Position numbers and translations under genes: made by a program
Shown here: positions 1-64,000 of the stretch, piece after piece
Layout of the letters: the number at the start of each line of letters is the position of its first letter
Numbering within the stretch: the stretch's first letter is position 1
IMG/VR virus record: IMGVR_UViG_3300042889_001272
Location: 124,001 to 188,000 of that record
Strand: one strand, 5' to 3'
Length of the DNA: 64,000 bases
Notes under the pieces: generated by a model
Databases searched by the model: none
What the model was told of the DNA's origin: nothing
What the model saw: the letters and a program-made list of their open reading frames with translations, nothing else

Positions 1-2
1 GA

Positions 3-794
3 ACTTCCTTTGCGTTTAAAAAAGACAATATTGTCGACTCTACGGAAATCACAACCGTGAATGAAACAGGTCTGGACGCAATGGCAGGCGATGGTGGATA
101 CCAAGAAGCGTATCTCGGTGATCATCTTCGATTTAAGATGAAACGTGAGGGCAAACGTTTTTGGGCAGGCGATAACATCAGCGATTACCTGCACGAAGGC
201 GATATAGAAAAACTAATCGACGAAGCAACTCCAGCATTTGAACAAGTGCTAGATAGTTTGCTAATTGATCGTGAGAATGATCCTAACAGTAAAGGTACTG
301 CAAGACGACTTGCTAAAATGTACTTTAATGAAATTATGGCAGGAAGATATGAACAAGCTCCAGACGCAACAGCATTTCCAAATGATTCGGCAGACCGTTA
401 TGAAGGCATGCTCGTGGTTCGCAGTGAACTTCGTAGTATGTGTAGTCATCATCACCAACCCGTTACTGGGGTTGCTTATATTGGCATTATCGCGGCAGAG
501 AAACTGATCGGTCTTAGCAAGTACACTCGTATCGCACAATGGTGTGCTAGGCGTGGTACTTTACAAGAAGAACTTTGCAATGACATTGCCCGTGAGATTA
601 GCAAAGCTACTGATTCGGAAAACGTAGCTGTGTATATCCAGGCTGTTCATGGATGCTGTGAGAATAGGGGTATTATGGCACATAGCAGTTTGACTCAAAC
701 TACTGTACTTAAAGGATTCTTTAAAGAAGATCCGGGTGCAAAGAAAGAATTCTTTGATAATATTAAACTACAACAGGAGTTTGCACCAAGATGA
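3..794 (+). CDS. folE: GTP cyclohydrolase I (5' partial; frame is open to the window edge)
   Basis: Motifs RSMCSHHHQP, GLSKYTRIAQWCARR, QEEL, HGCCENRG; no stop in frame upstream of the GTG at 57. Confidence 0.95.
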   Translation, partial: TSFAFKKDNIVDSTEITTVNETGLDAMAGDGGYQEAYLGDHLRFKMKREGKRFWAGDNISDYLHEGDIEKLIDEATPAFEQVLDSLLIDRENDPNSKGTARRLAKMYFNEIMAGRYEQAPDATAFPNDSADRYEGMLVVRSELRSMCSHHHQPVTGVAYIGIIAAEKLIGLSKYTRIAQWCARRGTLQEELCNDIAREISKATDSENVAVYIQAVHGCCENRGIMAHSSLTQTTVLKGFFKEDPGAKKEFFDNIKLQQEFAPR

Positions 795-994
795 AAGATC
801 CAGTAATAGAATCCAAAGCCAATGAATTAAAGTCGTTGGTTGATCAAGTTAATCAAATTATGAGTGATCTACAAGACATGAATGTAGAAGTTAGAATTGC
901 ATATATTGATAAAAATGAACATAATCCTACTAATGAAAAATTAAGACAGGGCATCAAACTTTGGCGAGTAGAAGAGCACAATGGCTACCTCTAA
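791..994 (+). CDS. hypothetical protein
   Basis: 67 aa ORF, ATGA overlap with folE. Confidence 0.65.
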   Translation: MKDPVIESKANELKSLVDQVNQIMSDLQDMNVEVRIAYIDKNEHNPTNEKLRQGIKLWRVEEHNGYL

Positions 995-1346
995 TCCAGG
1001 TTACGGTGCTATTCCACCTGGGCCACCTGGGCCACCTGGGCCACCTGGGCCGCAAGGATTAAGCGGACAGATTCTAACTGCTAATGGTATGAATGGTAGT
1101 AATTGGTCGCCGCAACATACTAATGCTGTTCAAATTGGTAGTCCTGATCCTGTTATTACATTTAAATTAGACGGTGACATCGTAACCAAAGCAGGAACTA
1201 TTACAGCAGATGATTGGATTTCTGTTATCAAAGTTATGAAACAGTTGATCATGGATATGAGCCAAGATGAGGAATTAGTATCTAAATATCCATATATACG
1301 AGATGCGGCACATATATGGATGATTAACAAACTTAAAGGAGAATAA
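981..1346 (+). CDS. hypothetical protein with short collagen-like (Gly-Pro-Pro) N-terminal segment
   Basis: PPGPPGPPGPPGPQG; tightly packed in the operon. Confidence 0.7.
   Translation: MATSNPGYGAIPPGPPGPPGPPGPQGLSGQILTANGMNGSNWSPQHTNAVQIGSPDPVITFKLDGDIVTKAGTITADDWISVIKVMKQLIMDMSQDEELVSKYPYIRDAAHIWMINKLKGE
1014..1049 (+). repeat. 9-bp tandem repeat (CCACCTGGG)x4 encoding (PPG)4
   Basis: Four identical copies read directly. Confidence 0.95.
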
Positions 1347-1347
1347 T

Positions 1348-1608
1348 ATGGCAACACGCAAAAAGAAATCAGACAGTATTACTTTAGAAATGCCCGGCAC
1401 TATTGGGGGTGCAAAAATAGTATTTGCAGAACCCACAGTGGTCAAAGGTAGTCATTTAACTGTTACTACTCACTCAGATGGCAAAACTACACTGGCGTGG
1501 GATGACGAAGCATTGCTTAATGATGTACGTGCGGCATTACTAAAAGCAGAGAGTACCATTCCTGCAACCACAGAAACTACACCAAAGCGATCTAAAAAAT
1601 CAAAATAA
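1348..1608 (+). CDS. hypothetical protein
   Basis: 86 aa, AGGAG RBS upstream, basic termini. Confidence 0.75.
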   Translation: MATRKKKSDSITLEMPGTIGGAKIVFAEPTVVKGSHLTVTTHSDGKTTLAWDDEALLNDVRAALLKAESTIPATTETTPKRSKKSK

Positions 1609-1609
1609 A

Positions 1610-1879
1610 ATGCCAGCGGTAAAACATCAGCAGATGAAAACACAACAACTGATTTCTCTTAATTTTTGGGAATCTAAACAATTAGAATATTGGCTGGCTG
1701 ACAATTTTCCAGATTGTCGAGTTCGTTGCCTTTATGATACTTGGTCCGGACATCCAGAAGTAGTCGAATGGTATGCCATAGAAGGTGATATAACAGTTGA
1801 CATGGAGTGCCTTCTGAAGTTAAAATACGGTAACAAATTAAAAAGCTCAAACGCAGGAATAAGACATGGACAAAATTAA
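1610..1879 (+). CDS. hypothetical protein
   Basis: 89 aa ORF filling the gap between packed genes. Confidence 0.6.
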   Translation: MPAVKHQQMKTQQLISLNFWESKQLEYWLADNFPDCRVRCLYDTWSGHPEVVEWYAIEGDITVDMECLLKLKYGNKLKSSNAGIRHGQN

Positions 1880-2726
1880 AGTAAGCGAAATATTTTACAG
1901 CGCACAAGGCGAAGGTCGCTTTATTGGCGTACCCAGTGTGTTCTTTAGAACATTCGGCTGTAACTTTAAATGTGGCGGCTTTGGCTTGCCCGTAGGTCAA
2001 AAGACAACAGAACCAGATGACATTGGTGCAAAGGTACATTTATATAAATCTTTTATGGATTTGCCACTAGCACAAACAGGTTGTGACAGTTATGCTAGTT
2101 GGCATCCTGCATTTAAACATCTAAGTCCTTATTACAGTATTGATGAAGCTATAGATGAAATGCTTAAACTAACTCCTAATAATGCATGGAAGCAAAGCAA
2201 TGGCAATGACGTACATCTTGTTATTACAGGCGGAGAACCTTTGCTGGGATGGCAACAACTATATCCAGATTTGCTAAGTGAAAACAAGATGCGCGATCTC
2301 GAAAATCTAACCTTCGAGACAAACGGCACTCAGCACTTGCATGAAGACTTTAAACGTTTCTTGTCAGACTCTTATCACTTACGCAAAGATCAAATTACAT
2401 TTAGCGTTAGTCCTAAACTAAGTGCCAGTGGTGAGTCTTGGAAGGATGCAGTCTGTCCTGAAGTAGTAGTAGAATATCAAACACGTGGCTTTACTTACTT
2501 GAAGTTTGTTGTTGACAAGTTAGAAGACTTTAAAGAAGTAGATGCAGCCACAGCAGAATATAGAGATGCAGGATTTACCGGACCAGCGTTTGTCATGCCG
2601 GTGGGTGGCACAGATACGGCTTATTTTGCCAACAGCAAACATATTGCAGACATTGCATTAGAAAAAGGTTACAGATATAGTCCTAGACTACACGTAGACA
2701 TTTGGAGTAACGGATGGGGCAAGTAA
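1866..2726 (+). CDS. queE: 7-carboxy-7-deazaguanine synthase QueE (radical SAM)
   Basis: EIFYSAQGEGRFIGVPSVFFRTFGCNFKC...CDS, ITGGEP, ETNGT, SVSPKL, SPRLHVDIW. Confidence 0.88.
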   Translation: MDKIKVSEIFYSAQGEGRFIGVPSVFFRTFGCNFKCGGFGLPVGQKTTEPDDIGAKVHLYKSFMDLPLAQTGCDSYASWHPAFKHLSPYYSIDEAIDEMLKLTPNNAWKQSNGNDVHLVITGGEPLLGWQQLYPDLLSENKMRDLENLTFETNGTQHLHEDFKRFLSDSYHLRKDQITFSVSPKLSASGESWKDAVCPEVVVEYQTRGFTYLKFVVDKLEDFKEVDAATAEYRDAGFTGPAFVMPVGGTDTAYFANSKHIADIALEKGYRYSPRLHVDIWSNGWGK

Positions 2727-3067
2727 TGAAAGCACAACAACCGGCAAAAGGTATAATGTTTGATGCTGATTATGGCAATAGTAAATCATATACTATTGCC
2801 TGCGATTGCCATGATGGAGATCATCAGGTTCATATGTGGATTGAACTTAATGGCGAAGAAGATACCAAGGACGTAGAAATGACTTTCTACGTTAATACTA
2901 CAACACCTTTCTGGAAACCGGGATTCAGCAGAGTCAAAGCCGCTTGGAATATATTAATCAAGGGCTACAGAGAAGATCAACATACATTGATTTTAAACAA
3001 ACAGGCAGCATTGAATGTTGCCAATACTATTAATCAAGTAGTAGAAGAATTACAAGGAAAAAAATGA
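2714..3067 (+). CDS. hypothetical protein
   Basis: About 110 aa ORF overlapping queE stop and metK start. Confidence 0.7.
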   Translation: MGQVMKAQQPAKGIMFDADYGNSKSYTIACDCHDGDHQVHMWIELNGEEDTKDVEMTFYVNTTTPFWKPGFSRVKAAWNILIKGYREDQHTLILNKQAALNVANTINQVVEELQGKK

Positions 3068-4164
3068 GTTATTTGTTTACCAGCGAGAGTGTGTCAGAGG
3101 GACATCCGGATAAAATTGCAGATGCTATCAGTGATGCGATTTTAGATTTAGTAATGGCCAAAGAGGATCTTAGTCTTCGGTGCGCTTGCGAAACATTAGT
3201 AACTACTAATCGTGTTGTTCTTGCAGGAGAATACAAAGGTATTTTAGACAACGTAGAAGTAGAAAACGCAGTAAGAAAAGTTATTAAAGATGTGGGCTAC
3301 GAACAAACAGGATTTGATTGGCGTACTGTTGAAATTACTAATTTACTACACGGACAAAGTGCCGACATTGCATTAGGTACAGATAACTTTGGCGCAGGCG
3401 ATCAAGGCTTAATGTTTGGTTATGCTTGTAATGAAACTGATAACTATATGCCCAGCGCAATTTATTGGAGTCATGAGATCCTTCGGCACTTAACCGATGC
3501 TCGTAAAAATGGTGTTGTAAATTGGTTAGGACCTGATGCAAAAAGTCAAGTAACATTTGAATACAATGACGATGGCACTCTAAAGCGTATTGCCAAAGTT
3601 GTTTGTAGTACACAGCACAGTGATTCAGTGGGTATCGAAACAGTTCGCAAAATTGTAACTACACTTATTCGCAATGTACTACCAGGTAAGTATATCGATG
3701 AACATACTGAATTCTTTATTAACCCTACTGGTCGATTTGTTATTGGTGGTCCTGATGGTGACACTGGTCTCACAGGACGAAAAATCATCGTCGACACCTA
3801 CGGCGGTTATAGCCCTCACGGTGGTGGTGCTTTTAGCGGCAAAGATCCTACTAAAGTAGATCGTAGTGCCGCATATATGATGCGATACATTGCTAAGAAT
3901 ATTGTCGCTAGCGGTAAGTCATCTTGGGCTAATGTACAGATTAGCTATGCTATTGGGCTTGCTGAGCCAATGAGCTTCTATGTTGAATGTGACGACATTG
4001 ATGTTGCTCGTGAACTAACCGTTTCTATTCCTAGTTTAGTAGATTTAACTCCAAAAGGTATCATTGAACGATTTAACTTGTTCCGTCCTATCTATAGTAG
4101 CACAACCAACTATGGTCACTTTGGTAAAGATTATTTGCCATGGGAAAAGATCGACTTGTTCTAA
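3064..4164 (+). CDS. metK: S-adenosylmethionine synthetase
   Basis: FTSESVSEGHPDK, GAGDQGLMFGYA, GGPDGDTGLTGRKIIVDTYGG, GGGAFSGKDPTKVDRSAAY, YGHFG. Confidence 0.98.
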   Translation: MSYLFTSESVSEGHPDKIADAISDAILDLVMAKEDLSLRCACETLVTTNRVVLAGEYKGILDNVEVENAVRKVIKDVGYEQTGFDWRTVEITNLLHGQSADIALGTDNFGAGDQGLMFGYACNETDNYMPSAIYWSHEILRHLTDARKNGVVNWLGPDAKSQVTFEYNDDGTLKRIAKVVCSTQHSDSVGIETVRKIVTTLIRNVLPGKYIDEHTEFFINPTGRFVIGGPDGDTGLTGRKIIVDTYGGYSPHGGGAFSGKDPTKVDRSAAYMMRYIAKNIVASGKSSWANVQISYAIGLAEPMSFYVECDDIDVARELTVSIPSLVDLTPKGIIERFNLFRPIYSSTTNYGHFGKDYLPWEKIDLF

Positions 4165-4170
4165 AATATT

Positions 4171-4482
4171 ATGCTAAACAAACTAAAAAACTTATTTGGT
4201 AAGAAACCAGAAGCCACAGGCAAAGAAGGTAAAGAACCTTGGGTCAATGTAGTTAACACTAACTTTGATGAAGGCAATCCAAACCAAGGCTTTATGGAAC
4301 TCGAATGGAATAAGCCATTCATTGAATTTCTACGTAAGCATGGTTATGAAGGCGCCAACGACGAGGAAGTAGTTGATAAATGGTTTACTGATTTATGTAA
4401 AAACATTGGCGGGCAAATGGACGAAGAAGCCAAATTTGTTGCAGATGCTGACAAGTTACCAAAGAAGCGGAAAAAGTCTTGA
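4171..4482 (+). CDS. conserved phage hypothetical protein
   Basis: 103 aa; EPWVNVV...ELEWN...DEEVVDKWF pattern typical of large-phage ORFans. Confidence 0.75.
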   Translation: MLNKLKNLFGKKPEATGKEGKEPWVNVVNTNFDEGNPNQGFMELEWNKPFIEFLRKHGYEGANDEEVVDKWFTDLCKNIGGQMDEEAKFVADADKLPKKRKKS

Positions 4483-4506
4483 CTTTAATTGATAATCGTG
4501 TATAAT
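4479..4506 (+). promoter_or_regulatory. sigma70-type promoter
   Basis: TTGACT-N16-TATAAT immediately before ORF 4512. Confidence 0.6.
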
Positions 4507-4511
4507 AACGT

Positions 4512-4727
4512 ATGTCAACAAAATTAAATTGGAATTACGAAGTTAAGTGGGTAGGAGATACTCATATACTATTGGTTCTACGTAGAACTGACAATGAAGA
4601 CTTAGTAAATGAAATGCTAATGACAGTTAAAGAGTATGCTGAATTTATGGGCTTGCTACAAGAGTTCAACATACACTTTAAAGAAAAAATTGACCAACAA
4701 CTTATACAAGATTATTTAAATGGGTAA
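4512..4727 (+). CDS. hypothetical protein
   Basis: 71 aa ORF downstream of the promoter, overlaps the next start. Confidence 0.7.
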   Translation: MSTKLNWNYEVKWVGDTHILLVLRRTDNEDLVNEMLMTVKEYAEFMGLLQEFNIHFKEKIDQQLIQDYLNG

Positions 4728-5709
4728 ACAATACATCCTAGTAGATGCCGCTAACATGTTCTTCCGTGCTCGTCACGTAGTTCGAGGCGAAGACGCTGAA
4801 ACTAAGGTAGGCATGGCTTACCACATTATGTTTAACAGTATTAACAAAGTATGGCGCGACTTTAAAGGCAGTCACGTCGTTGTCTGCCTCGAAGGTCGAA
4901 GCTGGCGTAAAGATGCTGATAAAAACTATAAAGCAAATCGTACTGCGGCTCGCATGGCACTGAGTCCTAAAGAAGCAGAAGAAGATAAAATCTTTTGGCA
5001 AGCCTTTGATGAGTTTAAAGACTATCTTACATCTAAGTCTAACTGTACTGTTCTACAGCATGAACGATGTGAAGCAGATGATTTCATTGCTCGCTGGATT
5101 CAAAATCATACTGAAGATGAACACGTGATTGTCAGCAGTGACAGCGATTTTTATCAATTGCTGGCGCCAAATGTTCGCCAGTTCAACGGCATTAGTAAAC
5201 AGTTAATTACTGTGGAAGGTATCTTTGATGAAAAAGGTCGACGCATTAAAGATAAGAAAACTAAAGAGGAACTAGCCGCTCCAGATCCACAATGGTTATT
5301 GTTTGAGAAATGTATGCGTGGCGATAGTTCAGACAATGTGTTCTCGGCCTTTCCAGGTGTGCGTGAAAAAGGTACTAAGAACAAAGTTGGTTTGAGAGAA
5401 GCCTTTGCTGACAGACAATCCAAAGGCCTTAATTGGAATATGATGATGTTGCAACGTTGGGTCGACCACGAAGGTACCGAACACAGAGTTCGTGACAGAT
5501 ATATCCATAATAAGATGCTTATTGACTTGACAGAACAGCCAGAAGACATTAAAATAGCGTTAGATACAACTATTAGCGAATCCGTTAATAAACAAAGAGT
5601 GCAGTCAGTGGGCTTACACTTTGTCAAGTTTTGTAGTAAATGGAACCTTGTCACTATCGCAGATAAAATGACAGACCACGGTGAGTACTTAGGAGCAACA
5701 TACAAATGA
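4720..5709 (+). CDS. rnh: 5'-3' exonuclease / T4 RNase H-like flap endonuclease
   Basis: LVDAANMFFR, EGRSWRK...YKANR, CEADDFIA, SSDSDFYQL, GDSSDNV (PIN/FEN acidic motifs). Confidence 0.88.
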   Translation: MGKQYILVDAANMFFRARHVVRGEDAETKVGMAYHIMFNSINKVWRDFKGSHVVVCLEGRSWRKDADKNYKANRTAARMALSPKEAEEDKIFWQAFDEFKDYLTSKSNCTVLQHERCEADDFIARWIQNHTEDEHVIVSSDSDFYQLLAPNVRQFNGISKQLITVEGIFDEKGRRIKDKKTKEELAAPDPQWLLFEKCMRGDSSDNVFSAFPGVREKGTKNKVGLREAFADRQSKGLNWNMMMLQRWVDHEGTEHRVRDRYIHNKMLIDLTEQPEDIKIALDTTISESVNKQRVQSVGLHFVKFCSKWNLVTIADKMTDHGEYLGATYK

Positions 5710-6179
5710 TTTTAGCAAAAAGTGTAATTAAAGATAAGTTTTGGATTCTTGAAGAGAATGCCAAACGGGTTGGCATGATGAACTTCAAAGATAATAATTA
5801 TACTATTAATCTTAAACGTAAAGACTTAGTAGTTCAAAGTGAGGACGAACTTAAGAATATGGGCATTGAGTTTGTTGTTCGCGACTTAACACATGGTGGT
5901 CATCTTGAGGTCATGGGTTATCCAACGGATCAAGAAGAAGTCTTTAATGTAAAAGACATTGACGGATTTCCAACATTTACTAAAAAAGCAGAAAGTAAAA
6001 GCATCCATGTTGCAGGTTGGTATGGCTTAAAGTTTAAAAATGGTTGGTGTACTAGTTTATGTCCCAGATTATCTACTGTTAAGACCAATGTATATGCGGG
6101 ACCGTTTAAAACTAAAATGGATCTAAAAGTTGTTTTAGGACAGAAAAAAGACGTAATTTTAAACGAAGACGATAGTTAA
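5706..6179 (+). CDS. hypothetical protein
   Basis: 157 aa, ATGA overlap with exonuclease. Confidence 0.75.
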   Translation: MILAKSVIKDKFWILEENAKRVGMMNFKDNNYTINLKRKDLVVQSEDELKNMGIEFVVRDLTHGGHLEVMGYPTDQEEVFNVKDIDGFPTFTKKAESKSIHVAGWYGLKFKNGWCTSLCPRLSTVKTNVYAGPFKTKMDLKVVLGQKKDVILNEDDS

Positions 6180-6201
6180 AATAGTATATAACCTGTTTTC
6201 T

Positions 6202-6209
6202 GATAAATA
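6202..6209 (+). promoter_or_regulatory. T4-like late promoter GATAAATA
   Basis: Intergenic, upstream of GGAG RBS and ORF 6229; motif recurs before several genes. Confidence 0.55.
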
Positions 6210-6228
6210 ATATATTGGAGAACAGTAA

Positions 6229-6546
6229 ATGGCAAGACCTAAACCTACTATATTATTAACACACGTGGATCCTAGCTCATATAAGAGCGAAGAAATATTA
6301 GAAGCTGATGCTATCTATGCAGTATTCTATCAAGGAAATCCGTTTAATCTTCGTACGTTTTTAAACAGCTTACAAGACTACCCCGGACCTAAATACAAGA
6401 AGGTTAGCTTCTCTAATCCAGGTCATGCGTTTAATCTAATGGAAAAAATGAACAAGTTGTTCAAGTGTTCAGACTTTACTGTAGTAGAATTAAAAGAAGG
6501 GTCTTTAGTCAATGAATCAGACCTTATCAAAAAAGCAGTTAAGTGA
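6229..6546 (+). CDS. conserved large-phage hypothetical protein
   Basis: MARPKPTILL...GPKYKKVSFSNPGHAFNL; GGAG RBS. Confidence 0.8.
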   Translation: MARPKPTILLTHVDPSSYKSEEILEADAIYAVFYQGNPFNLRTFLNSLQDYPGPKYKKVSFSNPGHAFNLMEKMNKLFKCSDFTVVELKEGSLVNESDLIKKAVK

Positions 6547-6853
6547 AGCAATCTTTGAACAACTTAAAAAGTCTGTTGGTCGAGACTTAGAGTTCTTTCA
6601 AATATTCAAAAACGTCAAAGGTACTAGATTTACCAGTACAGGTTTTGAACTGGCTAAAATCCTATGGCGAGTGTATCCAATAAAGTTCAAACAAGAATAT
6701 AGAGTATTAAACAAGACTCTACTGTTGTTAGACGAACGCATGGATTGGCCATATTACCTGAGCAAACGTCAATTGGTATTGTTCAGCGAAATGGATGCGT
6801 TCGAGTTTACATTATATTCAGGAGATATAAATTTATGGTCCAACAAATTATAA
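6512..6853 (+). CDS. hypothetical protein
   Basis: 113 aa ORF overlapping the previous gene. Confidence 0.7.
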   Translation: MNQTLSKKQLSEAIFEQLKKSVGRDLEFFQIFKNVKGTRFTSTGFELAKILWRVYPIKFKQEYRVLNKTLLLLDERMDWPYYLSKRQLVLFSEMDAFEFTLYSGDINLWSNKL

Positions 6854-6861
6854 ATTATAAA

Positions 6862-7209
6862 TTATACAATTTCAACTTCGACTGTAGTTGCGTGGCCATG
6901 AATAGCATTGTACTCATCACGAGCTTCTTTAAATAAAGGCATCCCAGCTTCTACAGCTCTGGCATCGTTTTCGGCGAAAAGTTCATCTCTGCCCATAGGT
7001 GATGTAAAGATATGAGTAACTGTCATCGTTAAACCATCAACTGACTCAGTTCTATCAAATGAAATTATTGCATTTGGTTCATCTGGACTTTTGGGACGTG
7101 CAGTTTTTGCAGCGACCATTTGCTCTTGATATACTTGTCCTACCGCTGTATTGATAAAAAAAGGCGCATTTGCAGTTGGTCTTACAGTAGTGAGTGAGAA
7201 TTTGAACAT
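6862..7209 (-). CDS. hypothetical protein, probably late-expressed
   Basis: 115 aa; AGGAG RBS; GATAAATA on - strand at 7236-7243. Confidence 0.75.
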   Translation of the reverse strand: MFKFSLTTVRPTANAPFFINTAVGQVYQEQMVAAKTARPKSPDEPNAIISFDRTESVDGLTMTVTHIFTSPMGRDELFAENDARAVEAGMPLFKEARDEYNAIHGHATTVEVEIV

Positions 7210-7315
7210 AATTGTCTCCTAGAATATGTTTACTTTATTTATCTTTAAATTTATTTTTTTAGCATTTTCAATGGCTTTTTCGTATCGAATTGTTAATAAC
7301 TTGAATATTGACAAA

Positions 7316-8230
7316 CTATTTTTTAAGCAATTTAGTTACAATTTCCTTCCAATATTGTCTTTCATTAATATACCAATCGTTGTATTTTGCTACTGAAAGA
7401 GTAGTTGGTGTAATTAAATCCTTTTGATATGCTTCTAATGCTTTGCTACTAGCTGTAGACTTTGCTAAAATTTTATTAATTTCGTTATATTTGTCAACGG
7501 GCATTTCGTTAGATGCAAATACAGCATAATTAGCTACTAACTTATCAACTCCAGATATGCCTTGTTTAGTTAAGAGTAGACCTTTAAACTCTTCTAAATC
7601 TCGAACACCAGTATATCCAATTACTGAAACCTCTTTAGCATCAATCACGGGTTTAGCATCTATGACAAAGGTTACTGCGGCATCCACATGCCCGCCTGCA
7701 GCCGCTATTGTAGCATCGATCATACCTTTAAAATTTACAATGACTAAGTTAGGATTCTTTTCTTTAAGGACATTGGCCAGCATATCAGATAAGCTGCCTA
7801 TGCCACTAATGCCTATGCTTGGATTAGGTTGCTGAAGTAACTCGTTTATATTTTTATATTTTTTGCTAACTACAGCTAAAGGTGCGCCTCCACCTTGCAC
7901 TAATACTGGCTTAAATTTATCTAAGTCATGGATACCTGTCGTTTCTACTGCCGGTCTAATAAAGAAACTAGAACTCATCCCCACTACGGTATTATTCGGA
8001 TTCTGTAACACATGATTGGCAGCAATGCTACCGCCTGCGCCTGATTTAGATTCGATAATGAAATTGTATTTTGATTGAGACTTATTGGCATCTTCTGCAA
8101 TGTGTCTTAATGTTATTGCTTGATTTGAGCCAATGCTAAATCCCCATAGTATAGAAATAGTTTCGGCTGCTGAAGCTGCTGTTGCAGTTGCTAATGTGAC
8201 AATTGCCACGATTGTTTTAAATGTTTTCAT
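7316..8230 (-). CDS. Bug/TctC-family tripartite tricarboxylate transporter substrate-binding protein
   Basis: Signal peptide (..ATAASAA), ESKSGAGGSIAA (cf. NRPGAGG), FKGMIDATIAAAGGHVD, about 300 aa periplasmic-binding size. Confidence 0.8.
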   Translation of the reverse strand: MKTFKTIVAIVTLATATAASAAETISILWGFSIGSNQAITLRHIAEDANKSQSKYNFIIESKSGAGGSIAANHVLQNPNNTVVGMSSSFFIRPAVETTGIHDLDKFKPVLVQGGGAPLAVVSKKYKNINELLQQPNPSIGISGIGSLSDMLANVLKEKNPNLVIVNFKGMIDATIAAAGGHVDAAVTFVIDAKPVIDAKEVSVIGYTGVRDLEEFKGLLLTKQGISGVDKLVANYAVFASNEMPVDKYNEINKILAKSTASSKALEAYQKDLITPTTLSVAKYNDWYINERQYWKEIVTKLLKK

Positions 8231-9377
8231 TCATGTTTCCTATAAAATATTTATTTGAAAAAGTTGTAAGGCCGCTAACTACCCCATCACGCTTGCCTGC
8301 CACAACATAGTTTTTTGCATTCTCTGCAACATAATTTATGCCTTCTTGCCATATTTGAAACTCAGGAGTGTTGTTGTACAGTGAAAAAAACCAGTCATCA
8401 AATTCATTGTTCCAATCTTTTGTAGACTTATCTGCTTGATACCAAGAATCATTCCACGTCGAGTATATAATTTTTCTATACATTCTTTCGTGTATCAGTC
8501 GGTGTTTTGTAAACAGATCTACCAAATCAACAGGGCTCCACAGTGGTTGATATTGGGGATATACTCTTAACCATTTTTTAATAACATGCGCCTGCTTGCA
8601 TATTATTGGCAATGCGCTTGGGTCCCAATAAAAATACTCAACTGTAGCGTTATCATATTCAGACAAATGGTCACTTGCACTAGCAATATTAGCACTCTTA
8701 TCGCTGAATAGTACATAGAATTTATTCTTTTCTATGTAAGTTCTAGGCTTTTCTATTCCTAATATTACACATATGCTCTTACTACGATCGAATTGATTTC
8801 TTACTTCTTTAAAATATGTGTAATTGTAACGAGTTGCACCACTAACATTTAATGGCTCACGACTAGTTTCTACCCATGACGCATTTCCTGCTTTTCTCAA
8901 AGTATCAAAAACATTATCGCTTAAATCTAATACAGTAATTTTAGTTTTAGGACTTTGATCTTTTATATATTGTAACCTGCCAATAGTTTGTAATTCAAAT
9001 TCTGCGCCTGCATTCCAACTTCCTCGAATACTAGTATCTAATACAGTTAAGCGATTAGCTTTGGACATGTGATTAACAACTACTTCATCAATTAACAGAC
9101 CTTGCCGCAAAAATGATTCTAATATGTTGTGACTATCGCTACCTGCACTATAGCTTAAAATAACATAATCGTATTTCTCACGAATTTCTCTAGATCGTCG
9201 GTCATACAGTTGATCCAGTGTTTCTTCCGGCTCTATAGTCCAATCAAATCTGTCAAATTCTTCGTTATTAAAATGCCAATTTAATGGTTTATTTACTTGA
9301 GAAGAATATACACACGCTTTAATCTTAGAATCAAATTCTAAATTGTTACACGAATAGTATCCCAGTTTTTTGTTCAT
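8217..9377 (-). CDS. PP-loop (adenine nucleotide alpha hydrolase-like) enzyme, paralog 1
   Basis: ILSYSAGSDSHNIL PP-loop motif; extensive similarity to 9429-10592. Confidence 0.7.
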   Translation of the reverse strand: MNKKLGYYSCNNLEFDSKIKACVYSSQVNKPLNWHFNNEEFDRFDWTIEPEETLDQLYDRRSREIREKYDYVILSYSAGSDSHNILESFLRQGLLIDEVVVNHMSKANRLTVLDTSIRGSWNAGAEFELQTIGRLQYIKDQSPKTKITVLDLSDNVFDTLRKAGNASWVETSREPLNVSGATRYNYTYFKEVRNQFDRSKSICVILGIEKPRTYIEKNKFYVLFSDKSANIASASDHLSEYDNATVEYFYWDPSALPIICKQAHVIKKWLRVYPQYQPLWSPVDLVDLFTKHRLIHERMYRKIIYSTWNDSWYQADKSTKDWNNEFDDWFFSLYNNTPEFQIWQEGINYVAENAKNYVVAGKRDGVVSGLTTFSNKYFIGNMNENI

Positions 9378-9428
9378 TTATAATTAAATTTCCTATATAG
9401 TATTTTTTTGACAGAGTTATGTATATAT

Positions 9429-10592
9429 TTATTCTGTCAATCCTGCTAGCAGGCCTGCGTCATAGTATTTTCTAAATCGTTTTAATCCATCCCCGCTTTC
9501 GAGAACATAGTTCGATAATTTAGAACTTACATAATCCACGCCTTCTTGCCAAACATTAACTGCTTTTGAATTAGAGTATCCATCTTTAAACCAAATATCA
9601 AATTCACTATACCAATCAGACGTTGATTTATCTGCTTGCCAGTAAGATGCATCCCATGTGCTGTACAATAAACTTCTCAATATTGGTTCATGAATTAGCC
9701 TCGAGACTTGATAGGTATTATTTTCTAGATGCCAAAATTTTTGCATCTCTGGATTGGCGCTTAGATATTTTTTAATAACATGACATTGCTTAATCAACAA
9801 AGGCACACAATCTGGACTCCAGTAAAAAAATTCAGCTGTACTGTTATTATAATCTGTTAAATGTTCTGAAACAGTTTGTTGGTTTGCCGACCTATCAATG
9901 AAATTCATTATCACATGATCTTTATAAGGACCTTTTGTGGGAATTATTATTTTAGGTTTTTCGACACCTATAATCATACACACGCTTTTTTCTTTGTCAA
10001 ATCTTTTACGGACTTCAGTGAGATACAAATAGTTAAATCGGGTTGCACCAGCTGGGTTCAGCCCTTCCCTTTTACTAAGAATCCAACTAGCATCTCCGGT
10101 GTTCTCCATTAATCCAAAGAGATGATCGCTCATGTCTGCCAAGGTAATTTTTGTTTTGGGTATTTTAGGTGAAATCTCTTTTAATCTAGGCAAGGTCTGT
10201 AGATAATGTTCAGCATTGGCATTCTTTGCGTCTTTATTTGCTGGATTTAAATCGACGAATTTTCCAGCTGCTTTTTCAAAATGGTTAACAAGTATTTCAT
10301 CAATGTGTAGCCCTTGGCGCACAAAGCTCATTAAAATATTGTGACTATCGGCGCCGCCGCTGTAACTTAATATAACATAATCATATTCATTTCTTAATTG
10401 TCTTGCTCGGCGATTATATAACTCATCTAATGTTTCTTCTGGTTCTATTTTCCAATTATATGATTTAAAAATTTCATCATTGAACATCCATTCGGCAGGT
10501 ACATTTACTTCATTGCTATATAATAATGCTTTTATCTTAGATGAGAATTCTTGCCCGTTGCATACGTAGTATCCTAAATTTTTGTTTATCAT
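9429..10592 (-). CDS. PP-loop (adenine nucleotide alpha hydrolase-like) enzyme, paralog 2
   Basis: ILSYSGGADSHNIL; shared blocks EPEETLDxLY, GLxIDE, GxEKP, EYFYW, YSTW...YQADKST.DW..EFD. Confidence 0.72.
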   Translation of the reverse strand: MINKNLGYYVCNGQEFSSKIKALLYSNEVNVPAEWMFNDEIFKSYNWKIEPEETLDELYNRRARQLRNEYDYVILSYSGGADSHNILMSFVRQGLHIDEILVNHFEKAAGKFVDLNPANKDAKNANAEHYLQTLPRLKEISPKIPKTKITLADMSDHLFGLMENTGDASWILSKREGLNPAGATRFNYLYLTEVRKRFDKEKSVCMIIGVEKPKIIIPTKGPYKDHVIMNFIDRSANQQTVSEHLTDYNNSTAEFFYWSPDCVPLLIKQCHVIKKYLSANPEMQKFWHLENNTYQVSRLIHEPILRSLLYSTWDASYWQADKSTSDWYSEFDIWFKDGYSNSKAVNVWQEGVDYVSSKLSNYVLESGDGLKRFRKYYDAGLLAGLTE

Positions 10593-10664
10593 TGACAGTA
10601 CCTGGTAAATAACTTTATAATTTATTTAGTAAACAAAAATGAAATTTGTATTTAAAAACGGCAG

Positions 10665-11414
10665 ATGTTAAATACTACTATGAACAAACAACAGCTCAAT
10701 GAATTGTTTTGTGGTATTGGCTACAAGGTTTTCAAAGATGTAGTAGATCCTGCTATTATCGACAAGATTAATAAAAAAACTGAATTGCTAGTTCCACATC
10801 GTGGCCATGCCATGGACCACAAATACTACACTGCTGATAAAGTAGCAGAATGTAAAGACTTGGCTGTTTGGTGGAGCCAAGAACTAAGTGGATGGCCTGA
10901 AGTTCAAGAAGTTACTCGTCAACTCATCAATACCGTCGGAATACTTTTTGACGAACCCGATTCATATATTGCAGACATTATTACCAATGAACCAGGTAAT
11001 ACACATATTAAACCGCATATAGACAGTCCGTATCGTTTTCCCAAATGGTGGAACGAAGATGAATTATTAGGTATACAATGTATTCTACCACTGTGTGAAT
11101 TTACATCCAAGAATGGCGGCACCGGCTTATTGCCAAACAGTCACAATACTCGCTGGGTGGTCAAAGATAGTTATGCTGGAAAATATAATGAAGAATTTTT
11201 GGCAGGAGTCGAACAGCCCAAAATGAGTCCGGGCGATGCGTTAATTTACCATCCTCGCACTCTTCACAGCACAATGCCAAATAACACTGATGTTTCACGC
11301 AGAGCATTACTTGTTCATATCACAAGTAAAGAAATGGCGAGACTGTTACAAGCAGAAGATACAATTTGGCAAGAAGAATCAAAAAAGATGTCATCTATGT
11401 CAACGAAATACTGA
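10665..11414 (+). CDS. phytanoyl-CoA dioxygenase (PhyH)-family 2OG-Fe(II) oxygenase
   Basis: HID...HST facial triad, NGGTGLLPNSH, PGDALIYH, RRALL. Confidence 0.85.
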   Translation: MLNTTMNKQQLNELFCGIGYKVFKDVVDPAIIDKINKKTELLVPHRGHAMDHKYYTADKVAECKDLAVWWSQELSGWPEVQEVTRQLINTVGILFDEPDSYIADIITNEPGNTHIKPHIDSPYRFPKWWNEDELLGIQCILPLCEFTSKNGGTGLLPNSHNTRWVVKDSYAGKYNEEFLAGVEQPKMSPGDALIYHPRTLHSTMPNNTDVSRRALLVHITSKEMARLLQAEDTIWQEESKKMSSMSTKY

Positions 11415-11482
11415 GCTACTGCGTTATATATATGTAGGGACAAAAATGTCGCCACAATTCATTAACCAAAAGGAAACTTAAA

Positions 11483-11773
11483 ATGAAAAATCTTATCGCT
11501 ACCTTAATCGTTGCATTTGCCGCAACATCCGCTTTTGCTCAAACACCTGCTAAGGTTGAAGAAGTTAAGAAGCCTACTGCCGCTACAGCAGCCGCACCCG
11601 TACCTGCTACACCAAAGGAAATGCCTAAGGTAGAAAAGCCAAAGACAAAAGCTGAAAAAGAAGCTGAAGCAAAGGCAAAGGCAGCTAAACCAGCAGACAC
11701 TAAAAGTGCTACACCTGCTGCCAAAGCAGACGAAAAGGCTGTTGCTAAACCTGCCACAGCACCTACTAAGTAA
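11483..11773 (+). CDS. secreted/periplasmic Ala-Lys-Pro-rich low-complexity protein
   Basis: Signal peptide MKNLIATLIVAFAATSAFA; AAGGA RBS. Confidence 0.8.
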   Translation: MKNLIATLIVAFAATSAFAQTPAKVEEVKKPTAATAAAPVPATPKEMPKVEKPKTKAEKEAEAKAKAAKPADTKSATPAAKADEKAVAKPATAPTK

Positions 11774-11957
11774 TTTAGAATTAGACGATGATGACTATGA
11801 TGGTGGTTCCAACGACATAGATCTTCATCGTGGCTACAATAGACTTAGACTTATTACTGTTGATTTTGACAATGATGAAGTCAGTGATTATGTAGCAACA
11901 AAGTTGGCACTGGCCCGTGAAAAGGCCATGCAGGCATACAGAGAAAAATGGGCTTAA
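11706..11957 (+). CDS. possible small protein overlapping the previous gene (+1 frame, GTG start only)
   Basis: Open frame with acidic DDDDYD segment ends at a terminator; start uncertain. Confidence 0.4.
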   Translation: MLHLLPKQTKRLLLNLPQHLLSNLELDDDDYDGGSNDIDLHRGYNRLRLITVDFDNDEVSDYVATKLALAREKAMQAYREKWA

Positions 11958-11970
11958 TTGCCCATTTTTC
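11943..11970. terminator. intrinsic terminator, bidirectional-type hairpin
   Basis: GAAAAATGGGC-TTAATT-GCCCATTTTTC, 11-bp stem with A/T tracts. Confidence 0.75.
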
Positions 11971-11975
11971 ATTTG

Positions 11976-12004
11976 TTGACATAAATTGATTTTGAGTATA
12001 TAAT
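11976..12004 (+). promoter_or_regulatory. early sigma70 promoter
   Basis: TTGACA-N17-TATAAT. Confidence 0.85.
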
Positions 12005-12010
12005 CACGTT

Positions 12011-12244
12011 ATGAACAAAGAAAAAGTAAACAATATCTTACAATGGACAGGCACGTTTTTCATCCTTGCGATGTATGTACTCATGAACTTCTTTAGAGAA
12101 TTGAGATTAGATCCAGTCTGCGGATTACTAGGCGGATTGTGCTATGCAACTTGGGCATATCGTGTTGCAAATAAACCACAGATGTTGGTCAATGTTGTAG
12201 CCATTACAGTATGCGTTATTGGTTTGGTAAAAGCCTTTAATTGA
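12011..12244 (+). CDS. small membrane protein (2-3 TM)
   Basis: Hydrophobic segments; directly downstream of promoter. Confidence 0.7.
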   Translation: MNKEKVNNILQWTGTFFILAMYVLMNFFRELRLDPVCGLLGGLCYATWAYRVANKPQMLVNVVAITVCVIGLVKAFN

Positions 12245-12279
12245 CACAAATTGGTTTTGGCAGTATAATATACACATAG
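12241..12279 (+). promoter_or_regulatory. early sigma70 promoter cassette, copy 1 of a 39-bp near-identical repeat
   Basis: TTGACACAAATTGGTTTTGGCAGTATAATATACACATAG; N17 spacer. Confidence 0.9.
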
Positions 12280-12301
12280 TTTAACAAAATAGGAATCCAA
12301 A

Positions 12302-12640
12302 ATGTCAGTAAATCTTAAAGAGTTAGTTGAAGCCGCTGTTTCACAGGGCCGAGTTGAAGCCGCTCGTAAGACAGAACAATTTTTAGCCAAACACGGTGAT
12401 CGCGATGCCTGCGGTTTTGCTTGGGTTACTGTTTTTGAAAAAGGTTCAACTAAGTTGGGCAAGGCGCTGATAGCCAACGGTTTTAGTAAATCTTACAGCG
12501 GTGGCCTCCAGCTTTGGGATCCAAGCCAGTCGTTTACACAAAGCATTTCTGCCAAAGAAGCAGGTGCAGAAGCATTCGTAGCAGTGATGAAAAATACTTT
12601 CCCTACTATGCAAGTTTATGCTGGTTCACGCATGGACTAA
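12302..12640 (+). CDS. early hypothetical protein
   Basis: 112 aa, AGGA RBS, own promoter. Confidence 0.8.
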   Translation: MSVNLKELVEAAVSQGRVEAARKTEQFLAKHGDRDACGFAWVTVFEKGSTKLGKALIANGFSKSYSGGLQLWDPSQSFTQSISAKEAGAEAFVAVMKNTFPTMQVYAGSRMD

Positions 12641-12679
12641 TTGACACAAATTGGTTTTGGTAGTATAATATACACATAG
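12641..12679 (+). promoter_or_regulatory. early sigma70 promoter cassette, copy 2 of the 39-bp repeat
   Basis: TTGACACAAATTGGTTTTGGTAGTATAATATACACATAG; one mismatch to copy 1; abuts the preceding TAA. Confidence 0.9.
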
Positions 12680-12700
12680 ACAGCAAAAAAGGAACTTGAA

Positions 12701-12883
12701 ATGGACTATGTTAAACACCTGGAAACTGTTACCAATTGGGGTATGTATCACAACATCCAAGGCGGCTTGTTAGAAACCTTGCAAGCCATGCGAGCATGTG
12801 GTTCTGACGAACTGCACCGCGATGAGCGCATGGCATTGCGTTGTTTGATGGATGGCTTTGAACAAATGCTTGCGCCGATGTAA
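12701..12883 (+). CDS. early hypothetical protein
   Basis: 60 aa, AAGGA RBS, own promoter. Confidence 0.7.
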   Translation: MDYVKHLETVTNWGMYHNIQGGLLETLQAMRACGSDELHRDERMALRCLMDGFEQMLAPM

Positions 12884-12888
12884 AACGG

Positions 12889-12917
12889 TTGACCAATATT
12901 GCCCATTCTGCTATAAT
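12889..12917 (+). promoter_or_regulatory. early sigma70 promoter
   Basis: TTGACC-N17-TATAAT. Confidence 0.8.
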
Positions 12918-12946
12918 AAACACATCAACTCCAAAAAGGATACGAG

Positions 12947-13231
12947 ATGAAACAAAGTCACACAATGTACATCTACAAAGCAGACAAGCGCACAAAAAGC
13001 GGCGAGCGACTTGTTAGCACCACTGTTTGGCAACATCGAGATGAAGCAGAAATGAAGCGTGAAGTTCGCGAACTGCAATATCAACTGTATCCTGTGAAGT
13101 TGGGTTTTCGCATTGAATTCTTTGCTACAATGAAAACTGTAAAGAATCTAATGACTGGCAAAGACGTGCAGATTGACCGTGACACTCCTTGGGCTTGTAA
13201 TCCTGCCAGCGAAACGTATTGGTCAATGTAA
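12947..13231 (+). CDS. early hypothetical protein
   Basis: 94 aa, AAGGA RBS, own promoter. Confidence 0.8.
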   Translation: MKQSHTMYIYKADKRTKSGERLVSTTVWQHRDEAEMKREVRELQYQLYPVKLGFRIEFFATMKTVKNLMTGKDVQIDRDTPWACNPASETYWSM

Positions 13232-13260
13232 TTGACATAAATTGAGTTTGGTTGTATAAT
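13232..13260 (+). promoter_or_regulatory. early sigma70 promoter
   Basis: TTGACA-N17-TATAAT abutting the preceding TAA; downstream ACATAGTTTAACAAAA shared with the 12241 cassette. Confidence 0.88.
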
Positions 13261-13290
13261 ATATACATAGTTTAACAAAAAGGAGTTTAT

Positions 13291-13560
13291 ATGAAAGCAC
13301 TTCAAGCATTTATTGTACAGAAGAATCATTGGAATTCATTCTTCAAAGGCGAACAGTTTGAGATCCAGACTGCCAAAGGTCGTCAGCGTGTTGCAGATAT
13401 GATTGACAGCTCTTTGAGCCCTGAGAACTTGACCTGCGATGGAGAACTTCCCCGCGCAGAGGTCAATCGGAGATACAAAGAGCTGTCAACAGCCGCAAAG
13501 CAGTTGAAGAAATTGGACCCCAGTGTTACATTCTACGAGTGGGAAGCGGAGATTGTATGA
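13291..13560 (+). CDS. early hypothetical protein
   Basis: 89 aa, AAGGAG RBS. Confidence 0.8.
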   Translation: MKALQAFIVQKNHWNSFFKGEQFEIQTAKGRQRVADMIDSSLSPENLTCDGELPRAEVNRRYKELSTAAKQLKKLDPSVTFYEWEAEIV

Positions 13561-13715
13561 GTGCAATGTCTAATATGTCAATTGAAATTCAAGGTATGCT
13601 TGAAGATGGTTACTTGCCCGTGACTATTGCTCGCCAACTTGAAATTCCCATTACTTGGGTCTTCGAGGAAATCGAACAAGATGAACTAAGTCCTTTTGAA
13701 ACCATTAATTCTTAA
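13557..13715 (+). CDS. small hypothetical protein (52 aa, not in the ORF track)
   Basis: ATGA overlap with the previous stop; MSAMSNMSIEIQGMLEDGYLPVTIARQLEIPITWV... Confidence 0.65.
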   Translation: MSAMSNMSIEIQGMLEDGYLPVTIARQLEIPITWVFEEIEQDELSPFETINS

Positions 13716-13720
13716 ACATC

Positions 13721-13954
13721 ATGAACAAATTTGATAAAGAAAATTTAGAATTTTTTATGCAATCCGATAAGGACACTATTCGAGATTGGTGCGAATGGGC
13801 CGATCAAGTTAATATGGCGTATGCTATGAAATTGATCCAAACAGAACTTTCTCGATTGGCTGTACAGTCTTTGACATTGGAAGACGACGTTGCTCATACA
13901 GATGACGCAGACCGTGCTATCTTAGAGATGCTAGAGAAATTTGACACAAAATAA
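13721..13954 (+). CDS. early hypothetical protein
   Basis: 77 aa ORF, 5 nt after the previous stop. Confidence 0.7.
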   Translation: MNKFDKENLEFFMQSDKDTIRDWCEWADQVNMAYAMKLIQTELSRLAVQSLTLEDDVAHTDDADRAILEMLEKFDTK

Positions 13955-13969
13955 TTTTGGTGTTATAAT
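13941..13969 (+). promoter_or_regulatory. early sigma70 promoter
   Basis: TTGACA-N17-TATAAT within the 3' end of the previous gene. Confidence 0.85.
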
Positions 13970-13990
13970 AACACTTTAATGGAGAGAATT

Positions 13991-14146
13991 ATGAAGCGAG
14001 AAATCATTACTGCTAAAGTTCCTAAACAGAAACGCCGTGCTGAGTTCTTGTTTCATAACGGTGCTTATCGCCCGCAGGTCGTTGCTAGCCAAAAAGTTTA
14101 CAATCGTAAAAAGTTGGCAAAAGTAATTGACACAAAAGGCGAATGA
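13991..14146 (+). CDS. small basic protein (51 aa, not in the ORF track)
   Basis: GGAGAG RBS; MKREIITAKVPKQKRRAEFLFHNGAYRPQVVASQKVYNRKKLAKVIDTKGE. Confidence 0.7.
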   Translation: MKREIITAKVPKQKRRAEFLFHNGAYRPQVVASQKVYNRKKLAKVIDTKGE

Positions 14147-14155
14147 GCATATAAT
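14127..14155 (+). promoter_or_regulatory. early sigma70 promoter
   Basis: TTGACA-N17-TATAAT. Confidence 0.85.
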
Positions 14156-14216
14156 AGTGATACGGTGAATGGTTCATCGTACACATTTTTTACACACAGA
14201 GAAAGAGAAATCTAAA

Positions 14217-14474
14217 ATGGCTACTACTAAAACTTTTAAAGTTATCGGCGTTTCAACACTTAATGGCAAGACTAAAGTTCGTTTTGCTAACGACTTTGCA
14301 GGTCGTATTAAGAACTTGGTGAAGAATGGTCACACTAATGTTGAGCTCTTTGAGCTCCCAGAAGTGATGACCAAAGAAGCAGGCCTAGCTTATGCTAAGG
14401 CTAATGCGTTGTTCGCTATCCCTGCTGACACAGACATCACCGCGGAAGACCTTGTCGCAGTCGCAGGCAAGTAA
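14217..14474 (+). CDS. hypothetical protein (likely start ATG 14217)
   Basis: MATTKTFKVIGVSTLNGKTKVRFAND...; followed by a hairpin. Confidence 0.8.
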   Translation: MATTKTFKVIGVSTLNGKTKVRFANDFAGRIKNLVKNGHTNVELFELPEVMTKEAGLAYAKANALFAIPADTDITAEDLVAVAGK

Positions 14475-14481
14475 TTAAGTA

Positions 14482-14501
14482 GGGGCACAGAAGTGTGCCC
14501 C
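14482..14501 (+). terminator. GC-rich hairpin, possible terminator or processing site
   Basis: GGGGCACA-GAAG-TGTGCCCC, weak downstream T tract. Confidence 0.55.
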
Positions 14502-14527
14502 ATCTTTACCTTTCTTAGGAAATCATA

Positions 14528-14758
14528 ATGAGTAGATTACAATTACATGGGCGTAACTATGTAGTGTTTGATGCCAGTAACAAGGAACATCGTAAGTGGT
14601 TTGCTGACTTTAATGCAACTCGTCGTTGGGGTAACTGCCCTGTGCGTTTTGTTGTCAACGATGATCACGGCGATTTGATCACCCAAGTACAGCGAGAACT
14701 AATCCAGTTCTACGTTGATAAAGAATTTAAACTAAACAAAGAAGTAAAAGCAAAATGA
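14528..14758 (+). CDS. hypothetical protein
   Basis: 76 aa, AGGA RBS. Confidence 0.75.
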   Translation: MSRLQLHGRNYVVFDASNKEHRKWFADFNATRRWGNCPVRFVVNDDHGDLITQVQRELIQFYVDKEFKLNKEVKAK

Positions 14759-14874
14759 CATATACTGCACCGACACCAATGCCTAAAGAAGGCGATAAAG
14801 TACGTAGTTCAACTGGCGGAGTCATTACATACACAAAGACAGGTTTGATCCACACTATGTCTAAGAATCGTTAA
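14755..14874 (+). CDS. small hypothetical protein (39 aa, not in the ORF track)
   Basis: ATGA overlap; stop abuts the next TTGACA. Confidence 0.55.
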   Translation: MTYTAPTPMPKEGDKVRSSTGGVITYTKTGLIHTMSKNR

Positions 14875-14903
14875 TTGACACAATTAAGATTAGACGTTAT
14901 AAT
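14875..14903 (+). promoter_or_regulatory. early sigma70 promoter
   Basis: TTGACA-N17-TATAAT before the AAA gene. Confidence 0.88.
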
Positions 14904-14938
14904 ACATTCATAGCAAAACATTTATAGGAGTATGCTAA

Positions 14939-16054
14939 ATGGCAAAAGTAAATAAAGGCGGAGTAGGTGAACCCCGTACAGTAAAGATCACAGAAGCAAA
15001 GCGTCTCGTTCGCCATGCTATGAAGAAAAAGCGTCCAGTGTTCCTGTGGGGTCCTCCAGGCGTTGGTAAATCCGACCTTGCCGCTCAGTTGGCAGATGAA
15101 ATGGGCGGCGCACTTATTGACGTCCGTTTGAACTTGTGGGAACCTACAGACATTAAAGGTATCCCTTATTATAACGCAAAAGAAAATGTAATGAGCTGGG
15201 CCCCTCCAGCAGAACTGCCTACTAAAGAATTTGCCTCCAAGCATCCTGTAGTAGTGCTATTCCTAGACGAGCTCGCAGGTGCGGCTCCTGCTGTACAGGC
15301 CGCGGCTTACCAACTTATCCTTAACCGCAAGGTAGGCACATATGAACTGCCAGACAATGTAGTTATTATGGCGGCAGGTAACCGCATGACAGATAAAGGT
15401 GTTACTTATCGTATGCCTACTCCATTGGCTAACCGCTTTGTTCACTTTGAACTTCGCGTAGACTTTGCAGACTGGAACGTTTGGGCACTGCAAAATCGTA
15501 TCCATCCAGACGTGGTAGGTTACTTGAACTACCAAAAAGCAGACTTGTACAACTTTGATCCTACAGTACATGACCGTAGTTTTGCAACTCCACGTACTTG
15601 GATGTTCGTCAGCGACTTGCTCGACGACGACATGACAGACAACGAGCAGACAGATACTGTAGCAGGTTGCGTTGGTGAAGGTCTTGCAATTAAGTTTATG
15701 GCGCATCGTAAGATTGCCGCAGACTTGCCAACTCCTGCAGATGTATTGTCAGGTAAGGTTAAAGAATTGAAGACTAAAGAAATTAGTGCTATGTATTCTT
15801 TGACAACTGGTATGTGCTACGAGCTCAAAGACGGTTACGAGAACGCTAAGAAGAGTGGCAAGCTAGATACATGGCACACTAACTGTGAGAACTTTATCCA
15901 GTTTATGATGGATAATTTTGAGGCAGAGATGGTTATTATGGGTGCCCATACAGCACTTAAGAATTACAACTTGCCATTTGACCACAAGAAGCTCAAGAAC
16001 TTTCCAGACTTCTTCAAACGCTATGCTCACTTGGTAGTGGATGTCAGCAATTGA
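14939..16054 (+). CDS. MoxR-like AAA+ ATPase
   Basis: Walker A GPPGVGKS, Walker B VVLFLDE, AAGNR, LANRF, TPRTW; AGGAG RBS. Confidence 0.9.
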   Translation: MAKVNKGGVGEPRTVKITEAKRLVRHAMKKKRPVFLWGPPGVGKSDLAAQLADEMGGALIDVRLNLWEPTDIKGIPYYNAKENVMSWAPPAELPTKEFASKHPVVVLFLDELAGAAPAVQAAAYQLILNRKVGTYELPDNVVIMAAGNRMTDKGVTYRMPTPLANRFVHFELRVDFADWNVWALQNRIHPDVVGYLNYQKADLYNFDPTVHDRSFATPRTWMFVSDLLDDDMTDNEQTDTVAGCVGEGLAIKFMAHRKIAADLPTPADVLSGKVKELKTKEISAMYSLTTGMCYELKDGYENAKKSGKLDTWHTNCENFIQFMMDNFEAEMVIMGAHTALKNYNLPFDHKKLKNFPDFFKRYAHLVVDVSN

Positions 16055-16406
16055 CATTGAAGACGAGCTCAAGGCTCACTTGGAGTATATGACTATAGAC
16101 AAGGAAAGGGGTATCCCTTTCCGGTCTGAAATGTTGGAATTGATCTACGGCAATATGGATTATGTTAGAAGTGTGTTTGGACCAGGCGAACTTACACGAG
16201 ACAGTATCATTGACTATTTCGACCTTGCAAGGACTACTTGGTCAGAGATAGACTACACAGATGGTCGAACAAGAAACGAGTTAATCAAATGGTGCAGGTC
16301 GATGAGTATCAAACCCTTGCATTACTATGCGCCATTGGGTACCAAGATCATTTGGTTTAAAGAACCAGAGTCAGCTTTTCTTTGCCGTTTAAAATTTGGT
16401 CTTTAA
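16041..16406 (+). CDS. hypothetical protein between the AAA and VWA genes
   Basis: 121 aa ORF. Confidence 0.65.
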   Translation: MSAIDIEDELKAHLEYMTIDKERGIPFRSEMLELIYGNMDYVRSVFGPGELTRDSIIDYFDLARTTWSEIDYTDGRTRNELIKWCRSMSIKPLHYYAPLGTKIIWFKEPESAFLCRLKFGL

Positions 16407-16435
16407 TTGACATTAAATAAGTTTAAGTGTATAAT
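16407..16435 (+). promoter_or_regulatory. early sigma70 promoter
   Basis: TTGACA-N17-TATAAT abutting the preceding TAA. Confidence 0.88.
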
Positions 16436-16455
16436 AGATACATACAGGAGCAAAT

Positions 16456-17649
16456 ATGAAATTCACAACAAAAGATAGACTTACTAAAGCCCGTGTTAAG
16501 ATGTTGCTTAAACATCCATTTTGGGGTAACTTGGCAACCCGTCTTAAAATGGTAGAGAACAGTGACTGGCTGACAACTGCCGCTACAGATGGTCGCCACT
16601 TTTACTATTGTGAAAAGTTTATTGAAAGTCTAGACGACGAAGAACTAGTTTTCTTGTTTGGACACGAAGTCGGACACATTGTCTATGACCACATGGGACG
16701 TCGTGGAGATAGAGATCCTCAGTTATGGAACATGGCCGGTGACTATCTTATCAACGATATGCTTATCCAAAACAATGTAGGCAAAAAGATTACCAAGGTG
16801 CCAATCCTTTGGGATCCTAAATTCCGCGACATGACAGCAGAAGAAGTCTATGACGACTTGTTTAAGAACGCTGTTAAAATCCAAGTTACTTTGGACATGC
16901 ACATGGACGGTTCTGGTGAAGAAGGCGAAGAAGGCAAAGGCAGTGACGGCAAGAGTAAGTCCAGTGGCATTAAGATTGACGAAGAAACTGCCAAGAAGAT
17001 GCGTGACGAGATGAAAGAAGCTATCCTGCAAAGTGCCCAAGCGGCAGGTGCAGGTAACGTTCCATCAGGTATCAAACGTCTTATTAACCAGTTTACTGCT
17101 CCTAAGATGCGTTGGCAAGACCTGTTGCGTATCCAATTAGAATCTAGTTTGAAAAATAACTATAGTTTTATGCGTCCCAGCCGTAAGGCTTGGCATACCG
17201 GTGCAGTATTGCCCGGCATGTTGCCAGCAGAAGAATTGGATATTGTAGTTGCCATCGACATGTCGGGCAGTATTAGCAATGAGATGGCACAGGATTTCTT
17301 GTCAGAAGTCAGAGGCATGATGGATTTGTATAATAGTTACAAAATCCATGTATTCTGTTTTGACACAGAAGTGTACAATCCCGTAACGTTCAGCGATGAC
17401 TACGGCGATGACATCGCTACATATGAAACAATGGGCGGTGGTGGCACAGACTTTGACGCTTGCTGGCGTTATATGAAGGAAGAAGATATTAATCCCAAAC
17501 AGTTTATTATGTTTACAGACGGATATCCATACGACAGTTGGGGTGACGAAAACTACTGCGACACGTTATTTGTTGTGCATGGTAATGAACAGATAGAAGC
17601 ACCGTTTGGCGTTACAGCACATTATACTTTTGACAACGAAACCGTTTAA
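16456..17649 (+). CDS. HExxH metallopeptidase-like plus VWA-domain protein (DUF2201-type partner of MoxR AAA)
   Basis: TAATDG, HEVGH, WNMAGDYLIN, MIDAS DMSGS, GGGGTDF, FTDG. Confidence 0.88.
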   Translation: MKFTTKDRLTKARVKMLLKHPFWGNLATRLKMVENSDWLTTAATDGRHFYYCEKFIESLDDEELVFLFGHEVGHIVYDHMGRRGDRDPQLWNMAGDYLINDMLIQNNVGKKITKVPILWDPKFRDMTAEEVYDDLFKNAVKIQVTLDMHMDGSGEEGEEGKGSDGKSKSSGIKIDEETAKKMRDEMKEAILQSAQAAGAGNVPSGIKRLINQFTAPKMRWQDLLRIQLESSLKNNYSFMRPSRKAWHTGAVLPGMLPAEELDIVVAIDMSGSISNEMAQDFLSEVRGMMDLYNSYKIHVFCFDTEVYNPVTFSDDYGDDIATYETMGGGGTDFDACWRYMKEEDINPKQFIMFTDGYPYDSWGDENYCDTLFVVHGNEQIEAPFGVTAHYTFDNETV

Positions 17650-17663
17650 TTTTATTATTTTTA

Positions 17664-17690
17664 AATAGGACCTTCGGGTCCTATTCTTTT
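17664..17690 (+). terminator. intrinsic terminator with cUUCGg tetraloop
   Basis: AATAGGACC-TTCG-GGTCCTATT followed by CTTTT. Confidence 0.9.
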
Positions 17691-17737
17691 GACTATGTGC
17701 AAGAAGTGTGTTATAATAAGAACATATGCTATAAATA
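17689..17737 (+). promoter_or_regulatory. tandem early (TTGACT-N17-TATAAT) and late (TATAAATA at 17730-17737) promoters
   Basis: Both motifs read directly upstream of ORF 17777. Confidence 0.65.
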
Positions 17738-17776
17738 AAATAGGTATATAATATATCAACCTTAAGGAGTATTTAA

Positions 17777-18007
17777 ATGAACATTAACGATCTTTCCGTT
17801 TTATTTGCGGCTGTCGAACTAGCTGTCAAACGTGGAACATTCAGTATTTTTGAAATTGGTACAGTCGGGCAATCCGCTGACCGTTTGGGAGCATTTTTAA
17901 AAGAAGCTAACGAACAAGCCAAGGCTGCTCAAGAAGCAGAACAAGCTGCCGCAGAAGGTCAAGCACCTGCTGAAGCCGCGCCTGAAGCTCCAGTAGAGCA
18001 GGCCTAA
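17777..18007 (+). CDS. hypothetical protein with Ala/Glu/Pro-rich tail
   Basis: 76 aa, AAGGAG RBS. Confidence 0.8.
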   Translation: MNINDLSVLFAAVELAVKRGTFSIFEIGTVGQSADRLGAFLKEANEQAKAAQEAEQAAAEGQAPAEAAPEAPVEQA

Positions 18008-18020
18008 TTAGGAATCGACT

Positions 18021-18602
18021 ATGCCTAAGTTTACTAAACATGTAGGGCAAGTTGTTAGCACAGGTAAGAAATGTGTTGTTGTATTTAGAACAATACCTAA
18101 TGACACATCTTCTTGCCTTGTTATACAAACAGAAGATATTCCCAGTCTTTATCACGATGACTTAATCAACGCTGTTGAAAGTGATAGTGCTCAAGAAGAC
18201 ATGGATTTCTACAAATATGCTCAACGTACACAATTCCATGATGGACGAACTATACTAGAAGGTAGTCATCAAAGTAATTGGATGATCAAATATCCAACCT
18301 CTGAGATTATGATGCTGCCAACTTTAGAACATAAAATTCTACTCAGCGATCTTAACCAAAAATTAGATCAAGCAGGTAGAACAACCAGCGGTGACATTAG
18401 TCAACCAGCACTAGAAGGTAAACCAGCTGGTATTTTGGATGAAAAAGACATTGCTAATCAAATGCGCGGTCAAGCGGCCTTCTTTCGCAAGGAAGCAGAA
18501 CGTTTACTTAAAGAAGCAAATGATTTAGATCCAACAGCGGTAACTGCCTCGCCCGTTGCTGAGGCTTCTACGCCTAAGCGAGCATACAATAAAAAAAAGT
18601 AA
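18021..18602 (+). CDS. conserved large-phage hypothetical protein
   Basis: 193 aa, AGGA RBS; KHVG...KCVVVFR.IP. Confidence 0.8.
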   Translation: MPKFTKHVGQVVSTGKKCVVVFRTIPNDTSSCLVIQTEDIPSLYHDDLINAVESDSAQEDMDFYKYAQRTQFHDGRTILEGSHQSNWMIKYPTSEIMMLPTLEHKILLSDLNQKLDQAGRTTSGDISQPALEGKPAGILDEKDIANQMRGQAAFFRKEAERLLKEANDLDPTAVTASPVAEASTPKRAYNKKK

Positions 18603-18618
18603 GTAAGGAACCCGAGCC

Positions 18619-18930
18619 ATGGCTATTAGGAAAAAGGATAGAAGTTTTGAAGAAATCCTTAAGGATGTTGTCATGGAAGAAGTTCCTATAGAATATATAA
18701 CACATATTCAACTTAAACTTATCAACGGAGATGTTCTTGAATTTAATCAAGAAGAACTAGAAGGCTTAAAAGATGCCGGCGAAATTCTCAAAGCACAGGG
18801 TCTAGAGCACTTGCGTGATAATATTCAAGACATCGAGGTTTTTATTGATAGCAGTAAAATCAAAAATCGCGTTATAAAGTATGTACGTGGTATATTAACC
18901 AGCCAATTTGGAGATGAAAGGCAGACATAG
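18619..18930 (+). CDS. hypothetical protein
   Basis: 103 aa, AAGGA RBS. Confidence 0.75.
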   Translation: MAIRKKDRSFEEILKDVVMEEVPIEYITHIQLKLINGDVLEFNQEELEGLKDAGEILKAQGLEHLRDNIQDIEVFIDSSKIKNRVIKYVRGILTSQFGDERQT

Positions 18931-18951
18931 TACTAAATACGTATGAATTAA

Positions 18952-19296
18952 ATGTTCATACTCATGTCAATAAAACCTGCTTGCCTTAATAAAACAACAA
19001 GCCCATTTGTGAAATCAGACGGGTCACTTCTTCCATGTTGTTGGGCAAGTACTAGTTCTGACACTATTAAATTTCTAGGCAAAGAAAAATATTCACAATT
19101 AAATTTATATCATCATACTGTTGATGAAATTTATTCATCTGATGCTTATAAATTAATAAAATCAAAAATATTAGGCGAAAATCCTTTTGATATATGCAAA
19201 CAGTGGTGTAATGTGTTGCGGCGATCACAGCGACAAGACTACTTCATAGATTCATCGGAAATAGATGACTACATTAATAAGTATATTACTTTATAA
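18952..19296 (+). CDS. stand-alone SPASM/twitch-type Fe-S domain protein
   Basis: C-x8-VKSDGSLLPCCW...NL....DEI...CKQWC; ACTAAATA motif at 18932-18939. Confidence 0.7.
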   Translation: MFILMSIKPACLNKTTSPFVKSDGSLLPCCWASTSSDTIKFLGKEKYSQLNLYHHTVDEIYSSDAYKLIKSKILGENPFDICKQWCNVLRRSQRQDYFIDSSEIDDYINKYITL

Positions 19297-19300
19297 TTTT

Positions 19301-19972
19301 ATGTATAAATTAAAGACCCAAGTAATAGAATTAGAACTAACTTCAAAATGCACACTGCTATGCCCTGAATGTGCTAGAACCATGGATAAAGAAGAAACTA
19401 AAAACAAATGGAATTTTGGTGAGTTAGATATAGAAATTATAGAAAAATTGGCCAGCCAAACTCCTTACATAAGAACATTTAATTTTTGTGGTGGTTACGG
19501 TGATCCAATTTATCATAGCAGACTATTTGATATAATTGATATTTGCCATCGTTATAATAAATCAATTCACATAGAAACTGCGGGCAATCTTAGAAGCAAA
19601 GAATGGTGGAATAAATTGTCATTAATCCTCGGTGAACGCGATTCTATTTGTTTCAGTGTAGACGGATTAAAACATAGTAATCACATTTACAGAATAAATT
19701 CCAATTGGGATAGCATATTGAATGCCATGACTATCATGAGTGAATCATCATGCCATACGAAATGGAAATGGATATTGTTCAAATCTAATCAAGATGATGT
19801 TTTGGAAGGTTACAAATTAAGCAAGAAACTTGGTATTAAAAAATTTGAGCTAGTGGAAAGCGGTAGAATAACTCCGGGGAATGAGCCTACTAAATCAGTA
19901 AAGCAGATTTTAGCAGAGTTAAGAGAATATAACGAAACACAAGGACTTGACAACTATATTATTTTAAAGTAA
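19301..19972 (+). CDS. radical SAM protein (core only; likely start 19301)
   Basis: CTLLCPEC, CGGYGDP, IETAG, FSVDG, KWKWILF. Confidence 0.88.
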   Translation: MYKLKTQVIELELTSKCTLLCPECARTMDKEETKNKWNFGELDIEIIEKLASQTPYIRTFNFCGGYGDPIYHSRLFDIIDICHRYNKSIHIETAGNLRSKEWWNKLSLILGERDSICFSVDGLKHSNHIYRINSNWDSILNAMTIMSESSCHTKWKWILFKSNQDDVLEGYKLSKKLGIKKFELVESGRITPGNEPTKSVKQILAELREYNETQGLDNYIILK

Positions 19973-19975
19973 AAT
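19947..19975 (+). promoter_or_regulatory. sigma70-type promoter for thyX
   Basis: TTGACA-N17-TAAAAT. Confidence 0.65.
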
Positions 19976-19997
19976 AATACTTTTAAAGAAGTTATAA

Positions 19998-20882
19998 ATG
20001 ACACTAAGAACAGAAATTAATTTTGAAACAGATAAGAACTATCTTCCAGTATTGGATCATGGTTTTGTAGGTCTTGTTGACTACATGGGCAGTGATAGCG
20101 CCATCGTTCAAGCCGCTCGTGTTAGTTATGGTGCTGGGACAAAACAAGTTCAAGATGATAGAAACCTAATCCGGTATCTAATGCGTCACGAACATACTAC
20201 ACCTTTTGAAATGTGTGAGGTAAAGTTCCACATTAAACTTCCTATCTTCGTTATGCGACAGTTGGTACGTCATCGTACTGCCAGCATGAACGAATACAGT
20301 GCTCGTTATAGTGTGCTTACAGATGAGTTTTACATTCCCGAACTAGAACAAATCCAAAAGCAAAGCACAAGTAACAAACAAGGGCGTGAAGATGCCGAGT
20401 GGGGCTTTGAAGAAAAGCGTGGCGTTCAACATGCCTTCCAACGTAGCTTTCATAATGCATACAAAGAATATGCAAGTTTGCTAGGTAAGGAAGATTCTGG
20501 ACTAGCACGTGAGTTGGCTAGAAGTGTGCTTCCGGTAGGCGGATATACAGAATTGTATTGGAAAGCCAACTTGAAGAACTTTTTACACATGGCTCGCTTG
20601 CGTATGGATCCACATGCACAATGGGAGATCCGTGAGTTTGCAGGTGCTATGTATAACTTGGTTAAACCTTTGTTCCCAGAGGCTTGCGTGGCATTCGAGG
20701 ACTACGCTGTTAACTCAGTTAAGTTGAGTACTGGAGAATATCAGCTTGTTAAGAGTTTAATCAGCAAAGAAAAATGGGCTACTATGGTTACAAAATACGG
20801 CAATGACGAAAAAGCCCTGGGACAAGACGTAGGGCTTGGTGCTCGTGAACTCAAAGAGTTTAAAGAAAAATTAGGCTTGTAA
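19998..20882 (+). CDS. thyX: FAD-dependent thymidylate synthase
   Basis: AARVSY, HTTPFE, RQLVRHRTASMNEYSARY, ARSVLP, HAQWEIR. Confidence 0.97.
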   Translation: MTLRTEINFETDKNYLPVLDHGFVGLVDYMGSDSAIVQAARVSYGAGTKQVQDDRNLIRYLMRHEHTTPFEMCEVKFHIKLPIFVMRQLVRHRTASMNEYSARYSVLTDEFYIPELEQIQKQSTSNKQGREDAEWGFEEKRGVQHAFQRSFHNAYKEYASLLGKEDSGLARELARSVLPVGGYTELYWKANLKNFLHMARLRMDPHAQWEIREFAGAMYNLVKPLFPEACVAFEDYAVNSVKLSTGEYQLVKSLISKEKWATMVTKYGNDEKALGQDVGLGARELKEFKEKLGL

Positions 20883-21425
20883 AGGATCAACGCTGATTTC
20901 ATTTATATGAAACTCAGCGGGTTGTTCTAAAATCCATTTAATATAACTAGCCGCACCCTGAATAGGAATTGTTTTCCTGTCAGGGTGTTTTGCTTGTACA
21001 TTACTTAAACTGCCAAAGCTAATTAATGTGACTCTGGGGTTCTTTGCCCAGACTCCGGACATGCCTAGACTATTAGCGTAATCGCGCAATGCTTTCTTTT
21101 CAGCATTATAAAGCCAATCTGTGGCTTTCATCACTCTGTCAGTAGTACTACCTATACAAATAATCAAAGTTTGTTTGCCTGCTAGTTTAAGTTTCTTGTA
21201 TACCGCTTCGAGTAGCAAAACTTGATTAAACTTCCATAATGCACTATTAATAATTACTGCATCATAATCAACACTCATCTCGGCAAATACTTGTTGATTC
21301 TCTGCTTTAGTTAAATCTAAATCATGAGTTGTTCTACTTACAAATGTTAATTCATGTTGTGTTAACTCTAAATTTAGTGCCTCTGCTAGACCAAAATCTG
21401 GATTACCTGATATTAATATTTTCAT
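20871..21425 (-). CDS. short-chain dehydrogenase/reductase-like protein
   Basis: ILISG..FGLA Rossmann start, IINSA, IGS, YxxxK (YNAEK). Confidence 0.7.
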   Translation of the reverse strand: MKILISGNPDFGLAEALNLELTQHELTFVSRTTHDLDLTKAENQQVFAEMSVDYDAVIINSALWKFNQVLLLEAVYKKLKLAGKQTLIICIGSTTDRVMKATDWLYNAEKKALRDYANSLGMSGVWAKNPRVTLISFGSLSNVQAKHPDRKTIPIQGAASYIKWILEQPAEFHINEISVDPLQA

Positions 21426-22588
21426 AAGAATGTTGTATCTCCTGGGAACAAAGGTAATTTAGTGCCTGGCGCACGTTTTGGAATCTTACTGTCAGCACTA
21501 CTCACACAACTTGTTCCGCCACAGGGCATTGGTTTATCGTATAACTTGAAGCCGGTTTCGATATGTCCTAATGGAACTTCACTACAACTGTAACTACGTT
21601 TTACTGTGCCATCTGGTTCGCGGATAATAATACTTCGATAGCCACTGCTACACTCCCAACCATTGAAGTTGTTAAAGTTGAATGCGTTAAAACGTTCTGC
21701 CTGATCCATGAACCATGGATTTCCTTCTTTATCAACAAATTCGATTTGATAATGAGGGTCAACATCGACTTGTTTTTTACGACTAGGATCGGCTCTATCA
21801 ATTATAAAAGTAGGTTTTGGACGTTGAACAAGGCCTGCGGCTAATGCTTTTTCTTCTGTGTAAGCACGTTGTGGCATACCATTGTGTAACTTAGCCAACA
21901 TCTCGGGTGTATAACCATCTACTACACGGCTTGCTGTGGGATCGCTTTGTGGCTTGAGTGTAACGTTAATACCTCTATTATGAAAGTATAAACTTAGATC
22001 ATAAATCTCGTTGAACTGCTCTGGAACCATGACCATGTTGATAGTAATCTGAGTGTCATATTCTTGACACAAGACTAACTTGTCAGCAAACTCTTCAACC
22101 TTCTTATCAGTGTCGACGTGTTCACGATGACAACTTGCTGTGATACTAGCACGATGGAAGTGCTTGACTGCTGGTACATACTTTTCTTCAAACCATTTAA
22201 TCGGTCGACTCATGTTACTGGTCATATGTACACTAGTATAGTTTGTGTTAGCCGCATCATTGTTTAAGTGATTAAGGATATCAATGTACGCAGGATGGAA
22301 TGTGGGTTCTCCGCCACTTAAACTAAAGTGGAAACTATTAAATCCATTTTCTCTTGCTTGACGTTTGATCTCGTCCACAGTATGCAACATCAAAGGAGTG
22401 GGACGATGATCTTTAGTATCACTGCGAGCATAAGGCCAGCAATAACTGCAACGATAGTTACAGTAGCGTCCTAGTAGCCACGATACGGTAAACATATCGC
22501 GGTATAGCATTGTTCTTTGTCCAACTCTAACTAGATCCTTAAACGGAATCTTAGTAAAGTCATAATCACTGGTTTTTAAATCACTCAT
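21422..22588 (-). CDS. radical SAM protein with C-terminal SPASM/twitch
   Basis: CNYRCSYC, SGGEP, TSN; WECSSG...DG...C...CVSSAD. Confidence 0.92.
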   Translation of the reverse strand: MSDLKTSDYDFTKIPFKDLVRVGQRTMLYRDMFTVSWLLGRYCNYRCSYCWPYARSDTKDHRPTPLMLHTVDEIKRQARENGFNSFHFSLSGGEPTFHPAYIDILNHLNNDAANTNYTSVHMTSNMSRPIKWFEEKYVPAVKHFHRASITASCHREHVDTDKKVEEFADKLVLCQEYDTQITINMVMVPEQFNEIYDLSLYFHNRGINVTLKPQSDPTASRVVDGYTPEMLAKLHNGMPQRAYTEEKALAAGLVQRPKPTFIIDRADPSRKKQVDVDPHYQIEFVDKEGNPWFMDQAERFNAFNFNNFNGWECSSGYRSIIIREPDGTVKRSYSCSEVPLGHIETGFKLYDKPMPCGGTSCVSSADSKIPKRAPGTKLPLFPGDTTFL

Positions 22589-22811
22589 TTTGTTCGTAGA
22601 TAAATTTTACGTCCTTGCCCGGACCGACTTCGCTGGGCATGCCACCGTATTGCTTGACATACCATTCTATGGCTGCGATGTACCAACCTTGACTGTTATG
22701 TCTACTTTCTTTGTTAAAAATATATATATTGTCGTTGGTTGCTGGCATCGTACTTATAATGCGGGCCGCTTCTAATTGTAATTTGCGTAATGGAAGATCT
22801 TGTATATTCAT
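22581..22811 (-). CDS. hypothetical protein
   Basis: 76 aa, overlaps both neighbours. Confidence 0.65.
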   Translation of the reverse strand: MNIQDLPLRKLQLEAARIISTMPATNDNIYIFNKESRHNSQGWYIAAIEWYVKQYGGMPSEVGPGKDVKFIYEQNE

Positions 22812-23785
22812 TATACATATTTATTTTTTGTTGCCATCAAATCTGGCATACACCAACAAGTGTTATAGGGACAGATTACTCCGGAAGTAGGTAAGTTCAT
22901 AATATTTGATTCTTTCCAATTACCAAAATCTTCGTCTGTGCCTATCATACATCCACTACCCCTGCGTATTGTGCCATTGGCATCAAGTGTTATTTTATCA
23001 ACTCCTATACCACAGCTCCAATCTTTAAATTTGTTTTGTTCATCCACAAGTATCTGTCCTGTGACTTCTTGCAAGCGTTGTTGCCTCAAATATGTAAAAC
23101 TAGACTTATATATACTCTTTCTGGACTTGGCTACTTTTCTGTTTGCTTGTATATAGTTCATTTGTTCTTGTGTATATAATACTTTACTATCTGCAACAGC
23201 TTCGTATCTGTTATCCACTAATTTTAATTCGAGACTGGTAAACTCTTTGACATTGTTTAATATGTACTCGCGAGCTTCGAGTACCTTATCCCAAACTGCT
23301 GGCCAAGCAAGAATCAATATAGTCTTATATTCATTGTCCAATGCATTTATACTTTCCACAAACTTTTCTACACTTTTGACCTGTGTAGGATGATAACTGA
23401 ACACCACCGAAGATACCTGTGTACCTATTCTACGCCAATAATCTTCAGGCATTACTCCATTGGTAATAAATTTAATATTACTATCTGGACTATTTTTTTT
23501 AATTATATCTATAGCTTCGGGTAGTTTTTTCCATATAGCAAGTTCGCCGCCCAGTAATGTATATTCAAGGCGCCGACTTTTTCCATAATGTGATTGTAAC
23601 TCGCGTGTAGTGTAATCAATGCTGTCTAAACTAGGCCAGCCAAAACTACCATCATGTATTATGCTGGGACAATATTCGCAGGCATAGTTACATACGTTGG
23701 TCATTGTCCAATCAATGATTACCCAATCAGGATCTGCCTGTATCCTATCAAACAGTAAAGTTTTCATATAATTCCGGGCAGACAT
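22811..23785 (-). CDS. radical SAM protein with C-terminal SPASM/twitch
   Basis: CNYACEYC, LGGE, ITNG; WSCGIG...C...CPYNTCWC. Confidence 0.92.
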   Translation of the reverse strand: MSARNYMKTLLFDRIQADPDWVIIDWTMTNVCNYACEYCPSIIHDGSFGWPSLDSIDYTTRELQSHYGKSRRLEYTLLGGELAIWKKLPEAIDIIKKNSPDSNIKFITNGVMPEDYWRRIGTQVSSVVFSYHPTQVKSVEKFVESINALDNEYKTILILAWPAVWDKVLEAREYILNNVKEFTSLELKLVDNRYEAVADSKVLYTQEQMNYIQANRKVAKSRKSIYKSSFTYLRQQRLQEVTGQILVDEQNKFKDWSCGIGVDKITLDANGTIRRGSGCMIGTDEDFGNWKESNIMNLPTSGVICPYNTCWCMPDLMATKNKYV

Positions 23786-24947
23786 CCCGTAGACTTTGAT
23801 TGCGTTTATTATCTAATAATGATGTAAACTTTTTAAAATCATGCCAGTTTGCACTTGTTTTTGTCATAGTAAGATTTTTTTTCATATTATCCAAAAAGAA
23901 TTTATTAGCAGGATCGTATTTTTGTTCTACATACTCTATTTGTGCAAGAGCTTTTTGTTTAATACTATCTGGTGCTGTGGCAACATGCAAGTATTGTGGG
24001 TGTGTAAGTAATCTATATTCTATCCACTCGACGGGTCGTTTAATAAGAGATTCTGCCCAGTCGTAAAACTCTTTTACGTTTAGCATATTGTATATTTGAT
24101 AGCTGGCATTGGGACTGAATAAAAAGTTCTTGTATTCGTTCCTGAACTTGCATAACATGTCTATTTTACCCGTGAGTTCTTCCCAAGTGCATTGCTCTCC
24201 GCCACGCATGTATTCGAATAACTTGCCCGTACCATCTACACTGATATTAATATTAACTGATTTTGCTTTGCGTAAACGTAATAAATGTTCTTCCCGTAGC
24301 AAACTACCATTGGTTGTTATACTCAGTCTAACATTCTTTAGTATACCCGAATTGTCCAGCACATCAAATACATCCAATAAATCATTGTTAATAAAAGGTT
24401 CTCCGCCGGTTACAGTTATCATACGAAGATCTGTTAATTGTGGCAATAAGTTGGTGACAAATGTCATTAAGTCATTTCTGTTCTTTGTGTAGTCTACATA
24501 TTCTTCTCGCTTGAATCCATTGTCTCTCAGCAACTTATCGTCATTGATCCAACTGTTACTGAACATGCTGTTGCACATTCTACATTTAAAATTGCAGAGA
24601 TTACTAGTATTCAAAAACAAATGATATATGTTATTTCCAGTTTTACTGTTTTCAAAGTCTTTACTGTCCCATATATCACCATTCCACCAACGCTCATTAT
24701 TTTTCCAATTAAGACGCTGGCTTACCACGCCCTGTTTCTCTCGCTCGTGACAGGTATTACAGCCCGGTAGATTCCAAACTCCATCCACCATGTCTGTACG
24801 TAATTGCACAAACTTTCCATTGTCCCAGACATTTTGGTCTGTCATTAGTCCCATGGGCGTTGAACTCATCATGCATCTACTTATAAAACCAGCAGGATGT
24901 GTAGATATACTTGCAAATGGAATTAAACAAACTTTATCAGGTATCAT
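23748..24947 (-). CDS. radical SAM protein with N-terminal twitch-like domain
   Basis: CLIPF...RC...GCNTC; CNFKCRMC; TGGEP; TTNG. Confidence 0.92.
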   Translation of the reverse strand: MIPDKVCLIPFASISTHPAGFISRCMMSSTPMGLMTDQNVWDNGKFVQLRTDMVDGVWNLPGCNTCHEREKQGVVSQRLNWKNNERWWNGDIWDSKDFENSKTGNNIYHLFLNTSNLCNFKCRMCNSMFSNSWINDDKLLRDNGFKREEYVDYTKNRNDLMTFVTNLLPQLTDLRMITVTGGEPFINNDLLDVFDVLDNSGILKNVRLSITTNGSLLREEHLLRLRKAKSVNINISVDGTGKLFEYMRGGEQCTWEELTGKIDMLCKFRNEYKNFLFSPNASYQIYNMLNVKEFYDWAESLIKRPVEWIEYRLLTHPQYLHVATAPDSIKQKALAQIEYVEQKYDPANKFFLDNMKKNLTMTKTSANWHDFKKFTSLLDNKRNQSLRDVCPELYENFTV

Positions 24948-26106
24948 TTAGTTCTGGTACTAGCTTGGATATAGCTTCATCTCTACTTGCATCTAAAGTT
25001 GTTGTGTACTTGACAAAAGCAGGCCATTTATTATTCCAGTCTTCTGCTATCATGTAATCTATTAATGATGTCACCCTTTTAATATTCAAATAAGGTTGCA
25101 GTCGTTGTATTGCCAGCTTTTTTAAATTTTCGGGCAGGATGCGTACATTTAAATAATCAGGGTGATCCAATATGTTTAAGTGTATATCAGTTATAGACAA
25201 GTCAGTGAGATAATCAAAAAACTTGTCTAATTGTAATACATTGTATACCTGTACTGTACAATGAACTTGAAGATCTATCTTGCCCTGTTCACTCATCTCA
25301 ATAAAAGTAGCAAGATTCTTTTCCACCAAAGCCCAGCCTGTTGGATATCTAATATATCTATTGAGATCACCATGGGCATCTATGCTTGCATTGATTTTAA
25401 TCTTCTTAAAATGTTGCCAATAGTTTACTAGTTTCTTGGGCAAATTAGTACAATTTGTATTGTACTTCAAAGTAATGTTTTTAGCAAGATCTAATTCAAT
25501 TAACTTATCAAATAGTTTATATTGACTCAACGCCAAAGTTGGCTCGCCGCCTGTTAGATAAATTTCTTCAATAGTATTTGCCAACTTTAACAAGTTAACT
25601 GCAACTGCGTCGTCATTGGGCCAATCCATACTGCTAAGACGTTTAATTTCAGAATCATTTAACTGTTGCTCAACTAAATGCCATTCGTCTACCCATTGAT
25701 TACTAGCATATGGATTACACATGCGGCATTTTAAATTGCACAAGTTGCCCAAGCGTATATCAATATATTGTACTGTAAGTTCAGGAGTTGCAGTAGGTTC
25801 ATAGTCAAACATATACTTTTCATTCCAGGCTAGTCTTGAACTACGTACACCGCTGTCTTCCTCTCTAAAGCAACGTTCACACATTGCAGGCCTTTGATCT
25901 GTTAGTAGTTCACTGCGAATTTTCTTCATAGTGTCACTGTGCCAGAAATCCTGCATGTCAGGATCTGTGATCTTATACGCTTTGTTTGTTCCATTGCGTA
26001 GAATAAAGTTTTTACCGGGTGTACTATTACAGCATACTCGTAGGTTGCCACTGGCATTGGTTGCTAAATGCATCCATGGTAGAATACAGAATGTTTTACT
26101 TTGCAT
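24937..26106 (-). CDS. radical SAM protein with N-terminal twitch-like domain
   Basis: CILPW...VCC...CERC; DIRLGNLCNLKCRMC; TGGEP; YNTN. Confidence 0.93.
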   Translation of the reverse strand: MQSKTFCILPWMHLATNASGNLRVCCNSTPGKNFILRNGTNKAYKITDPDMQDFWHSDTMKKIRSELLTDQRPAMCERCFREEDSGVRSSRLAWNEKYMFDYEPTATPELTVQYIDIRLGNLCNLKCRMCNPYASNQWVDEWHLVEQQLNDSEIKRLSSMDWPNDDAVAVNLLKLANTIEEIYLTGGEPTLALSQYKLFDKLIELDLAKNITLKYNTNCTNLPKKLVNYWQHFKKIKINASIDAHGDLNRYIRYPTGWALVEKNLATFIEMSEQGKIDLQVHCTVQVYNVLQLDKFFDYLTDLSITDIHLNILDHPDYLNVRILPENLKKLAIQRLQPYLNIKRVTSLIDYMIAEDWNNKWPAFVKYTTTLDASRDEAISKLVPELNDT

Positions 26107-26836
26107 TTAATTCTTCTAATAATAAATCGTAACTTCTACACATGACTTCTGCATGTTTCTCCCCAGGCGCACCGTGTATAATCATATGAATTCTAGGTTC
26201 TGATCCTATGTGTCTAACACTATGACGTCTACCTATGTCTATTGCTCTTGCATCGCCTGGTTGCCATGGAATTAATCCCGCATCTTCCATGACAAATTCA
26301 ACTCCATCTGGATTATTGATGGCAATATTGTATGCTGCCATTTTACGAACTTCGTAGTCAGCATGTGGTTTAATATAGCCACCCGGCAATAAAAGCATAA
26401 ACCTAACACGATCGAAATGTTTGAAATTCCATGTATTTTTTAACCAGCCAACAGTTACAGGACAAACGTCTGCAATATCAGTCCACGTATACACTGGTTG
26501 TTCTGTGAAGTTATATACTTTACTGCGCCAGTCGTCGGTGGTGTATTTGTCATAGCCGTGGATTACAAGACTATGCCAGCCAGGATGCTCGTTGCCTCTG
26601 TGTTTTACAAACTCATCCATTAAAGATAACGCTTCGGCTTCTATTTCTTTTTGTGGTAACGGCAAGTCCAACTTAAGACTGGGGCAGTTGCTTTCTTTTT
26701 CTATCCAGCTAAAGTAATCTTTCATTAACTGCCTGTCTGATCTCCAATTAGAAAACTTTTCAGGGCGTGTATTTAATGAACTATAGTGTGAAAAGTCTTT
26801 CCACTCGTCGAAAAATTCTGTTACTTCGTTATCCAT
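26096..26836 (-). CDS. aspartyl/asparaginyl beta-hydroxylase-like 2OG-Fe(II) oxygenase
   Basis: RVRFMLLLPGGYIKPHAD...HSV...PRIHMIIH. Confidence 0.8.
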   Translation of the reverse strand: MDNEVTEFFDEWKDFSHYSSLNTRPEKFSNWRSDRQLMKDYFSWIEKESNCPSLKLDLPLPQKEIEAEALSLMDEFVKHRGNEHPGWHSLVIHGYDKYTTDDWRSKVYNFTEQPVYTWTDIADVCPVTVGWLKNTWNFKHFDRVRFMLLLPGGYIKPHADYEVRKMAAYNIAINNPDGVEFVMEDAGLIPWQPGDARAIDIGRRHSVRHIGSEPRIHMIIHGAPGEKHAEVMCRSYDLLLEELNAK

Positions 26837-28221
26837 GGTAATATCTCCAGTGTTTTAACTCGGTGTAAGAATTGATCTGGATTGTCAAGTATTTGTCTAG
26901 GAGTTTCATTCCTCCAATTTGACTTGATTCCCGGCCTGTTTTGATACAATTGAAACGTATCCATGCCAGCATCAGAAAATTTATCAAGAATATCTTGTTC
27001 TAGTCTATACCTGGATACTGCACTGAACAACCAAGAAGTGTTCTGATAGTGCAATATATTTGTTAAATGTACATACGTTTTTTCACCGACATGACCGGCC
27101 AGAAGTTTATTTTTCACCTGATTAACGTCGAATAAATTACACGGCTCAAATATTACATTCAAATTTGGCCATACATTTTTAATGAAATCTTCTAGGCCCT
27201 GTGGCATCATTTCATTTATAATTTCCTGCATTCTATCTAAATTGCGATCAGCTTTCATCATAGGTATCAGGTCTAATTCTGTAAACAAGCTGTACAAAGT
27301 TGTTTTAAAATTTGAATAGTTGCAGTTGATTTCTCGAAGTCGTCGTTGTATTGCCAATGAAACTGGACTAAAATCAAAAACTGTGACTCGGCCGCCGGGT
27401 TTTAATCCAGCTGTGTATGCCATGAGCAATGGAGTTATACCACTTGCGGTACATATCACTCCCTGCATGTCTGTGTCTAATAATTTTTCTGGGGGCGACT
27501 CTGTGTTTGCCGCAAAGTGACCATAGCCTTGTAAACTTTCCAATACGTCTGAAATTTTAGAGTGAAAGTCTTTGGCAACTTCTGGATATATATAATACTT
27601 ACTTTCTCTCATGGACTCATCGAAACTAACTACAGAGCTGCCAGACTTTAATGCAGTGTCGATTATGTTCCAGCCAAATCGTTTTCCTGCGTAATTTTCA
27701 ATGGCATTGCCCTGAGCGATCCAATGTGGTGTATATCCATCATGCCAATTTTCTTCACTGCGTATTGGTTTAACTGTAGACCACGGTCCGCTAAATTCTT
27801 CTTTGCCTATCAATGGTCGACCATTTGCTCGCCACCAATCCATGTTAATAATAAAACATTGATGGTGCAATTCGTAGAACTTGTCGCCTTTGTCTAATAT
27901 ATGTCCTGCAACTGCAAAGTTGGGATTATTTTCTAGAAACTTTGGAAGTACGTGATAAAAATTATCATGCTTGCTGAGATTAGTGCCCATGGCTACAATC
28001 ATCAAATATTTTAATCCGGCAACATCTGCCCATTTTAAAATAGCATCCGGATCTTTATTGCATGTTGTTGGCAGATAATAGTTTTCATTTTCCTGAACCC
28101 AGTATTCCGTTATGTTTTTAGACAGCGAAAGCGCAGTAGAGTCCTTGATATAATCAGTTATGTCCAGCCATGCCATACCGAAGCCGATGTTACTTAAATG
28201 TTTGTACTGGTAATATGCCAT
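26821..28221 (-). CDS. hypothetical protein (possible two-domain transferase)
   Basis: 466 aa; no confident family; ICTASG / VFDFS in the C-half is weakly Rossmann-like. Confidence 0.75.
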   Translation of the reverse strand: MAYYQYKHLSNIGFGMAWLDITDYIKDSTALSLSKNITEYWVQENENYYLPTTCNKDPDAILKWADVAGLKYLMIVAMGTNLSKHDNFYHVLPKFLENNPNFAVAGHILDKGDKFYELHHQCFIINMDWWRANGRPLIGKEEFSGPWSTVKPIRSEENWHDGYTPHWIAQGNAIENYAGKRFGWNIIDTALKSGSSVVSFDESMRESKYYIYPEVAKDFHSKISDVLESLQGYGHFAANTESPPEKLLDTDMQGVICTASGITPLLMAYTAGLKPGGRVTVFDFSPVSLAIQRRLREINCNYSNFKTTLYSLFTELDLIPMMKADRNLDRMQEIINEMMPQGLEDFIKNVWPNLNVIFEPCNLFDVNQVKNKLLAGHVGEKTYVHLTNILHYQNTSWLFSAVSRYRLEQDILDKFSDAGMDTFQLYQNRPGIKSNWRNETPRQILDNPDQFLHRVKTLEILPWITK

Positions 28222-28224
28222 TAA

Positions 28225-29532
28225 TTATTTCCCTGTAAATTTTTCTTTTCTTTTTACATCTAATATTTCATTGAATTTTTGAAACTTTTCGAAACTTACG
28301 TCATATTTATTTGTATCTATACACTCGTCTATCCAGCTTATTGCGTCAGCTATATGTCTCTTATTATTGATTTCTCTAATAGAATTTTCTTGCATTGATT
28401 CAAACTTTACAATCAACTTTGACTTTGCCGCTGTCAGCCTTTCTATTGGCAGAACATTTGCATGTAAAAAAGTAGGCCATTGTAAACGGCTTGTATGCCA
28501 CATTATGTCAAAGTCAGTGTCTATTGCTTCAAATGTTTCAACTAAGTACTCTACATTAAGTGCAGATATGCAAGTACTTGCCTTTATGTAATCTAACTTA
28601 TCACCCAAACTTTCTTTGGACTGTTGTATGTTTTCTTTTATGTCGTTCCATACAGAACCGTGTCTAATATAAGCATTAAGTTCGTCGTAGCCATCTATAC
28701 TGATTGTTAAACGCACCGACTTGAATTTTTTCCAAAGGTCCAGTACATTGCGACCTTTCTTTGCTTCGAGATCTGTTAAATTTGTACTGTATTTTAAAAT
28801 AACGTCACTGGGATCCTTGATACGATCCAGCATATTGTAATGCAACGGATCCATTAAAGGCTCGCCTCCGGCAAATTCGAATTCCTTGATATCATCGATG
28901 ATCTCATACAAGTCCTGCACAAATGTATTGTGTGTCTCAAATAAATTTAACACAGGTTTTTTACGTAAGTCATTGCTGTCGATGATATTATTAATATACT
29001 CCCGTTCTCCAGGTTCATAAATTTCTTTAACAGCATCCCAGTCTTGTAGCCACGGTGTACTGTCCTTGGGCCAACACATACGGCATTTTAAATTACAAAG
29101 ATTGCTTAATTTAAACTCGACAATAGGAATATTCCATGGTGATTCTTTTGTGCGTTTATATGTTGCAACTAAATGTGCATACTCTTGTGTTCTCTCGTAA
29201 TTTTGACTTTGTCTTAAACTGGTAATACCTTTGTCTTCCATTGACCAGCAAGCATTGCAATGAGGATCTCTAATACCTGATATTAGATTATTTCTGACTA
29301 TTTTATATTTTTTATGATTCCAAAGATCTCGGAATGCTATATTTTTAATATCCCAGATTTTAGTACTTCGACAGCACAGTCTAAACTCGCCATTGGTTGT
29401 GGTACTTGTGTGTATAAACGGCATTATGCAAAATGTCTTATCATCTACATCAAAACCATGCTGTTCTTTAAATAACTCGCTGGGTCTATAATCTAACAGG
29501 AATTGTTTTCCTTTTCCTTTAGCTTCATTCAT
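28225..29532 (-). CDS. radical SAM protein with N-terminal twitch-like domain
   Basis: CIMPF...LCC...CNAC; CNLKCRMC; AGGEP; YSTN. Confidence 0.93.
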   Translation of the reverse strand: MNEAKGKGKQFLLDYRPSELFKEQHGFDVDDKTFCIMPFIHTSTTTNGEFRLCCRSTKIWDIKNIAFRDLWNHKKYKIVRNNLISGIRDPHCNACWSMEDKGITSLRQSQNYERTQEYAHLVATYKRTKESPWNIPIVEFKLSNLCNLKCRMCWPKDSTPWLQDWDAVKEIYEPGEREYINNIIDSNDLRKKPVLNLFETHNTFVQDLYEIIDDIKEFEFAGGEPLMDPLHYNMLDRIKDPSDVILKYSTNLTDLEAKKGRNVLDLWKKFKSVRLTISIDGYDELNAYIRHGSVWNDIKENIQQSKESLGDKLDYIKASTCISALNVEYLVETFEAIDTDFDIMWHTSRLQWPTFLHANVLPIERLTAAKSKLIVKFESMQENSIREINNKRHIADAISWIDECIDTNKYDVSFEKFQKFNEILDVKRKEKFTGK

Positions 29533-29863
29533 TGCTGATCCTTAATCTCTTAATATTATTTAATTCTGCTTTACTCAGCTGTATGTCGGCGGCGCAGGTA
29601 CAATTTTCTTTGGTACAAATAATGGGCTCAGTGGGCACCGAGAAGCCGGTGTGTATATCTCCTAGCTTGCCGCCCACCTTACATATGGCTCTCCAAACAT
29701 TGCCGTCATTGTCTATGGTCAAATTCTGAACGCCTGCCCAGCACATCCAACCTTTGAATTTGTTCGTTTCGTTGGCCAGTAAATCATTGACATTGCTTTC
29801 TTCGCTGGTGCCGTCTTCATAATGAACTACTATGTTTGCCCAATTAGTTACTTTACTTGTCAT
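29525..29863 (-). CDS. SPASM/twitch domain; C-terminal half of a split radical SAM gene
   Basis: WMCWAG...DG...C...CTKENCTCAAD; matches the C-terminus of paralog 22811-23785. Confidence 0.75.
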   Translation of the reverse strand: MTSKVTNWANIVVHYEDGTSEESNVNDLLANETNKFKGWMCWAGVQNLTIDNDGNVWRAICKVGGKLGDIHTGFSVPTEPIICTKENCTCAADIQLSKAELNNIKRLRISNE

Positions 29864-30561
29864 TTTTTCTTATTCAACATAAAATCAAGTTCTTCTTGAG
29901 TATAGTAGTCATCTTTACATTTACCGTGCGATGTTTTTAATCCACTTAATCCCGGAACTGCCCAGATTTTTGTCTCAGGATCCAGCCTAGGTCTAATTCT
30001 TCTAATTACCCAATGCACATCATTTTCATTCATGATGTCGATTATCTCATTTGCTTCCGCCATTTTACCTGGAAGATACATCAAGTGGGTGTGTAGGTTT
30101 TGATTCTTGCGCTCTTTAACAAGTTTATTTAACTCTACGATAGTGTTAATTATCTTGTCGTGATATGCAAATTCAAAATGATAACTAAAAATATAATAAG
30201 TAATATACGGTAAACTATCAATATATTTTTGAAGTGGAACACTGCCGTTAGTAGTGACACTAATTTTATTAATACCATTGTTCTTTATTATTTTAAGAAT
30301 GTCGATAATTTTTGGATGCACAAATGGTTCGCCGCCAGTTAAACTGATACGGCATTCTTTACCCTGTGATCGAGCAACATCTGCTATCTGCTTGACTGTT
30401 TTTTCAATGACATCTAAACTTAAATGCTGACTTTCTCTGTCATGTATGTCGCTACCACAGTAGCTACAATCATAGTTACAACGTTTACCTAGATTCCATT
30501 CAATGCGTAGCCATTTGTCTTTAGGCGCATGATTGTCTTCTACCGCAACCAGTTTATTCAT
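29860..30561 (-). CDS. radical SAM core; N-terminal half of a split gene
   Basis: EWNLGKRCNYDCSYC, TGGEP, TTNG, SYH. Confidence 0.9.
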   Translation of the reverse strand: MNKLVAVEDNHAPKDKWLRIEWNLGKRCNYDCSYCGSDIHDRESQHLSLDVIEKTVKQIADVARSQGKECRISLTGGEPFVHPKIIDILKIIKNNGINKISVTTNGSVPLQKYIDSLPYITYYIFSYHFEFAYHDKIINTIVELNKLVKERKNQNLHTHLMYLPGKMAEANEIIDIMNENDVHWVIRRIRPRLDPETKIWAVPGLSGLKTSHGKCKDDYYTQEELDFMLNKKK

Positions 30562-33106
30562 TCCAATAATCCGTTAATTCGGGTATAACATTCAATACGT
30601 TTTCCTTTCGAATTTTATCCAACTCTACAGTGAATTGTTTGAATGTATTCCACTGTGTTTCGTGAATTCTATTAGATTCCAAACTACGAACTAATACCTC
30701 AAAGTCGGGTATTCCATACAATTGATCTACCATCTTTTTTCTTAGTTCAGTAGGTAGTACCAATGGACTCAGATACATCGGACTATTACATACAGTCTCG
30801 AATGCATTTGATGCACTAACTTTTTCAAATTTTTCTTCCCAACTTTTTAATTTTTTATGCAACGATTTTAGATTTAATAAATTATAGGCTTGCATAGTAA
30901 CATTAAATCCAATCTCAACGTTGGGTAATTTATTATACATGCTTATTACATCTTCTAGTTCGTCAATAGTAAACTTACCGCCACGTATATAACTATACAG
31001 TTCACCCGTTCCTTCCACACTGAACATTAAACGTACATTTTTAAATTTTTCAAGCATAGATAAAATCTTCGGATTAACGATCGTGCCATTAGTTGTGTAC
31101 TGCAAAGTGATAAATTCATTTTTCCCATATTTGATGAGTTCTTCCAAGTAGGGCACATGATTTTTTGCCATCATAGGTTCCCCTCCCTTAAAGTCTATAC
31201 GCTGTATATGTTTCATATGTCTTATAGGTTCTAATAGACTACTTAATTCTTGTTGAACTATTACTTGTTTTTCTGGATTATTTTCCTTTTCAAATTTAGG
31301 ATTAATTTTTGCCAACATCAAGTCTTCCTCAAACCATTGATTACTGGCCCATGAGCCACACATACGACATTTTAAATTACATACGTTACTAAGATTGACA
31401 TCCATCTGAGTCCAAAATAATTTCTCTTTGGTCAAAGGACGGGTATAATCATAGTCACTGGGTATTCCATTTGTAAACTTTTTGTTAAACCATTGTCTTC
31501 TACTGGTTCCTATTAAATTCTCACGTTCCCAACAACTGCTACATTCTTCTGGTTTTTCTCCTTTGAGGAACTGATTTCTTATTTTTATAATTTTTTCATT
31601 ATTAATAAAACTATCTACAATATTATCCTTACTGGCTGTTCCTAGAGACCCTTTAAACTGACAGCAAGGTTTAATATTATCATTGGCACTTATTGCAAGG
31701 CCGTGCCATGGCATTTTACAGAAGCTTTCATACTTTTCGCGTCGATATTCATTAAAATAAATTTCATAGTTACTGTAAATTTCTGGATCTAATTGTTCGA
31801 GACTTTCACCGCGTATTTCATCTAGCTCGTATGTATATTTGACAAATTCTTTAGGACCTTGCTTTGCAAGTCCCTTAACTTCAATTGGATTGTCTATTAA
31901 ATCTTCCAGTAATTTTTTTATGTCATTGATATATCTTGCTTCTGTTATAGCACTTTTGCCATTTTGGTCGCCGCGAAAAAAATCATATTTGTCAATAAGA
32001 TAATTTATTTGATCAAGACTCTTTTGCAGTATTTTTCCATTTAACCATTGTACGTGCAAAGTTTTGGGCCCTACTAATATTCTGTGCTCCATACTATGAC
32101 GATGTTTGCTACTTGTTACCGGCTTTTCTTTATCCCAGCCATAAAATTTAATTATCCATTCGATAAATTCTGCAACGTTTAATGCATTAATGGCTTGGAA
32201 GGTCCCGTTAATGTTCATTTTATAAACGCCTGGCCTCGGTTTGTCACACCAATTTCTAATTAATTCTGCCTTCTCTATAATGCCATCCCAATCTATGGCG
32301 CCTGCACTTCTAATATAGCTGAAATATCCTCTAGTACCATCTAAACTAAGATTGATGTTGACATACTTAAAACCTTCCAATGCTTCTAGATGCTTTTCTG
32401 TGATAACGCTACCATTAGTAGTAATCATTAATTCAATTTGTTTGTCCAAGCCAGCATCACGCAACATGCCCAGGAATTCCATGAATTGCGGCACAAGGAA
32501 TGGTTCACCACCTAATATCTCCACACGACGTAAATCCTTGCCATTATCCACTAATTCTCGCAACTGCTCTGTAGACAATGTATGTTTTGTTCTATCAAAC
32601 ATAGAACTTGTTCTAGCATAAGGACTGCCGGCTCCGCCTGATGCAAAGCCACGTTTTTTAAGTTTTTCCTCGTCACCTATCCATGCGTTGCTATATGCAC
32701 TGCTACACATTCTACATTTAAAATTACACAAGTTATTAAAAGCAATATCCAAGTGTACAAGTTTATTACCCGTTAGATTATTATCCCAATCAATATCTTC
32801 CCACCGATCGTCAATTACATCCAGATTCTGCCAGTGAGTACGTTTGCTGGTTACATTTTTATCTTCCTTGCTTTGACAATTTTGGCAACCCAGTGTCCAT
32901 TCTCCGTTGCGTTGGTCTTTTCTTAGATCTTGAAATGATTTGTTGTCCCATTGTTTAATAATAGAACCACTGTTAACATCACCCATTTCTGTTTCGCTCA
33001 TATGGCAGCGAACCATTTTTCCAGTAGCATGTATTGCAATGCTACTAACAGGTAGCATACATATTGTAGGACTCAGTAGTTTATTTTTATCGCCTTGTTC
33101 ACTCAT
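30554..33106 (-). CDS. tandem double radical SAM protein (two twitch-rSAM units, 850 aa)
   Basis: Unit 1 CMLP..C..CQNC / CNFKCRMC / LGGEP; unit 2 CKMPW..PCC..CSSC / CNLKCRMC / KGGEP. Confidence 0.93.
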   Translation of the reverse strand: MSEQGDKNKLLSPTICMLPVSSIAIHATGKMVRCHMSETEMGDVNSGSIIKQWDNKSFQDLRKDQRNGEWTLGCQNCQSKEDKNVTSKRTHWQNLDVIDDRWEDIDWDNNLTGNKLVHLDIAFNNLCNFKCRMCSSAYSNAWIGDEEKLKKRGFASGGAGSPYARTSSMFDRTKHTLSTEQLRELVDNGKDLRRVEILGGEPFLVPQFMEFLGMLRDAGLDKQIELMITTNGSVITEKHLEALEGFKYVNINLSLDGTRGYFSYIRSAGAIDWDGIIEKAELIRNWCDKPRPGVYKMNINGTFQAINALNVAEFIEWIIKFYGWDKEKPVTSSKHRHSMEHRILVGPKTLHVQWLNGKILQKSLDQINYLIDKYDFFRGDQNGKSAITEARYINDIKKLLEDLIDNPIEVKGLAKQGPKEFVKYTYELDEIRGESLEQLDPEIYSNYEIYFNEYRREKYESFCKMPWHGLAISANDNIKPCCQFKGSLGTASKDNIVDSFINNEKIIKIRNQFLKGEKPEECSSCWERENLIGTSRRQWFNKKFTNGIPSDYDYTRPLTKEKLFWTQMDVNLSNVCNLKCRMCGSWASNQWFEEDLMLAKINPKFEKENNPEKQVIVQQELSSLLEPIRHMKHIQRIDFKGGEPMMAKNHVPYLEELIKYGKNEFITLQYTTNGTIVNPKILSMLEKFKNVRLMFSVEGTGELYSYIRGGKFTIDELEDVISMYNKLPNVEIGFNVTMQAYNLLNLKSLHKKLKSWEEKFEKVSASNAFETVCNSPMYLSPLVLPTELRKKMVDQLYGIPDFEVLVRSLESNRIHETQWNTFKQFTVELDKIRKENVLNVIPELTDYWNE

Positions 33107-34373
33107 AATTTAATAGCCTTGCCATTTCTGGGAATGTTTTTATAAAATCTTCATTTCTAGATTTATCTACAAAGAATATTTCTTTTTTTCTTCTAGCATC
33201 TATGTCGTTTGACCATGCATCTATACTGTTCATATAATCTAGTATTTCATCTATAGTATTGTGATACTTTTCGTCAACAGTTGCTTTGGTGTTTTCTAAA
33301 TATGTCGTTAGTTCTGTCTTTATTTTTGCATTCAGCGTTCTTACATTATTTGGACTATCCATTGTTGTTACATAATGGGGAGTAAAAGATTTTATAAAAG
33401 GCATCCGTTCTAACTCTTGTAAAAAATTACCCAATGTTGCTATATTAAAAATATTAACCGTTGTATCAATAGTAGAATAGTAGTTGGATTTGCTGAAAAA
33501 ATACTCCAGGTTATTTTTTACTTCTTGCCATACTGCACCACTGCGCTGATAATCAAATTTATCGCCAATGTCATCTATGCTTAAACTCCAATGCACTGCT
33601 TTGAATTTATCAAGTATTTTTTCTTGTTCGGCAGTTGGGATAACAGTTCCGTTTGTATTATACCACAGCCATATCTTACTTGCATCATAACGATTTATGA
33701 TTGCTTTCAACATTTCGTAGTGTTCTTCGATCATCAAGGGTTCACCACCCATGATATGTATTACTCTGACGTTTTCGAACATATCGATGTTCTGCCAAAA
33801 ATCGATGTTATCAATCCACTTGGCCTGTTGATTATATTCAAATTCATGACTAGACTTGAAGTCGGAATATGTTGGATCATTTAATTTTTTTAAATCAAAT
33901 GTTTCTTTAAGCCATTTTGCACTATTCCAAAGTCCGCATATTCTACATGCCAAATTGCATCTATTGCCAGCTTTTATTTCCAACCAGATAAGTTGTTGTT
34001 CTGGAGTCTTTCCATACATTATTTCTTCTACAAAATCTGCCACTTTAGCACTACTGGTATACATATATCTGCCACTGAATCTATCTTTGGAATTTACACC
34101 CCAGCAAGGTTTACATGCAGGATGTTGCTCATTTTTAAGAAAAGATTCTCTAAACTTGATATGTGCGGGATGTTTTATAATATCTGCAATTGAACCATCT
34201 TCGACATTTAAAGGCCTGCCATCTTCTTTTATTAATGCATTACCTAAACAGCATGGGCGTATGTCCCCGTTTGATTCCACAGCTACATGGCCGAATGGCA
34301 TGACACAAAAGTTATTTGTGTCCAGCCATTTATTTATTTTGTCTTTTTTTTCAAAAGATATATAGTTAGACAT
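33099..34373 (-). CDS. radical SAM protein with N-terminal twitch-like domain
   Basis: CVMPF...PCC...CKPC; CNLACRIC; MGGEP; YNTNG. Confidence 0.93.
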   Translation of the reverse strand: MSNYISFEKKDKINKWLDTNNFCVMPFGHVAVESNGDIRPCCLGNALIKEDGRPLNVEDGSIADIIKHPAHIKFRESFLKNEQHPACKPCWGVNSKDRFSGRYMYTSSAKVADFVEEIMYGKTPEQQLIWLEIKAGNRCNLACRICGLWNSAKWLKETFDLKKLNDPTYSDFKSSHEFEYNQQAKWIDNIDFWQNIDMFENVRVIHIMGGEPLMIEEHYEMLKAIINRYDASKIWLWYNTNGTVIPTAEQEKILDKFKAVHWSLSIDDIGDKFDYQRSGAVWQEVKNNLEYFFSKSNYYSTIDTTVNIFNIATLGNFLQELERMPFIKSFTPHYVTTMDSPNNVRTLNAKIKTELTTYLENTKATVDEKYHNTIDEILDYMNSIDAWSNDIDARRKKEIFFVDKSRNEDFIKTFPEMARLLNYE

Positions 34374-35841
34374 TGTTAAATATATCCTTCATTTCAGAAA
34401 AAGTTTCGTAAAAACTAGTGCCACGGTGCTCGTCTATTTTTTCCAAATACTCTTTCATTTCCGGTAAACGTACACTCCAGTCTTCACTTTTCATGAATCT
34501 AATTAGGCCGCGCAGACGCTTGACGCCGTAGTCATTTGCAAGAAACACGTCTTTGTCCAATGTTTCACTTTGCTTGACTCCGTTCATATAGTTGTCGGTC
34601 CACCAAGGTATTAATTCTTCTTCTATCTTACGTGCAACTTCGTCTTTAAATTTCTCAGGAAGAACTTTGACATTTAAGAATGCAGGCCAATATACAAAGT
34701 GGAAATTAATACCACCTGCACCCAAAGGCCACATGTTGATCTTCTTAAAGTTTTGTGTCATTTTCCACTTAATAAATTCAGGCAAGTAATGAATGTTCAA
34801 TGCGTTAACGGCACAAGCCACTGTGACTTCTACGTTGTCAGTTGTCTGCGTATCTAATATATGAAATACTTCTTCTGTGCGCTTCCATTCACTGGGGTAA
34901 CGAATATACTCGTTGTGTGCGCCAAAAGAATCGACACTGTAATGAAAACGTACAAGTTTAAAGTGACTCCATAGTTCAAATAAGTCCTCTCTCCACTCTA
35001 CACCATTGCTATTATAACGTATTTCCATGTCTTTTGCAACCCCTTGTCGAATACATTCTTCAAGGATAGCATAGTGTTCTTCGATGATCAATGCTTCGCC
35101 TCCGGCAAAGTATAGTTGTTTCATGTGAGGAATTTGTTGATAGAACTGTTCCCAGAACACTGGATTGTTCTTATGCCAATTGTAGCTACTGCCATTGGTA
35201 CTGCCTTTGTTTTCCCAGTTCCAAATTTCTTTTACTTTATCATTTTCAATCTTAGGGTAAACTGCTTGCCAGTCTTTGATCCAACCACTACTGTCGTGCG
35301 GGCTACACATGATACAGGCTAGCTGGCATTTTGTTCCGAAGCGTAAGTCAATATATCGTAGTTTAGGCGGAACACTGCCATCTTCACTGGTTTCTTGTAC
35401 TAGTTCGTCGATGCTTACTCGCTTGCTCCAATATTCTGTTTCCCATTGGCGTTTACTTCTATGACCTGCGGCCTCTTCTTTATAACACTTTAAACAGCTT
35501 GAAGGCTTTTCACCCACCATCATTTGTGAGCGTACATTTTTCATATATGTACTGTTCCAGCTGGATTCGAAGTCCGCAACATTTAAGTTGTTGGGACGGC
35601 CTTCTTCGTCTTTTAAAATTCCAATATTGCCGCCATGTAGTTTTTCATTGGTAGCGCCTACTGAACTGGCATTGGCAGTACAACATACTCGCATTTGGCC
35701 ATCGGGACGAGTACTTAAATGTATCCAAGGTAAAATGCACCATGTTTTACTAACATTGAGATGATTTTTTGTTTGGGAAGTTCGGTCTTTGTTAACCATC
35801 ATGTCTTCGCCGGATTCGTTGGGCATAACGTTGTCGATCAT
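34366..35841 (-). CDS. radical SAM protein with N-terminal twitch-like domain
   Basis: CILPW...VCC...CLKC; CQLACIMC; AGGE; YNSNG. Confidence 0.93.
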   Translation of the reverse strand: MIDNVMPNESGEDMMVNKDRTSQTKNHLNVSKTWCILPWIHLSTRPDGQMRVCCTANASSVGATNEKLHGGNIGILKDEEGRPNNLNVADFESSWNSTYMKNVRSQMMVGEKPSSCLKCYKEEAAGHRSKRQWETEYWSKRVSIDELVQETSEDGSVPPKLRYIDLRFGTKCQLACIMCSPHDSSGWIKDWQAVYPKIENDKVKEIWNWENKGSTNGSSYNWHKNNPVFWEQFYQQIPHMKQLYFAGGEALIIEEHYAILEECIRQGVAKDMEIRYNSNGVEWREDLFELWSHFKLVRFHYSVDSFGAHNEYIRYPSEWKRTEEVFHILDTQTTDNVEVTVACAVNALNIHYLPEFIKWKMTQNFKKINMWPLGAGGINFHFVYWPAFLNVKVLPEKFKDEVARKIEEELIPWWTDNYMNGVKQSETLDKDVFLANDYGVKRLRGLIRFMKSEDWSVRLPEMKEYLEKIDEHRGTSFYETFSEMKDIFNNV

Positions 35842-37100
35842 TTTTTTAATTTCTCATATAATTGTGGAAAAGTTGTCTTCCAGTCTGTGTTTCTAATGGC
35901 ATCTAATTTTGTTACTATATCTAAACATTTATCAACTAGGCCTGAGTTGCCTTCTATATTTGTTTCTAAATAATTTACAAGATGTGCTATTTGTTTTTTC
36001 TTTTTGTCAGTTGTTGCCCACGCATTATATTTAATTAAAATATCCTGTTTTACTTCTAGTGGAAGTATTGCAACATCGAAATAATCCGGACTGCTTAAGA
36101 TTCTAACACTGGAGTTGTGTTTTTCAAATTGATCAAAATAATCTAATAAATTGGGTGTTGTGTATACACTTAAAACTTGCCACGTTACTGTGAAATCCAT
36201 TTTGATGTTAGACATTTCTTTACTTAATGTGTTTACATTCTTACTTATTTGCTGCCATGTGGCGGGGAAACGAATATATTCAAACTGATCACCAAAATCA
36301 TCTATACTAATACGTAGCCAAACTTTTTTAAAATGTTTCCACAAATTCAAGGCACGTTTGTGTATAGCAGTTAAATTTGTATCATATTCCAAAGTAACTT
36401 CGCCGGCTCTGCCACTGTCAATAACTTTTTGCAAGAAATCATAATGGGGTTCGATCAGCATGGGTTCGCCGCCCACAAGATATACTTGCTTCAAATACGG
36501 AATCTTTGCTTCTAATTTGGTCCAAAACTCTGGGTTATCCCACCAATCATATTCACCAGCATCCCTATATCTACCATCAACATCTTTTAAATTGATCTTT
36601 GTTCCACTGTCAGTGAACTTGGTTGTACCATTAAGTAAAACATAATCTTCATACCACTGACTGCTACTGGCAGGATGACACATGACACATTTTAAATTGC
36701 ACAAGTTACCAAAACGTAAATCCCAGTAACTAGGTTGCCAATCTGTGTTACCGTGTTCATCTGTATGCTGTCTAGCAATGTCTACATCAAACTCGCCATC
36801 ATACATCTTATTACTCACAGTTCTACGACTGCTTGCACCCATGTCTTCTTTGACCCAGCAGGTATTACAGTCGCTGTGACGCTGATCAGCAAGCATGGCC
36901 AATCTTATTTCTCTAGCTTTGTCGCCATTTTTAATAACGTCAAAGTCATCGCGGCCGAGATTGTAGGGCTTACCATTATTATCTCTTATTGTGCCTTGTT
37001 GACTGTCTTTACTATTGGTCATCAAGCAACAAACCCTGGCAGTGCCAATGGGCTTTGCTGCCATTTGCACCCAAGGTATAACACAAAATGTTTTATCCAT
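35838..37100 (-). CDS. radical SAM protein with N-terminal twitch-like domain
   Basis: CVIPW...VCC...CNTC; CNLKCVMC; VGGEP; YDTN. Confidence 0.93.
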   Translation of the reverse strand: MDKTFCVIPWVQMAAKPIGTARVCCLMTNSKDSQQGTIRDNNGKPYNLGRDDFDVIKNGDKAREIRLAMLADQRHSDCNTCWVKEDMGASSRRTVSNKMYDGEFDVDIARQHTDEHGNTDWQPSYWDLRFGNLCNLKCVMCHPASSSQWYEDYVLLNGTTKFTDSGTKINLKDVDGRYRDAGEYDWWDNPEFWTKLEAKIPYLKQVYLVGGEPMLIEPHYDFLQKVIDSGRAGEVTLEYDTNLTAIHKRALNLWKHFKKVWLRISIDDFGDQFEYIRFPATWQQISKNVNTLSKEMSNIKMDFTVTWQVLSVYTTPNLLDYFDQFEKHNSSVRILSSPDYFDVAILPLEVKQDILIKYNAWATTDKKKKQIAHLVNYLETNIEGNSGLVDKCLDIVTKLDAIRNTDWKTTFPQLYEKLKK

Positions 37101-38055
37101 TGAAATATTTCTTTGCTAAATGTTTTGCAAACTTCTCATGTACTTCTTTGTTAAAGTGAAATCCAGAAGTAAATGATTTATGATCTTTATCCATCATTCT
37201 TGCCATGGAGTCTATGCCGTTGGGAAACAATGATAATATCGTTCTGCCTAAATATGTTTCAGGATTTGGATTATCAATATCCATAGTCTGTTGGACATCG
37301 TTACATCCTTCATTGACTGTAGTATATTCTATTTCAAAAAATAAAGAATCAACCATTATTACTTCTATACCCAATGCTCCTTGTATTGCATTTTTATACA
37401 TATTCACCGTTGACAAATAATTCAATAGTCTAGAATTCGACCACATATCAAGTTCTAATGCTTGACGATTATCTGTTGATAGGAAAAACTTTTCAGCTAC
37501 AGAATAGTTATCAGCTATACTACTTCCTTGATTTAATGACCTAACAAAAAATTCATTATCTAATTTATTATGATCCAAATAGGCAGGTCTGTATATGTCG
37601 TAGGAATCATACCTAAATTCTTTTATATAAGCATGTCTTGTTCTACATGTGAACTGAATTATTGCTTTTTTAACATCTATTCCTTGTTTTCTTAGATTAT
37701 ATATATCATTGCATGTTCTTAAATAAATGCCATAGTTATCGCTGCCTGGGGCAGATTTATTGATAATTGTAGTGTCAGTGATGTCTTCCAGCAATGCTGC
37801 CCAATTTAATTGTTTCATTAATCTATTAGTTTTGCCTGCAAAATTTAATTCAGTGGTGCCTGGAACTATTTCTGCATATTTTAAATTTCTCCAATTCAAA
37901 TACTCAAATACTTTATCTCCAGCTAAGTTGTTGTTGAAGCAATGTTTAACGTCATTGAATGATAACTCTTCTGGATATCCGTCCAAAATGTAATCGGCTA
38001 TGTCTACTCCGTTGGTAAAACTACATCCGTTTACGTAAATTACTGCGCTCATCAA
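37093..38055 (-). CDS. SGNH/GDSL-like protein
   Basis: VNGCSFT, NKSAPGSDN, C-terminal HFNKEVHEKFA. Confidence 0.55.
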   Translation of the reverse strand: MMSAVIYVNGCSFTNGVDIADYILDGYPEELSFNDVKHCFNNNLAGDKVFEYLNWRNLKYAEIVPGTTELNFAGKTNRLMKQLNWAALLEDITDTTIINKSAPGSDNYGIYLRTCNDIYNLRKQGIDVKKAIIQFTCRTRHAYIKEFRYDSYDIYRPAYLDHNKLDNEFFVRSLNQGSSIADNYSVAEKFFLSTDNRQALELDMWSNSRLLNYLSTVNMYKNAIQGALGIEVIMVDSLFFEIEYTTVNEGCNDVQQTMDIDNPNPETYLGRTILSLFPNGIDSMARMMDKDHKSFTSGFHFNKEVHEKFAKHLAKKYFNG

Positions 38056-38936
38056 AAATACCTTTCTGAGATTTTTTTAGCAAACCTGTCATGTATTTTA
38101 GCGGTAAAATGTAGGCCCGCTGTAACAGTTGCTGGTTCATTTAAATCTATGCAATCCAACATACTTAATTTAATTTCATCATCTAATTGTTTTTTAAAAT
38201 CCAGCAAATAGTCATCTTTATTTTTAGTTAACCAATCGGGGTGTAATAATTCAAAAGGTTTTTTGCCAAAAATAGAGTTAGGATAACATGCACTATCCAC
38301 TAAAATTAATCTAGCACTGGTAATTGATGCTATTGCATGTTTAAACATATACATATTATATAACCAACGATATACTGACATTTCATAATGTTCGTTGTTG
38401 TTAAGATCGTCGATTACATCTGCATCCGATATCGGATTAATACTTTTTATATGGTAGTAATAATCATTTCCGTTATAACGCTGTGGTTCTTCACGGTCAT
38501 GAGTTTCTTTAAAAAAACTGTATCTAGATGGTGATGTTACTTGTATTAATATATCTGTTATATTATAACCTTGTTTTTGCAATCTATGTAAATCTGCCAA
38601 GGTCCTGTGAATTATAGCACACATGCTACTGCCGCCGTGACTACTTAGATTATGAACCGGTTTACCTAATTGTTCACTGAGTTTATTAGACCATCTATTA
38701 TTAACTTCAAACTGTGCTATTTCTTTAGCTAACAGTTTATCGTTGATATGTTTATTGAAATTATATTTTTGATCGAGCGCAGATATTTGATTGGCTCGAA
38801 TGATATCAGAATCTGCGCTTGTTATTTCCTGTAAACTGTAATATTGTTTAAAAAATGGATATAAATGATCTGCTAGATCACATCCTTCTGTGAAGCTATC
38901 CCCATTAACATAAATGATATCTTTACCTTGGGTCAT
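38052..38936 (-). CDS. SGNH/GDSL-like protein
   Basis: VNGDSFT, NLSSHGGSS, C-terminal HFTAKIHDRFA. Confidence 0.6.
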   Translation of the reverse strand: MTQGKDIIYVNGDSFTEGCDLADHLYPFFKQYYSLQEITSADSDIIRANQISALDQKYNFNKHINDKLLAKEIAQFEVNNRWSNKLSEQLGKPVHNLSSHGGSSMCAIIHRTLADLHRLQKQGYNITDILIQVTSPSRYSFFKETHDREEPQRYNGNDYYYHIKSINPISDADVIDDLNNNEHYEMSVYRWLYNMYMFKHAIASITSARLILVDSACYPNSIFGKKPFELLHPDWLTKNKDDYLLDFKKQLDDEIKLSMLDCIDLNEPATVTAGLHFTAKIHDRFAKKISERYF

Positions 38937-39276
38937 AGTCGTCCCACTTGACAGCGTTTTCCATTTGAAATTTATAATTTGATATTAGTCTTTCGAATGT
39001 CTCTATTGTAAAGCGCAAATTAAAGTTGCCGCCGTGTGTGTTAATTGTAAAACGCACAGCTGATATATTGCGTTTAATAACAACATACATTTTTATACCG
39101 CATTTCAACTGCAAATTAATACCTTCCCTGGTATTAGCACCTGCAAACATTTGTTTTATCTCGTCGTGCGTTAATCGGTAAGTTAACACAAAGTTATCGT
39201 TTACACGTAAACTTAGATCATTGATATCATATTTTTTGTATGCATATAACTTTAAATCTTCATCAAATGGTTTCAT
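38923..39276 (-). CDS. hypothetical protein
   Basis: 117 aa ORF packed in the operon. Confidence 0.65.
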   Translation of the reverse strand: MKPFDEDLKLYAYKKYDINDLSLRVNDNFVLTYRLTHDEIKQMFAGANTREGINLQLKCGIKMYVVIKRNISAVRFTINTHGGNFNLRFTIETFERLISNYKFQMENAVKWDDYDPR

Positions 39277-39280
39277 AATA

Positions 39281-39607
39281 TTATTTAAACAACACTGTTT
39301 TATGATTAAGCATCTCTATTCTTTCATTGCCTGGTTCCCGCTTGGTGCATAACAATCTGCAAATTGGCAATGGATTATCTGATTGAACCATTGTTCTTAT
39401 ATTTGCCCAGGCCTGTGAATTCGTTATTTCTTCGTAGGAATAATTATTTAAATTTAGTTGGGCATACAACTCTTCGCCTAGAAATTTTTCTAATTCACCA
39501 TTAGTAGTAGTATAACAACAAGGAGAGTATGTACCACTTGCTCGTACAAAGAAAATATTTTTAGTCTTATAGCATTCTGGATCTAGTTGCATTTTGTCCT
39601 TCTTCAT
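39281..39607 (-). CDS. stand-alone SPASM/twitch-type domain protein (paralog of 18952-19296; start possibly 39592)
   Basis: C...VRASGTYSPCCY...FLGEELYAQLNL...CRLLC. Confidence 0.72.
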   Translation of the reverse strand: MKKDKMQLDPECYKTKNIFFVRASGTYSPCCYTTTNGELEKFLGEELYAQLNLNNYSYEEITNSQAWANIRTMVQSDNPLPICRLLCTKREPGNERIEMLNHKTVLFK

Positions 39608-40235
39608 GTACGTAATTATTTAATTCCGAAATTACTTCTTCCAAACTTCTGTCGGGTTTGTATCCAGGGGGATACTCTCTTCCACTGCTAACTACTAAGA
39701 ATTCGCCCACGCCCAGCTGTCGACTTAATTTGTATCCTTCTATGCCATCATTTTCATTGTATTTAAAAATTATCCATTTCCATTGTATATCAGCCAGTGA
39801 CAGAGAAGTCATAATTTTAATACCTGTTTCAATGCTGGACCATTCCGAATTCACCCTGTATAAATCTTTGCCGGGCAAGCCATCTATACTGAAGACAAAC
39901 ATGTCTCTCTGTTCGAACAAAGGAGCCAACGTCGTCCACCAAGCGGCATTTCTATAACTACCATTGGTGTTCACAGTTATTTGCTTGTCAGCCTTTTTTA
40001 CAAGTTTGATTATTTCAGCAAATTTTGTATGATATATAGGATCACCATATCCTCCGGAAAATATAACTGACTTAATACTTGGCACCTGCATCATTTTTTC
40101 AATGACAGCAATGTCTAGTTCGCCGTATTTCCATTTGTGTTTCTTTTCGTCTGGATCCCTAGTCCGCGGGCATTCTGGACAAAATAGTGTACACTTGCTG
40201 GTTATTTCCAATTCTAAGCGCGACGGGTCAGTCAT
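39567..40235 (-). CDS. radical SAM protein (core only; paralog of 19301-19972)
   Basis: CTLFCPEC, SGGYGDP, NTNG, FSIDG, QWKWIIF. Confidence 0.9.
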   Translation of the reverse strand: MTDPSRLELEITSKCTLFCPECPRTRDPDEKKHKWKYGELDIAVIEKMMQVPSIKSVIFSGGYGDPIYHTKFAEIIKLVKKADKQITVNTNGSYRNAAWWTTLAPLFEQRDMFVFSIDGLPGKDLYRVNSEWSSIETGIKIMTSLSLADIQWKWIIFKYNENDGIEGYKLSRQLGVGEFLVVSSGREYPPGYKPDRSLEEVISELNNYVHEEGQNATRSRML

Positions 40236-40251
40236 AATATTTTAAAAATAT

Positions 40252-41004
40252 TTATTCATCTATTGTTCTGATATTTTCTAAAGGATTTAATTGATGTTTT
40301 TTAATGTTTGTATAATAGCCATCCTTATAAACAAATCCGTTTACGTCTTCTTTAGTGGCTCTGGTCAACGGATTGGCAACAGGCTTGGCTTTTCCTATAC
40401 ATACTGCGTAACCTGGTGCCATATGGTGTCTATTTGCCATTTCGTCGGTAATTCCAAATTCATTATATATAGAATGCAAATGAGCTTTTAATTCAGGTGT
40501 TTCCATGACGTTCCTGACACCTCTAGTACAACCATTGAATCCAACATCCAATCCAAGAAGATATGCTTGTTGGGCTAGAAATGCCATGTTCATTCCTATG
40601 TTAATATTTCTTATGTATCTGTCCCCCAAATCTGGTTCTTTTAAATAAGTTCCATCTGCATCTAAATGACTGAGATGATTGACAATAGGAAGAGCGGCGT
40701 TAGCTTCTAAATATATTACTACAGCAGGCGCAGTCGATATACCTAGTTGATATTCTGTTGGCATTACTTTACCCAACGACTCGCTGTATTTAGACACCAT
40801 AAAAAATATATTGTCCTGCAACCATTCTTTATGTTCCTGCTTTTCAACAAGGATTGGTATAAAATTTCTATTCGAGTTCTGCGCTGGCGCATAATTGACT
40901 GCATCGATTAGCATTTGTCGTTGTTCTTTTGTTAGTTTTTGATCTGTAAAAACTTTCGATGTGCGTCTTGTTTTTAAAAACTCATTATATTCAATTGGTG
41001 TCAT
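40252..41004 (-). CDS. nitroreductase-family flavoprotein (likely start ATG 41004)
   Basis: RRTSKVF, APAQNS, NIGMNMAFLAQQAYLLGLDVGF, CIGK; AAGGA RBS. Confidence 0.75.
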   Translation of the reverse strand: MTPIEYNEFLKTRRTSKVFTDQKLTKEQRQMLIDAVNYAPAQNSNRNFIPILVEKQEHKEWLQDNIFFMVSKYSESLGKVMPTEYQLGISTAPAVVIYLEANAALPIVNHLSHLDADGTYLKEPDLGDRYIRNINIGMNMAFLAQQAYLLGLDVGFNGCTRGVRNVMETPELKAHLHSIYNEFGITDEMANRHHMAPGYAVCIGKAKPVANPLTRATKEDVNGFVYKDGYYTNIKKHQLNPLENIRTIDE

Positions 41005-41014
41005 GATTTTTCCT

Positions 41015-42190
41015 TTATTTAAATTGTTCATTGAATGCATCGTATTTAGTGCCGCATGTCTTAGCACATACTGCCAACTTACCTTCTGCACAGCTAGGTT
41101 TATTCCAGCTATCGGGGATTGTTTCTTGCATATATTTACCATTGATAACATCATTTAAGTTGTGTAATCGCAGATCTAAACTGTCTAACCCAACTTTATT
41201 GATAGCATCCCAAATTTGACCGCCACGTTCTTTCCAATACCATACATACATTTGTCCCGCTGTCCAGCAACATGGTTGTAAGTATCCTTCGGCTGTGATA
41301 TAAATGCTTTTCTCTTCGGCAACTTTACATTTAACTTCTACAGAGTCCCAATACTTTTCCATGTCTTTTTTCTTAGCAGGGTCTACGTTAAACTTTTGAT
41401 TCCCAATTTTGCCTTCTAATTCCGCTACAGTTGATATAAAATCAATTTTAATTTCGCCTTTATCTTTGCTTAGGCTTTCTAATTGTTTTAGTGCGGCATT
41501 TTGATATTCTGGATTAGTCGGCATACTTAACATTTGAGTAGTACTGCCTTTACGGTTTCCGGCCTGATGATTTGTCTTGACTGCACCTTTGGTATTACTA
41601 AAGAATCTATTGGACTTTTTAACATTGAACTTTTCAAAGCCCATGCTGGTTGCCAATGCTCTGGCTTCTTCTACTTGATGTTCATTGTGTCCGAATACGA
41701 TATAGTCCCAACGTGCTCTGCCTCCAGCTTGTATAAAGGCTCGAGCATTTTCCATGATCTTTTTCCATACAGTGCCCTGTCTATACAAATGATTAGTATC
41801 CTCTAATCCATCTACACTGAATACAACATAATGACTTTTGCCCATGGCTGCTGGCAACTTGCTCCACCATTCAGGAGTCTTGGCGCTGGCATTTGTGTGA
41901 AAACTGAGTTGCATTTTGGCATTGTGACTGCGAATATATTCAAATATTTCCAGGGTATCGTTGGCGCTGATAGGATCGCCATAGTTGCCGCACATATACA
42001 AACGTTTTAATTGTTTGATAAAATCAGGCTTGAGTATTGTTTGAACATCATCTAAACTTAATTCAGCATTGTGTAACTGCGGATTTACTTCGCCGCCGTT
42101 GATGTTACGGGCACACTGGGAACAGCTGGCATTACAGCGTTCAGTGACTTCTAAATGAACTGTGGTAATTTCAGAAGATTTATACATCAT
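41015..42190 (-). CDS. radical SAM protein with C-terminal SPASM/twitch
   Basis: CNASCSQC, CGNYGDP, HTN, FSVDG; C...ITAEGYLQPCCW...CAKTC. Confidence 0.93.
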   Translation of the reverse strand: MMYKSSEITTVHLEVTERCNASCSQCARNINGGEVNPQLHNAELSLDDVQTILKPDFIKQLKRLYMCGNYGDPISANDTLEIFEYIRSHNAKMQLSFHTNASAKTPEWWSKLPAAMGKSHYVVFSVDGLEDTNHLYRQGTVWKKIMENARAFIQAGGRARWDYIVFGHNEHQVEEARALATSMGFEKFNVKKSNRFFSNTKGAVKTNHQAGNRKGSTTQMLSMPTNPEYQNAALKQLESLSKDKGEIKIDFISTVAELEGKIGNQKFNVDPAKKKDMEKYWDSVEVKCKVAEEKSIYITAEGYLQPCCWTAGQMYVWYWKERGGQIWDAINKVGLDSLDLRLHNLNDVINGKYMQETIPDSWNKPSCAEGKLAVCAKTCGTKYDAFNEQFK

Positions 42191-43041
42191 TTAACTCCGT
42201 ATAACATATAACGTTTGTAACTAGGAAGAACAGTTTCTCCTCTAAAATACAATGTAGTTACTGGATATTTTTTTAAAAACACACCAAAGTCTTGACAATA
42301 ATTTATGTGTTGGTAATCCGGACTGCTGTTAGATTGTAATAATACTGTGGTACCTGACTTTAACTTTTCGAACCAAGTATTATCCATGTGTTCTGCACTG
42401 GTGTTAATAACTAAGTCTGGATTAATTATACTGTCATTAAAGATGATATCGTTGTTTGCATCAAAACAATGTTCCATATTTTTATTACAGATAAATGCAT
42501 TTGGATTCATAATATTAATCAAAGGATTCATACTGGCATCTGGATCGATACTGTACAAATGTTTATAGTTTATATCTTTTAAAAACAAACTATGATGTGT
42601 TAACCAGCCGCCGATTAATAAAATATTATCAAATGATAAATTGTGTTTACTCAGCGTTTCTGCCATCCATAATTTACTGAGTATTTGACTTTTACTAAAA
42701 ATAGTTGCAAGTATACTGTCATTTAACAATGTTATTTTATGTAACTTCTGAAGTACAGAATCATCTGGCCATATTGAATTCATAATATAAATCAATTCTT
42801 TAGTAACCAATTTATCTTCGGCACAGATATTTGCATAAAAATTTAAACGATTACTTCTGTTTGAGTCAGGATATAGCTCATAGTCCGAAGAAATTAAATC
42901 TTTTAATGGCCATGGTTTAGAATTAGCTTCGGAATATTTCATATTGATGATATTCCTAATAAATTTCTTTTTTTCAGATTCATTGATAAAGTTAAAAAAC
43001 TTTTCAATGCCAAACAACCATGTTAAATTATCATTATCCAT
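42187..43041 (-). CDS. putative class I SAM-dependent methyltransferase-like protein
   Basis: SQILSKLW, LLIGGW, YSIDPD, INTSAEH, LQSN pattern. Confidence 0.5.
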   Translation of the reverse strand: MDNDNLTWLFGIEKFFNFINESEKKKFIRNIINMKYSEANSKPWPLKDLISSDYELYPDSNRSNRLNFYANICAEDKLVTKELIYIMNSIWPDDSVLQKLHKITLLNDSILATIFSKSQILSKLWMAETLSKHNLSFDNILLIGGWLTHHSLFLKDINYKHLYSIDPDASMNPLINIMNPNAFICNKNMEHCFDANNDIIFNDSIINPDLVINTSAEHMDNTWFEKLKSGTTVLLQSNSSPDYQHINYCQDFGVFLKKYPVTTLYFRGETVLPSYKRYMLYGVK

Positions 43042-43756
43042 TACAGCTAGTCCAGTCTATAAATTTATTTTTTAACCATTTAAAGTCATTGACCAGTGTA
43101 AAGTCGCAGTCTTTTGATTTAGCATAAGCAACACCTTGTCTGGCTCCGTGTACAGCGAAATAGCCGTGTTCTGTTTCAAGGCCAGCTTCGCACCACATTG
43201 TCAAACGTTCCTGGCTTTCTTGGTCATTGTTATTTTTATTAATGCCAGCACTTAGTTTAACTGCTTCACGGAATGCTGTTCGCCACGTAGCATACGGACT
43301 GTAATTAAATCTATGCTCTGTGGCAAGAACATTTACTTTAATATAACTATCTGCCAGTGTGGTAGTCATATCAGGCCGATCTAAACGTTCTGCACTAAAA
43401 CAATCTTTACTGAATAGTTTAATTCCACCATGCCCATAAATCAATCCGTTAATGGGATTCTTACTGCGAAATACTGCTACACTCTTTGGAGTTAGTTCTA
43501 TCTTCTTATCAAAGTTAAAACTATCAACTATCCACGAATCAGCATCCACTACATAAAATCTATCGATTTCGCACAAACTTGCAATATGTTTGTGACTTTC
43601 GAATATATTACCCACGGCTGCAACCGCAACTGCATGGTTAGTTTTAGTCTGTAAACGTTCCCAATTTTCGTTTAGATTTGCTTCATCTGTGTATAAAAAG
43701 TAAACGGGTGTCATATTAGTATTTAGGTAACTCAAATCCATACAACGGCAACGCAC
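43034..43756 (-). CDS. DxD glycosyltransferase-like protein, paralog family member
   Basis: VVDADS, NPINGLIYGHGGIKLF, WRTAFREAVKL. Confidence 0.6.
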   Translation of the reverse strand: MRCRCMDLSYLNTNMTPVYFLYTDEANLNENWERLQTKTNHAVAVAAVGNIFESHKHIASLCEIDRFYVVDADSWIVDSFNFDKKIELTPKSVAVFRSKNPINGLIYGHGGIKLFSKDCFSAERLDRPDMTTTLADSYIKVNVLATEHRFNYSPYATWRTAFREAVKLSAGINKNNNDQESQERLTMWCEAGLETEHGYFAVHGARQGVAYAKSKDCDFTLVNDFKWLKNKFIDWTSCNG

Positions 43757-44717
43757 TTTGATTTAACAACGATGGCCATCCCTGTCCTTTCGTTGGACTA
43801 AAATGAACGTGTTTAAACCAAATGCTTTGATTGGCATCTAATTCAACTAGCGGTAATCCTAGTTTATGTGTTAAGTCTAACATTAGTTTATGGCTATGAT
43901 CATTGATAAATTCTCCTTGTCCTAACTTCATAAGTTGCTCATCCCAAAATTTATCAAACCATGTATAGTCTGAAATTACACTATGATCAAAATTTTCAAC
44001 ATACAGCATATAAGCCCCTAGACGTGAGCCGTATATTACCCAGTCTCCATTTTCAACGTCGCGACCCACTGTCATCCATATTAACCAACGGGCAAAGTTC
44101 GCAGGGTACATCTTGTGTTTAAAATCTTCTGGTCTAACTTTAAAACCCTGATCCAGTCCCATTTTAACGCCTTCGCGAAAACCTGCTCTGAATGCTTGTT
44201 TGAAACTGGCATTGTTATGTACAATGCCATATGTATTGTTCATTTGTTTATATTGTTCAGGATCCCAACAAAAATCTACGTTATGAGTATTGTCGCCTTT
44301 TGTTGCGGCTTCATGGCTTTTCATATTATTGATATGTTCTGCATACCACAATTTAACGCCGCCATTGCCGTAGACTAAACCATTGACAATGTTCCTGCTA
44401 CTCCAGCTCAATGTTGCATGTTTGATGTCATTGGTAATTTCAATGCTTTTTTTCCATATTTCTGCATCTACTCTGCAATCTGCATCTACAGTAAAAAAGC
44501 GTTTGCTGCCTGCTTCTTCTGCGGCTTTTTTATGTGCGGCATCAAAGCCTTTTACGCCATGCACACGTTTTACCAATTTAGGATTAGGATGATTATCTTT
44601 TAAAAAATTAAAATTTTCATCAGCATTGGGTTCATCAAAACTAAGAAATATAACTGGTATATCTTTTAGTTTTAATATATTATTGTTTTTACTTTCTAAA
44701 GAATTTATTAAACTCAT
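43716..44717 (-). CDS. DxD glycosyltransferase-like protein, paralog family member
   Basis: FLSFDEPNAD, RVHGVKGFDAAH, TVDAD, NGLVYGNGGVKLW, RAGFREGVK. Confidence 0.6.
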   Translation of the reverse strand: MSLINSLESKNNNILKLKDIPVIFLSFDEPNADENFNFLKDNHPNPKLVKRVHGVKGFDAAHKKAAEEAGSKRFFTVDADCRVDAEIWKKSIEITNDIKHATLSWSSRNIVNGLVYGNGGVKLWYAEHINNMKSHEAATKGDNTHNVDFCWDPEQYKQMNNTYGIVHNNASFKQAFRAGFREGVKMGLDQGFKVRPEDFKHKMYPANFARWLIWMTVGRDVENGDWVIYGSRLGAYMLYVENFDHSVISDYTWFDKFWDEQLMKLGQGEFINDHSHKLMLDLTHKLGLPLVELDANQSIWFKHVHFSPTKGQGWPSLLNQSALPLYGFELPKY

Positions 44718-45432
44718 TTTTCATCCATTCGTAATCATTGATCATCTTTAAAGCTACATCATCGTCTTGATATTGTAGACCATATTTTTTACCCTGCTGA
44801 GCTCCTATTATAGATTGCTCGCCAAATCTTCTTCCTGCGCCCACTGTGATCCAAGTGTGCAGTCTATGTTCTGCTTCGTTGCGTAATCTAGTAATTGTTT
44901 CAACGTCCAGCTTATTTACTAATTCTTTATTGGTCAAGTTGGCTGACAGTTTTGCACATTCTCTATATGCGCTTCGAAATGTGCTGAACTCGTCGTAGTT
45001 AAATGCGGTGATATTACTAACTTCGTCAAATACTTTGGTACTTAATCCAAAACCCGTTGTGAAATCAATGACATCTTTATCTTCGCACAGTAACGGCTGC
45101 TTAGGTAATATTTTAACACCTCCATGACCATAAATCAAGTCATTTATTGGATTTATACTCGACCATACACATATATAATCACATTCTGGCTTATACCACC
45201 ATGTATTATATTTGCTGGGAGTAAAAGAGAAATTAAAGTCGTCGACAATAATTGCGTCACTGTCGACGACATAGAAATTATTAGTGAAACTTCTTCTAGC
45301 ACATTCTTGATGCGCTGGCGCAAATCCTTTTATACCGTTTACTCTGCGAGCATTAGGGACAAGCTCTTTGAGTCGGGCATAATTTTCATCTGCATATGGT
45401 TCGTTGTAACTGAGGAAAAAAACATCTAGCAT
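44689..45432 (-). CDS. DxD glycosyltransferase-like protein, paralog family member
   Basis: FLSYNEPYAD, RVNGIKG, VVDSD, YGHGGVK, FRSAYRECAKL. Confidence 0.6.
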   Translation of the reverse strand: MLDVFFLSYNEPYADENYARLKELVPNARRVNGIKGFAPAHQECARRSFTNNFYVVDSDAIIVDDFNFSFTPSKYNTWWYKPECDYICVWSSINPINDLIYGHGGVKILPKQPLLCEDKDVIDFTTGFGLSTKVFDEVSNITAFNYDEFSTFRSAYRECAKLSANLTNKELVNKLDVETITRLRNEAEHRLHTWITVGAGRRFGEQSIIGAQQGKKYGLQYQDDDVALKMINDYEWMKNEFNKFFRK

Positions 45433-45456
45433 TATACTAGTATTTAATATTTTTAC

Positions 45457-46929
45457 TCACGTTACTACAGGCACATTGTACTTTAAATAGAAGTCTCGGG
45501 CATGTTCAATATTATTAACCATTGGCTGGCCTTTAATATTTAGACTAGTGTTTAGTAACATTGGACATCCGGTTAAACTATACCAATCTTCTAATAGCTT
45601 TCTAAATCCAGGACTGTCATTTTTACTCACAGTTTGCACACGGCTTGTTCCATCTTTATGTATAATAGCAGGGAACTCTTCTGGCTTGGTACATTTAGCA
45701 ACAAATTGCATGAACGGGCTGGCCGTTATGTTTGCAGGCATATCAAAGTATTCGTGTACATGTTCTTCTAAGATTGCTGGTGCGAATGGTCTGAACTGCT
45801 GTCTTCGCTTGATTGCGTTGACTGTGTCTTTGATTTCGGAACCTCTAGGATCCGCCAGTAGGCTTCGGTGCCCAAGAGCACGTGGTCCGAACTCAGCCTT
45901 GCCGCTAGCCACTCCCACAATTTTATCTCTTGTAAGTATACTAATAGTTTCATCAACTGGATATTCCTTTCCCATGTTTGTGCCAAGATATGCTCCTGGC
46001 CAGGTAACCTGCTCGCCAAAGAAGGCAGCAACTGCGCCAACACTACTGCCGGCATCGCCGGGGTTTGGCATGATCCATACCCGGTCCCAATCGCCTGTGA
46101 TTTCACTGTTGGCCACGCAATTAAGGGCACATCCGCCCATTAATACAATGTTCTTACTGGGCATATTTGCTCTAGCCCAACGACTAATACCCTGCAATAT
46201 TTCAGTGTAAACTTGCTGAGTAGCGGCAGCTAAGTCAAAAGTATCTTGTTCTTTTAATAAATCTAGTCGCCAATCTGGACAGCCGCGATGTAAGTTACGT
46301 TTAAACTTAACTTCGGGCCCATTAATTACACTAAAGAAATCTTCGTATACTGCGGCTTTGTATTTGTTGGCGTCGCCATAAGCAGCCATGCCCATGAGAA
46401 TATATTCTTCTTCGTTGGGCTTTAGTCCAATACGCTGTGTCATAGCACTGAACCATAATCCCAGACTATTTGGATATCCCTGTGCATATACTTTCTTTAA
46501 TTCATTGCCGGTGCCTTGCCAGACTGTCAGTGTTTCAAATTCGCCTATGCTGTCGATTACTACCACTGTGGCATCTGGCAATCCGCTGGTATAATAACCT
46601 GCGGCAGCATGGCTCTTATGATGTTCACCTATTACCAAAGGTTGGTTTAGGTTGTATTTTGCTAGATATGATCGTACATCGTTTTCCACTGTACGGTTGC
46701 CCTGGCCGGCTTGGAATTGACGGGCAGTTTTTAACACAGGATTTTCATACCAAACAATTAAATCTGGCTTGCCGTATTGTTCGGCATCTAAGATAATACC
46801 TGCACAGAGATCTCCGTCGTTTTTAATTCCAGAATATCTTTCACTGTGAGCTGCGAATTGTAATTGTTTATCATGCCAGACTGACACGGCAGCATCGTGA
46901 CTGTTGGCACTAATTCCCCAAATGTTCAT
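45457..46929 (-). CDS. carbamoyltransferase (NodU/CmcH/TobZ family)
   Basis: HDAAV, HHKSHAA, MGMAAYG, GGCALNCVAN, EFGPRALGHRS, RPFAP, RVQTV, LNTSLN. Confidence 0.95.
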   Translation of the reverse strand: MNIWGISANSHDAAVSVWHDKQLQFAAHSERYSGIKNDGDLCAGIILDAEQYGKPDLIVWYENPVLKTARQFQAGQGNRTVENDVRSYLAKYNLNQPLVIGEHHKSHAAAGYYTSGLPDATVVVIDSIGEFETLTVWQGTGNELKKVYAQGYPNSLGLWFSAMTQRIGLKPNEEEYILMGMAAYGDANKYKAAVYEDFFSVINGPEVKFKRNLHRGCPDWRLDLLKEQDTFDLAAATQQVYTEILQGISRWARANMPSKNIVLMGGCALNCVANSEITGDWDRVWIMPNPGDAGSSVGAVAAFFGEQVTWPGAYLGTNMGKEYPVDETISILTRDKIVGVASGKAEFGPRALGHRSLLADPRGSEIKDTVNAIKRRQQFRPFAPAILEEHVHEYFDMPANITASPFMQFVAKCTKPEEFPAIIHKDGTSRVQTVSKNDSPGFRKLLEDWYSLTGCPMLLNTSLNIKGQPMVNNIEHARDFYLKYNVPVVT

Positions 46930-48008
46930 CTGTATATAAAAGGATCTCGTTTGCGTAGTTCTTCTAAGCGTTTCTTTAATTTGACTTGAAACTGTACTTC
47001 CGGATGTTCGTGGTCAAATGTTTTATAAAGATCCAGCAATGATGTAATTGTTTTTTCTAGTTCGGAATTAAACTTGTTGGCATCTATGGCTGTGATAATA
47101 TCTCTGTATTCATCACTGTTAAAACAATAATGTCCACTGACACTCACTGCAATGTCCAAATCAGTAACACCGACTGGAACCCACCGTTGCCAATAATTTT
47201 TACTGTACACATAGTCTGCAAACTTAGACCATAGTTCCTTGGGTGCAAACTCTTTTAACAAGTCTGTTTGTACTTTGCCTAACTGCGGCGCAATATTTAA
47301 ACTATCAACATCGGCATCTATTCTTTTTTGTATATCATCGGCAGTAAAGTAGTCGGCATTATGTTCTTTGAATAAAAAGCCTGCGGCACGTATTTGTTCG
47401 CCGATTACTTGATTACGTGCAACATCAAATGTGCCGGCTTGCCCGTCTTTGGTTAGACTGCCTGTTTGTGTTACAAAGAATTTAACATTATTTTTATAAG
47501 GATTTAAAAATCCCAGTTGTATGTCGATTCTAGCTAGACTACTATCAACATCTATACCCGTGTTGTCCTCACTGCCAAATTCCAGCATAATATCAGGATT
47601 CAAACTTAATGCATATTCAATTAATTGCTTTGCATAATGTAATTGGTTATCTTTAATACGACTAACATCAATATGTATTAAATCAAATCTAGAGGCAATA
47701 TCAGCCGATATAGTTTTCATACAACGAATGATTGCATCTTCAATGGACAGTCCTCGATCTAAATCACTGAAGTAAGGCCCGCAATGATCTCTGCACAACA
47801 GCAAGTTTGGATTTTTATATTGTTTTACTTGTTCTGCTAATTCAGCAGTAGTACAAACATATCCTGTAACATAGTCAACTTGATTGCGGCTGGCAATAAT
47901 CATCAATGGATAATTATTATCTCTTGTATGTTTAGCAAGGATTGATATAATTTCCTTGCTCATTGGTCCGAAGCCCAATTTAAATTGTTTCATATTGTCT
48001 GCTTTCAA
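46926..48008 (-). CDS. GatZ/KbaZ-like (tagatose-bisphosphate aldolase/epimerase-like TIM-barrel) protein
   Basis: IIASRNQVD, RDHCGP, IHID, EHNAD, NIAPQLG. Confidence 0.6.
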   Translation of the reverse strand: MKADNMKQFKLGFGPMSKEIISILAKHTRDNNYPLMIIASRNQVDYVTGYVCTTAELAEQVKQYKNPNLLLCRDHCGPYFSDLDRGLSIEDAIIRCMKTISADIASRFDLIHIDVSRIKDNQLHYAKQLIEYALSLNPDIMLEFGSEDNTGIDVDSSLARIDIQLGFLNPYKNNVKFFVTQTGSLTKDGQAGTFDVARNQVIGEQIRAAGFLFKEHNADYFTADDIQKRIDADVDSLNIAPQLGKVQTDLLKEFAPKELWSKFADYVYSKNYWQRWVPVGVTDLDIAVSVSGHYCFNSDEYRDIITAIDANKFNSELEKTITSLLDLYKTFDHEHPEVQFQVKLKKRLEELRKRDPFIYR

Positions 48009-48720
48009 TTTCGTTGTAGAGTTCTTCGCTGGGTTTTATCCCAGTGTAAATCTCAAATTGTTTTAAGAATTGACTGCGATAAAACTCACGCCCAGATACA
48101 TATTTAATATTATAATTCTGACATTGTTGTTTAAACTCGTTGTTCTTAATGGCCAAGTCGATTACCAACCTTGTGTCGGGGGGTATTTGTCCCAACATAT
48201 ATGGACTTTCATCAGTGCTTGTTCCCAATGCTGTACAGTTAATTATGATGTTTGCAGTCTTATACCGTTCATTCCATGTACTTAGATTCCTGGCACAAAC
48301 ATTTAAGTTTCCGTAATGTTCTTCTTCTAGATATTTAACGAACATACTGCCTATGGCTCCTGCACCCAAAATAGTTATTTTATCTGTTTTATTGATATGC
48401 TTGCAAACATGTTCAACGCCTGCTAGATCGGCATTGTATCCATGAGTCTGTCCTTTGTTTATCTTAATAGTATTACAACTATTGTAAAGTTGTACATAGG
48501 GATGTTTTTTATTCAAATATGATATAATGGACTGCTTAAAAGGCATACTAACACTGATTCCAGCGACGTCGTCTTCAATGGCCTGCGTTATTGCTTTTTC
48601 AATATCAGTACAGGCCAATGGTTCATATGTTGCATCTATATTATAGTGTTTAAAGAATTCTGTGTAAAAATATTGCCCAGTCTTTCCTGGAAATTTACTT
48701 AGACTTATAAATTTTTTCAT
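47980..48720 (-). CDS. shikimate dehydrogenase-like oxidoreductase
   Basis: SVSMPFK, CNTI, GYNAD, LGAGAIG, INCT, QF.IYTG. Confidence 0.85.
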   Translation of the reverse strand: MKKFISLSKFPGKTGQYFYTEFFKHYNIDATYEPLACTDIEKAITQAIEDDVAGISVSMPFKQSIISYLNKKHPYVQLYNSCNTIKINKGQTHGYNADLAGVEHVCKHINKTDKITILGAGAIGSMFVKYLEEEHYGNLNVCARNLSTWNERYKTANIIINCTALGTSTDESPYMLGQIPPDTRLVIDLAIKNNEFKQQCQNYNIKYVSGREFYRSQFLKQFEIYTGIKPSEELYNEIESRQYETI

Positions 48721-49055
48721 CGTTTGTACGCTCTTATTTCTCTTATTTTATTATCTTGATCAAAGTCTATAACATCTATTACTGGAATTGCAACTTTATT
48801 ATCTAATATAACTTTGATCTCTGCTATAACAGTATTATGGCCCATGGCAATTTTATCAATTTCTATTCGAATATTCCCCAACTGTGAAAACAATGTTTGA
48901 TTAAATGCCAATACATTTTCTCTGCCGATCATTTGTCCGTCCCAGTCTGTTAATATTACATTTTCAGCAAACATTGTTTCCAAGCTGGTCAAATCCTTTT
49001 CACTGAATGCTTTTAAGTAAAGCATGGCAATCTGACTCTGTGTGGCTTTACCCAC
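48717..49055 (-). CDS. SnoaL/NTF2-like protein
   Basis: YLKAFSEKD...FAENVIL.DW...G.E.V...DVIDF...KI.EIRAY. Confidence 0.8.
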   Translation of the reverse strand: MGKATQSQIAMLYLKAFSEKDLTSLETMFAENVILTDWDGQMIGRENVLAFNQTLFSQLGNIRIEIDKIAMGHNTVIAEIKVILDNKVAIPVIDVIDFDQDNKIREIRAYKR

Positions 49056-50601
49056 GATCTAACTCCGCAAATAGTTTAATACCCAAGTACCATAGGAATA
49101 TATCAAATGGAGCAGTGTGCAATGGGCTCATGTTCCAAAAGATTATCGGTATTAATTGTTGTACTTTATTATAATCTAAATTGTTATCTACGATGTATTT
49201 CTTCAACCGCTGTTGATATACGGTGATATGATCGACATTCGGAATACTCAATGTTACACTGCTGTCTTCGATTTCTATGTTAAAATTATGATTCTTAATG
49301 TTGGCATAGTTGATGATCAACCCCCCGGCCATTTTAGCCAAGTCGTAGTATATATCACCGTACTCGACTAGGCCTGCGAACTCATGTCGCCAGTCAATGA
49401 TCTTAAACTCTCCGCTGTCACTGATGACAATGTTATCAAACTGTAAATCACCGTGCAGGAATCCCGGGCGGGTAACTTGTGCAAAATATTCCCAGTCTAT
49501 CTTATTTAAATAATAACTATGGTCTCGGACTTCTATGCCGTCGATGTTGGTCACTGGTTTTAAACCAGGATACTTTTCTAAAAACTTGTTGATACGTGAC
49601 AGTGATTTTGTTTTATAGAACTCAATGCTGGCATCATGTATATCAGCATCTATGTCTCGCCACACATTTTTTTCCAGCCAATTAAGCAATTCATTGAATG
49701 CCACTGGATTGTTGAACTCGTATAATGTCTTGCCTGGAAAGAAATCATAGGCCATATAATTGCCGCTGTGCGTACAGTTGGCGGGGAAGACATGTGGATT
49801 AGCCAATACTTTGTCATACTTCTTTTTGGCAACTGTGTTATCTAGCCACCATTTAACTACACGATTGTTACAAATATATGTTACTTCGTCTTTTTTTGTA
49901 AAGTCGAATTTTTGGCTTTTACTTAATTCGGTTTGATATATTGTTGGACTGCCAAAGTCTAACCATGTATTAAGATTCGCAGTATCACTGCCTAGTTTAA
50001 TAATACCAATAAACTCATTACTGTGACTTTGTTCCAAGTCTGCAAAAAATGTTGTATAGTCATTTATATACATCAGCCCTGTAAATGCCGACCAAGTTGC
50101 AGGAGTAGTTTCTTTAAACTTGATCTCTTGTATATGAAAACTATTGTTTTTGTTAAACATTGTATAAAGATGCGTGTCTTGTTCAGGCACTGACTTAACA
50201 AAATAACAATCCTTGTTTCTAACTAAATCTACCACTGTTTGGTCAAAGTAAGTGTCACAGGGTACATACCAAAAAGGTGCATCTATTACCTCTTTACATT
50301 GTAGCAATGTGTATCCGGTTCCTGATTTAGCACTGGTCCAGTCGTTGATGTGTAAAAATTCTATATTTCTGTCACTATATGCTACATTACAAAAATCTAT
50401 AATTTGTTCTTTTAGATGTCCAACAGGTATAATAAACTTCGTATCCTTGGGAAAGTTATCTATGATATGTCCTAAAACTGGTTTATCTTTGTAAGGCAAT
50501 AATGCCTTATTAAGATTCTTAGTATAATTGCCCATTCTACTGCCAAGCCCGGCTGTAGGAATAACAACAGTATTACTCATGTTCGTAGCTGATTCTACCA
50601 T
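49048..50601 (-). CDS. nucleotidyltransferase fused to an APH/choline-kinase-like phosphotransferase
   Basis: N: IPTAGLGSRMG..K.LLP, PCD, WLDFG; C: HGDLQFDN, IIDWR, YDLAK. Confidence 0.85.
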   Translation of the reverse strand: MVESATNMSNTVVIPTAGLGSRMGNYTKNLNKALLPYKDKPVLGHIIDNFPKDTKFIIPVGHLKEQIIDFCNVAYSDRNIEFLHINDWTSAKSGTGYTLLQCKEVIDAPFWYVPCDTYFDQTVVDLVRNKDCYFVKSVPEQDTHLYTMFNKNNSFHIQEIKFKETTPATWSAFTGLMYINDYTTFFADLEQSHSNEFIGIIKLGSDTANLNTWLDFGSPTIYQTELSKSQKFDFTKKDEVTYICNNRVVKWWLDNTVAKKKYDKVLANPHVFPANCTHSGNYMAYDFFPGKTLYEFNNPVAFNELLNWLEKNVWRDIDADIHDASIEFYKTKSLSRINKFLEKYPGLKPVTNIDGIEVRDHSYYLNKIDWEYFAQVTRPGFLHGDLQFDNIVISDSGEFKIIDWRHEFAGLVEYGDIYYDLAKMAGGLIINYANIKNHNFNIEIEDSSVTLSIPNVDHITVYQQRLKKYIVDNNLDYNKVQQLIPIIFWNMSPLHTAPFDIFLWYLGIKLFAELDRG

Positions 50602-51022
50602 GTGTTCTACCTGCGTCGTCTTGTAATCGAATTACATCATCTAATTCTGTTGTGCTGGTTTCCATGAATTCTAAATCAGTGTCAGCGATTACTCTGTGTA
50701 CATAGCCTGGTTGTACATTGAATACAACACCGGCTTTAAGTTCTATACGTTCGAATGTATATTCGTAGGCTTCTACTTGCCTAGACGTCATGCCTTGTTC
50801 TAAAAACTTGGCAATGTCCAGTGGTTCTCGACTGCGATGTAACATGCCTGTGCCGCTGAGAACGTAGTTAGTTTCTATCTTATATTCGTGTACTTGTAAG
50901 CTGGTTCTATTGCCCGCTTTGAATAAAATACGTTTACTGGCATACGGAGTTTGGCTTCCATCTGCAATCCAAAGCTCGTAGCCCCAGTGTTTAGTTACTT
51001 TTTTAATTTTCATCATGCCCAT
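50573..51022 (-). CDS. cupin (mannose-6-phosphate isomerase-like)
   Basis: KHWGYE, SLQVHEYK.ET, PGYVHR, EtST.ELDDVIRLQDD.GR. Confidence 0.85.
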   Translation of the reverse strand: MGMMKIKKVTKHWGYELWIADGSQTPYASKRILFKAGNRTSLQVHEYKIETNYVLSGTGMLHRSREPLDIAKFLEQGMTSRQVEAYEYTFERIELKAGVVFNVQPGYVHRVIADTDLEFMETSTTELDDVIRLQDDAGRTHGRISYEHE

Positions 51023-51810
51023 CCATTTTCTTTTAACTTTGTTAATACTATGTTATATGCTTCATTATGCCCGTCGGGTCCAGTATGCCACGTTTTAATT
51101 TCATCTGGATATTTGACACTTAATTCTCCCCAGGACAATCTAACTAAATTTTCTTCATCCATGTACTTAGCATATTCTTCTGGCTCTTGTGTCAGCATCA
51201 AATGTTTAATATTATGTTTCTTTAACAGTTGATGTGCCATGGTCATTACCCCAATACTTTGTAATCGATTTATCCTAGGGTCGTGTATAGTTGTGGCAAA
51301 GTCGTACAGTGTTTTCATTCTTTCTTTTGGTTCATTTTGAAATCTAGCATAATAGCCAGAATACTTGTCATCTTTTCTAAATGTTTCCCAAAAGTCAATT
51401 ACACCCATGTAATTTTCAGTGAACATTCCGCCCTTGTACAAAGGATCATCTTGCATGGGATGCTTGTCTAAAACTTGATGATATGTTTCTGCTCTATAAG
51501 GAGGATATTGATGATAATTAACATCGACATTTGTTATTTCATGTCCGAATTTGTAGTCCATGGGAAACCAATCAACCCTGTCATAACTAGTATGACTCAC
51601 TAATACAATGTCATCTTCTGATGCAATATTTTTTACTGCATATTCTGCCTGCAAGTAAATGCTTAGATTCGTACTAGATCCTTTGGCAAGATTAAACAAC
51701 TCTCTTTCAAGGTTGTTTGCCAATAATACTCCATATGGTTCTGTATGCAAATCTATGCACCCAATACCAATATTAAAACTATCACCACATATTATTAATT
51801 TTTTAGACAT
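51013..51810 (-). CDS. SGNH/GDSL-like protein (likely start 51810)
   Basis: ICGDSFN, NLAKGSSTN, C-terminal HTGPDGH. Confidence 0.6.
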   Translation of the reverse strand: MSKKLIICGDSFNIGIGCIDLHTEPYGVLLANNLERELFNLAKGSSTNLSIYLQAEYAVKNIASEDDIVLVSHTSYDRVDWFPMDYKFGHEITNVDVNYHQYPPYRAETYHQVLDKHPMQDDPLYKGGMFTENYMGVIDFWETFRKDDKYSGYYARFQNEPKERMKTLYDFATTIHDPRINRLQSIGVMTMAHQLLKKHNIKHLMLTQEPEEYAKYMDEENLVRLSWGELSVKYPDEIKTWHTGPDGHNEAYNIVLTKLKENGWA

Positions 51811-52600
51811 CTTTATATTTCTCTTCCCACCATTCATTTTGTTTATTTCTCAAATCCTGAAAACTATGTTCATGTTTTATCATACCATTTTCAAACATAT
51901 CATTTATATTATCTCTTAATATCACACAATCCATGTATCTGTGAAGTAAGTTATCTATAGTCTTGCCGCGCTCTATTAAATATCTTGCAAATAAACTATG
52001 AATATCATATTTGTTCGAAATAGTTTCGTTGTAATAGTATACATAATAATCAAAAAACTCAGACAGTATTTTAAACATTTCCCAATCTACCATTAGACAC
52101 GTATCATTAGTGGAAAAATAATCGCTGTTTGGATCAGTGCTTAATCCGCCGATGCTGTGCATGTGGTCAGGAATAGGTAGCTGATTATTAAAATTTTTAA
52201 TAGGCTGTAGATAACGAATATATAAATCTGGGCGCCATAATAATATCTTATTGTACTGTCTTACATGTTGCATTGACAACAAAACTTGATAAGCATATTT
52301 CCATTTAAATGCCATGCCGATTGTAGGGTGATATGCAAATTCAGGATTTTGTTTTAATTGTTGTTCCGTAAACATCATTTTATTATCTACTAATAAGTTT
52401 ATTGATGAAAAGTTTACACTACTTCTATTAATAGTATTTGCTATAATATCAGTAGTACACTCTGTATGCATATCAGTTGACTGCGGATTATAAATTTTAT
52501 TTTCAGTGATTAAATAATAATCAGCATCAATTATCCAACTGCTGGACGCTTCGACTAGATGTCGCATCACTCCAGAAATTATAATCGCAGTGTTAGACAT
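51803..52600 (-). CDS. hypothetical protein, SGxxR family (glycan-related, uncharacterised)
   Basis: AIIISGVMR, RPDL, ND..; resembles 53509 and 54407. Confidence 0.6.
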   Translation of the reverse strand: MSNTAIIISGVMRHLVEASSSWIIDADYYLITENKIYNPQSTDMHTECTTDIIANTINRSSVNFSSINLLVDNKMMFTEQQLKQNPEFAYHPTIGMAFKWKYAYQVLLSMQHVRQYNKILLWRPDLYIRYLQPIKNFNNQLPIPDHMHSIGGLSTDPNSDYFSTNDTCLMVDWEMFKILSEFFDYYVYYYNETISNKYDIHSLFARYLIERGKTIDNLLHRYMDCVILRDNINDMFENGMIKHEHSFQDLRNKQNEWWEEKYKDV

Positions 52601-53549
52601 ATAACTTATGTTGCTTAATATATCTTACTAATTCATTAGCCCATGCTTCATGACCTTCCGGGCTAGGATGCCAGCCAGTCAAAGGAGGATTGACATTATT
52701 AACAGGATCTTCTATGTAACTCTTAAAAGTATTATTGGAGTGATCTTTTTTATAAAATCTAACAGGATCTATACTATCCCATAGTGCAGTATAATCATTG
52801 ACGTGCAGTTCGCGAAGCATTGGATTTTTAGATTGTTGATATTTATGACCACCAATACTGCCTTTTAACTTTTTAACTTCGTCACTGACTTTTAAATCCT
52901 GCCAATCATTAGGATTGGCATTGGGCGTTTGATAGAAAGCATTAAAGCACATCCATTTAATATTATTAACTCTGCAAAAGTTCTGCAACTGCAAAACATT
53001 TAATACATATCTAGGAATATATTCTTCGGCATGCCATAGATATGCAACATATAATTCCCAGAATTTTTCCTGGGCAACTGCATCAAAGTGCGGGACCTGC
53101 GGCCACAATCTAAATAGATGCGATAACCCATCGTCTTTATACCAAAAGCTATTGCGTTCAGGACTTGTCCAGCCAATTATAACAAACAACTTATCAGTTG
53201 GAATATTATTTGCTATATATTTTTGAGAAATATAGTTAATAGTTCTACGTAGAATAGTACCGTTGTCATCGGCTGGCCAACTGAGATTAGTCACTGGAAC
53301 TTTTAAAAGTTTTGCCAAATGTGTGGGGAAAATTTTAGGCGTTCTATAAGCATCATTTTCTTCTACAAAATCATAATGCCCCGGGTGTGTATCATCTGGA
53401 TATCTTTTTGCAATATTAGGATCGACGATTTCACAGCCAAATGTCCAGCTGTCACCGTCACATATAATTTCTGGTTCTATGTTGACATCGATGATGTCAA
53501 CCATTCGTTTAGATGTACCACTCAAACCATTTCCTCCTAATTTCTTCAT
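52593..53549 (-). CDS. SGNH/GDSL-like protein
   Basis: CDGDSWT, NLSWPADDN, IGWTSPER, HPSPEGHEAWA. Confidence 0.65.
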   Translation of the reverse strand: MKKLGGNGLSGTSKRMVDIIDVNIEPEIICDGDSWTFGCEIVDPNIAKRYPDDTHPGHYDFVEENDAYRTPKIFPTHLAKLLKVPVTNLSWPADDNGTILRRTINYISQKYIANNIPTDKLFVIIGWTSPERNSFWYKDDGLSHLFRLWPQVPHFDAVAQEKFWELYVAYLWHAEEYIPRYVLNVLQLQNFCRVNNIKWMCFNAFYQTPNANPNDWQDLKVSDEVKKLKGSIGGHKYQQSKNPMLRELHVNDYTALWDSIDPVRFYKKDHSNNTFKSYIEDPVNNVNPPLTGWHPSPEGHEAWANELVRYIKQHKLYV

Positions 53550-54426
53550 AGTTATAAATTGAATTCAATTTTGCTTCCACTGCGGTGCTTCGCATCACTG
53601 CATATTCAAATGGATTTACGCAGTTTGGGTGTATGGATAATTCTGTCATGTAATTATATAATAAACAACCGGGTCCTAGCCATAATACTTTATCCAAGTT
53701 TAAACCACATTGATTCTTAAATTGATATTCCATGGGGCGGGAGATTTTATGAAAAGAATATAGATCTCCCATTAAATCCATGGTAGGACTATCACCATAA
53801 AATAACACATCATCAAAATTATTAGAATTAAATTCTGAGGCAAATTTGCTTACGGGTGTAGCTGTATAACAAACGCCTGGCCAAACTCGTTGTAAAGGAA
53901 ATCGATGACTAGGGTTGTAAATGACATCCAATCTTGCCTTAATAACTAAGTCATATTGAAAACTTTGTTTCAATTCATAGTCTCTTTTAAGCATTAAACT
54001 TCTTGCAAAGCTATAGAACATTGGATCCCAGGCACGTTTGAATTTTTCTTTATCAAATTCTTGTTGTATAAAACCCTTTGGCTTATATGTTTCTATAATG
54101 GCATCTCGATCATTGTGAATCACATCAGTATAAACAGTGATATCTGTTTTGGGCAAGCGCCATGTATTGGTATCCCATGTATGAATAAAGTAATCAGTTT
54201 CTACATCCAAGCCATTTTCTGGGTGCGGATATTCGTGTTCAAAGAAACGTTTAATGTTGGCAACACTTTCCTGCCAATAACGTGCTTGACCACTGAAGCA
54301 AACTGCAATTCTAAATTTTCTTTTAGGTTCCGCTGATAGCGGCTCTGGTATTTCAACCTGAATAGGCGCACTACGCAAATTGCCAGTAAGTGAGTCTATT
54401 TCAACATTAAATAAGCTCATGTCCAC
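53509..54426 (-). CDS. hypothetical protein, SGxxR family
   Basis: IAVCFSGQAR, FIHTW, YDLVIKARLD, DD.LFYG. Confidence 0.65.
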   Translation of the reverse strand: MDMSLFNVEIDSLTGNLRSAPIQVEIPEPLSAEPKRKFRIAVCFSGQARYWQESVANIKRFFEHEYPHPENGLDVETDYFIHTWDTNTWRLPKTDITVYTDVIHNDRDAIIETYKPKGFIQQEFDKEKFKRAWDPMFYSFARSLMLKRDYELKQSFQYDLVIKARLDVIYNPSHRFPLQRVWPGVCYTATPVSKFASEFNSNNFDDVLFYGDSPTMDLMGDLYSFHKISRPMEYQFKNQCGLNLDKVLWLGPGCLLYNYMTELSIHPNCVNPFEYAVMRSTAVEAKLNSIYNYEEIRRKWFEWYI

Positions 54427-55255
54427 CTAATTCTCCTTCTAATCCTGATTTTATTTTTCTATCTAAGTAGTCCTGACTCCTGAATATTTTAGGATCAACT
54501 GACAATGGGGATATTTCTATGTTTAACATCTTTGCATAAAAATACAATGCGTGTTCTGGGCCCACTAGATTATTACTGTTAAAACTTTTCTTTCCTATAA
54601 TCGGCAACCATCTATAAAATTCACAGATGCGGTTAAATGTAACAGTGTCAGCAAACCAAAATACGTCGCCCAATCTATGAAAAGGAAATTGTTCAGGATC
54701 TTTTCTAGTATGACAAGTATAAAAAGTATTAACTTCTGGATACACTAGATCATATCTTACAAAATGATCAATTTGATAATCATCAAAAAACATGTCGTAT
54801 CTTATCTTGATGCATAAATCATAATGAAAATCATTTTCGAACTCGTGAATTTTCTTTAAGTGAGCGGCTCTCATCACGCTATAGAATTGGCCGGCGGCCC
54901 AATCTAATTTAGTTTCACCGTGCTCATTGAGATGTACAGCATTTTGTTCGCGCACATCTTTGATTTTATTTTTGTTAGAAAATTCATCTTCAAATACACA
55001 CGCTTTGGGTTTTATTATATCTACAAATCTCTTCTTTTCATCATCAGATATTTTGTCTCCGGGCACGGTATTATAATCCCAGCCTTCGTGCATTAACAAA
55101 CGATGGGGCGGCGAATTATAATCCCATACATGACAAAATATGTCTATGTCATCGACTTCGTATGATTGTTTGATTTTATCAATTAGTTTAAACCACGTAT
55201 GATAACATTTTTCCCATGTTCGGGGTTGTCCGCTGATACAAATAGCCACTTTCAT
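54407..55255 (-). CDS. hypothetical protein, SGxxR family
   Basis: VAICISGQPR, FCHVW, YDLCIKIRYD, GD.FWF, GPE. Confidence 0.65.
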   Translation of the reverse strand: MKVAICISGQPRTWEKCYHTWFKLIDKIKQSYEVDDIDIFCHVWDYNSPPHRLLMHEGWDYNTVPGDKISDDEKKRFVDIIKPKACVFEDEFSNKNKIKDVREQNAVHLNEHGETKLDWAAGQFYSVMRAAHLKKIHEFENDFHYDLCIKIRYDMFFDDYQIDHFVRYDLVYPEVNTFYTCHTRKDPEQFPFHRLGDVFWFADTVTFNRICEFYRWLPIIGKKSFNSNNLVGPEHALYFYAKMLNIEISPLSVDPKIFRSQDYLDRKIKSGLEGELGGHELI

Positions 55256-56652
55256 TTAGCATTTTTCCATTTAGTATAGTAAGGTTCAAACTCAGGAAAT
55301 GTAGCCAAAAAGTTTGTTCCTCTGCGTTTGTCGTGCTCATCCACAAACGCAACTAGATCCTTTTGATATACTGTAACTTCCTCTGGATCTTTTTGATTCA
55401 TTGTTAATTCATATATACGTTTAAATTTTTCAGCTTCCCATTTGAAAAATCCTTGATTAGCACTTCCATACCATTCACCGTTTTCTAAATTACGATACAT
55501 CATTGTTACTTGATTGAAAATATATTCTTTTGCCCAACTTTCTGGCATAACATGAAAGATGCTTTGGTGCGCTGGGTGCCTTAGAAACGGTGCATCTAAA
55601 ATTAACGGAGCATGAACATTGTTCCAGCCACCGAACTCGTTTTTAATATCTAATACATCTTGTAAGAATAACGAATATGTAGGTACACTAAGAACATTGT
55701 AGGTACTCATGATAGTAATAGTACACTCTGGGATTTCTTTTAATACCCTGCGGATGTTACTTAACCAAAGTTCATAATTCATACCATCACGAATATATTC
55801 TGCAGCCTTGCCATGAGCATCACAGCTTGTAAAGATTTTAAACTTTTTAACTTTCTTTTCTTCGCAGATAATTTTAACTTTTTCAAGGAATCTGTCAAAT
55901 AACTGTGGTGGCACACACAAATTGCTGTTAATGCTCAGGTGTATATCTGGATTAGGATTTTCAATGACATAGTCAAGAACTTTAAAAGTATCTTTACTTA
56001 GTAAAGGTTCTCCGCCAGTTATCCTAAAGTGCTGAAGTTCTTTATAAACAGTGGGCCACCATTTCCAGAATGCTTCCACATAAGGATTGTATTGATTGTG
56101 CGGAATAGGCATTTGATCAATTTGTTTAAGGCCAGCAATATCATTGAAACGGCCGTGTGTTGGATATGGGCCATGTTGTTTAACTTCTTCCATCCACAGA
56201 CTACTGACCTGTGGACTACAATAGCTACATTTAAAATTACAGACGTTACTGAAACTGACTTCCAGATAACTAGGAACAACGTCACTGTCCCATGGCAAAT
56301 TGCGAACTTCGTCAAAGTGAGGCTTTGCCCATACATCATAGCTCTTATAGATTCTATCGCTGAGTGCATCTGGTGCGCTGTCCTCTACTTTCCAGCAATA
56401 GTCACATTCTTTAGGACGGGCACCTTCCAACATTAACTTACGCTGTTCTTTTTTAAACTGTGTATTATGTAATGCACTGGGATTAGCGGCTAGTTCGTCT
56501 AAAGGAATTTTGTGCGTAGTGGGATGGTGACAACTGTGGTTGTGACCTGTTTGCAAATGCAGAGTTACCTGTTTCCACTTGGCAATACAAAAACTAGGAC
56601 TAACGTCGTTAATCTTTTTTTGAAATGCAATGATATCTTTATTGTGTTCCAT
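55252..56652 (-). CDS. radical SAM protein with N-terminal twitch-like domain
   Basis: CIAKW...SCHH...CDYC; CNFKCSYC; TGGEP; NSN. Confidence 0.92.
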   Translation of the reverse strand: MEHNKDIIAFQKKINDVSPSFCIAKWKQVTLHLQTGHNHSCHHPTTHKIPLDELAANPSALHNTQFKKEQRKLMLEGARPKECDYCWKVEDSAPDALSDRIYKSYDVWAKPHFDEVRNLPWDSDVVPSYLEVSFSNVCNFKCSYCSPQVSSLWMEEVKQHGPYPTHGRFNDIAGLKQIDQMPIPHNQYNPYVEAFWKWWPTVYKELQHFRITGGEPLLSKDTFKVLDYVIENPNPDIHLSINSNLCVPPQLFDRFLEKVKIICEEKKVKKFKIFTSCDAHGKAAEYIRDGMNYELWLSNIRRVLKEIPECTITIMSTYNVLSVPTYSLFLQDVLDIKNEFGGWNNVHAPLILDAPFLRHPAHQSIFHVMPESWAKEYIFNQVTMMYRNLENGEWYGSANQGFFKWEAEKFKRIYELTMNQKDPEEVTVYQKDLVAFVDEHDKRRGTNFLATFPEFEPYYTKWKNAK

Positions 56653-56653
56653 A

Positions 56654-57640
56654 TTAATTTATCGAGTTATCTACTTGATTTTCTTTGACCTGGGCACCAA
56701 GTCTGGGTGGATTAATCCAGCTTTCCTTGAACATTTTACTTCCGTTATAGTCAAGTTCTGCAATCTCTAATCCTAGGTTTGTTCTCAATGATTCTCCTAG
56801 TTTGAATATTTCGTCTTGTAGTTTTTTCTTGTCATATGTCCAGCCACTGGCTAAACATTTTTCAGACTCTCCGGCAAACTGTGGACGGACAGCATTTTTC
56901 CAAAAATCATCATGCCATTCAAAATCTCTCACCAATGTGAAATCAAAGCCATCTCTGTCAATATTAGACATATAGCAACCTAATCTAGTTCCGTACATGG
57001 CCCATAGTCCATTGTATACATCAGCACCTACACTAGCCCATACCAGCAAACGTTTATAATTTCTATCGTGTACTCGTTGTTTGAGTTGCCTAGGATCCAC
57101 GGTTACTCCGCCTTCTAATGCTAGTTTAACACCTTCACGGAAGCCTGCGCGATATGCTTGGTAAGCACTGGCATTATTAAAAACGTCACTGTATATGTTA
57201 TTCATTTGATGATAGTAAATGTCCCAGCAAAAGTCAACTTGTGCTTTGGGATCTTCTGCGGCTTCGTGTGTACGCATTTGTTCTACCACATGTTTGGGCC
57301 AAAGTTTAATGCCGCCATTGCCATAAACTAAACCGTTGACAACATTCTTGCCTGCCCATGATATAACGTCATGTCGACTAATTTTCGACATATCCAATTC
57401 AATGCTTAAAAAGTCATCACGTACAATGTTATCTGCATCCACAGTAATAAATCTATCTGTTTCAGCGGCAGCGGCAGCGGCTTTGTGCGCGGCATCAAAT
57501 CCTTTTACTCCATGCACACGCTTGGCCCATGGAGCTTTGTTACATAAGTCAGAATAGTTCTTATCGGCGTTGGGTTCGTCGTAGCTTAAAAATATAATAT
57601 CAAAACTGGTAATCGGTGCTAGCATCTTCTTCCTTTGCAT
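56654..57640 (-). CDS. DxD glycosyltransferase-like protein, paralog family member
   Basis: FLSYDEPNAD, RVHGVKGFDAAH, TVDAD, NGLVYGNGGIKLW, RAGFREGVKL. Confidence 0.6.
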   Translation of the reverse strand: MQRKKMLAPITSFDIIFLSYDEPNADKNYSDLCNKAPWAKRVHGVKGFDAAHKAAAAAAETDRFITVDADNIVRDDFLSIELDMSKISRHDVISWAGKNVVNGLVYGNGGIKLWPKHVVEQMRTHEAAEDPKAQVDFCWDIYYHQMNNIYSDVFNNASAYQAYRAGFREGVKLALEGGVTVDPRQLKQRVHDRNYKRLLVWASVGADVYNGLWAMYGTRLGCYMSNIDRDGFDFTLVRDFEWHDDFWKNAVRPQFAGESEKCLASGWTYDKKKLQDEIFKLGESLRTNLGLEIAELDYNGSKMFKESWINPPRLGAQVKENQVDNSIN

Positions 57641-58589
57641 GTAAATGAAAATAGTTACATACTAATTTAACTTCTTTTTCACTTGTTAATTTTATCTCAA
57701 AATTATTATAGTTGTTAAGTTGGTTACTACTTAACTTGATAGAACCCAGCATCATTGTCGGGTCATGTTTTTCACAAATGTATAATTCTATGTCTTCATT
57801 TAATCTAAATGTGTTGATGTCTTGTATTGTACTTTGTAATTTTAACACATTACCCGTCTGTTTGTAAAGCAAATTTGGAAGATAATCTAAATTATTTTCT
57901 GCAACTAAGTTTTCATTTGATCGGTAGTCGTATGATATAATTTGGTTGTCGTTGTAATATAAAAATCCAATGTTTTTCAATCCCAACACATCGTCTGGCA
58001 ACCATCTACACTTAAAACTAATATCGTGTTTTTCAAATAATTCTCTAGTAGACACAGTGAATTTTCCAAACAGCTTGGATCTTTCATTTTTATCAATACA
58101 ATATATTTCTATGTAATCGGGCAATTCTTCCAAGTGTTTTTCTGAAGTTTTTTCCAATAACATATTCAATTTAAAAATATTATAGTCAAAAATTAGCTGT
58201 ATTTTTTTAGTTACTACATCACAGTGTAAGTGTATAAAGGACCGTTCTGAATTTGTGGCGAAAATAAAGTCAAATTCCCCTTTTCTGCGTTGCTTGTTAT
58301 GTGTTAATTCAAATTCATTGGTTGTTTGATTTTTTTTAACTATGAGCTTAGACAGTGATAATTTGTTTTCGAATAATTTTTTTGTTAATGTAGAAGCAGT
58401 TATAACAGCTATCGAATTTCTTTTCTCTGATGGAACAATTTCCATGGGTGATGCAACAACAGGCAAACCTGTAAGTCTATTATATTCGACATACACTTTT
58501 TGTTCGTTATTTGTATTTCTACTTTTAAGAACTCTTTTTTGTATGTCAAATTCTTCGACTTGATCGTCATCACTTACACAGTTGCTCAT
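57600..58589 (-). CDS. hypothetical protein
   Basis: 329 aa ORF overlapping both neighbours. Confidence 0.75.
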   Translation of the reverse strand: MSNCVSDDDQVEEFDIQKRVLKSRNTNNEQKVYVEYNRLTGLPVVASPMEIVPSEKRNSIAVITASTLTKKLFENKLSLSKLIVKKNQTTNEFELTHNKQRRKGEFDFIFATNSERSFIHLHCDVVTKKIQLIFDYNIFKLNMLLEKTSEKHLEELPDYIEIYCIDKNERSKLFGKFTVSTRELFEKHDISFKCRWLPDDVLGLKNIGFLYYNDNQIISYDYRSNENLVAENNLDYLPNLLYKQTGNVLKLQSTIQDINTFRLNEDIELYICEKHDPTMMLGSIKLSSNQLNNYNNFEIKLTSEKEVKLVCNYFHLHAKEEDASTDYQF

Positions 58590-59404
58590 TTATTTTTAAA
58601 ATTTTCTAATATTTCATCAGTGAGCCATCCCTTGGATTCATATTTAACCAAACCATGTTGTACAAAATTTTCAATTTTAAGAGTACCTTTATCATTAACC
58701 CAGTAAGTTAAAAATTCACTCCAACGCTTGGTCCAATTGTTATTAATATAATTATTTTCTTGTTTTGACAGATCTATGCAATGCATAAAATCAAAGGTTG
58801 ATATCTTCTTTTCAGTTATAGACTGCAATAAGGATAGCACCCAACTGGGCCATATATATTTGGGAAACGGTGGCATTTCATGTTCTTTGTCTGCAAAGAA
58901 ATTTATATAATTGTCTTGATCATAACTGGAACATAACACACTGGCCAGTCCTAGAATGTAATCACAGCCCTTGTCTTTGTTGAAAAATATTGCATTTGGA
59001 ATACTGCTGACTCCAAAATTTTTAAATTCGATGCTGGCAGTACTGTACATCACTGGATTTACAATTTCATTATTAAACAAATAGCGATGTTTTGGAAGAA
59101 CAATGGGATCTAAACTTCGCAGATTTTCCCATATTCCTAGATCAAAATAAGTCAACAATTGATCGGGCAGTAAGCCAATAGTCTTGGTATACGGACTCAT
59201 TAACATTGATTTGAAATAGCATAATGTTGGATTCGTTTCATCTAAAAAAATGACATTGTCCGCTTCTATAAATTTTGCATCCGTACTATTAACAATGACA
59301 CTGACAGGTCTAATAGAATCTATTTTTTTAATGCTTGTTATTAATAGATTTATTTCTACAGAGTTTTCATCAGTTCCATTAACTATTAAATAACCTTCAC
59401 TCAT
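58586..59404 (-). CDS. GT-A-like hypothetical protein (degenerate)
   Basis: GYLIV, SPYTKTIGLLPD aligns with SPYRQTLMIDVD of the next gene. Confidence 0.5.
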   Translation of the reverse strand: MSEGYLIVNGTDENSVEINLLITSIKKIDSIRPVSVIVNSTDAKFIEADNVIFLDETNPTLCYFKSMLMSPYTKTIGLLPDQLLTYFDLGIWENLRSLDPIVLPKHRYLFNNEIVNPVMYSTASIEFKNFGVSSIPNAIFFNKDKGCDYILGLASVLCSSYDQDNYINFFADKEHEMPPFPKYIWPSWVLSLLQSITEKKISTFDFMHCIDLSKQENNYINNNWTKRWSEFLTYWVNDKGTLKIENFVQHGLVKYESKGWLTDEILENFKNK

Positions 59405-60293
59405 AGATTAACTCCTTGAGTTTAGTGTAGTGTCTTAAAATTGCCATTTTATTCATCAAGTGTATGTTTTCATTTATTATTCTACTGCAAATATTTTTCC
59501 ATAACTCTTTGGGATCTGGACATAATAACACGTAGTCATTGAGAGATTTAAACTCTACAATATCATCAATTTGCTCACTGAAGCGCATTACTTTTCCTGG
59601 CAGTACTGCCACTGTATTTCCCACTGTTTGGCCATTTAGTATATGTGCGGCAATACTGGCAGCATAGTCTGTTCTGAATAACACTCCGGGAAACTTGTAT
59701 AACCACTTGTAATAATGATAGTTTTCTTTAACATGTTCCCAAACACCAAAGAACAAACGAGCAACTTCACTGTCATTTCTCCAATACACAACTGTGCTCC
59801 ACCACATGTCTATGCCATCTGGATGAAGTTTTTGTTCCCAGATTCTGGGCTTATAATTGCGAACGCTGACAGCGTCTTTATACATTGCAAGTTCGTAGTC
59901 TGTGTCGAACACTGCATCTAAACTATCATTGCCCACAATGTAGTCGACATCTATCATCAATGTTTGTCGGTAAGGGCTTTTTTGAAAAATGCTGTGTTTA
60001 TTTTTATTATTGAACTGTGTGCTGAATTCTGTCCAAGGACTGTCCCTGTGCATTCTTGTATTACGTTCGTGCTGAATATCTTCCACAATGATATGATCAA
60101 AGGTATAAGATAATTGCTCAGGTGTGAGTTCCGCAGTTAACGCATTAAGAGTGTTTAAATCTGTGAGCAAAGTGACATGATTGTTTTTCATGTGCAGTTT
60201 TACATTTGCTGCCGCTATTATTGCCAATCTTTCATAGGCTATTTTGCCGTTGTTATACGCAATCAGCAAAACACCTTTATCAAATTTAGACAT
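59397..60293 (-). CDS. GT-A-like (GT8-like) putative glycosyltransferase
   Basis: GVLLIAYNN, SPYRQTLMIDVDY (DxD), WSTVVYW, FRTDYAASIA, H.MNK. Confidence 0.55.
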   Translation of the reverse strand: MSKFDKGVLLIAYNNGKIAYERLAIIAAANVKLHMKNNHVTLLTDLNTLNALTAELTPEQLSYTFDHIIVEDIQHERNTRMHRDSPWTEFSTQFNNKNKHSIFQKSPYRQTLMIDVDYIVGNDSLDAVFDTDYELAMYKDAVSVRNYKPRIWEQKLHPDGIDMWWSTVVYWRNDSEVARLFFGVWEHVKENYHYYKWLYKFPGVLFRTDYAASIAAHILNGQTVGNTVAVLPGKVMRFSEQIDDIVEFKSLNDYVLLCPDPKELWKNICSRIINENIHLMNKMAILRHYTKLKELIYE

Positions 60294-60639
60294 CTAATCC
60301 TACCAATCCTTTAGTGTCTCTTTTCTTTTTTAGTTTTTCGTAGTCGTTGTAATATTCGTTCAGTGCTTCTGTGTATGCACTGAACAATTTTGTATGAAAG
60401 TCTTGTAATGCTGTTATTAGTATTGGGTTTTCGTTGTCATCTATAAAAACAAATTGTTCGACTTTTTTGTCTAACAAGTGCTGAATAAAATTGATTAGTT
60501 CCAGTGTGGCTGTGAACATTGAATTCGAATAGCCAATGGTTAACACGGTATTCATTCGCTGTTTAAGGTTTAGTTTTTGATTGTTTAAAGTTAAGCGATA
60601 GTTACTGAACTCTAACGCTTCTCTGAGTTTGTCATCCAT
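60286..60639 (-). CDS. conserved large-phage hypothetical protein
   Basis: MDDKLREALEFSNYRLTLNNQK; GGAG RBS; TATAAATA late promoter upstream. Confidence 0.8.
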   Translation of the reverse strand: MDDKLREALEFSNYRLTLNNQKLNLKQRMNTVLTIGYSNSMFTATLELINFIQHLLDKKVEQFVFIDDNENPILITALQDFHTKLFSAYTEALNEYYNDYEKLKKKRDTKGLVGLDV

Positions 60640-60667
60640 TTTGACTCCATTATATACTAGTATAATG

Positions 60668-60675
60668 TATTTATA
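60668..60675 (-). promoter_or_regulatory. T4-type late promoter TATAAATA
   Basis: Exact T4 late consensus on - strand in the intergenic gap at the head of the super-cluster. Confidence 0.7.
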
Positions 60676-60693
60676 GTAGCAAAATGAAATATT

Positions 60694-61773
60694 TTAAGGA
60701 GATGTAGCTATTCCAGAAAAGGCAGGCTGGCCAATTGAAAATGTTGCACTACCGCTGGATTTTGTAGTAGCTTTATTACTTTCCACATACAAGGTGTGAG
60801 TTCCATTTACTTCTGTTGAATCTGCACTATGTAACACAACTCGCAACACTAACTGAACTGGACCGGTTGTATAGCTTCCGTTTGTTGCTACAATCGAACC
60901 ATAAACTCGTATACTTCTTCTACTGCCGCCATATCCGTAGCCATATCCGTAGCCATTGCCGTAGCCATACCCGCCGCCATTGCCGTAGCCATACCCGCCG
61001 CCATTGCCATAGCCATACCCGCCGCCATTGCCATAGCCATATCCATATCCATATCCATATCCATAGCCATATCCATACCCGTATCCGCCGCCGCCGGCGC
61101 TGTTACAAGTTAGTAATAACTGCTCTGTAGAGTTCAAGTCTCTAAAGCCTTTATTTTCGCTGATAATATTTGCAGTAGTTGAAACTGTATTAGTTAATTT
61201 CAAACTTACAACTCCGAATCTAGCATATACTGATTGCCATAACCCAGACGCCCCGGATCCAGTGCCTGTTAAATTTAAATTAATGCTACTATCACTGTTG
61301 AAGAAATATCTAGCTTTATCATAATTTTGAAAATTTAAAGTCACAGTGTATGTTAAGTTAGAATTCCATGGTGTGTTTCTTGGGATGTTTCCCAAAGTAG
61401 CCAATGCTCGTTGTCCAATGGCTGATAAATTATGTCTTGTGTCAACATCAGCTGACACTGTTTCTATATCATTCCAGATGCTGGCAGTGACTTTTTGTCC
61501 GATTATAACACGATCTAGTTCGTAGACACTGCCTGTGTGTTCAGCGCCTAAATTAATACGGTCGATCATTTCATTGACCAGTGCTGCCGTAATTTTTGTT
61601 CCGGTGGTGGCTAAACTAGCGGATGTGTTTCCCCATCCGTAACCCTGTCTAATTTTATCAGCTAATACTGTTTTAGGTATACTACTGGGATAAATGTCGG
61701 CAAAAACTTTGTTGGTATTGTTAACCAACACATTATAGTCACTGGCTGTGATTAATTGCCCTTTTGATGCCAA
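60694..61773 (-). CDS. virion structural protein (tail/baseplate-associated) with Gly-Tyr repeat
   Basis: G..ITASDYN, GYGWG, GQKVTASIWN, ARYFFN motifs; position among structural genes. Confidence 0.75.
   Translation of the reverse strand: MASKGQLITASDYNVLVNNTNKVFADIYPSSIPKTVLADKIRQGYGWGNTSASLATTGTKITAALVNEMIDRINLGAEHTGSVYELDRVIIGQKVTASIWNDIETVSADVDTRHNLSAIGQRALATLGNIPRNTPWNSNLTYTVTLNFQNYDKARYFFNSDSSINLNLTGTGSGASGLWQSVYARFGVVSLKLTNTVSTTANIISENKGFRDLNSTEQLLLTCNSAGGGGYGYGYGYGYGYGYGYGYGNGGGYGYGNGGGYGYGNGGGYGYGNGYGYGYGYGGSRRSIRVYGSIVATNGSYTTGPVQLVLRVVLHSADSTEVNGTHTLYVESNKATTKSSGSATFSIGQPAFSGIATSP
60925..61096 (-). repeat. Gly-Tyr tandem repeat: (GY)n plus (GNGGGYGY) units
   Basis: 6-bp CCATAT/CCATAG runs and 24-bp GCCGCCATTGCC(G/A)TAGCCATACCC units on the + strand. 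Confidence 0.92.
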
Positions 61774-61774
61774 T

Positions 61775-62713
61775 TTATCTCACTCCAACAGCTACTTCTA
61801 CTGTGCTAATACCATTACTGATTTTATCGTTTAATGCTCTGCCGATAATGTTTATTGGATTATATTCATTTGTTGCCATGCCAACGCCTTCGACTTCGCT
61901 GGAAACAATGCGCTGACCTTTACGTACTGTGCCTTTTACTAAACAAGGTACACGACCTTTAAGTGCCACAGGATAAGCATTTTCTTGCATTTTCATTTTG
62001 CTGTTTAACAAGAAGCCAGGGGCAGTTGATATAATACCAAATACTTCTTCGTCGTAGGCTTTAATTGTTTTAGTAATTTCCATTTCGCCGCCAAGACGAA
62101 CAATGTTACCAGGAACAAGTTCGACATCACTTCTATATATTTCTGCCATGTCGGCAAATTCTGCTTCCATTGCACGACCGCGTATTTTAAAGTTACCGTA
62201 TTCAGAACCAGCATCTTGGCCGTCATTCATATTGATGCCGCAGCCAATAGTTGGAAATCTATTTTGCAAACCAGTGTCTGCATGTGGAGTATATGTACCA
62301 GCATCACTGCTGATAATAGCAACGATTGTGCCGGTTGTTGCATTCAATGAAGCTCCGACTTGAATTTTAATAGCACGATGAAAAATTCCTGAAATATCTT
62401 TAATTAAAGCTGTGCTGAATCCGTCCACCGGACCGCCAATTAAATCAGTGCCGCCAATTGGATTCCATTTTACACCGTCATACACGCTGACAACTCGTGA
62501 ATTACTGTTCCACCAAAATTGACCAGTAATTGGATTTGATGGAGCAACTGGGTTACTGAAGTGCTCTAGCATCTGAACTAGGTTTTCTGCCATTATTTCG
62601 CCGTAAGCGGAATAATTTTTACCCAGCAACTTAATAGGAGTAGTTGTATCTACTGTTCTATCTGCAACGATTGTTAGTCGTGTGCCGTCTGTTTTTGTAA
62701 CATCATATGCCAT
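61775..62713 (-). CDS. virion structural protein with C-terminal peptidase G2/IMC-like domain
   Basis: MAYDVTKTDG, GKNYSAYGE..AENL..MLEHF, GQFWW; C-terminal ADMAEIY...PVALKGRVPC...KG. Confidence 0.72.
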   Translation of the reverse strand: MAYDVTKTDGTRLTIVADRTVDTTTPIKLLGKNYSAYGEIMAENLVQMLEHFSNPVAPSNPITGQFWWNSNSRVVSVYDGVKWNPIGGTDLIGGPVDGFSTALIKDISGIFHRAIKIQVGASLNATTGTIVAIISSDAGTYTPHADTGLQNRFPTIGCGINMNDGQDAGSEYGNFKIRGRAMEAEFADMAEIYRSDVELVPGNIVRLGGEMEITKTIKAYDEEVFGIISTAPGFLLNSKMKMQENAYPVALKGRVPCLVKGTVRKGQRIVSSEVEGVGMATNEYNPINIIGRALNDKISNGISTVEVAVGVR

Positions 62714-62736
62714 TCTTCAAAATTCCTTTATTGTAT

Positions 62737-62744
62737 TATTTATC
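62737..62744 (-). promoter_or_regulatory. T4-like late promoter GATAAATA
   Basis: Intergenic, upstream of AAGGA RBS of 62713. Confidence 0.6.
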
Positions 62745-62748
62745 TATT

Positions 62749-63324
62749 TTAGTTTAGTCTAATTCTTAAAGTATAAACAATCTGTATTACTCTGTTTGCA
62801 GACTTTTGCACTGGATCGAACACAATATGACTCAACAAATATCCTGTATTTTTGCCGTTGCTGCCACGGCTTTTTAGACCTAATTCGTTGAAAATATAAT
62901 CCCCGAGGCCAGCCTCTGGTTGATTTTCTTCTATTGTGCAAGTAACTACCAAATCAGTGTAGTTTAAACCAGTGATATGATTTACAACTACATTATTATT
63001 GATATCATCAAAGTTATTTGCAGTGTCGGCCATGTCAACAACTTTGAAATACGTTGGATTATACAGGCCTGCTTGTAAACCTGTGGATAAATTATCAGTG
63101 ACGTCGTTGTAAGTGATGTTTCCAGTTTCGTCTATGATCAAGCCGCCGTTGCCGAAATGCATTTCATATACGTAAGAATTATTGTTTCCTTGTAACATAG
63201 TGGCAATAATTAATGTCATTGTTTCAGGATTAATTGCGTTATGCTCACTGACAAAGACTTCTTGAGTCTTTGGATCCCAAATCTTTACGTGACCATCGAT
63301 GTTAATATTTGTCGAATCTATCAT
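62749..63324 (-). CDS. virion structural (baseplate/tail) protein
   Basis: GHVKIWD...NAI, FNELGL, HIVFDPVQKSANRVIQIVYTLRI; GTTAAATA at 63343-63350. Confidence 0.72.
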   Translation of the reverse strand: MIDSTNINIDGHVKIWDPKTQEVFVSEHNAINPETMTLIIATMLQGNNNSYVYEMHFGNGGLIIDETGNITYNDVTDNLSTGLQAGLYNPTYFKVVDMADTANNFDDINNNVVVNHITGLNYTDLVVTCTIEENQPEAGLGDYIFNELGLKSRGSNGKNTGYLLSHIVFDPVQKSANRVIQIVYTLRIRLN

Positions 63325-63365
63325 TTTATTTCCTGTATACTGTATTTAACTGTTTCTTTAACTAC

Positions 63366-64000
63366 TTAGTTAAAGACGGTGCCTTCTCCGGCAAGTTCGC
63401 CTCCATATCCAATGTTAATTTCAGTGTCTTCTACTGACAATGTTTCGTCCATGGACAAATTGGTATTTTCTATTAACTGTTTATTAACTGTGGAACTTCG
63501 AATTTTATCTCTATAACTTTTTACACTGGTATAAAAGTTTAAAAATACGTCAATGTCATCACGACGAAGTGTATTTGTTTTATCCAAGACGTTGTTTATT
63601 AAATTAATAGGTTCTATTGTGCTGGACTTTTGTAGCCAATCTACATTAGTTTGTTCGCTTAACACATATCTAAACATGGCACACATCATTTTAGAGTAGC
63701 TGACTTTGTATGTATCTACAAAAAGATTATTTCGTAGTGCTTCTGTTATTGCATAAAATATATTGCAGAAGTCAAAGTCCCAAGGAATGTTAATTGCGTT
63801 CCATTTAGAGCCATCCCATGTGCCTTTAGGATCGAACAATTCATCGCTGAGTTTAATTGCGCCACGCTGATTTGTTTTATCAGCAGTTCTATAAACTACT
63901 TTGAATCCTCCATCTACATCTTTTTCATATATAGATTTATCTTCCAATACTTTGATATATGAATTTGCTGTTACATAAGATGTATAAATTTCAGCCAATT
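63366..64000 (-). CDS. C-terminal part of a large structural (baseplate wedge-like) protein; 5' end outside the window
   Basis: Frame open to the window edge; context among structural genes. Confidence 0.65.
   Translation of the reverse strand, partial: LAEIYTSYVTANSYIKVLEDKSIYEKDVDGGFKVVYRTADKTNQRGAIKLSDELFDPKGTWDGSKWNAINIPWDFDFCNIFYAITEALRNNLFVDTYKVSYSKMMCAMFRYVLSEQTNVDWLQKSSTIEPINLINNVLDKTNTLRRDDIDVFLNFYTSVKSYRDKIRSSTVNKQLIENTNLSMDETLSVEDTEINIGYGGELAGEGTVFN

Follow-up and report, generated by a model that had tools for sequence, protein, structure and literature searches.

Gene content of the radical SAM array

The analysed window, a 64,000-nucleotide stretch of the IMG/VR virus record IMGVR_UViG_3300042889_001272 (positions 124,001 to 188,000), belongs to an uncultivated giant bacteriophage and contains fourteen ORFs with 15 CxxxCxxC radical SAM (rSAM) domains of three subfamilies, referred to here as types A, B and C. 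The genes sit in a 43-kb operon, a block of 47 co-directional genes with a maximum gap of 54 bp and 37 overlapping junctions, which starts with tail-fibre-like and virion genes and is rich in candidate sugar-handling enzymes (Table 1). No membrane-spanning segment was predicted in any of the 47 operon proteins.

Table 1. Features of the rSAM array and its surroundings (positions in the window)
Position	Strand	Feature	Supporting data
1866-2726		QueE-like rSAM, outside the array	
3064..4164	+	S-adenosylmethionine synthetase (MetK), plausible co-substrate supply	Pfam, three MetK domains, 7e-56 to 6e-33
18952..19296	+	Detached twitch/SPASM-like Cys domain (114 aa), upstream of its type C rSAM partner	Pfam SPASM 1.9e-5; 37% identical to 39281-39607
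19265..19972	+	Type C rSAM (235 aa), CTLLCPEC, GGYGD	46% identical to 39567-40235
20871..21425	-	Last gene of the operon (184 aa), N-terminus Rossmann/SDR-like as read by eye	Conserved in 18 viral loci; no Pfam hit
21422..22588	-	Type B rSAM (388 aa) with 4 C-terminal Cys	Conserved core gene, about 70% identical across relatives
22581..22811	-	Cys-free 76-aa protein of unknown role	Present in 49 of 79 related loci, evenly conserved along its length; no Pfam hit, no atlas lead
22811..23785	-	Type B rSAM (324 aa) with 5 C-terminal Cys	
23748..24947	-	Type A rSAM (N_Twi)	NF033640, 248.6 bits
24937..26106	-	Type A rSAM	NF033640, 377.4 bits; AF2 model pLDDT 95.4
26096..26836	-	Asp/Arg beta-hydroxylase-family 2OG oxygenase	Pfam PF05118 1.4e-10; family recurs next to bacterial and viral arrays
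26821..28221	-	Unknown protein (466 aa)	Hydroxylase / 466-aa / N_Twi trio recurs elsewhere
28225..29532	-	Type A rSAM	NF033640, 307.3 bits
29525..29863	-	Detached Cys-rich C-terminal domain of the type B enzyme 29860-30561	Homologous to the C-termini of 21422 and 22811; dN/dS 0.095
29860..30561	-	Type B rSAM core (233 aa)	
30554..33106	-	Fusion of two type A rSAM units (850 aa)	NF033640, 532.3 bits, 2 stretches
33099..34373	-	Type A rSAM	280.7 bits
34366..35841	-	Type A rSAM, most conserved gene of the array	415.8 bits; about 70% identity in all 79 related loci; 2751 homologs at E<=1e-10
35838..37100	-	Type A rSAM	373.1 bits
37093..38936	-	Two paralogous unknown proteins (320 and 294 aa)	Distantly related to the DUF6071 protein at 52593-53549
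39281..39607	-	Detached twitch/SPASM-like domain (108 aa), downstream of its type C partner	Pfam SPASM 1.8e-7
39567..40235	-	Type C rSAM core (222 aa)	
40252..41154	-	Nitroreductase-fold protein (flavoenzyme-like)	Pfam PF00881 2e-6
41015..42190	-	Type C rSAM (391 aa) with C-terminal Cys domain	Conserved core gene, median 49% identity
42187..43041	-	Class I SAM methyltransferase-like protein (a lead only)	Atlas features and structure; homolog in RsoM2USA gp347
43034..45432	-	Three GT-A-like proteins: X family 43034-43756 and 44689-45432, Y family 43716-44717	Invariant DxD motif; hhalign X vs Y 100%; AF2 pLDDT 87.3; Foldseek top hits all of the GT-A fold
45457..46929	-	Carbamoyltransferase (NodU/TobZ type)	Pfam 2.6e-53 and 8.1e-33; NodU 1.7e-40, below cut-off
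46926..51022	-	Sugar-metabolism-like genes: aldolase-like, shikimate-DH-like, SnoaL-like, sugar-1-P nucleotidyltransferase fused to an APH-like kinase, and a cupin	
55252..56652	-	Type A rSAM, ortholog of RsoM2USA gp349	337.8 bits; 40% identity to gp349
56654..57640	-	GT-A-like protein, Y family, ortholog of RsoM2USA gp350	45% identity
58586..60639	-	Two homologous GT8/Mannosyl_trans3-like proteins (58586-59404, 59397-60293) and a 117-aa protein	Conserved with RsoM2USA gp352-354
60694..63998	-	Virion and tail-fibre-like genes at the 5' end of the same block	PHROG tail fibre and virion structural hits; 62749-63324 matches an annotated structural protein of phage CBB

A pattern scan of all ORFs identified exactly the 14 ORFs and 15 motifs of the original prediction, the only difference being that the first ORF starts at 19265 rather than 19301. 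All 14 hit Pfam PF04055, although 34366-35841, with a score of 27.2, falls just under the cut-off of 29.5. The GGE motif is present in every type A and type B copy, and G(G/N)YGD in every type C copy. All-vs-all BLASTP reproduced the three subfamilies exactly as originally proposed. Several details, however, required correction. The C-terminal domain of type B proteins, originally described as SPASM, contains 4-5 Cys and is not detected by the Pfam SPASM model, so it is twitch-like rather than a full 7-Cys SPASM. Three enzymes (rSAM 29860, 39567 and 19265) are split into two ORFs, with the Cys-rich or twitch domain encoded separately. Finally, while no obvious short precursor-peptide gene had been noticed within the array, a conserved 76-aa ORF does lie there.

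Relationships and conservation of the rSAM proteins

All nine type A domains belong to the NCBIfam family NF033640 (twitch domain-containing radical SAM protein, N_Twi_rSAM), with scores of 248-416 bits per unit over the full model length, well above the cut-off of 170 bits; hence, type A is a catalogued family, but it is only a bioinformatic definition, and as far as we found no member has been characterized and no substrate has been shown for any of them. Types B and C, which carry the auxiliary Cys domain at the C-terminus or on a separate small ORF, do not belong to this family (15-54 bits). No match to MoaA, NrdG, viperin or named RiPP maturases was found, every score for these families being far below the NCBIfam cut-offs, in agreement, for MoaA, NrdG and RiPP maturases, with the original prediction.

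The only solved-structure match to the type A N-terminal domain is the twitch domain of BtrN (butirosin 2-deoxy-scyllo-inosamine dehydrogenase; PDB 4m7s/4m7t), the founding twitch-domain rSAM, which has a carbohydrate substrate; all four cluster Cys align (E 1.5e-4). In BtrN, however, the twitch domain follows the rSAM core, whereas here it precedes it or resides on a separate ORF. Type A proteins are also about 150 aa longer, with an extra C-terminal helical domain carrying an invariant D..R pair, and the overall Foldseek TM to any solved rSAM is only about 0.4. The best sequence and fold matches for the rSAM core are the RS-SPASM peptide and protein maturases, TvgB (8vpo, 2e-12), followed by SkfB, CteB, anSME and SuiB; unlike these systems, the array has no Pfam RRE family reported for any operon protein scanned, no full 7-Cys SPASM, no precursor peptide with a variable core, and no protease or exporter.

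All rSAM genes are intact and evolve under purifying selection, with dN/dS against close relatives of 0.035-0.22 and unsaturated dS. The splits and the fusion are conserved in relatives; in one of them (L081), the split of the type B enzyme 29860-30561 is retained, but the two units of the fusion 30554-33106 are separate genes. Double units are common in the family. Type A paralogs are 24-32% identical to the first sequence of the alignment, and in a FastTree tree the nine type A domains fall in separate old clades shared with other phages and with bacteria, only 23748 and the N-terminal unit of 30554 being sisters. This fits different steps or substrates, as originally suggested, rather than recent redundancy, and the "expansion" of the original prediction is better described as an accumulation of ancient paralogs.

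Genomic context and distribution

The glycosyltransferase and virion context, which was not noticed originally, gives the array a likely purpose. The four X and Y family proteins share an invariant DxD motif, and their confident AF2 model hits only GT-A-fold proteins, the top Foldseek hit of the Y-family model being the PBCV-1 capsid glycosyltransferase A64R (2p72; 15% identity, TM 0.24/0.36). Still, this assignment rests on weak Foldseek scores (E 1.6e-3 to 5e-2, TM 0.24-0.36), with no Pfam hit and no PDB sequence hit, and the GT8 and methyltransferase calls are atlas leads only. The X/Y and methyltransferase-like genes occur with the array in 63-68 of 79 viral loci, while the metabolite-like genes occur in only 1-9 of 79.

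At least 174 IMG/VR contigs carry the same kind of array, with up to 14 rSAM genes in a row. The cultivated Ralstonia jumbo phage RsoM2USA possesses a minimal version (gp347-355) with one rSAM in the module instead of 15, in which orthologs are found in the same order: fibre-like, gp354 (60286-like), two GT8-like proteins, Y, N_Twi rSAM, X, and the methyltransferase-like protein. This module, whose genes are all annotated as hypothetical, lies directly after the MS-confirmed virion genes gp361, gp359 and gp356; the same order was found in locus L146. Of 50,697 isolated phage records, only RsoM2USA has the Y family. Similar arrays are present in Bdellovibrionales chromosomes, where the commonest neighbor families are Glycos_transf_2 and relatives, Asp_Arg_Hydrox, carbamoyltransferase, and PfkB, although GT2 neighbors are only 6 of 99 in the bacterial loci. 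Elsewhere, N_Twi is fused to an FkbM-type methyltransferase, and one array starts with an NTP_transferase. A T4-like marine environmental viral genome, TARA_ERS488813_N000010, was reported to carry 12 radical SAM genes (Nishimura et al., 2017, PMC5332604), which were only counted in a discussion of Fe-S metabolism, without subfamilies, context or function.

Possible role of the island

The best, though tentative, reading of these data is that the array represents the tailoring part of a virus-encoded, entirely cytoplasmic glycan pathway in a jumbo myovirus. Sugar-activating enzymes (the nucleotidyltransferase/kinase and others) would supply donors, six or so GT-A-like glycosyltransferases would assemble a glycan, and the carbamoyltransferase, the methyltransferase-like protein and the 2OG hydroxylase would decorate it. 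Each of the 15 rSAM domains would cleave SAM at its CxxxCxxC [4Fe-4S] cluster to make a 5'-deoxyadenosyl radical, which abstracts one particular sugar C-H, the electron being handled by a BtrN-type auxiliary [4Fe-4S] twitch cluster; the likely outcomes are oxidation, epimerization, deoxygenation or C-C bond chemistry, one step per paralog. The likely acceptor is a virion protein encoded at the head of the operon, a tail-fibre-like protein; the absence of predicted membrane-spanning segments makes a cytoplasmic acceptor likelier than exported polysaccharide. The carbohydrate substrate, the chemistry and the virion acceptor are, however, inferred. Adjacency to fibre genes does not prove that the fibre is the acceptor, most characterized SPASM/twitch enzymes act on peptides, and the 76-aa protein is unexplained. 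Viral cytoplasmic GT-A enzymes and sugar-modifying enzymes are also encoded by chlorovirus PBCV-1 (A64R and partners) and in Mimivirus fibril glycosylation; those are eukaryotic-virus systems, which appear to have no radical SAM battery, and the similarity is at fold level only.

Alternatively, the rSAM enzymes could modify amino-acid residues of a virion fibre protein or of the 76-aa protein, by epimerization, cross-links, beta-carbon chemistry or formylglycine-like oxidation, as in proteusin-type or anSME-type maturation, with the glycosyltransferases and the hydroxylase adding further decorations. This possibility is supported by the matches of the rSAM core to peptide maturases, by the recurrence of an Asp/Arg beta-hydroxylase family protein, characterized members of which are protein-modifying, by the conserved small ORF next to core rSAM genes in 49 loci, and by the start of the operon in virion genes. 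It nevertheless seems unlikely: no Pfam PqqD or other peptide-recognition (RRE) family was reported for any operon protein scanned, the N-terminus, where an RRE usually sits, is occupied by the twitch domain, which matches only the sugar enzyme BtrN, and no protease or exporter is present. Moreover, the 76-aa protein has no variable core and is absent from RsoM2USA and from the Bdellovibrionales arrays. Somewhat more doubtful is the synthesis of a soluble small molecule, such as a modified nucleotide-sugar or an aminoglycoside-like or nucleoside-like compound, acting during infection as an inhibitor, an anti-defence molecule or a signal, with the rSAM enzymes acting on nucleotide or sugar substrates, as viperin, BlsE, DesII or BtrN do. 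Structural neighbors indeed include viperins, BlsE and DesII, the TobZ/NodU-type carbamoyltransferase, shikimate-DH-like, SnoaL-like, aldolase-like and kinase/nucleotidyltransferase genes resemble secondary-metabolite clusters, and no membrane proteins are predicted. However, no exporter or self-resistance gene was recognized, the constant partners across lineages are GT-A-like proteins and fibre-like genes rather than the metabolite-like genes, and fifteen radical steps on one small molecule would be unprecedented.

Two further possibilities are considered very unlikely. Remodeling of the host cell surface (LPS or capsule), for example to block superinfection, would agree with the glycosyltransferases, carbamoyltransferase and sugar-activation genes, which are typical of surface-polysaccharide loci, and with the GT2 genes flanking the bacterial arrays, but no predicted transmembrane protein (flippase, polymerase, ABC transporter or polyprenyl-phosphate transferase) exists in the 47 genes, and the block is contiguous with virion genes that are probably late genes. 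Hypermodification of phage DNA bases with a glycan-like or other adduct, to evade restriction, could be suggested by other nucleotide and DNA-modification genes of the window (FolE, the QueE-like rSAM, and ThyX) and by the probable participation of rSAM enzymes in some thymidine hypermodification pathways (Lee et al., 2018, PNAS). On the other hand, no pyrimidine hydroxymethylase, DNA kinase, DpdA/TGT-like or DNA-binding domain was found in the operon by the domain searches, the deazaguanine genes lie on the other strand, 17 kb away, and the minimal module of RsoM2USA sits among tail genes.

Radical SAM enzymes and their auxiliary-cluster domains

A motif scan of all ORFs yielded 14 ORFs with 15 CxxxCxxC motifs, and all-vs-all BLASTP reproduced the three groups of radical SAM (rSAM) domains of the original prediction, whose typology is right. 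All 14 ORFs match Pfam Radical_SAM (PF04055), one of them, 34366, just under the cut-off, and all copies retain GGE (types A and B) or G(G/N)YGD (type C). Every type A unit, nine domains in eight ORFs, exceeds the curated 170-bit cut-off of NCBIfam NF033640 (N_Twi_rSAM, "twitch domain-containing radical SAM protein"), whereas types B and C score only 15-54 bits on this model and reach no curated family. For MoaA, NrdG, QueE, viperin and the named RiPP maturases the best scores are 15-68 bits against cut-offs of 131-855 bits.

Four N-terminal Cys of type A, C7, C25, C76 and C79 in the numbering of 24937, are invariant in 16 sequences and form a C-x17-C ... C-x2-C arrangement. A profile of this domain hits only one solved protein, BtrN, at residues 163-237, that is, in its C-terminal twitch domain, with all four Cys aligned (E 1.5e-4); a search with a single sequence missed BtrN. 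A full SPASM domain, with seven or more conserved Cys including a CxxCxxxxxCxxxC block, was not found: only 4-5 extra Cys per enzyme were counted in all three types (4-6 extra Cys at the C-terminus are listed for types B and C), while Pfam SPASM matches are partial and weak, with none in type B. In three enzymes the Cys domain is a separate small ORF, so that the same genome shows the twitch module before the rSAM core, after it, and detached from it. Two paralogous type C enzymes, with 46% identical cores and 37% identical twitch ORFs, have the detached twitch ORF on opposite sides of the core gene, which looks like a domain-order permutation caught at the gene level. The AF2 model of 24937 is very confident (pLDDT 95.4), and yet it matches solved rSAM enzymes (CteB, SkfB, anSME, viperins, BlsE, SuiB, DesII and MoaA) only through the core, at TM of about 0.4; no solved enzyme has the arrangement of N-terminal twitch, core and C-terminal helical domain.

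Against close relatives (loci L002 and L003, dS 0.02-0.55) the rSAM genes have dN/dS of 0.035-0.22, and there are no internal stops; comparisons with relatives at about 90% identity were unusable because dS is saturated. Relaxed selection or pseudogenisation is therefore not supported. The split genes were rejected as frameshifted pseudogenes, since the same two-ORF arrangement recurs in relatives at 84% identity and in more distant ones, and dN/dS is low. The double type A enzyme is two adjacent genes (440 and 400 aa, positions 8867-11354) in L081, a relative whose 34366 ortholog is 84% identical, but is fused in L002, L003 and a further relative, L007; double units are common in the family at large. 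In a FastTree tree of 95 type A sequences, which has many long branches and is indicative only, the nine units fall in separate clades shared with other phages and with bacteria, only 23748 and the first half of 30554 being sisters, so that recent in-genome duplication was rejected for all type A paralogs but this pair. Viral and bacterial sequences interleave, with at least 9-13 label changes forced by well-supported branches. The array is therefore an accumulation of old, distinct subfamilies, neither redundant nor decaying. By contrast, some Bdellovibrionales arrays (L098 and L115, OZ220490.1, chromosomal) consist of four to five very similar type A genes (branch lengths 0.06-0.3) and are recent tandem copies.

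Features of the window discussed in the text; where a single number is given, the gene is designated by that position
Coordinates	Strand	Feature	Observation
57-794	+	GTP cyclohydrolase I	
1866-2726	+	QueE-like rSAM, the 16th rSAM of the window	phrog_2076, 1.8e-50; C32-x3-C36, next Cys only at position 73, not a canonical CxxxCxxC
3064-4164	+	S-adenosylmethionine synthetase	All three MetK domains
7316-8230	-	TctC-like periplasmic-binding-protein homolog	Hydrophobic N-terminus; no PHROG hit
8217-9377 and 9429-10592	-	Two unknown paralogs	49% identical; no PHROG hits
10665-11414	+	PhyH-family 2OG dioxygenase	4.4e-16; outside the operon
18952-19296	+	Detached twitch ORF	Precedes 19265-19972
19265-19972	+	Type C rSAM	
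19998-20882	+	ThyX thymidylate synthase	1.1e-58; converges on the last operon gene and overlaps it by 12 bp
20871-63998	-	Operon	47 genes; no gap above 54 bp; 37 overlapping junctions
21422	-	Type B rSAM	
22581-22811	-	76-aa Cys-free protein	Lies between two type B genes
22811	-	Type B rSAM	
23748	-	Type A rSAM	NF033640, 248.6 bits
24937	-	Type A rSAM	NF033640, 377.4 bits
28225	-	Type A rSAM	NF033640, 307.3 bits
29525-29863	-	Detached Cys domain	Follows 29860-30561
29860-30561	-	Type B rSAM	
30554-33106	-	Double type A rSAM, 850 aa	NF033640, 532.3 bits for two units
33099	-	Type A rSAM	NF033640, 280.7 bits
34366	-	Type A rSAM	NF033640, 415.8 bits
35838	-	Type A rSAM	NF033640, 373.1 bits
37093-38936	-	Unknown paralogs 37093 and 38052	Distantly related to the DUF6071 protein at 52593
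39281-39607	-	Detached twitch ORF	Follows 39567-40235
39567-40235	-	Type C rSAM	
40252-41154	-	Nitroreductase-fold protein	Listed ORF overlaps 41015-42190 by 140 bp; true start probably an internal codon
41015-42190	-	Type C rSAM	
52593-53549	-	DUF6071 protein	
53509-55255	-	Unknown proteins 53509 and 54407	Paralogs of each other
55252	-	Type A rSAM	NF033640, 337.8 bits
61775-62713	-	Virion-like gene	Tail-fibre and virion PHROG hits
62749-63324	-	Virion-like gene	38-41% identical to proteins of Phosso, Atu_ph07 and CBB
63366-63998	-	Virion-like gene	Virion structural PHROG hit

Operon context and distribution of the arrays

The parent contig, IMGVR_UViG_3300042889_001272, is 235,561 bp long, and about 17% of this phage genome is one operon built around 15 oxygen-sensitive, SAM-consuming enzymes, all of them kept by selection. 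Judging from the few marker genes tested, the phage belongs to the Rak2 / CBB / Atu_ph07 / PA5oct / RsoM2USA assemblage of jumbo myoviruses: the CBB homolog of 62749-63324 is annotated as structural, and the ATPase is 52% identical to PA5oct-like phages. The genes at the 5' end of the operon are virion-like. Downstream of them, the operon encodes two homologous GT8/Mannosyl_trans3-like proteins; four members of two homologous families, here called X and Y; a class I methyltransferase-like protein; a NodU/TobZ-type carbamoyltransferase; a sugar-1-P nucleotidyltransferase fused to an APH-like kinase; aldolase-like, shikimate-DH-like, SnoaL-like and cupin proteins; an Asp/Arg-hydroxylase-family oxygenase; and the nitroreductase-fold protein. 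The X and Y proteins have an invariant DxD motif (D57/D59 in X, D78/D80 in Y) and a GT2-like N-terminal strand motif, and the confident AF2 model (pLDDT 87.3) finds only GT-A-fold proteins in the PDB, led by the PBCV-1 capsid glycosyltransferase A64R. However, these matches are weak (E 1.6e-3 or weaker, TM up to 0.36), and no Pfam or PDB sequence hits were obtained, so the X and Y proteins can only be called GT-A-like. PDB profile searches with the Y family and with the methyltransferase-like 42187 family gave nothing significant.

The 34366 protein has 174 confirmed loci in IMG/VR, on contigs of up to 400 kb, and 2,751 metagenomic homologs at E<=1e-10, none with an informative name. The 21-kb loci carry 2-13 rSAM motifs, and many share a core of X/Y, a methyltransferase-like gene, a 75-aa protein, a 41015-type rSAM, the 34366 type (about 70% identity), the 24937 type and the 21422 type. 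The 76-aa protein of the window is conserved along its whole length in 49 of 79 related viral loci; elsewhere it usually sits between the methyltransferase-like gene and the 41015-type rSAM. No family, fold or function was found for it, and an atlas search gave no lead. Contigs deposited as bacterial MAGs (Rickettsiales, Crocinitomicaceae, Gammaproteobacteria, Neisseriaceae, Betaproteobacteria and Verrucomicrobia; loci L112, L083, L084, L118, L141 and L146) carry the viral core genes (X/Y, 75-aa protein, fibre-like gene) and look like phage contigs mis-binned into MAGs. One of them, L112 (NZHE01000012.1), binned as a Rickettsiales MAG and probably viral, has 14 consecutive rSAM genes together with X, methyltransferase-like and 75-aa genes.

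Among isolated phages, Megablast of positions 1-20000 and 21000-45000 against 50,697 phage records found no match, and only one record, the Ralstonia jumbo phage RsoM2USA, has the Y family. In RsoM2USA, gp355-347 repeat the order of the window (fibre-like, a protein like that at 60286, two GT8-like, Y, 55252-type rSAM at 40% identity, X, methyltransferase-like) with a single rSAM in the module, and lie directly after gp361, gp359 (tail sheath) and gp356, which were found in virions by mass spectrometry (PMC8504454). Literature searches for an N-terminal-twitch rSAM, the NCBIfam name, jumbo-phage rSAM, SPASM in phage genomes and Bdellovibrio rSAM found no description of this family or module, except that a T4-like marine viral genome was recorded with 12 rSAM genes, which were not analysed (Nishimura et al. 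2017, PMC5332604); a paper on cyanophage S-SCSM2R mentions a single rSAM maturase only.

A scan of one genome per species, for which a five-sequence alignment was used as a nine-sequence one had no usable conserved stretch, found 135 loci, mostly in Bdellovibrionales MAGs and including Mb-size contigs, with tandem arrays of up to 10 or so rSAM genes of the same subfamilies. Among 99 neighbouring genes, the commonest Pfam families are Glycos_transf_2 (6), Glyco_tranf_2_2 (4), Glyco_tranf_2_3 (3), Asp_Arg_Hydrox (4), carbamoyltransferase (2) and PfkB (2). Elsewhere, a type A unit is fused to an FkbM-type methyltransferase, and another array begins with an NTP_transferase gene. The type A profile finds 8,384 cluster representatives at E<=1e-30, and we found no characterised member.

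Inferred role of the array

The constant partners of these enzymes, in viruses and in bacteria, are glycosyltransferase-like proteins, a methyltransferase-like protein, a 2OG hydroxylase and a carbamoyltransferase; the only structural homolog of the auxiliary domain is a sugar dehydrogenase; and the predicted pathway, which has no recognised membrane component, is encoded as a continuation of the virion-gene block. We therefore tentatively favour a cytoplasmic glycan pathway in which each diverged rSAM performs one radical step on a sugar residue, the product being probably attached to a virion fibre protein, although the carbohydrate substrate, the reaction types and the acceptor are all inferences. 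If these enzymes tailor sugars, they would greatly enlarge the small set of known carbohydrate-acting rSAM enzymes (BtrN, DesII, BlsE, AprD4 and similar) and would reveal a radical-based virion glycosylation system in phages. The enzymes belong to known superfamilies, and type A to a catalogued but, as far as we found, uncharacterised family, whereas the system around them, a rSAM battery coupled to GT-A-like proteins in jumbo phages, with a minimal version in a cultivated phage and relatives in predatory bacteria, was not found described anywhere.

The main alternative, which seems unlikely, is residue-level modification of a protein. It is supported by the peptide-maturase-like core and by the protein-hydroxylase family, but is weakened by the lack of any recognition element or precursor-like gene: no PqqD hit appeared in the Pfam scans, and the 76-aa ORF was rejected as a typical RiPP precursor because of its even conservation, although a large protein substrate cannot be excluded. 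Synthesis of a soluble metabolite appears somewhat less likely still, while remodelling of the host surface and DNA hypermodification are improbable. The membrane flippase, polymerase or transporter and the initiating polyprenyl-phosphate transferase of surface-polysaccharide loci were not recognised; by a crude predictor, no 19-residue window reaches a Kyte-Doolittle value of 1.6 or more in any of the 47 operon proteins.

A more far-reaching possibility, for which present support is low, is that type A, B and C enzymes form a large, unrecognised class of radical carbohydrate-tailoring enzymes, BtrN-like twitch rSAMs with relocated or detached auxiliary domains, which jumbo phages would string together, up to 14-15 per genome, to build hypermodified glycans on their virion fibres. 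Constant gene turnover and exchange with predatory Bdellovibrionales would make this a new kind of viral surface chemistry and a large reservoir of new C-H functionalising sugar enzymes.

Other genes of the window and a different type of array

Upstream, on the other strand, the phage encodes S-adenosylmethionine synthetase, which could feed the 16 SAM-consuming radical enzymes. GTP cyclohydrolase I and the QueE-like protein, also encoded there, suggest a 7-deazaguanine pathway. No Fe-S assembly or reductant genes were recognised among ten small upstream ORFs, and no tRNAs were found. The two unknown paralogs at 8217-9377 and 9429-10592 sit next to the TctC-like gene. Another kind of array was observed in loci L162 and L163 (GCA_027401895.1 and JGI 3300039716), with about ten rSAM genes, including B12-binding ones and a 1106-aa protein holding two type A (N_Twi) stretches and weak TPR matches, flanked by an NTP_transferase and an asparagine synthase gene.

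What the first reader, a model, noticed from the sequence alone, without database searches (positions are those of the whole stretch)
23748..37100. Permuted architecture: auxiliary Fe-S (twitch) domain N-terminal to the rSAM core, with altered ligands in some copies
Seen: seven genes in this span (plus 55252) start with C-x2-P[WF]...xCC...CxxC before the CxxxCxxC core. Known: canonical SPASM/twitch domains are C-terminal, and N-terminal-twitch rSAMs lack an established function. In 23748 (RCMM), 30554 unit 1 (RCHM) and 55252 (SCHH) the CC pair has lost a Cys. That would leave an open or His-ligated iron site, which often means substrate binding at the auxiliary cluster (inference).
Basis: partly seen in the sequence, partly recalled or inferred. 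Interest (0 to 1): 0.6.

Follow-up and report, generated by a model that had tools for sequence, protein, structure and literature searches.

The report
Phage array of N-terminal-twitch radical SAM enzymes
A jumbo phage carries eight genes (nine enzyme units) of a catalogued but uncharacterised radical SAM family with its extra iron-sulfur domain at the front, and the "lost cysteine" in three units is a spare fifth residue, not one of the four cluster ligands.

Summary
Eight minus-strand genes (nine units, because 30554-33106 is a two-unit fusion) match NCBIfam NF033640 "twitch domain-containing radical SAM protein" over their full length, at 249-532 bits against a cut-off of 170. The permuted architecture is real but already catalogued, with no known function.

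The interpretation does not hold. A profile of the N-terminal domain aligns to the BtrN twitch domain. The four Cys that never vary (one before the hairpin, one after it, then CxxC) fall on the only four Cys in that stretch of BtrN. BtrN's auxiliary [4Fe-4S] cluster is fully ligated by four Cys.

The residue that varies, the second C of "CC", aligns to BtrN Phe188. Across about 520 homologues (incomplete sequences excluded):
- The four Cys are invariant.
- The variable position is C, M, Q, H, Y, F, A, T, N or I.
- The residue is fixed within each orthologue group and changes between C and non-C at least 7 times on the family tree.

An open or His-ligated iron site is therefore unlikely. The position looks like a residue that distinguishes subfamilies.

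The array, the fusion and each unit's residue are kept in the same order in related phage contigs down to 67% identity. Similar arrays of 2-7 paralogues occur in Bdellovibrionota genomes. The substrate is unknown. I favour stepwise tailoring of a small anionic sugar or nucleotide-like substrate.

The parts
23748..24947 (-). N_Twi radical SAM enzyme, 399 aa. Twitch Cys C7, C25, C63, C66; variable residue M26 (codon 24870-24872); core C118/C122/C125.
   Evidence: NF033640 at 248.6 bits. Cys numbering. The variable position is M in 99, Q in 13 and H in 2 of its 120 listed homologues. AF2 model pLDDT 95.4.
24937..26106 (-). N_Twi radical SAM enzyme, 389 aa. Twitch Cys C7, C25, C76, C79; extra C26 (CC type); core C123/C127/C130.
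   Evidence: NF033640 at 377.4 bits and Pfam SPASM at residues 7-79. 118 of 118 orthologues keep CC. AF2 model pLDDT 94.8, pTM 0.91.
28225..29532 (-). N_Twi radical SAM enzyme, 435 aa. C35, C53, C92, C95; extra C54; core C146/C150/C153.
   Evidence: NF033640 at 307.3 bits and Pfam SPASM at residues 35-96.
31772..33106 (-). Unit 1 of the 850-aa two-unit fusion (gene 30554-33106). C16, C34, C74, C77; variable residue H35 (codon 33002-33004); core C127/C131/C134.
   Evidence: Two full-length NF033640 matches, 532.3 bits in total. Numbering. The fusion and RCHMS motif are kept in loci L078-L084. An 851-aa ESM Atlas cluster has 73 members, 97% viral.
30554..31771 (-). Unit 2 of the fusion. C463, C481, C522, C525; extra C482 (CC type); core C576/C580/C583.
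   Evidence: NF033640 match at residues 460-847. Numbering.
33099..34373 (-). N_Twi radical SAM enzyme, 424 aa. C23, C41, C87, C90; extra C42; core C139/C143/C146.
   Evidence: NF033640 at 280.7 bits and Pfam SPASM at residues 23-91.
34366..35841 (-). N_Twi radical SAM enzyme, 491 aa. C35, C53, C116, C119; extra C54; core C172/C176/C179.
   Evidence: NF033640 at 415.8 bits.
35838..37100 (-). N_Twi radical SAM enzyme, 420 aa. C6, C24, C78, C81; extra C25; core C134/C138/C141.
   Evidence: NF033640 at 373.1 bits.
55252..56652 (-). N_Twi radical SAM enzyme, 466 aa, of the S-C-H-H-P subfamily. C22, C41, C83, C86; variable residue H42 (codon 56527-56529); core C138/C142/C145.
   Evidence: NF033640 at 337.8 bits. 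120 of 120 orthologues (59-93% identity) read C-H-H-P. Bacterial arrays hold SCHHP and SCY[LH]P members.
26096..28221 (-). Two genes sitting inside the array: an Asp/Arg beta-hydroxylase-like cupin (26096-26836) and a 466-aa protein with no known family (26821-28221).
   Evidence: Pfam PF05118 at 41.7 bits for the first; no Pfam or PHROG hit for the second. Both have homologues in only 2 of the bacterial and MAG loci.
29525..30561 (-). A different radical SAM core (29860-30561, 233 aa) with a Cys-rich 112-aa downstream partner (29525-29863), also inside the array.
   Evidence: Pfam Radical_SAM at 53.3 bits. Both co-occur with N_Twi arrays in 12-15 bacterial and MAG loci.

Best explanation
**What it is.** The span encodes a conserved array of nine non-redundant modules of the N-terminal-twitch radical SAM family (NF033640), in a jumbo phage with a virus record of 235.6 kb.

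**How each module is built.**
- It binds the SAM-cleaving [4Fe-4S] cluster at CxxxCxxC.
- It binds a second, BtrN-type [4Fe-4S] cluster in the N-terminal twitch domain.
- The second cluster is held by four invariant Cys: one before the beta-hairpin, one after it, and CxxC after the helix. This holds for the CC, CM and CH copies alike.

**The variable residue.** The residue after the second ligand (C in most members; M, Q, H or Y in particular subfamilies) is not a ligand. It is a subfamily-specific residue next to the cluster. I infer that it tunes the reaction or the substrate, for example as a hydrogen or proton donor or as a second-sphere residue.

**Inferred mechanism.**
1. SAM is cleaved reductively to give the 5'-deoxyadenosyl radical.
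2. The radical abstracts a hydrogen atom from the substrate.
3. The fully ligated auxiliary cluster relays electrons, as proposed for BtrN. It does not bind the substrate the way MoaA's open-site cluster does.

**Inferred pathway.** The paralogues act in sequence on one scaffold. This is most likely a small anionic sugar or nucleotide-linked metabolite made by the surrounding island.
For: **Family membership.**

**The twitch domain is homologous to BtrN.**
- The whole-family profile hits BtrN 165-238 at E 3.7e-5.
- The domain profile hits it at E 1.9e-4, with Cys-to-Cys alignment and the variable residue on F188.
- BtrN's auxiliary cluster is fully ligated by four Cys (PMC9012708, PMC6231123).

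**Conservation.**
- The four Cys are invariant in the 9 units, in 360 metagenomic homologues and in 153 homologues from bacterial loci, apart from truncated sequences.
- The fifth position reads C 112, H 15, Y 8, and A, F, M, T, N, I, Q in smaller numbers.
- It is 118/118 C, 120/120 H and 99/120 M within the three homologue sets.
- A tree of 225 rows needs at least 7 changes between C and non-C.

**Structure models.** pLDDT 94.8 and 95.4, with hairpin and helix placed as in a twitch domain. The core matches BlsE (Z 13.9), viperin (13.9) and anSME (13.6).

**The array is a conserved pathway.**
- Gene order, the fusion and each unit's residue are conserved in IMG/VR loci at 67-99% identity.
- Paralogues are only 19-42% identical to each other.

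**Context.**
- MetK lies in the window.
- The record has 17 Radical_SAM matches.
- The island holds carbamoyltransferase, NTP-transferase/kinase, aldolase-like and shikimate-DH-like genes.
- A glycosyltransferase and a methyltransferase lie beside an N_Twi gene in a 3-Mb Bdellovibrionales contig.
- Invariant Arg residues R64, R253 and R375 (24937 numbering) are compatible with an anionic substrate handle. This last point is inference.
Against: - **No direct data.** There is no metal analysis, no coordinates and no assay. Ligation rests on homology and conservation.
- **SkfB precedent.** In SkfB the conserved pre-hairpin Cys sits about 12 A from the cluster in the crystal (PMC6231123). A conserved Cys is therefore not proof of ligation.
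- **Role of the fifth Cys unexplained.** It is kept in about three quarters of the family and is strictly conserved within orthologue groups.
- **Weak substrate inference.** Most neighbours in the phage and in bacteria have no Pfam family. Peptide-modifying SPASM enzymes (SkfB, CteB, anSME) score as well as sugar or nucleotide enzymes in fold searches.
Confidence: 0.65

Rival explanations
1. In CC copies the second Cys is a true cluster ligand, so CM and CH copies carry an auxiliary cluster with an open, His-ligated or Met-ligated iron. That iron would bind substrate, as in MoaA.
For: - The fifth Cys is the majority state in the family.
- The replacements His and Met can ligate metal.
- In SkfB a conserved pre-hairpin Cys is not bound in the crystal (PMC6231123), so one of the four invariant Cys might be dispensable.
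- Pfam's SPASM model fails to reach E 0.01 on 23748 and 55252.
Against: - All four BtrN-equivalent ligand positions are invariant in every copy, including those without the fifth Cys.
- The variable position is F in BtrN and A, F, I, T, N or Y in natural family members.
- Two adjacent residues rarely bind the same cubane cluster (general knowledge, not tested here).
- Models of the CC and CM copies are equally confident, with the same secondary structure.
Confidence: 0.1
2. The enzymes are peptide or protein maturases, RiPP-like or acting on a virion protein such as the nearby Gly/Tyr-repeat protein (60694-61773). They would not be small-molecule tailoring enzymes. The cluster chemistry would be the same but the substrate a polypeptide.
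For: - Many characterised SPASM/twitch enzymes modify peptides. SkfB, CteB, anSME and SuiB are among the best structural and profile matches.
- NCBIfam gives weak hits to cyclophane and sactipeptide maturases.
- A protein with long GYGYGY repeats lies in the same window.
Against: - No RiPP recognition domain and no other N-terminal domain was found; the N-terminus is the twitch domain itself.
- No obvious short precursor ORF lies beside the 7-copy array in L044. The phage array has overlapping genes with no room for one.
- Seven to nine different paralogues per locus is unlike the usual one maturase per precursor.
- All hits to named maturases fall far below their cut-offs.
Confidence: 0.2
3. 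The N-terminal Cys motifs bind zinc, or only stabilise the fold, and carry no redox cluster.
For: Four-Cys sites spaced as C...C plus CxxC also occur in zinc ribbons. No metal data exist for this family.
Against: - There is significant profile homology to the BtrN twitch domain with ligand-for-ligand alignment.
- Pfam SPASM hits pass the gathering score in 4 of the 8 proteins (5 of the 9 units) and reach E < 0.01 in 2 more.
- The models show twitch-type hairpin-helix topology.
Confidence: 0.05

Closest known systems
NCBIfam NF033640 (N_Twi_rSAM), twitch domain-containing radical SAM protein
   Same: All nine units match end to end, well above the curated cut-off. They share the domain order (twitch, core, helical C-terminal region) and the same invariant Cys.
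   Different: Nothing structural differs. The family has no assigned reaction, and the searched library holds no paper naming it. What this locus adds is the setting: nine units in one phage array, a two-unit fusion, and subfamily-specific residues after the second ligand.
BtrN (butirosin 2-deoxy-scyllo-inosamine dehydrogenase; PDB 4M7T/4M7S), the archetypal twitch enzyme
   Same: - The twitch domain is homologous, with the four Cys ligand positions aligned one to one.
- The auxiliary cluster is expected to be fully Cys-ligated.
- Both have a partial TIM-barrel radical SAM core.
- BtrN acts on a small carbohydrate-like substrate.
   Different: - BtrN's twitch domain is C-terminal; here it is N-terminal, a domain permutation.
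- BtrN has Phe where most of this family has a fifth Cys.
- Outside the twitch domain only general radical SAM similarity is seen.
- These proteins add a helical C-terminal region of about 80 residues.
MoaA (GTP 3',8-cyclase), a twitch enzyme with a three-Cys, open-site auxiliary cluster
   Same: Twitch-type radical SAM enzyme. There are profile and fold matches to the core.
   Different: MoaA has only three Cys ligands and binds GTP at the free iron (PMC9012708). Every unit here keeps four. All moaA model scores are far below their cut-offs (35-68 bits against 284).
Viperin/pVip and BlsE, nucleotide- or nucleoside-sugar radical SAM enzymes
   Same: They are the best structural matches to the core: BlsE Z 13.9 and viperin Z 13.9. 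There are weak hits to pVip and viperin models.
   Different: Viperin has no auxiliary cluster domain (from my own knowledge, not checked here). Scores are far below the family cut-off (at most 68 bits against 180). There is no evidence of the same reaction.

Membership tests
NF033640 N_Twi_rSAM | Whole-protein HMM score above the curated cut-off of 170 bits, with end-to-end coverage | tested here: met
   Scores of 248.6-532.3 bits, covering model positions 1-2 to 388-398, for all eight proteins. The 850-aa protein gives two domains. The six-frame search of the virus record agrees.
NF033640 N_Twi_rSAM | Twitch/SPASM-type Fe-S domain placed N-terminal to the CxxxCxxC core | tested here: met
   - Pfam SPASM lies at residues 7-79, 35-96, 16-78, 23-91, 35-120 and 6-82, ahead of Radical_SAM.
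- The profile hits the BtrN twitch domain.
- The models show hairpin plus helix before the core.
Twitch domain with a fully ligated cluster (BtrN type) | Four Cys at the positions before the hairpin, after the hairpin and CxxC after the helix | tested here: met
   The four aligned to BtrN C169, C187, C232 and C235. They are invariant in 9 units plus 513 homologues, apart from truncated sequences.
Twitch domain with a fully ligated cluster (BtrN type) | An actual [4Fe-4S] cluster bound by those four Cys | not testable with these tools
   This needs Fe/S analysis, Mossbauer or EPR, or a structure. The model tools return no coordinates or cofactors.
Twitch domain with an open iron site (MoaA type) | Only three protein ligands to the auxiliary cluster | tested here: not met
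   All copies, including the CM and CH ones, keep four canonical Cys. The lost Cys aligns to a non-ligand position, BtrN F188.
Full SPASM domain (two auxiliary clusters) | Seven-Cys motif CX9-15GX4C-gap-CX2CX5CX3C-gap-C | tested here: not met
   Only the CX12-13GX4C and CX2C parts are present. There is no CX5CX3C and no trailing conserved Cys.
Prokaryotic viperin (NF038283 / PADLOC pVip) | Score above the curated cut-off of 180 bits | tested here: not met
   Best score 67.6 bits, summed over two units. PADLOC pVip scores 28-46 bits over the core only.

The most novel reading that the evidence does not exclude
The nine-unit array would be a phage-borne (and Bdellovibrionota-borne) radical assembly line that builds a heavily tailored sugar-, nucleotide- or glycan-type product. 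The residue after the second twitch ligand would act as a built-in reaction-type switch. For example, Cys could be a hydrogen-atom donor for epimerase or reductive outcomes, as Cys223 is in EpeE, while His, Met, Gln or Tyr would give oxidative or other outcomes. The enzyme's chemistry could then be read from one position. The opposite-order split pairs in the same genome would record how the domain permutation arose.
Probability: 0.15. Interest if true: 0.8.

Novelty: new member of a known kind. Interest (0 to 1): 0.45.

Why it matters
- **Corrects a tempting misreading.** Counting cysteines suggested open iron sites. Alignment to a solved twitch domain, together with natural variation, shows the ligand set is intact.
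- **Points to a large uncharacterised family.** The word searches gave 439 to about 8,000 homologues at E <= 1e-10. ESM Atlas clusters are 90-97% viral. Members occur as conserved multi-paralogue arrays in jumbo phages and Bdellovibrionota.
- **Offers a starting point for experiments.** A phage carrying at least 17 radical SAM domains and its own SAM synthetase is investing heavily in radical chemistry whose product is unknown. The array supplies nine natural variants of one scaffold, so the family's reactions and the role of the variable residue can be tested directly.

Tried and rejected
- **Single-sequence search of solved structures.** The 24937 protein found nothing relevant. Only profiles reached BtrN.
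- **Cultured phages.** The megablast search found no near-identical DNA. tblastn gave only 22-28% identical hits in RsoM2USA, Vibrio K566/K567 and one marine virus.
- **Literature.** No paper names N-terminal twitch, N-terminal SPASM or NF033640. The jumbo-phage search gave nothing relevant.
- **BtrN ligand numbers.** A search for them returned unrelated papers. The BtrN structure paper and the SPASM/twitch review are not held. The numbers C169, C187, C232 and C235 therefore come from the alignment, from statements in two held papers that BtrN uses four Cys, and from my recollection.
- **Model coordinates.** They are not exposed. I could not measure Cys-Cys distances or where residue 26 points.
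- **Pfam and PHROGs scans of neighbours.** Mostly blank, so substrate inference stayed weak.
- **Defence-gene (pVip) reading.** Rejected on score.
- **Precursor-peptide search.** The search beside the bacterial array in L044 found nothing convincing.
- **Tools left unused.** The large representative-protein search was not needed, because the family scans settled identity. Read laying and the look-up of sequencing runs were also not used.
Full report
**1. What is there**

The window is bases 124001-188000 of a 235,561-bp IMG/VR virus record estimated to be 66% complete. It carries phage-type genes:
- ThyX, GTP cyclohydrolase I and SAM synthetase.
- An AAA ATPase 52% identical to that of PA5oct-like jumbo phages.

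ORF listing shows a tightly packed minus-strand block. Seven genes in 23748-37100, plus 55252-56652, all match NCBIfam NF033640 "twitch domain-containing radical SAM protein" over the full model. Scores are 248.6-532.3 bits against a cut-off of 170. The 850-aa product of 30554-33106 holds two complete units, so there are nine units in all. A six-frame search of the record gives the same count.

Pfam places a SPASM-type Fe-S domain ahead of Radical_SAM in six of the eight proteins. The described motif is present in every unit: C-x2-P-[WFV] ... C-X ... CxxC, then CxxxCxxC. Gene 55252 reads C-I-A-K-W instead.

**2. Is a ligand missing?**

I built a profile of the N-terminal domain from 81 diverse members (alignment A4) and searched the sequences of solved structures. 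The only significant hit is the twitch domain of BtrN, 4M7S residues 166-238, at E 1.9e-4. The whole-protein profile also hits it, at E 3.7e-5.

In that alignment:
- The family's four invariant Cys fall on the only four Cys in that stretch of BtrN (C169, C187, C232, C235).
- The variable residue falls on F188.

Two held papers state that the BtrN twitch provides four Cys that fully ligate its [4Fe-4S] cluster. One Cys lies before the hairpin, one after it, and two after helix alpha-2' (PMC9012708; PMC6231123, Fig. 5 legend).

AF2 models of the CC copy (24937) and the CM copy (23748) are both very confident (pLDDT 94.8 and 95.4; pTM 0.91 and 0.92). Both show this topology: Cys, hairpin, Cys-X, helix, CxxC.

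**3. Natural variation**

| Sequence set | Four twitch Cys | Variable position |
|---|---|---|
| 360 homologues from three word searches | invariant except in truncated sequences | see the next three rows |
| Homologues of 24937 | invariant | C in 118/118 |
| Homologues of 23748 (down to 33% identity) | invariant | M 99, Q 13, H 2 |
| Orthologues of 55252 | invariant | H in 120/120, within C-H-H-P |
| 153 homologues from 77 bacterial and MAG loci | invariant | C 112, H 15, Y 8, plus A, F, M, T, N, I, Q |

A FastTree of 225 family rows needs at least 7 changes between C and non-C. The states cluster by clade, and none of 500 label shuffles needed as few changes.

Residues such as Ala, Phe and Ile cannot bind iron, so this position is not an obligatory ligand. 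With four Cys kept there is also no vacant iron for His or Met. The open or His-ligated site is therefore not supported. The strict conservation within each orthologue group points instead to a residue that defines subfamilies.

Two limits apply. The tools give neither coordinates nor metal content. SkfB also shows that a conserved Cys can sit away from the cluster in a crystal (PMC6231123).

**4. The array as a unit**

The nine units are only 19-42% identical to each other. Related IMG/VR contigs at 67-99% identity (L078-L084) nevertheless keep the following in the same order:
- the gene order;
- the two-unit fusion;
- each unit's residue: CCLMT, CCTAN, CCLG[ND], RCHMS+CCQ, CCRST, CCNST, RCMMS.

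ESM Atlas has a 322-member cluster (90% viral, TM 0.96) and a 73-member cluster of 851-aa fusions (97% viral).

In cellular genomes the family is concentrated in Bdellovibrionota MAGs. It commonly forms arrays of 2-7 paralogues there, including 7 copies on a 1.9-Mb chromosome (L044). Some small "MAG" contigs look phage-derived, such as L005, L017 and L066.

Other radical SAM types in the window co-occur with these arrays in 7-15 loci: 21422-22588, 29860-30561 with its partner 29525-29863, and 41015-42190. The record as a whole has 17 Radical_SAM matches.

**5. Function**

No solved structure or paper assigns a reaction to this family. The core resembles BlsE (Z 13.9), viperin (13.9), anSME (13.6), CteB and SkfB about equally.

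The surrounding island contains:
- an Asp/Arg-hydroxylase-like cupin, a carbamoyltransferase and an NTP-transferase/kinase;
- aldolase-like, shikimate-DH-like and nitroreductase-like genes;
- many genes with no known family.

One Bdellovibrionales locus has a glycosyltransferase and a methyltransferase next to an N_Twi gene. There is no RiPP recognition domain, and no obvious precursor ORF.

I therefore favour sequential radical tailoring of a small anionic sugar- or nucleotide-linked substrate, with the fully ligated auxiliary cluster acting as an electron relay as proposed for BtrN. This step is inference. A polypeptide substrate remains a real rival.

**6. A side observation on the permutation**

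The window holds two paralogous split systems in opposite gene order:
- On the plus strand, a twitch-only ORF (18952-19296; Pfam SPASM 25.3 bits) comes just before a core ORF (19265-19972).
- On the minus strand, a core ORF (39567-40235) comes just before a SPASM-only ORF (39281-39607; 31.8 bits).

The small ORFs are 37% identical (E 7e-22) and the cores 46% identical (E 3e-72).

A complex prediction for the first pair passed its controls. The score was 0.75, against 0.00 for the best of 3 controls. In calibration this mark was reached by 51 of 78 solved complexes and by 2 of 108 mismatched pairs. The runs agree in at least 64% of their contacts, and the partner's pLDDT is at least 64. The twitch hairpin (residues 17-24) lies against core residues 20-27. 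The model supports binding but does not show it. The result fits a twitch module that can work whatever its order along the gene. That would make an N-terminal fusion an easy evolutionary step.

**7. Verdict**

- **Observation:** confirmed.
- **Architecture:** real, but already catalogued as NF033640.
- **"Altered ligand / open iron" interpretation:** not supported.
- **What remains interesting:** the conserved nine-unit phage array of an uncharacterised family, and a subfamily-specific residue beside the auxiliary cluster.
- **Novelty:** new member of a known kind.
- **Interest:** 0.45.

Noticed in passing
window 18952-19972 (+) and 39281-40235 (-): Two paralogous split twitch/core radical SAM gene pairs lie in opposite gene order. 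One has the twitch ORF first and the other the core ORF first, and each pair overlaps by 32-41 nt. The small ORFs are 37% identical and the cores 46%. The complex prediction for the first pair scored 0.75 against 0.00 for the best of 3 controls. That mark was reached by 51 of 78 solved complexes and 2 of 108 mismatched pairs. Contact agreement was at least 64% and partner pLDDT at least 64.
   Followed up: yes
window 21422-22588, 22811-23785, 29860-30561, 41015-42190 (all -); whole record G000: At least four further radical SAM genes of other types lie in the window. The 235.6-kb virus record has 17 Radical_SAM Pfam matches. Several of these types co-occur with N_Twi arrays in 7-15 bacterial and MAG loci.
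   Followed up: partly
window 57-794 (+), 1866-2726 (+), 3064-4164 (+): The phage encodes GTP cyclohydrolase I and a complete SAM synthetase (MetK), both confirmed by Pfam. An ORF that looks QueE-like by eye had no Pfam hit at E 0.001, although NF033640 and Radical_SAM models touch it weakly. This may be a 7-deazaguanine pathway, with the phage also supplying its own SAM.
   Followed up: partly
window 60694-61773 (-): A 359-aa protein has a long Gly/Tyr repeat (GYGYGY... and GNGGGYGY units). It lies beside genes that look like tail-fibre genes. Its function was not examined.
   Followed up: no
window 43034-45432 and 56654-57640 (-): Four paralogous genes with no Pfam family share an N-terminal FLSYDEPNADENY...VHGVKGF motif. 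Homologues sit next to N_Twi genes on contig L005, which is probably phage-derived.
   Followed up: partly
window 37093-38936, 51013-51837, 52593-53549 (-): Several proteins start with a GDSF/GDSW-type motif reminiscent of SGNH/GDSL hydrolases. Only 52593-53549 has a Pfam hit, to DUF6071.
   Followed up: no
window 7316-8230 (-), 8217-10592 (-): A phage-encoded TctC-like periplasmic binding protein has a signal-peptide-like N-terminus (Pfam 28.7 bits). Two tandem paralogues of about 386 aa carry a PP-loop-like SxGxDS motif. Pfam found no family for the one tested, 8217-9377; its paralogue 9429-10592 was not scanned.
   Followed up: no
loci L001-L077 (genome contigs): Cellular homologues of the family are heavily concentrated in Bdellovibrionota MAGs, often as arrays of 2-7 tandem paralogues. 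L044 has 7 copies on a 1.9-Mb chromosome. Some short MAG contigs (L005, L017, L066) share many phage genes with the window and may be mis-binned phage DNA.
   Followed up: partly

What the first reader, a model, noticed from the sequence alone, without database searches (positions are those of the whole stretch)
46926..51022. Five-gene unusual sugar/cyclitol-nucleotide module
Seen in order: cupin isomerase, nucleotidyltransferase-kinase fusion, SnoaL/NTF2 protein, shikimate-dehydrogenase-like reductase, GatZ/KbaZ-like TIM barrel. There are no other shikimate pathway genes, so the AroE-like enzyme is probably repurposed. Inference: isomerise or condense, cyclise or dehydrate, reduce, phosphorylate and activate as an NDP donor, producing a non-standard monosaccharide, cyclitol or phospho-substituent for the adjacent GTs.
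Basis: partly seen in the sequence, partly recalled or inferred. Interest (0 to 1): 0.62.

Follow-up and report, generated by a model that had tools for sequence, protein, structure and literature searches.

The report
Phage sugar-nucleotide module beside hidden glycosyltransferases
A large aquatic T4-like phage carries, next to its baseplate and fibre genes, a conserved five-gene cassette that most likely turns a common sugar phosphate into a rare nucleotide-activated sugar for a set of hidden glycosyltransferases; the same uncharacterised cassette is widespread in bacterial surface-polysaccharide loci.

Summary
The window comes from a 235.5-kb T4-like phage record.

The same gene order recurs in 36 viral contigs. 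The set also occurs in at least 7 bacterial loci, some next to Wzx or Wzm/Wzt export genes.

- In cells the nucleotidyltransferase-kinase fusion is almost always paired with a KdsC-like phosphatase, which this phage lacks.
- It is fed by one of two front ends: a GatZ-like barrel plus a mannose-6-phosphate-isomerase-like cupin, or a ribulose-phosphate-epimerase-like barrel plus a SIS isomerase.
- The "SnoaL" protein keeps the ketosteroid-isomerase catalytic triad and is optional.

Best reading (about 0.55): ketose phosphate, epimerised, isomerised to an aldose phosphate, phosphorylated at C1, dephosphorylated at the far end, then nucleotidylated. This is the logic of the GDP-heptose and GDP-valienol routes. 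An SdhL-type reductase tailors the product, which is later carbamoylated.

The "adjacent GTs" exist: two Pfam-blind families fold as GT-A. The sugar's identity and the reductase's step are unknown. This is an uncharacterised variant of a known kind. Interest 0.6.

The parts
50573..51022 (-). Cupin, type II mannose-6-phosphate-isomerase-like; putative ketose-phosphate to aldose-phosphate isomerase
   Evidence: Pfam Cupin_2 and MannoseP_isomer, both just under their cut-offs. The homologue in marine virus L001 scores 103 bits on MannoseP_isomer. Q43, H45, E50 and H109 are invariant in 18 phage and bacterial sequences. It is fused to the NT-kinase in L042 and L047.
49927..50574 (-). Nucleotidyltransferase domain of the fusion protein (residues about 10-225)
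   Evidence: NTP_transf_3. Weak NCBIfam matches to AglF, archaeal GlmU and HddC. Best PDB match for the profile is LicC, 1jyk, E 4.6e-7. The signature loop is invariant.
49048..49926 (-). APH/choline-kinase-like small-molecule kinase domain of the fusion (residues about 226-517, plus stop codon)
   Evidence: Pfam APH, 25-27 bits, over its cut-off. The catalytic-loop and Mg-binding motifs are invariant.
48717..49055 (-). NTF2/SnoaL-fold protein with the ketosteroid-isomerase catalytic triad; an optional member of the module
   Evidence: SnoaL_2, E 3.6e-13. Best PDB match for the profile is P. putida ketosteroid isomerase, E 7e-8. Invariant Y13, D37 and D94 align with KSI Y16, D40 and D103. Missing in 6 related viral loci.
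47980..48720 (-). SdhL-type shikimate-dehydrogenase-family oxidoreductase
   Evidence: Shikimate_dh_N. Best PDB match for the profile is HI0607 SdhL, 1npy, E 1.2e-32. K62, D98, N83 and the Rossmann glycines are invariant. It always lies directly downstream of the fusion in clade I.
46926..48008 (-). GatZ/KbaZ-like class-II-aldolase-fold TIM barrel; putative ketose-phosphate 4-epimerase or aldolase
   Evidence: Pfam 27.0 bits against a cut-off of 26.7. PDB 3txv and 2fiq, E about 1e-7. Invariant D74-H75, H112/D114 and H216. Paired with the cupin in phages, bacteria and archaea.
45457..46929 (-). NodU/CmcH-type O-carbamoyltransferase; a frequent sixth member
   Evidence: Carbam_trans_C E 2.6e-53 and Carbam_trans_N E 8e-33. 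Syntenic in most viral loci and found in L001, L042, L064 and L082.
43034..45432 (-). Three paralogous GT-A glycosyltransferases (family U1: 44689-45432, 43716-44717, 43034-43756)
   Evidence: No Pfam match. They are paralogues. Invariant D-x-D. AlphaFold model with pLDDT 81. Foldseek top match is the PBCV-1 capsid GT A64R. VIA Z 10.9 to GT-A enzymes.
56654..57640 (-). Fourth U1-family GT-A glycosyltransferase
   Evidence: 45% identical to 43716-44717; same alignment A4.
53509..55255 (-). Two paralogous GT-A glycosyltransferases (family U2: 54407-55255, 53509-54426)
   Evidence: phrog_13607. Model with pLDDT 90. Foldseek matches B3GalT5, BoGT6a, GTA/GTB and glycogenin; 125 hits at E<=1e-3. A homologue lies two genes upstream of the cupin in L001.
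51803..52600 (-). Probable third U2-family member
   Evidence: hhalign probability 88-93% to the two U2 genes.
51013..51837 (-). SGNH/GDSL-like hydrolase or acyltransferase directly upstream of the cupin
   Evidence: Invariant G-D-S block and C-terminal D...H block in 15 sequences. Syntenic in most loci.
55252..56652 (-). N-terminal-twitch radical SAM protein linked to the module
   Evidence: NCBIfam NF033640, 338 bits against a cut-off of 170. Homologues scoring 553-585 bits lie 8 kb from the module in bacterial loci L042 and L049.

Best explanation
The five genes form a phage copy of a widespread, uncharacterised pathway that makes a rare nucleotide-activated aldose without a phosphomutase.

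**Proposed steps (inferred)**
1. The GatZ-like barrel epimerises a common ketose phosphate such as fructose-6-phosphate or sedoheptulose-7-phosphate, or builds one by aldol chemistry.
2. The mannose-6-phosphate-isomerase-like cupin converts that ketose phosphate into the matching aldose phosphate.
3. The kinase half of the fusion phosphorylates C1.
4. A KdsC-like HAD phosphatase removes the distal phosphate. This enzyme is encoded next to the fusion in cells and in a few phages. Here it is presumably borrowed from the host.
5. The nucleotidyltransferase half makes the NDP-sugar.
6. The SdhL-type NADP(H) oxidoreductase, helped where present by the ketosteroid-isomerase-like protein, tailors a ring keto or hydroxyl group of the sugar or NDP-sugar.
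7. The neighbouring carbamoyltransferase and SGNH enzyme decorate the sugar, and the flanking soluble GT-A enzymes transfer it.

The acceptor is most plausibly a virion fibre or baseplate protein encoded just upstream.

**Shown here:** the folds, the conserved catalytic residues, the synteny and the co-occurrence.

**Inferred:** every substrate, the order of the steps, the nucleotide used and the acceptor.
For: **Conservation of the module**
- Same gene order in 36 viral contigs.
- All or most of the set occurs together in bacterial loci L041, L042, L044, L047, L048, L049 and L081. These sit in polysaccharide loci with DegT, SDR, GT2/GT4 and Wzm-Wzt genes.

**Physical links between members**
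- Cupin, nucleotidyltransferase and kinase are fused into one protein of 765-767 aa in L042 and L047.
- Genomes whose fusion locus lacks the GatZ-like and cupin genes carry them as an adjacent pair elsewhere.

**Kinase, phosphatase, nucleotidyltransferase back end**
- The KdsC/YrbI-like HAD (TIGR01670, E 1e-19) is found in about 48 of 57 cellular loci, mostly directly behind the fusion. It also occurs in viral loci L019, L020 and L033.

**A second, analogous front end**
- About 30 loci have a SIS isomerase plus a ribulose-phosphate-3-epimerase-like gene directly upstream of the same fusion and HAD.
- So a ketose-phosphate epimerase plus an aldose-ketose isomerase recurs in two unrelated forms.

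**Known precedents for the logic**
- GDP-heptose: GmhA, HddA, GmhB, HddC (own knowledge).
- GDP-valienol: AcbU, AcbJ, AcbR (PMC9200736).

**Intact catalytic residues**
- Cupin metal ligands, kinase and nucleotidyltransferase motifs, and the Lys/Asp dyad of the SDH-like enzyme are all conserved.

**Transferases and context**
- Seven flanking GT-A enzymes.
- In a complete 1.9-Mb alphaproteobacterial chromosome the operon reads fusion, SDH-like, GT2, HAD.
- None of the 46 proteins in the phage gene train has a membrane-span-like segment.
- Baseplate wedge, a 2991-aa virion protein and a fibre-like protein lie directly upstream.
Against: - No enzyme activity has been measured for any member of these families.
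- Most family matches are weak or under the curated cut-offs.
- The phage record has no KdsC-like phosphatase, so one step must come from the host, or from the unsequenced third of the genome, or the route differs.
- The model gives the SDH-like enzyme no compelling step.
- The best structural relative of the nucleotidyltransferase domain is LicC, which acts on a phospho-alcohol and not on a sugar-1-phosphate.
- APH-family kinases phosphorylate many non-anomeric hydroxyls (own knowledge).
- The GatZ-like match covers mainly residues 17-113, and some members of that family are non-catalytic (own knowledge).
- Some MAG contigs may be mis-binned phages. L098, L099, L100, L101 and L105 do carry housekeeping or export genes.
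Confidence: 0.55

Rival explanations
1. The module makes a CDP-activated polyol or alcohol phosphate, that is a phospho-substituent donor. It would work like LicA/LicC (CDP-choline), TarI/TarJ (CDP-ribitol) or Gtp1-3 (CDP-2-glycerol). The front-end enzymes make a ketose phosphate, the phosphatase frees it, the SDH-like enzyme reduces the ketone, the kinase phosphorylates an alcohol, and the LicC-like domain adds CMP.
For: - LicC is the best PDB match for the nucleotidyltransferase profile.
- Public annotations call relatives 'CTP:phosphocholine cytidylyltransferase-like / choline kinase'.
- The reductase always sits directly behind the fusion, as TarJ sits beside TarI (the TarIJ and Gtp pathways are from own knowledge).
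- This model gives the SDH-like enzyme a clear role.
Against: - A kinase plus a phosphatase plus an aldose-ketose isomerase is wasteful for a polyol route.
- About 30 loci have the fusion and HAD with SIS and epimerase genes and no reductase at all.
- No LicD- or TagF-type phosphotransferase was seen; the flanking transferases are GT-A with D-x-D.
- NCBIfam's best matches are sugar-1-phosphate nucleotidyltransferases such as AglF and archaeal GlmU.
Confidence: 0.2
2. The module makes a nucleotide-activated carbocyclic sugar (a cyclitol or unsaturated carbasugar). The ketosteroid-isomerase-like enzyme shifts an enone, the SDH-like enzyme reduces it, and kinase, phosphatase and nucleotidyltransferase then act as in GDP-valienol synthesis.
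For: - Nearly all characterised SDH-family enzymes act on six-membered carbocycles (own knowledge).
- The ketosteroid-isomerase triad is intact.
- The kinase, phosphatase, nucleotidyltransferase order is proven for valienol (PMC9200736).
Against: - No DHQS/EEVS-type cyclase in the phage record, and none was seen in the five bacterial contexts read.
- The core cassette exists without the SDH-like and KSI-like genes.
- The cupin and the GatZ-like barrel point to open-chain sugar-phosphate chemistry.
- An SDH-family enzyme that reduces a keto-sugar is known: 5-ketofructose reductase, 7cok, listed.
Confidence: 0.1
3. The NDP-sugar is used to glycosylate phage DNA (base hypermodification) and not proteins or polysaccharide.
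For: - Phages are known to glycosylate DNA (own knowledge).
- Enterococcus phage 9183 has a nucleotidyltransferase-like protein with a small 'phosphoheptose isomerase' among its thymidylate-metabolism genes.
- All proteins of the gene train are soluble.
Against: - The module sits behind baseplate and fibre genes, not with replication or nucleotide genes.
- Seven GTs, a carbamoyltransferase and SGNH enzymes imply an oligosaccharide.
- The bacterial homologues lie in loci with export machinery.
- The phage 9183 protein matches only residues 8-78 of the fusion.
Confidence: 0.05
4. The genes are unrelated auxiliary metabolic genes, and the AroE-like enzyme is a plain shikimate dehydrogenase that boosts host aromatic synthesis.
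For: Catalytic Lys and Asp are conserved. SdhL has weak activity on shikimate (own knowledge).
Against: - Scores lie far below every AroE equivalog cut-off.
- Synteny and co-occurrence with the sugar genes are strict across phages and bacteria.
- No DHQ synthase is present in the record.
Confidence: 0.03

Closest known systems
GDP-D-glycero-alpha-D-manno-heptose pathway (GmhA, HddA, GmhB, HddC)
   Same: The logic is the same: ketose phosphate to aldose phosphate by an isomerase, then a C1 kinase, then a distal HAD phosphatase, then a nucleotidyltransferase, all inside surface-glycan loci. The sister cassette even uses a small SIS isomerase like GmhA.
   Different: - The isomerase is a cupin, not SIS.
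- The kinase is APH-fold, not GHMP, and is fused to the nucleotidyltransferase.
- The phosphatase is KdsC-like, not GmhB-like, and is missing from this phage.
- There is an extra epimerase or aldolase barrel, an SdhL-type reductase and a KSI-like protein.
- No sequence homology was shown for any step except the general nucleotidyltransferase fold.
GDP-valienol branch of acarbose biosynthesis (AcbU, AcbJ, AcbR)
   Same: A 1-kinase makes a 1,7-bisphosphate, a HAD phosphatase removes the distal phosphate, and nucleotidylation follows (PMC9200736).
   Different: The substrate there is a carbocycle made by a DHQS-like cyclase, which is absent here. The enzymes are separate and are not shown to be homologous.
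Bifunctional type II PMI-GMP (ManC/AlgA) with phosphomannomutase
   Same: A mannose-6-phosphate-isomerase-type cupin is combined with a nucleotidyltransferase, here even as cupin-NT-kinase triple fusions.
   Different: The domain order is reversed. A kinase plus a phosphatase would stand in for the mutase. The window's cupin scores below the Pfam cut-off.
LicC/LicA (CTP:phosphocholine cytidylyltransferase and choline kinase) and their fusions
   Same: The domain pair and order match: LicC-like nucleotidyltransferase followed by an APH/choline-kinase fold. LicC is the best PDB match.
   Different: - The partners here are sugar-phosphate enzymes and a phosphatase.
- No LicD-type transferase was found.
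- Similarity is low (E 4.6e-7 for the profile).
SdhL / HI0607 shikimate-dehydrogenase-like protein of Haemophilus influenzae
   Same: It is the best relative of the AroE-like protein (E 1.2e-32, near full length), with the same catalytic Lys and Asp.
   Different: The physiological substrate of SdhL is itself unknown (own knowledge). The phage protein is shorter (246 against 271 aa), and it scores under the NF009202 cut-off (97 against 306 bits).
GatZ/KbaZ family, including D-tagatose-6-phosphate 4-epimerase
   Same: The fold family matches, with conserved Asp-His and His residues at class-II-aldolase-like positions.
   Different: The match is very distant, aligning mainly over the first third. 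The protein is about 60-90 residues shorter. Its activity is unknown.
Host recognition cluster of T4-like pelagimyophages and cyanomyophages; virus-encoded capsid glycosylation in PBCV-1
   Same: A hypervariable region beside the large virion protein and fibre genes holds GTs, LPS-type sugar genes and radical SAM cassettes (PMC7029224). The top fold match of the U1 GT is the PBCV-1 capsid GT A64R.
   Different: That paper does not describe this module or its enzymes, and it proposes modification of the host O-chain. Here all 46 proteins are soluble, and the acceptor has not been tested.

Membership tests
Shikimate dehydrogenase proper (AroE) | Shikimate_dh_N substrate domain plus a Rossmann domain with the catalytic Lys/Asp dyad | tested here: met
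   PF08501, E 1.4e-11. K62, D98 and N83 are invariant in 17 sequences.
Shikimate dehydrogenase proper (AroE) | Score over the curated equivalog cut-off | tested here: not met
   TIGR00507: 92 bits against 200. NF009202: 97 against 306. All 17 shikimate dehydrogenase models are below their cut-offs.
Shikimate dehydrogenase proper (AroE) | Genomic association with other shikimate-pathway genes | tested here: not met
   No DHQ synthase in the 235.5-kb record. The neighbours in phages and bacteria are sugar-nucleotide and GT genes. Other pathway genes were not searched for.
SdhL (HI0607-like) subfamily | Closest full-length similarity to HI0607 rather than to AroE or YdiB | tested here: met
   1npy E 1.2e-32 over profile positions 5-232. 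The next best, Aquifex AroE, has E 3e-24.
GatZ/KbaZ-like (PF08013) | Match over Pfam's gathering score, across the barrel | tested here: inconclusive
   27.0 bits against 26.7, covering residues 20-121 only. The PDB profile match to 3txv and 2fiq has E about 1e-7 with a weak second segment. The structure was not predicted.
Type II mannose-6-phosphate isomerase cupin (PF01050) | Pfam match over the cut-off | tested here: not met
   21.3 bits against 23.6 for the window's protein. The homologue in L001 scores 103 bits.
Type II mannose-6-phosphate isomerase cupin (PF01050) | Conserved Gln/His/Glu/His metal-ligand pattern in the two cupin motifs | tested here: met
   Q43, H45, E50 and H109 are invariant in 18 sequences. 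Their assignment as metal ligands rests on my own knowledge of the family.
LicC/LicA-type CDP-alcohol pathway | LicC-like nucleotidyltransferase plus a choline-kinase-fold kinase with intact motifs | tested here: met
LicC/LicA-type CDP-alcohol pathway | A LicD- or TagF-type phosphotransferase that uses the CDP-alcohol | tested here: inconclusive
   No such Pfam hit in the flanking genes. Several neighbours remain unassigned: 52593-53549, 42187-43041 and 57600-60293.
Heptose-type NDP-sugar route (isomerase, 1-kinase, distal phosphatase, nucleotidyltransferase) | All four activities encoded together | tested here: not met
   For this phage, the phosphatase is absent from the record. The feature is met in about 48 of 57 cellular loci and in viral loci L019, L020 and L033.
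Heptose-type NDP-sugar route (isomerase, 1-kinase, distal phosphatase, nucleotidyltransferase) | The kinase phosphorylates the anomeric hydroxyl of a sugar phosphate | not testable with these tools
   This needs an enzyme assay.
Ketosteroid isomerase-like enzymes (NTF2 fold) | Tyr/Asp/Asp catalytic triad at the KSI positions | tested here: met
   Y13, D37 and D94 are invariant and align to Y16, D40 and D103 of P. putida KSI.
GT-A glycosyltransferases | GT-A Rossmann-like fold with a D-x-D (or equivalent) motif | tested here: met
   U1: Z 10.9, Foldseek 1e-3 to A64R, invariant D78-x-D80. U2: Foldseek 7e-6, with 125 hits at E<=1e-3. U2 has an invariant R-x-D in place of D-x-D.
NodU/CmcH/TobZ carbamoyltransferases | Carbam_trans_N and Carbam_trans_C domains over their cut-offs | tested here: met
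   114.7 and 180.5 bits.

The most novel reading that the evidence does not exclude
In the phage and proteobacterial branch, the ketosteroid-isomerase-like and SdhL-type enzymes work on an enone or keto intermediate. The cassette would then deliver a nucleotide-activated unsaturated or carbocyclic sugar mimic, a chemistry not known in glycan donors. A fully soluble phage machinery would attach it, carbamoylated and further altered by the 14 or more N-twitch radical SAM enzymes downstream, to the virion's own fibre or baseplate proteins.
Probability: 0.1. Interest if true: 0.85.

Novelty: new variant of a known kind. Interest (0 to 1): 0.6.

Why it matters
- **A widespread pathway with no known product.** The fusion protein alone has more than 1,100 relatives at 90% clustering, mostly in uncultured aquatic phages. 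Related cassettes sit in the surface-glycan loci of Pseudomonadota, Bdellovibrionota, Bacteroidota, many Patescibacteria and DPANN archaea. If the model holds, it defines a mutase-independent route to rare NDP-sugars.

- **A first physiological context for SdhL.** The SdhL branch of the shikimate dehydrogenase family has long been an orphan. This work places it in a specific glycan-synthesis setting.

- **Hidden phage glycosyltransferases.** Large phages carry many GT-A enzymes that family databases do not see.

- **A testable link to host recognition.** The module is joined to baseplate and fibre genes in a wholly soluble gene train. That makes virion glycosylation, or modification of the host surface, directly testable as a factor in phage host recognition.

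Tried and rejected
**Searches that found nothing useful**
- DNA search of the module against the phage collection: no match.
- Pfam, NCBIfam and PHROGs on the flanking genes: nearly blank, so two families were folded instead.
- Profile search of the PDB with the U1 family: only chance hits to retinoic-acid-binding proteins. Rejected.
- The kinase domain alone against the PDB: nothing.
- The word-based protein search on the fusion returned only close phage relatives in its top 120, with no bacterial context. The genome-contig scan with an alignment that included the distant marine homologue was what reached cells.
- The Atlas name 'WeoK' for a bacterial cluster could not be traced in the literature.
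- Literature searches for this gene combination found nothing specific.

No read, habitat or expression data were obtained, and read laying was not used.
- Two encoding-contig look-ups found no record.

**Ideas considered and dropped**
- RiPP-type peptide maturation as the purpose of the radical SAM battery: not tested.
- A plain AroE role.
- A cyclase role for the SnoaL-like protein. It is optional and has the KSI triad.
- My first mapping of the N-terminal Ser-x-Ser of the AroE-like protein onto AroE's carboxylate-binding serines. That stretch aligns only with HI0607.

Full report
**What the window is.** The window is bases 124001-188000 of a single 235,561-bp record with 38% G+C and 20 tRNA genes. 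The record encodes a T4-type major capsid protein (Gp23, E 2.6e-81) and is classed as a virus record about 66% complete. Its CobS-like ATPase is closest to those of jumbo myoviruses such as PA5oct. The window also holds SAM synthetase, a 5'-3' exonuclease, a PhyH dioxygenase and ThyX. From about 64000 down to 20871, a single minus-strand gene train of 46 ORFs runs without interruption.

**The observation.** The five ORFs fill 46926-51022 exactly, overlap by a few bases and lie on the minus strand. Domain searches agree with each label, though mostly weakly:
- cupin: Cupin_2 and MannoseP_isomer, both just under their cut-offs;
- fusion: NTP_transf_3 plus APH;
- SnoaL_2: E 3.6e-13;
- Shikimate_dh_N: E 1.4e-11;
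- GatZ_KbaZ-like: 27.0 bits against a cut-off of 26.7.

Alignments of relatives show intact catalytic motifs:
- in the fusion, the nucleotidyltransferase signature loop and the kinase catalytic-loop and metal-binding motifs are invariant;
- in the AroE-like protein, K62, D98, N83 and the dinucleotide-binding glycines are invariant;
- in the GatZ-like protein, an Asp-His pair and further His/Asp/Glu residues are invariant;
- in the cupin, Q43, H45, E50 and H109 are invariant.

**Conservation in viruses.** A scan of viral contigs with the fusion protein gave 36 loci at 62-91% identity. tblastn and blastp show the order cupin, fusion, SnoaL-like, AroE-like, GatZ-like, carbamoyltransferase in nearly all of them.
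- The SnoaL-like gene is missing from L019, L020, L029, L031, L033 and L036.
- L007, L008 and L024 carry an extra SGNH-like gene between the fusion and the SnoaL-like gene.
- A distant marine virus (MH319741, locus L001) has a strong mannose-6-phosphate-isomerase cupin, the fusion (29% identity) and the GatZ-like gene in a row. They sit in a sugar-nucleotide locus with SDR enzymes, a GHMP kinase, another nucleotidyltransferase and a carbamoyltransferase, but with no AroE-like or SnoaL-like gene.
- The fusion family is large: 1,130 clusters at E<=1e-5, the best 120 all metagenomic, on contigs of up to 351 kb. In the Atlas it is mostly viral.

**The neighbours are hidden glycosyltransferases.** Pfam and PHROGs say almost nothing about the flanking genes. 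All-against-all comparison shows two paralog families.
- *U1* comprises 56654-57640, 44689-45432, 43716-44717 and 43034-43756. It has an invariant D-x-D. Its model (pLDDT 81) matches GT-A enzymes. The Foldseek top hit is the PBCV-1 capsid glycosyltransferase A64R at E 1e-3. VIA-align gives Z 10.9, rmsd 3.1 Å over 141 residues, to a Leptospira GT, followed by B4GALNT1 and SpsA.
- *U2* comprises 54407-55255 and 53509-54426, and probably 51803-52600. Its model (pLDDT 90) matches B3GalT5, BoGT6a, the blood-group transferases and glycogenin, with 125 hits at E<=1e-3. A U2 homologue sits two genes upstream of the cupin in L001.

The gene directly upstream of the cupin (51013-51837) has SGNH/GDSL blocks.

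**Cellular relatives.** A genome-contig scan used an alignment that included the marine homologue. It found 57 loci encoding the fusion, most of them full-length, at 24-38% identity. They come from Alpha- and Gammaproteobacteria, Bdellovibrionota, Bacteroidota, many Patescibacteria and DPANN archaea. HMMs built from the phage families gave the following:
- cupin, fusion, AroE-like and GatZ-like genes occur together in L041, L042, L044, L047, L048, L049 and L081;
- the SnoaL-like gene is added in L041 and L048, and a carbamoyltransferase in L042 and L064;
- the core of cupin, fusion and GatZ-like occurs without the AroE-like gene in eight further loci;
- in L042 and L047 the cupin is fused to the nucleotidyltransferase-kinase in one protein of 765-767 aa.

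Gene tables with precomputed Pfam hits show real cellular contexts:
- *L098*, a complete 1.9-Mb alphaproteobacterial chromosome: fusion, SDH-like, GT2, HAD, beside MetK and MnmA.
- *L099*, Bdellovibrionota: HAD, GatZ-like, cupin, fusion, SDH-like, among DegT and SDR genes.
- *L100*: the same set followed by GT4 and GT2.
- *L101*, Gammaproteobacteria: Wzm, Wzt, one unknown gene, cupin, fusion, SDH-like, HAD, GatZ-like, a nucleotidyltransferase, an IMPase-like gene, then GTs.
- *L102*, Patescibacteria: the core beside a Wzx-type flippase.

The genomes behind L045 and L043 have only the fusion and the SDH-like gene at that locus. Both encode an adjacent GatZ-like plus cupin pair elsewhere. In L045's genome that pair lies among housekeeping genes.

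**The missing partner and the second front end.** The small HAD protein is KdsC/YrbI-like (TIGR01670, E 1e-19, under the cut-off). It is 52-69% identical across distant loci. tblastn finds it in about 48 of the 57 cellular loci, mostly directly behind the fusion, and in viral loci L019, L020 and L033. It is not found in the window's phage record.

In a Chitinophagia capsule locus the order is Wza, Wzz, SIS isomerase, ribulose-phosphate-3-epimerase-like, fusion, HAD, KSI-like, one unknown gene, Wzx. The SIS and epimerase genes lie directly upstream of the fusion in about 30 loci.

So one back end (kinase, phosphatase, nucleotidyltransferase) is served by two unrelated front ends. Each consists of a barrel enzyme of a ketose-phosphate epimerase or aldolase family plus an aldose-ketose isomerase.

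A quick maximum-likelihood tree of the fusion splits it into two clades, each with SH-aLRT support of 95. The tree is a quick one and its root is arbitrary.
- One clade holds the 13 freshwater phage rows together with the bacterial loci that have the SDH-like gene.
- The other holds the Patescibacteria, Bacteroidota and DPANN loci together with the marine virus.

**Mechanism.** This pattern is the logic of the GDP-heptose pathway (GmhA, HddA, GmhB, HddC; own knowledge). It is also the logic of GDP-valienol formation, where a 1-kinase makes valienol 1,7-diphosphate, a phosphatase removes the 7-phosphate, and nucleotidylation follows (PMC9200736).

I therefore propose this sequence: ketose phosphate, epimerised or assembled by the GatZ-like barrel, isomerised by the cupin, phosphorylated at C1, dephosphorylated at the distal position, then nucleotidylated. 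If the substrate is fructose-6-phosphate and the barrel is a 4-epimerase, as some GatZ-family members are (own knowledge), the sugar would have talo or galacto configuration. This is a guess.

The SDH-like enzyme is of the SdhL type: HI0607 scores E 1.2e-32, and the protein lies far under every AroE cut-off. Its step is not explained. It may reduce or oxidise a ring position of the sugar or the NDP-sugar.

The SnoaL-like protein matches ketosteroid isomerases best (E 7e-8). Its invariant Y13, D37 and D94 align with the KSI triad. That suggests enolisation next to a ketone. Because the gene is optional, it may speed up a step that can also happen on its own.

The carbamoyltransferase and the SGNH enzyme would decorate the sugar or the glycan.

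**Acceptor.** Directly upstream on the same strand lie three structural genes:
- a baseplate wedge protein (phrog_10646, E 3e-268);
- a 2991-aa virion structural protein (phrog_10938, E 2e-183);
- a protein with a tail-fibre-like C-terminus.

This matches the "host recognition cluster" described for T4-like pelagimyophages and cyanomyophages. That cluster holds fibres, GTs, LPS-type genes and radical SAM cassettes, and has been proposed to modify the host O-chain (PMC7029224).

None of the 46 proteins has a membrane-span-like hydrophobic stretch. The bacterial loci, by contrast, carry Wzx or Wzm/Wzt. I therefore lean towards glycosylation of virion proteins in the cytoplasm. Action on host lipid-linked intermediates is not excluded.

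**Limits.**
- No activity is known for any member of these families.
- Many matches are weak.
- The record is incomplete.
- The read tools did not complete.
- Some MAG contigs could be mis-binned phages, although the contexts cited above contain cellular genes.

**Verdict.** The module is an uncharacterised variant of a known kind of pathway (NDP-sugar synthesis for glycan assembly). It is unusual for its SdhL-type and KSI-like members and for its setting in a phage.

Noticed in passing
window 21422-42190 and 55252-56652 (minus strand): At least 14 radical SAM genes lie in one gene train, one of them a double-domain 850-aa protein at 30554-33106. Most have a SPASM/twitch-like domain at the N-terminus. 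55252-56652 scores 338 bits on NCBIfam NF033640, 'N-terminal twitch radical SAM'. Their substrate is unknown. A close homologue lies 8 kb from the sugar module in bacterial loci L042 and L049.
   Followed up: partly
L041-L097, e.g. L105:6747-10101: A four-gene cassette (small SIS isomerase, ribulose-phosphate-3-epimerase-like, NT-kinase fusion, KdsC-like HAD) is conserved in about 30 loci of Patescibacteria, Bacteroidota and others. It may make an NDP-pentose or NDP-hexose such as an arabinose- or allose-type sugar. It appears to be uncharacterised.
   Followed up: partly
L042:9311-11605 and L047:9245-11548 (= L100:10001-12304): A triple fusion of the mannose-6-phosphate-isomerase-like cupin, the nucleotidyltransferase and the kinase in one protein of 765-767 aa.
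   Followed up: partly
window 20871-64000, all 46 minus-strand ORFs: No ORF has a 19-residue stretch with Kyte-Doolittle mean >= 1.6. The whole glycan and radical SAM gene train is predicted to be soluble, unlike the bacterial loci that carry Wzx or Wzm/Wzt.
   Followed up: yes
L007:11412-12257, L008:9058-9894, L024 (same position): An extra gene of about 280 aa, with SGNH-like blocks, is inserted between the fusion and the SnoaL-like gene in some phage relatives. This is cassette-like gain and loss inside the module.
   Followed up: partly
L005:14127-16496, L018:5570-8140, L025:15142-17685, L033:15314-19471: In several relatives the U1 GT-A domain that follows the carbamoyltransferase is part of a much larger protein (524-1385 aa). 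This suggests multi-domain glycosyltransferases.
   Followed up: no
window 3064-4164 (+): A phage-encoded S-adenosylmethionine synthetase with all three domains and strong scores. It plausibly supplies the many radical SAM enzymes.
   Followed up: no
window 26096-26836, 40252-41154, 10665-11414: Aspartyl/asparaginyl beta-hydroxylase-like, nitroreductase-family and PhyH dioxygenase genes lie among or near the radical SAM genes. Such enzymes also occur in peptide-maturation clusters, so protein or peptide modification is an open alternative for that part of the gene train.
   Followed up: no
L101:14481-15443 and L100:7094-8038: An inositol-monophosphatase/FBPase-family phosphatase sits next to the module in two unrelated bacterial loci. 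This would fit a ketose-bisphosphate intermediate if the GatZ-like protein is a true aldolase.
   Followed up: no
L106 (Enterococcus phage 9183, NC_055907.1 29756-31731): A 544-aa 'NDP-sugar pyrophosphorylase-like' protein follows a 114-aa 'phosphoheptose isomerase' among thymidylate-metabolism genes. This may be a DNA-glycosylation cassette. It matches only residues 8-78 of the fusion.
   Followed up: no
genome G000:C1:345-35483: 20 tRNA genes lie in two clusters near the start of the phage record.
   Followed up: no
window 52593-53549, 42187-43041, 57600-60293, 37093-38936: Conserved genes with no assignable fold family. 52593-53549 matches only DUF6071. They remain candidates for the missing phosphatase or for further transferases.
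   Followed up: no
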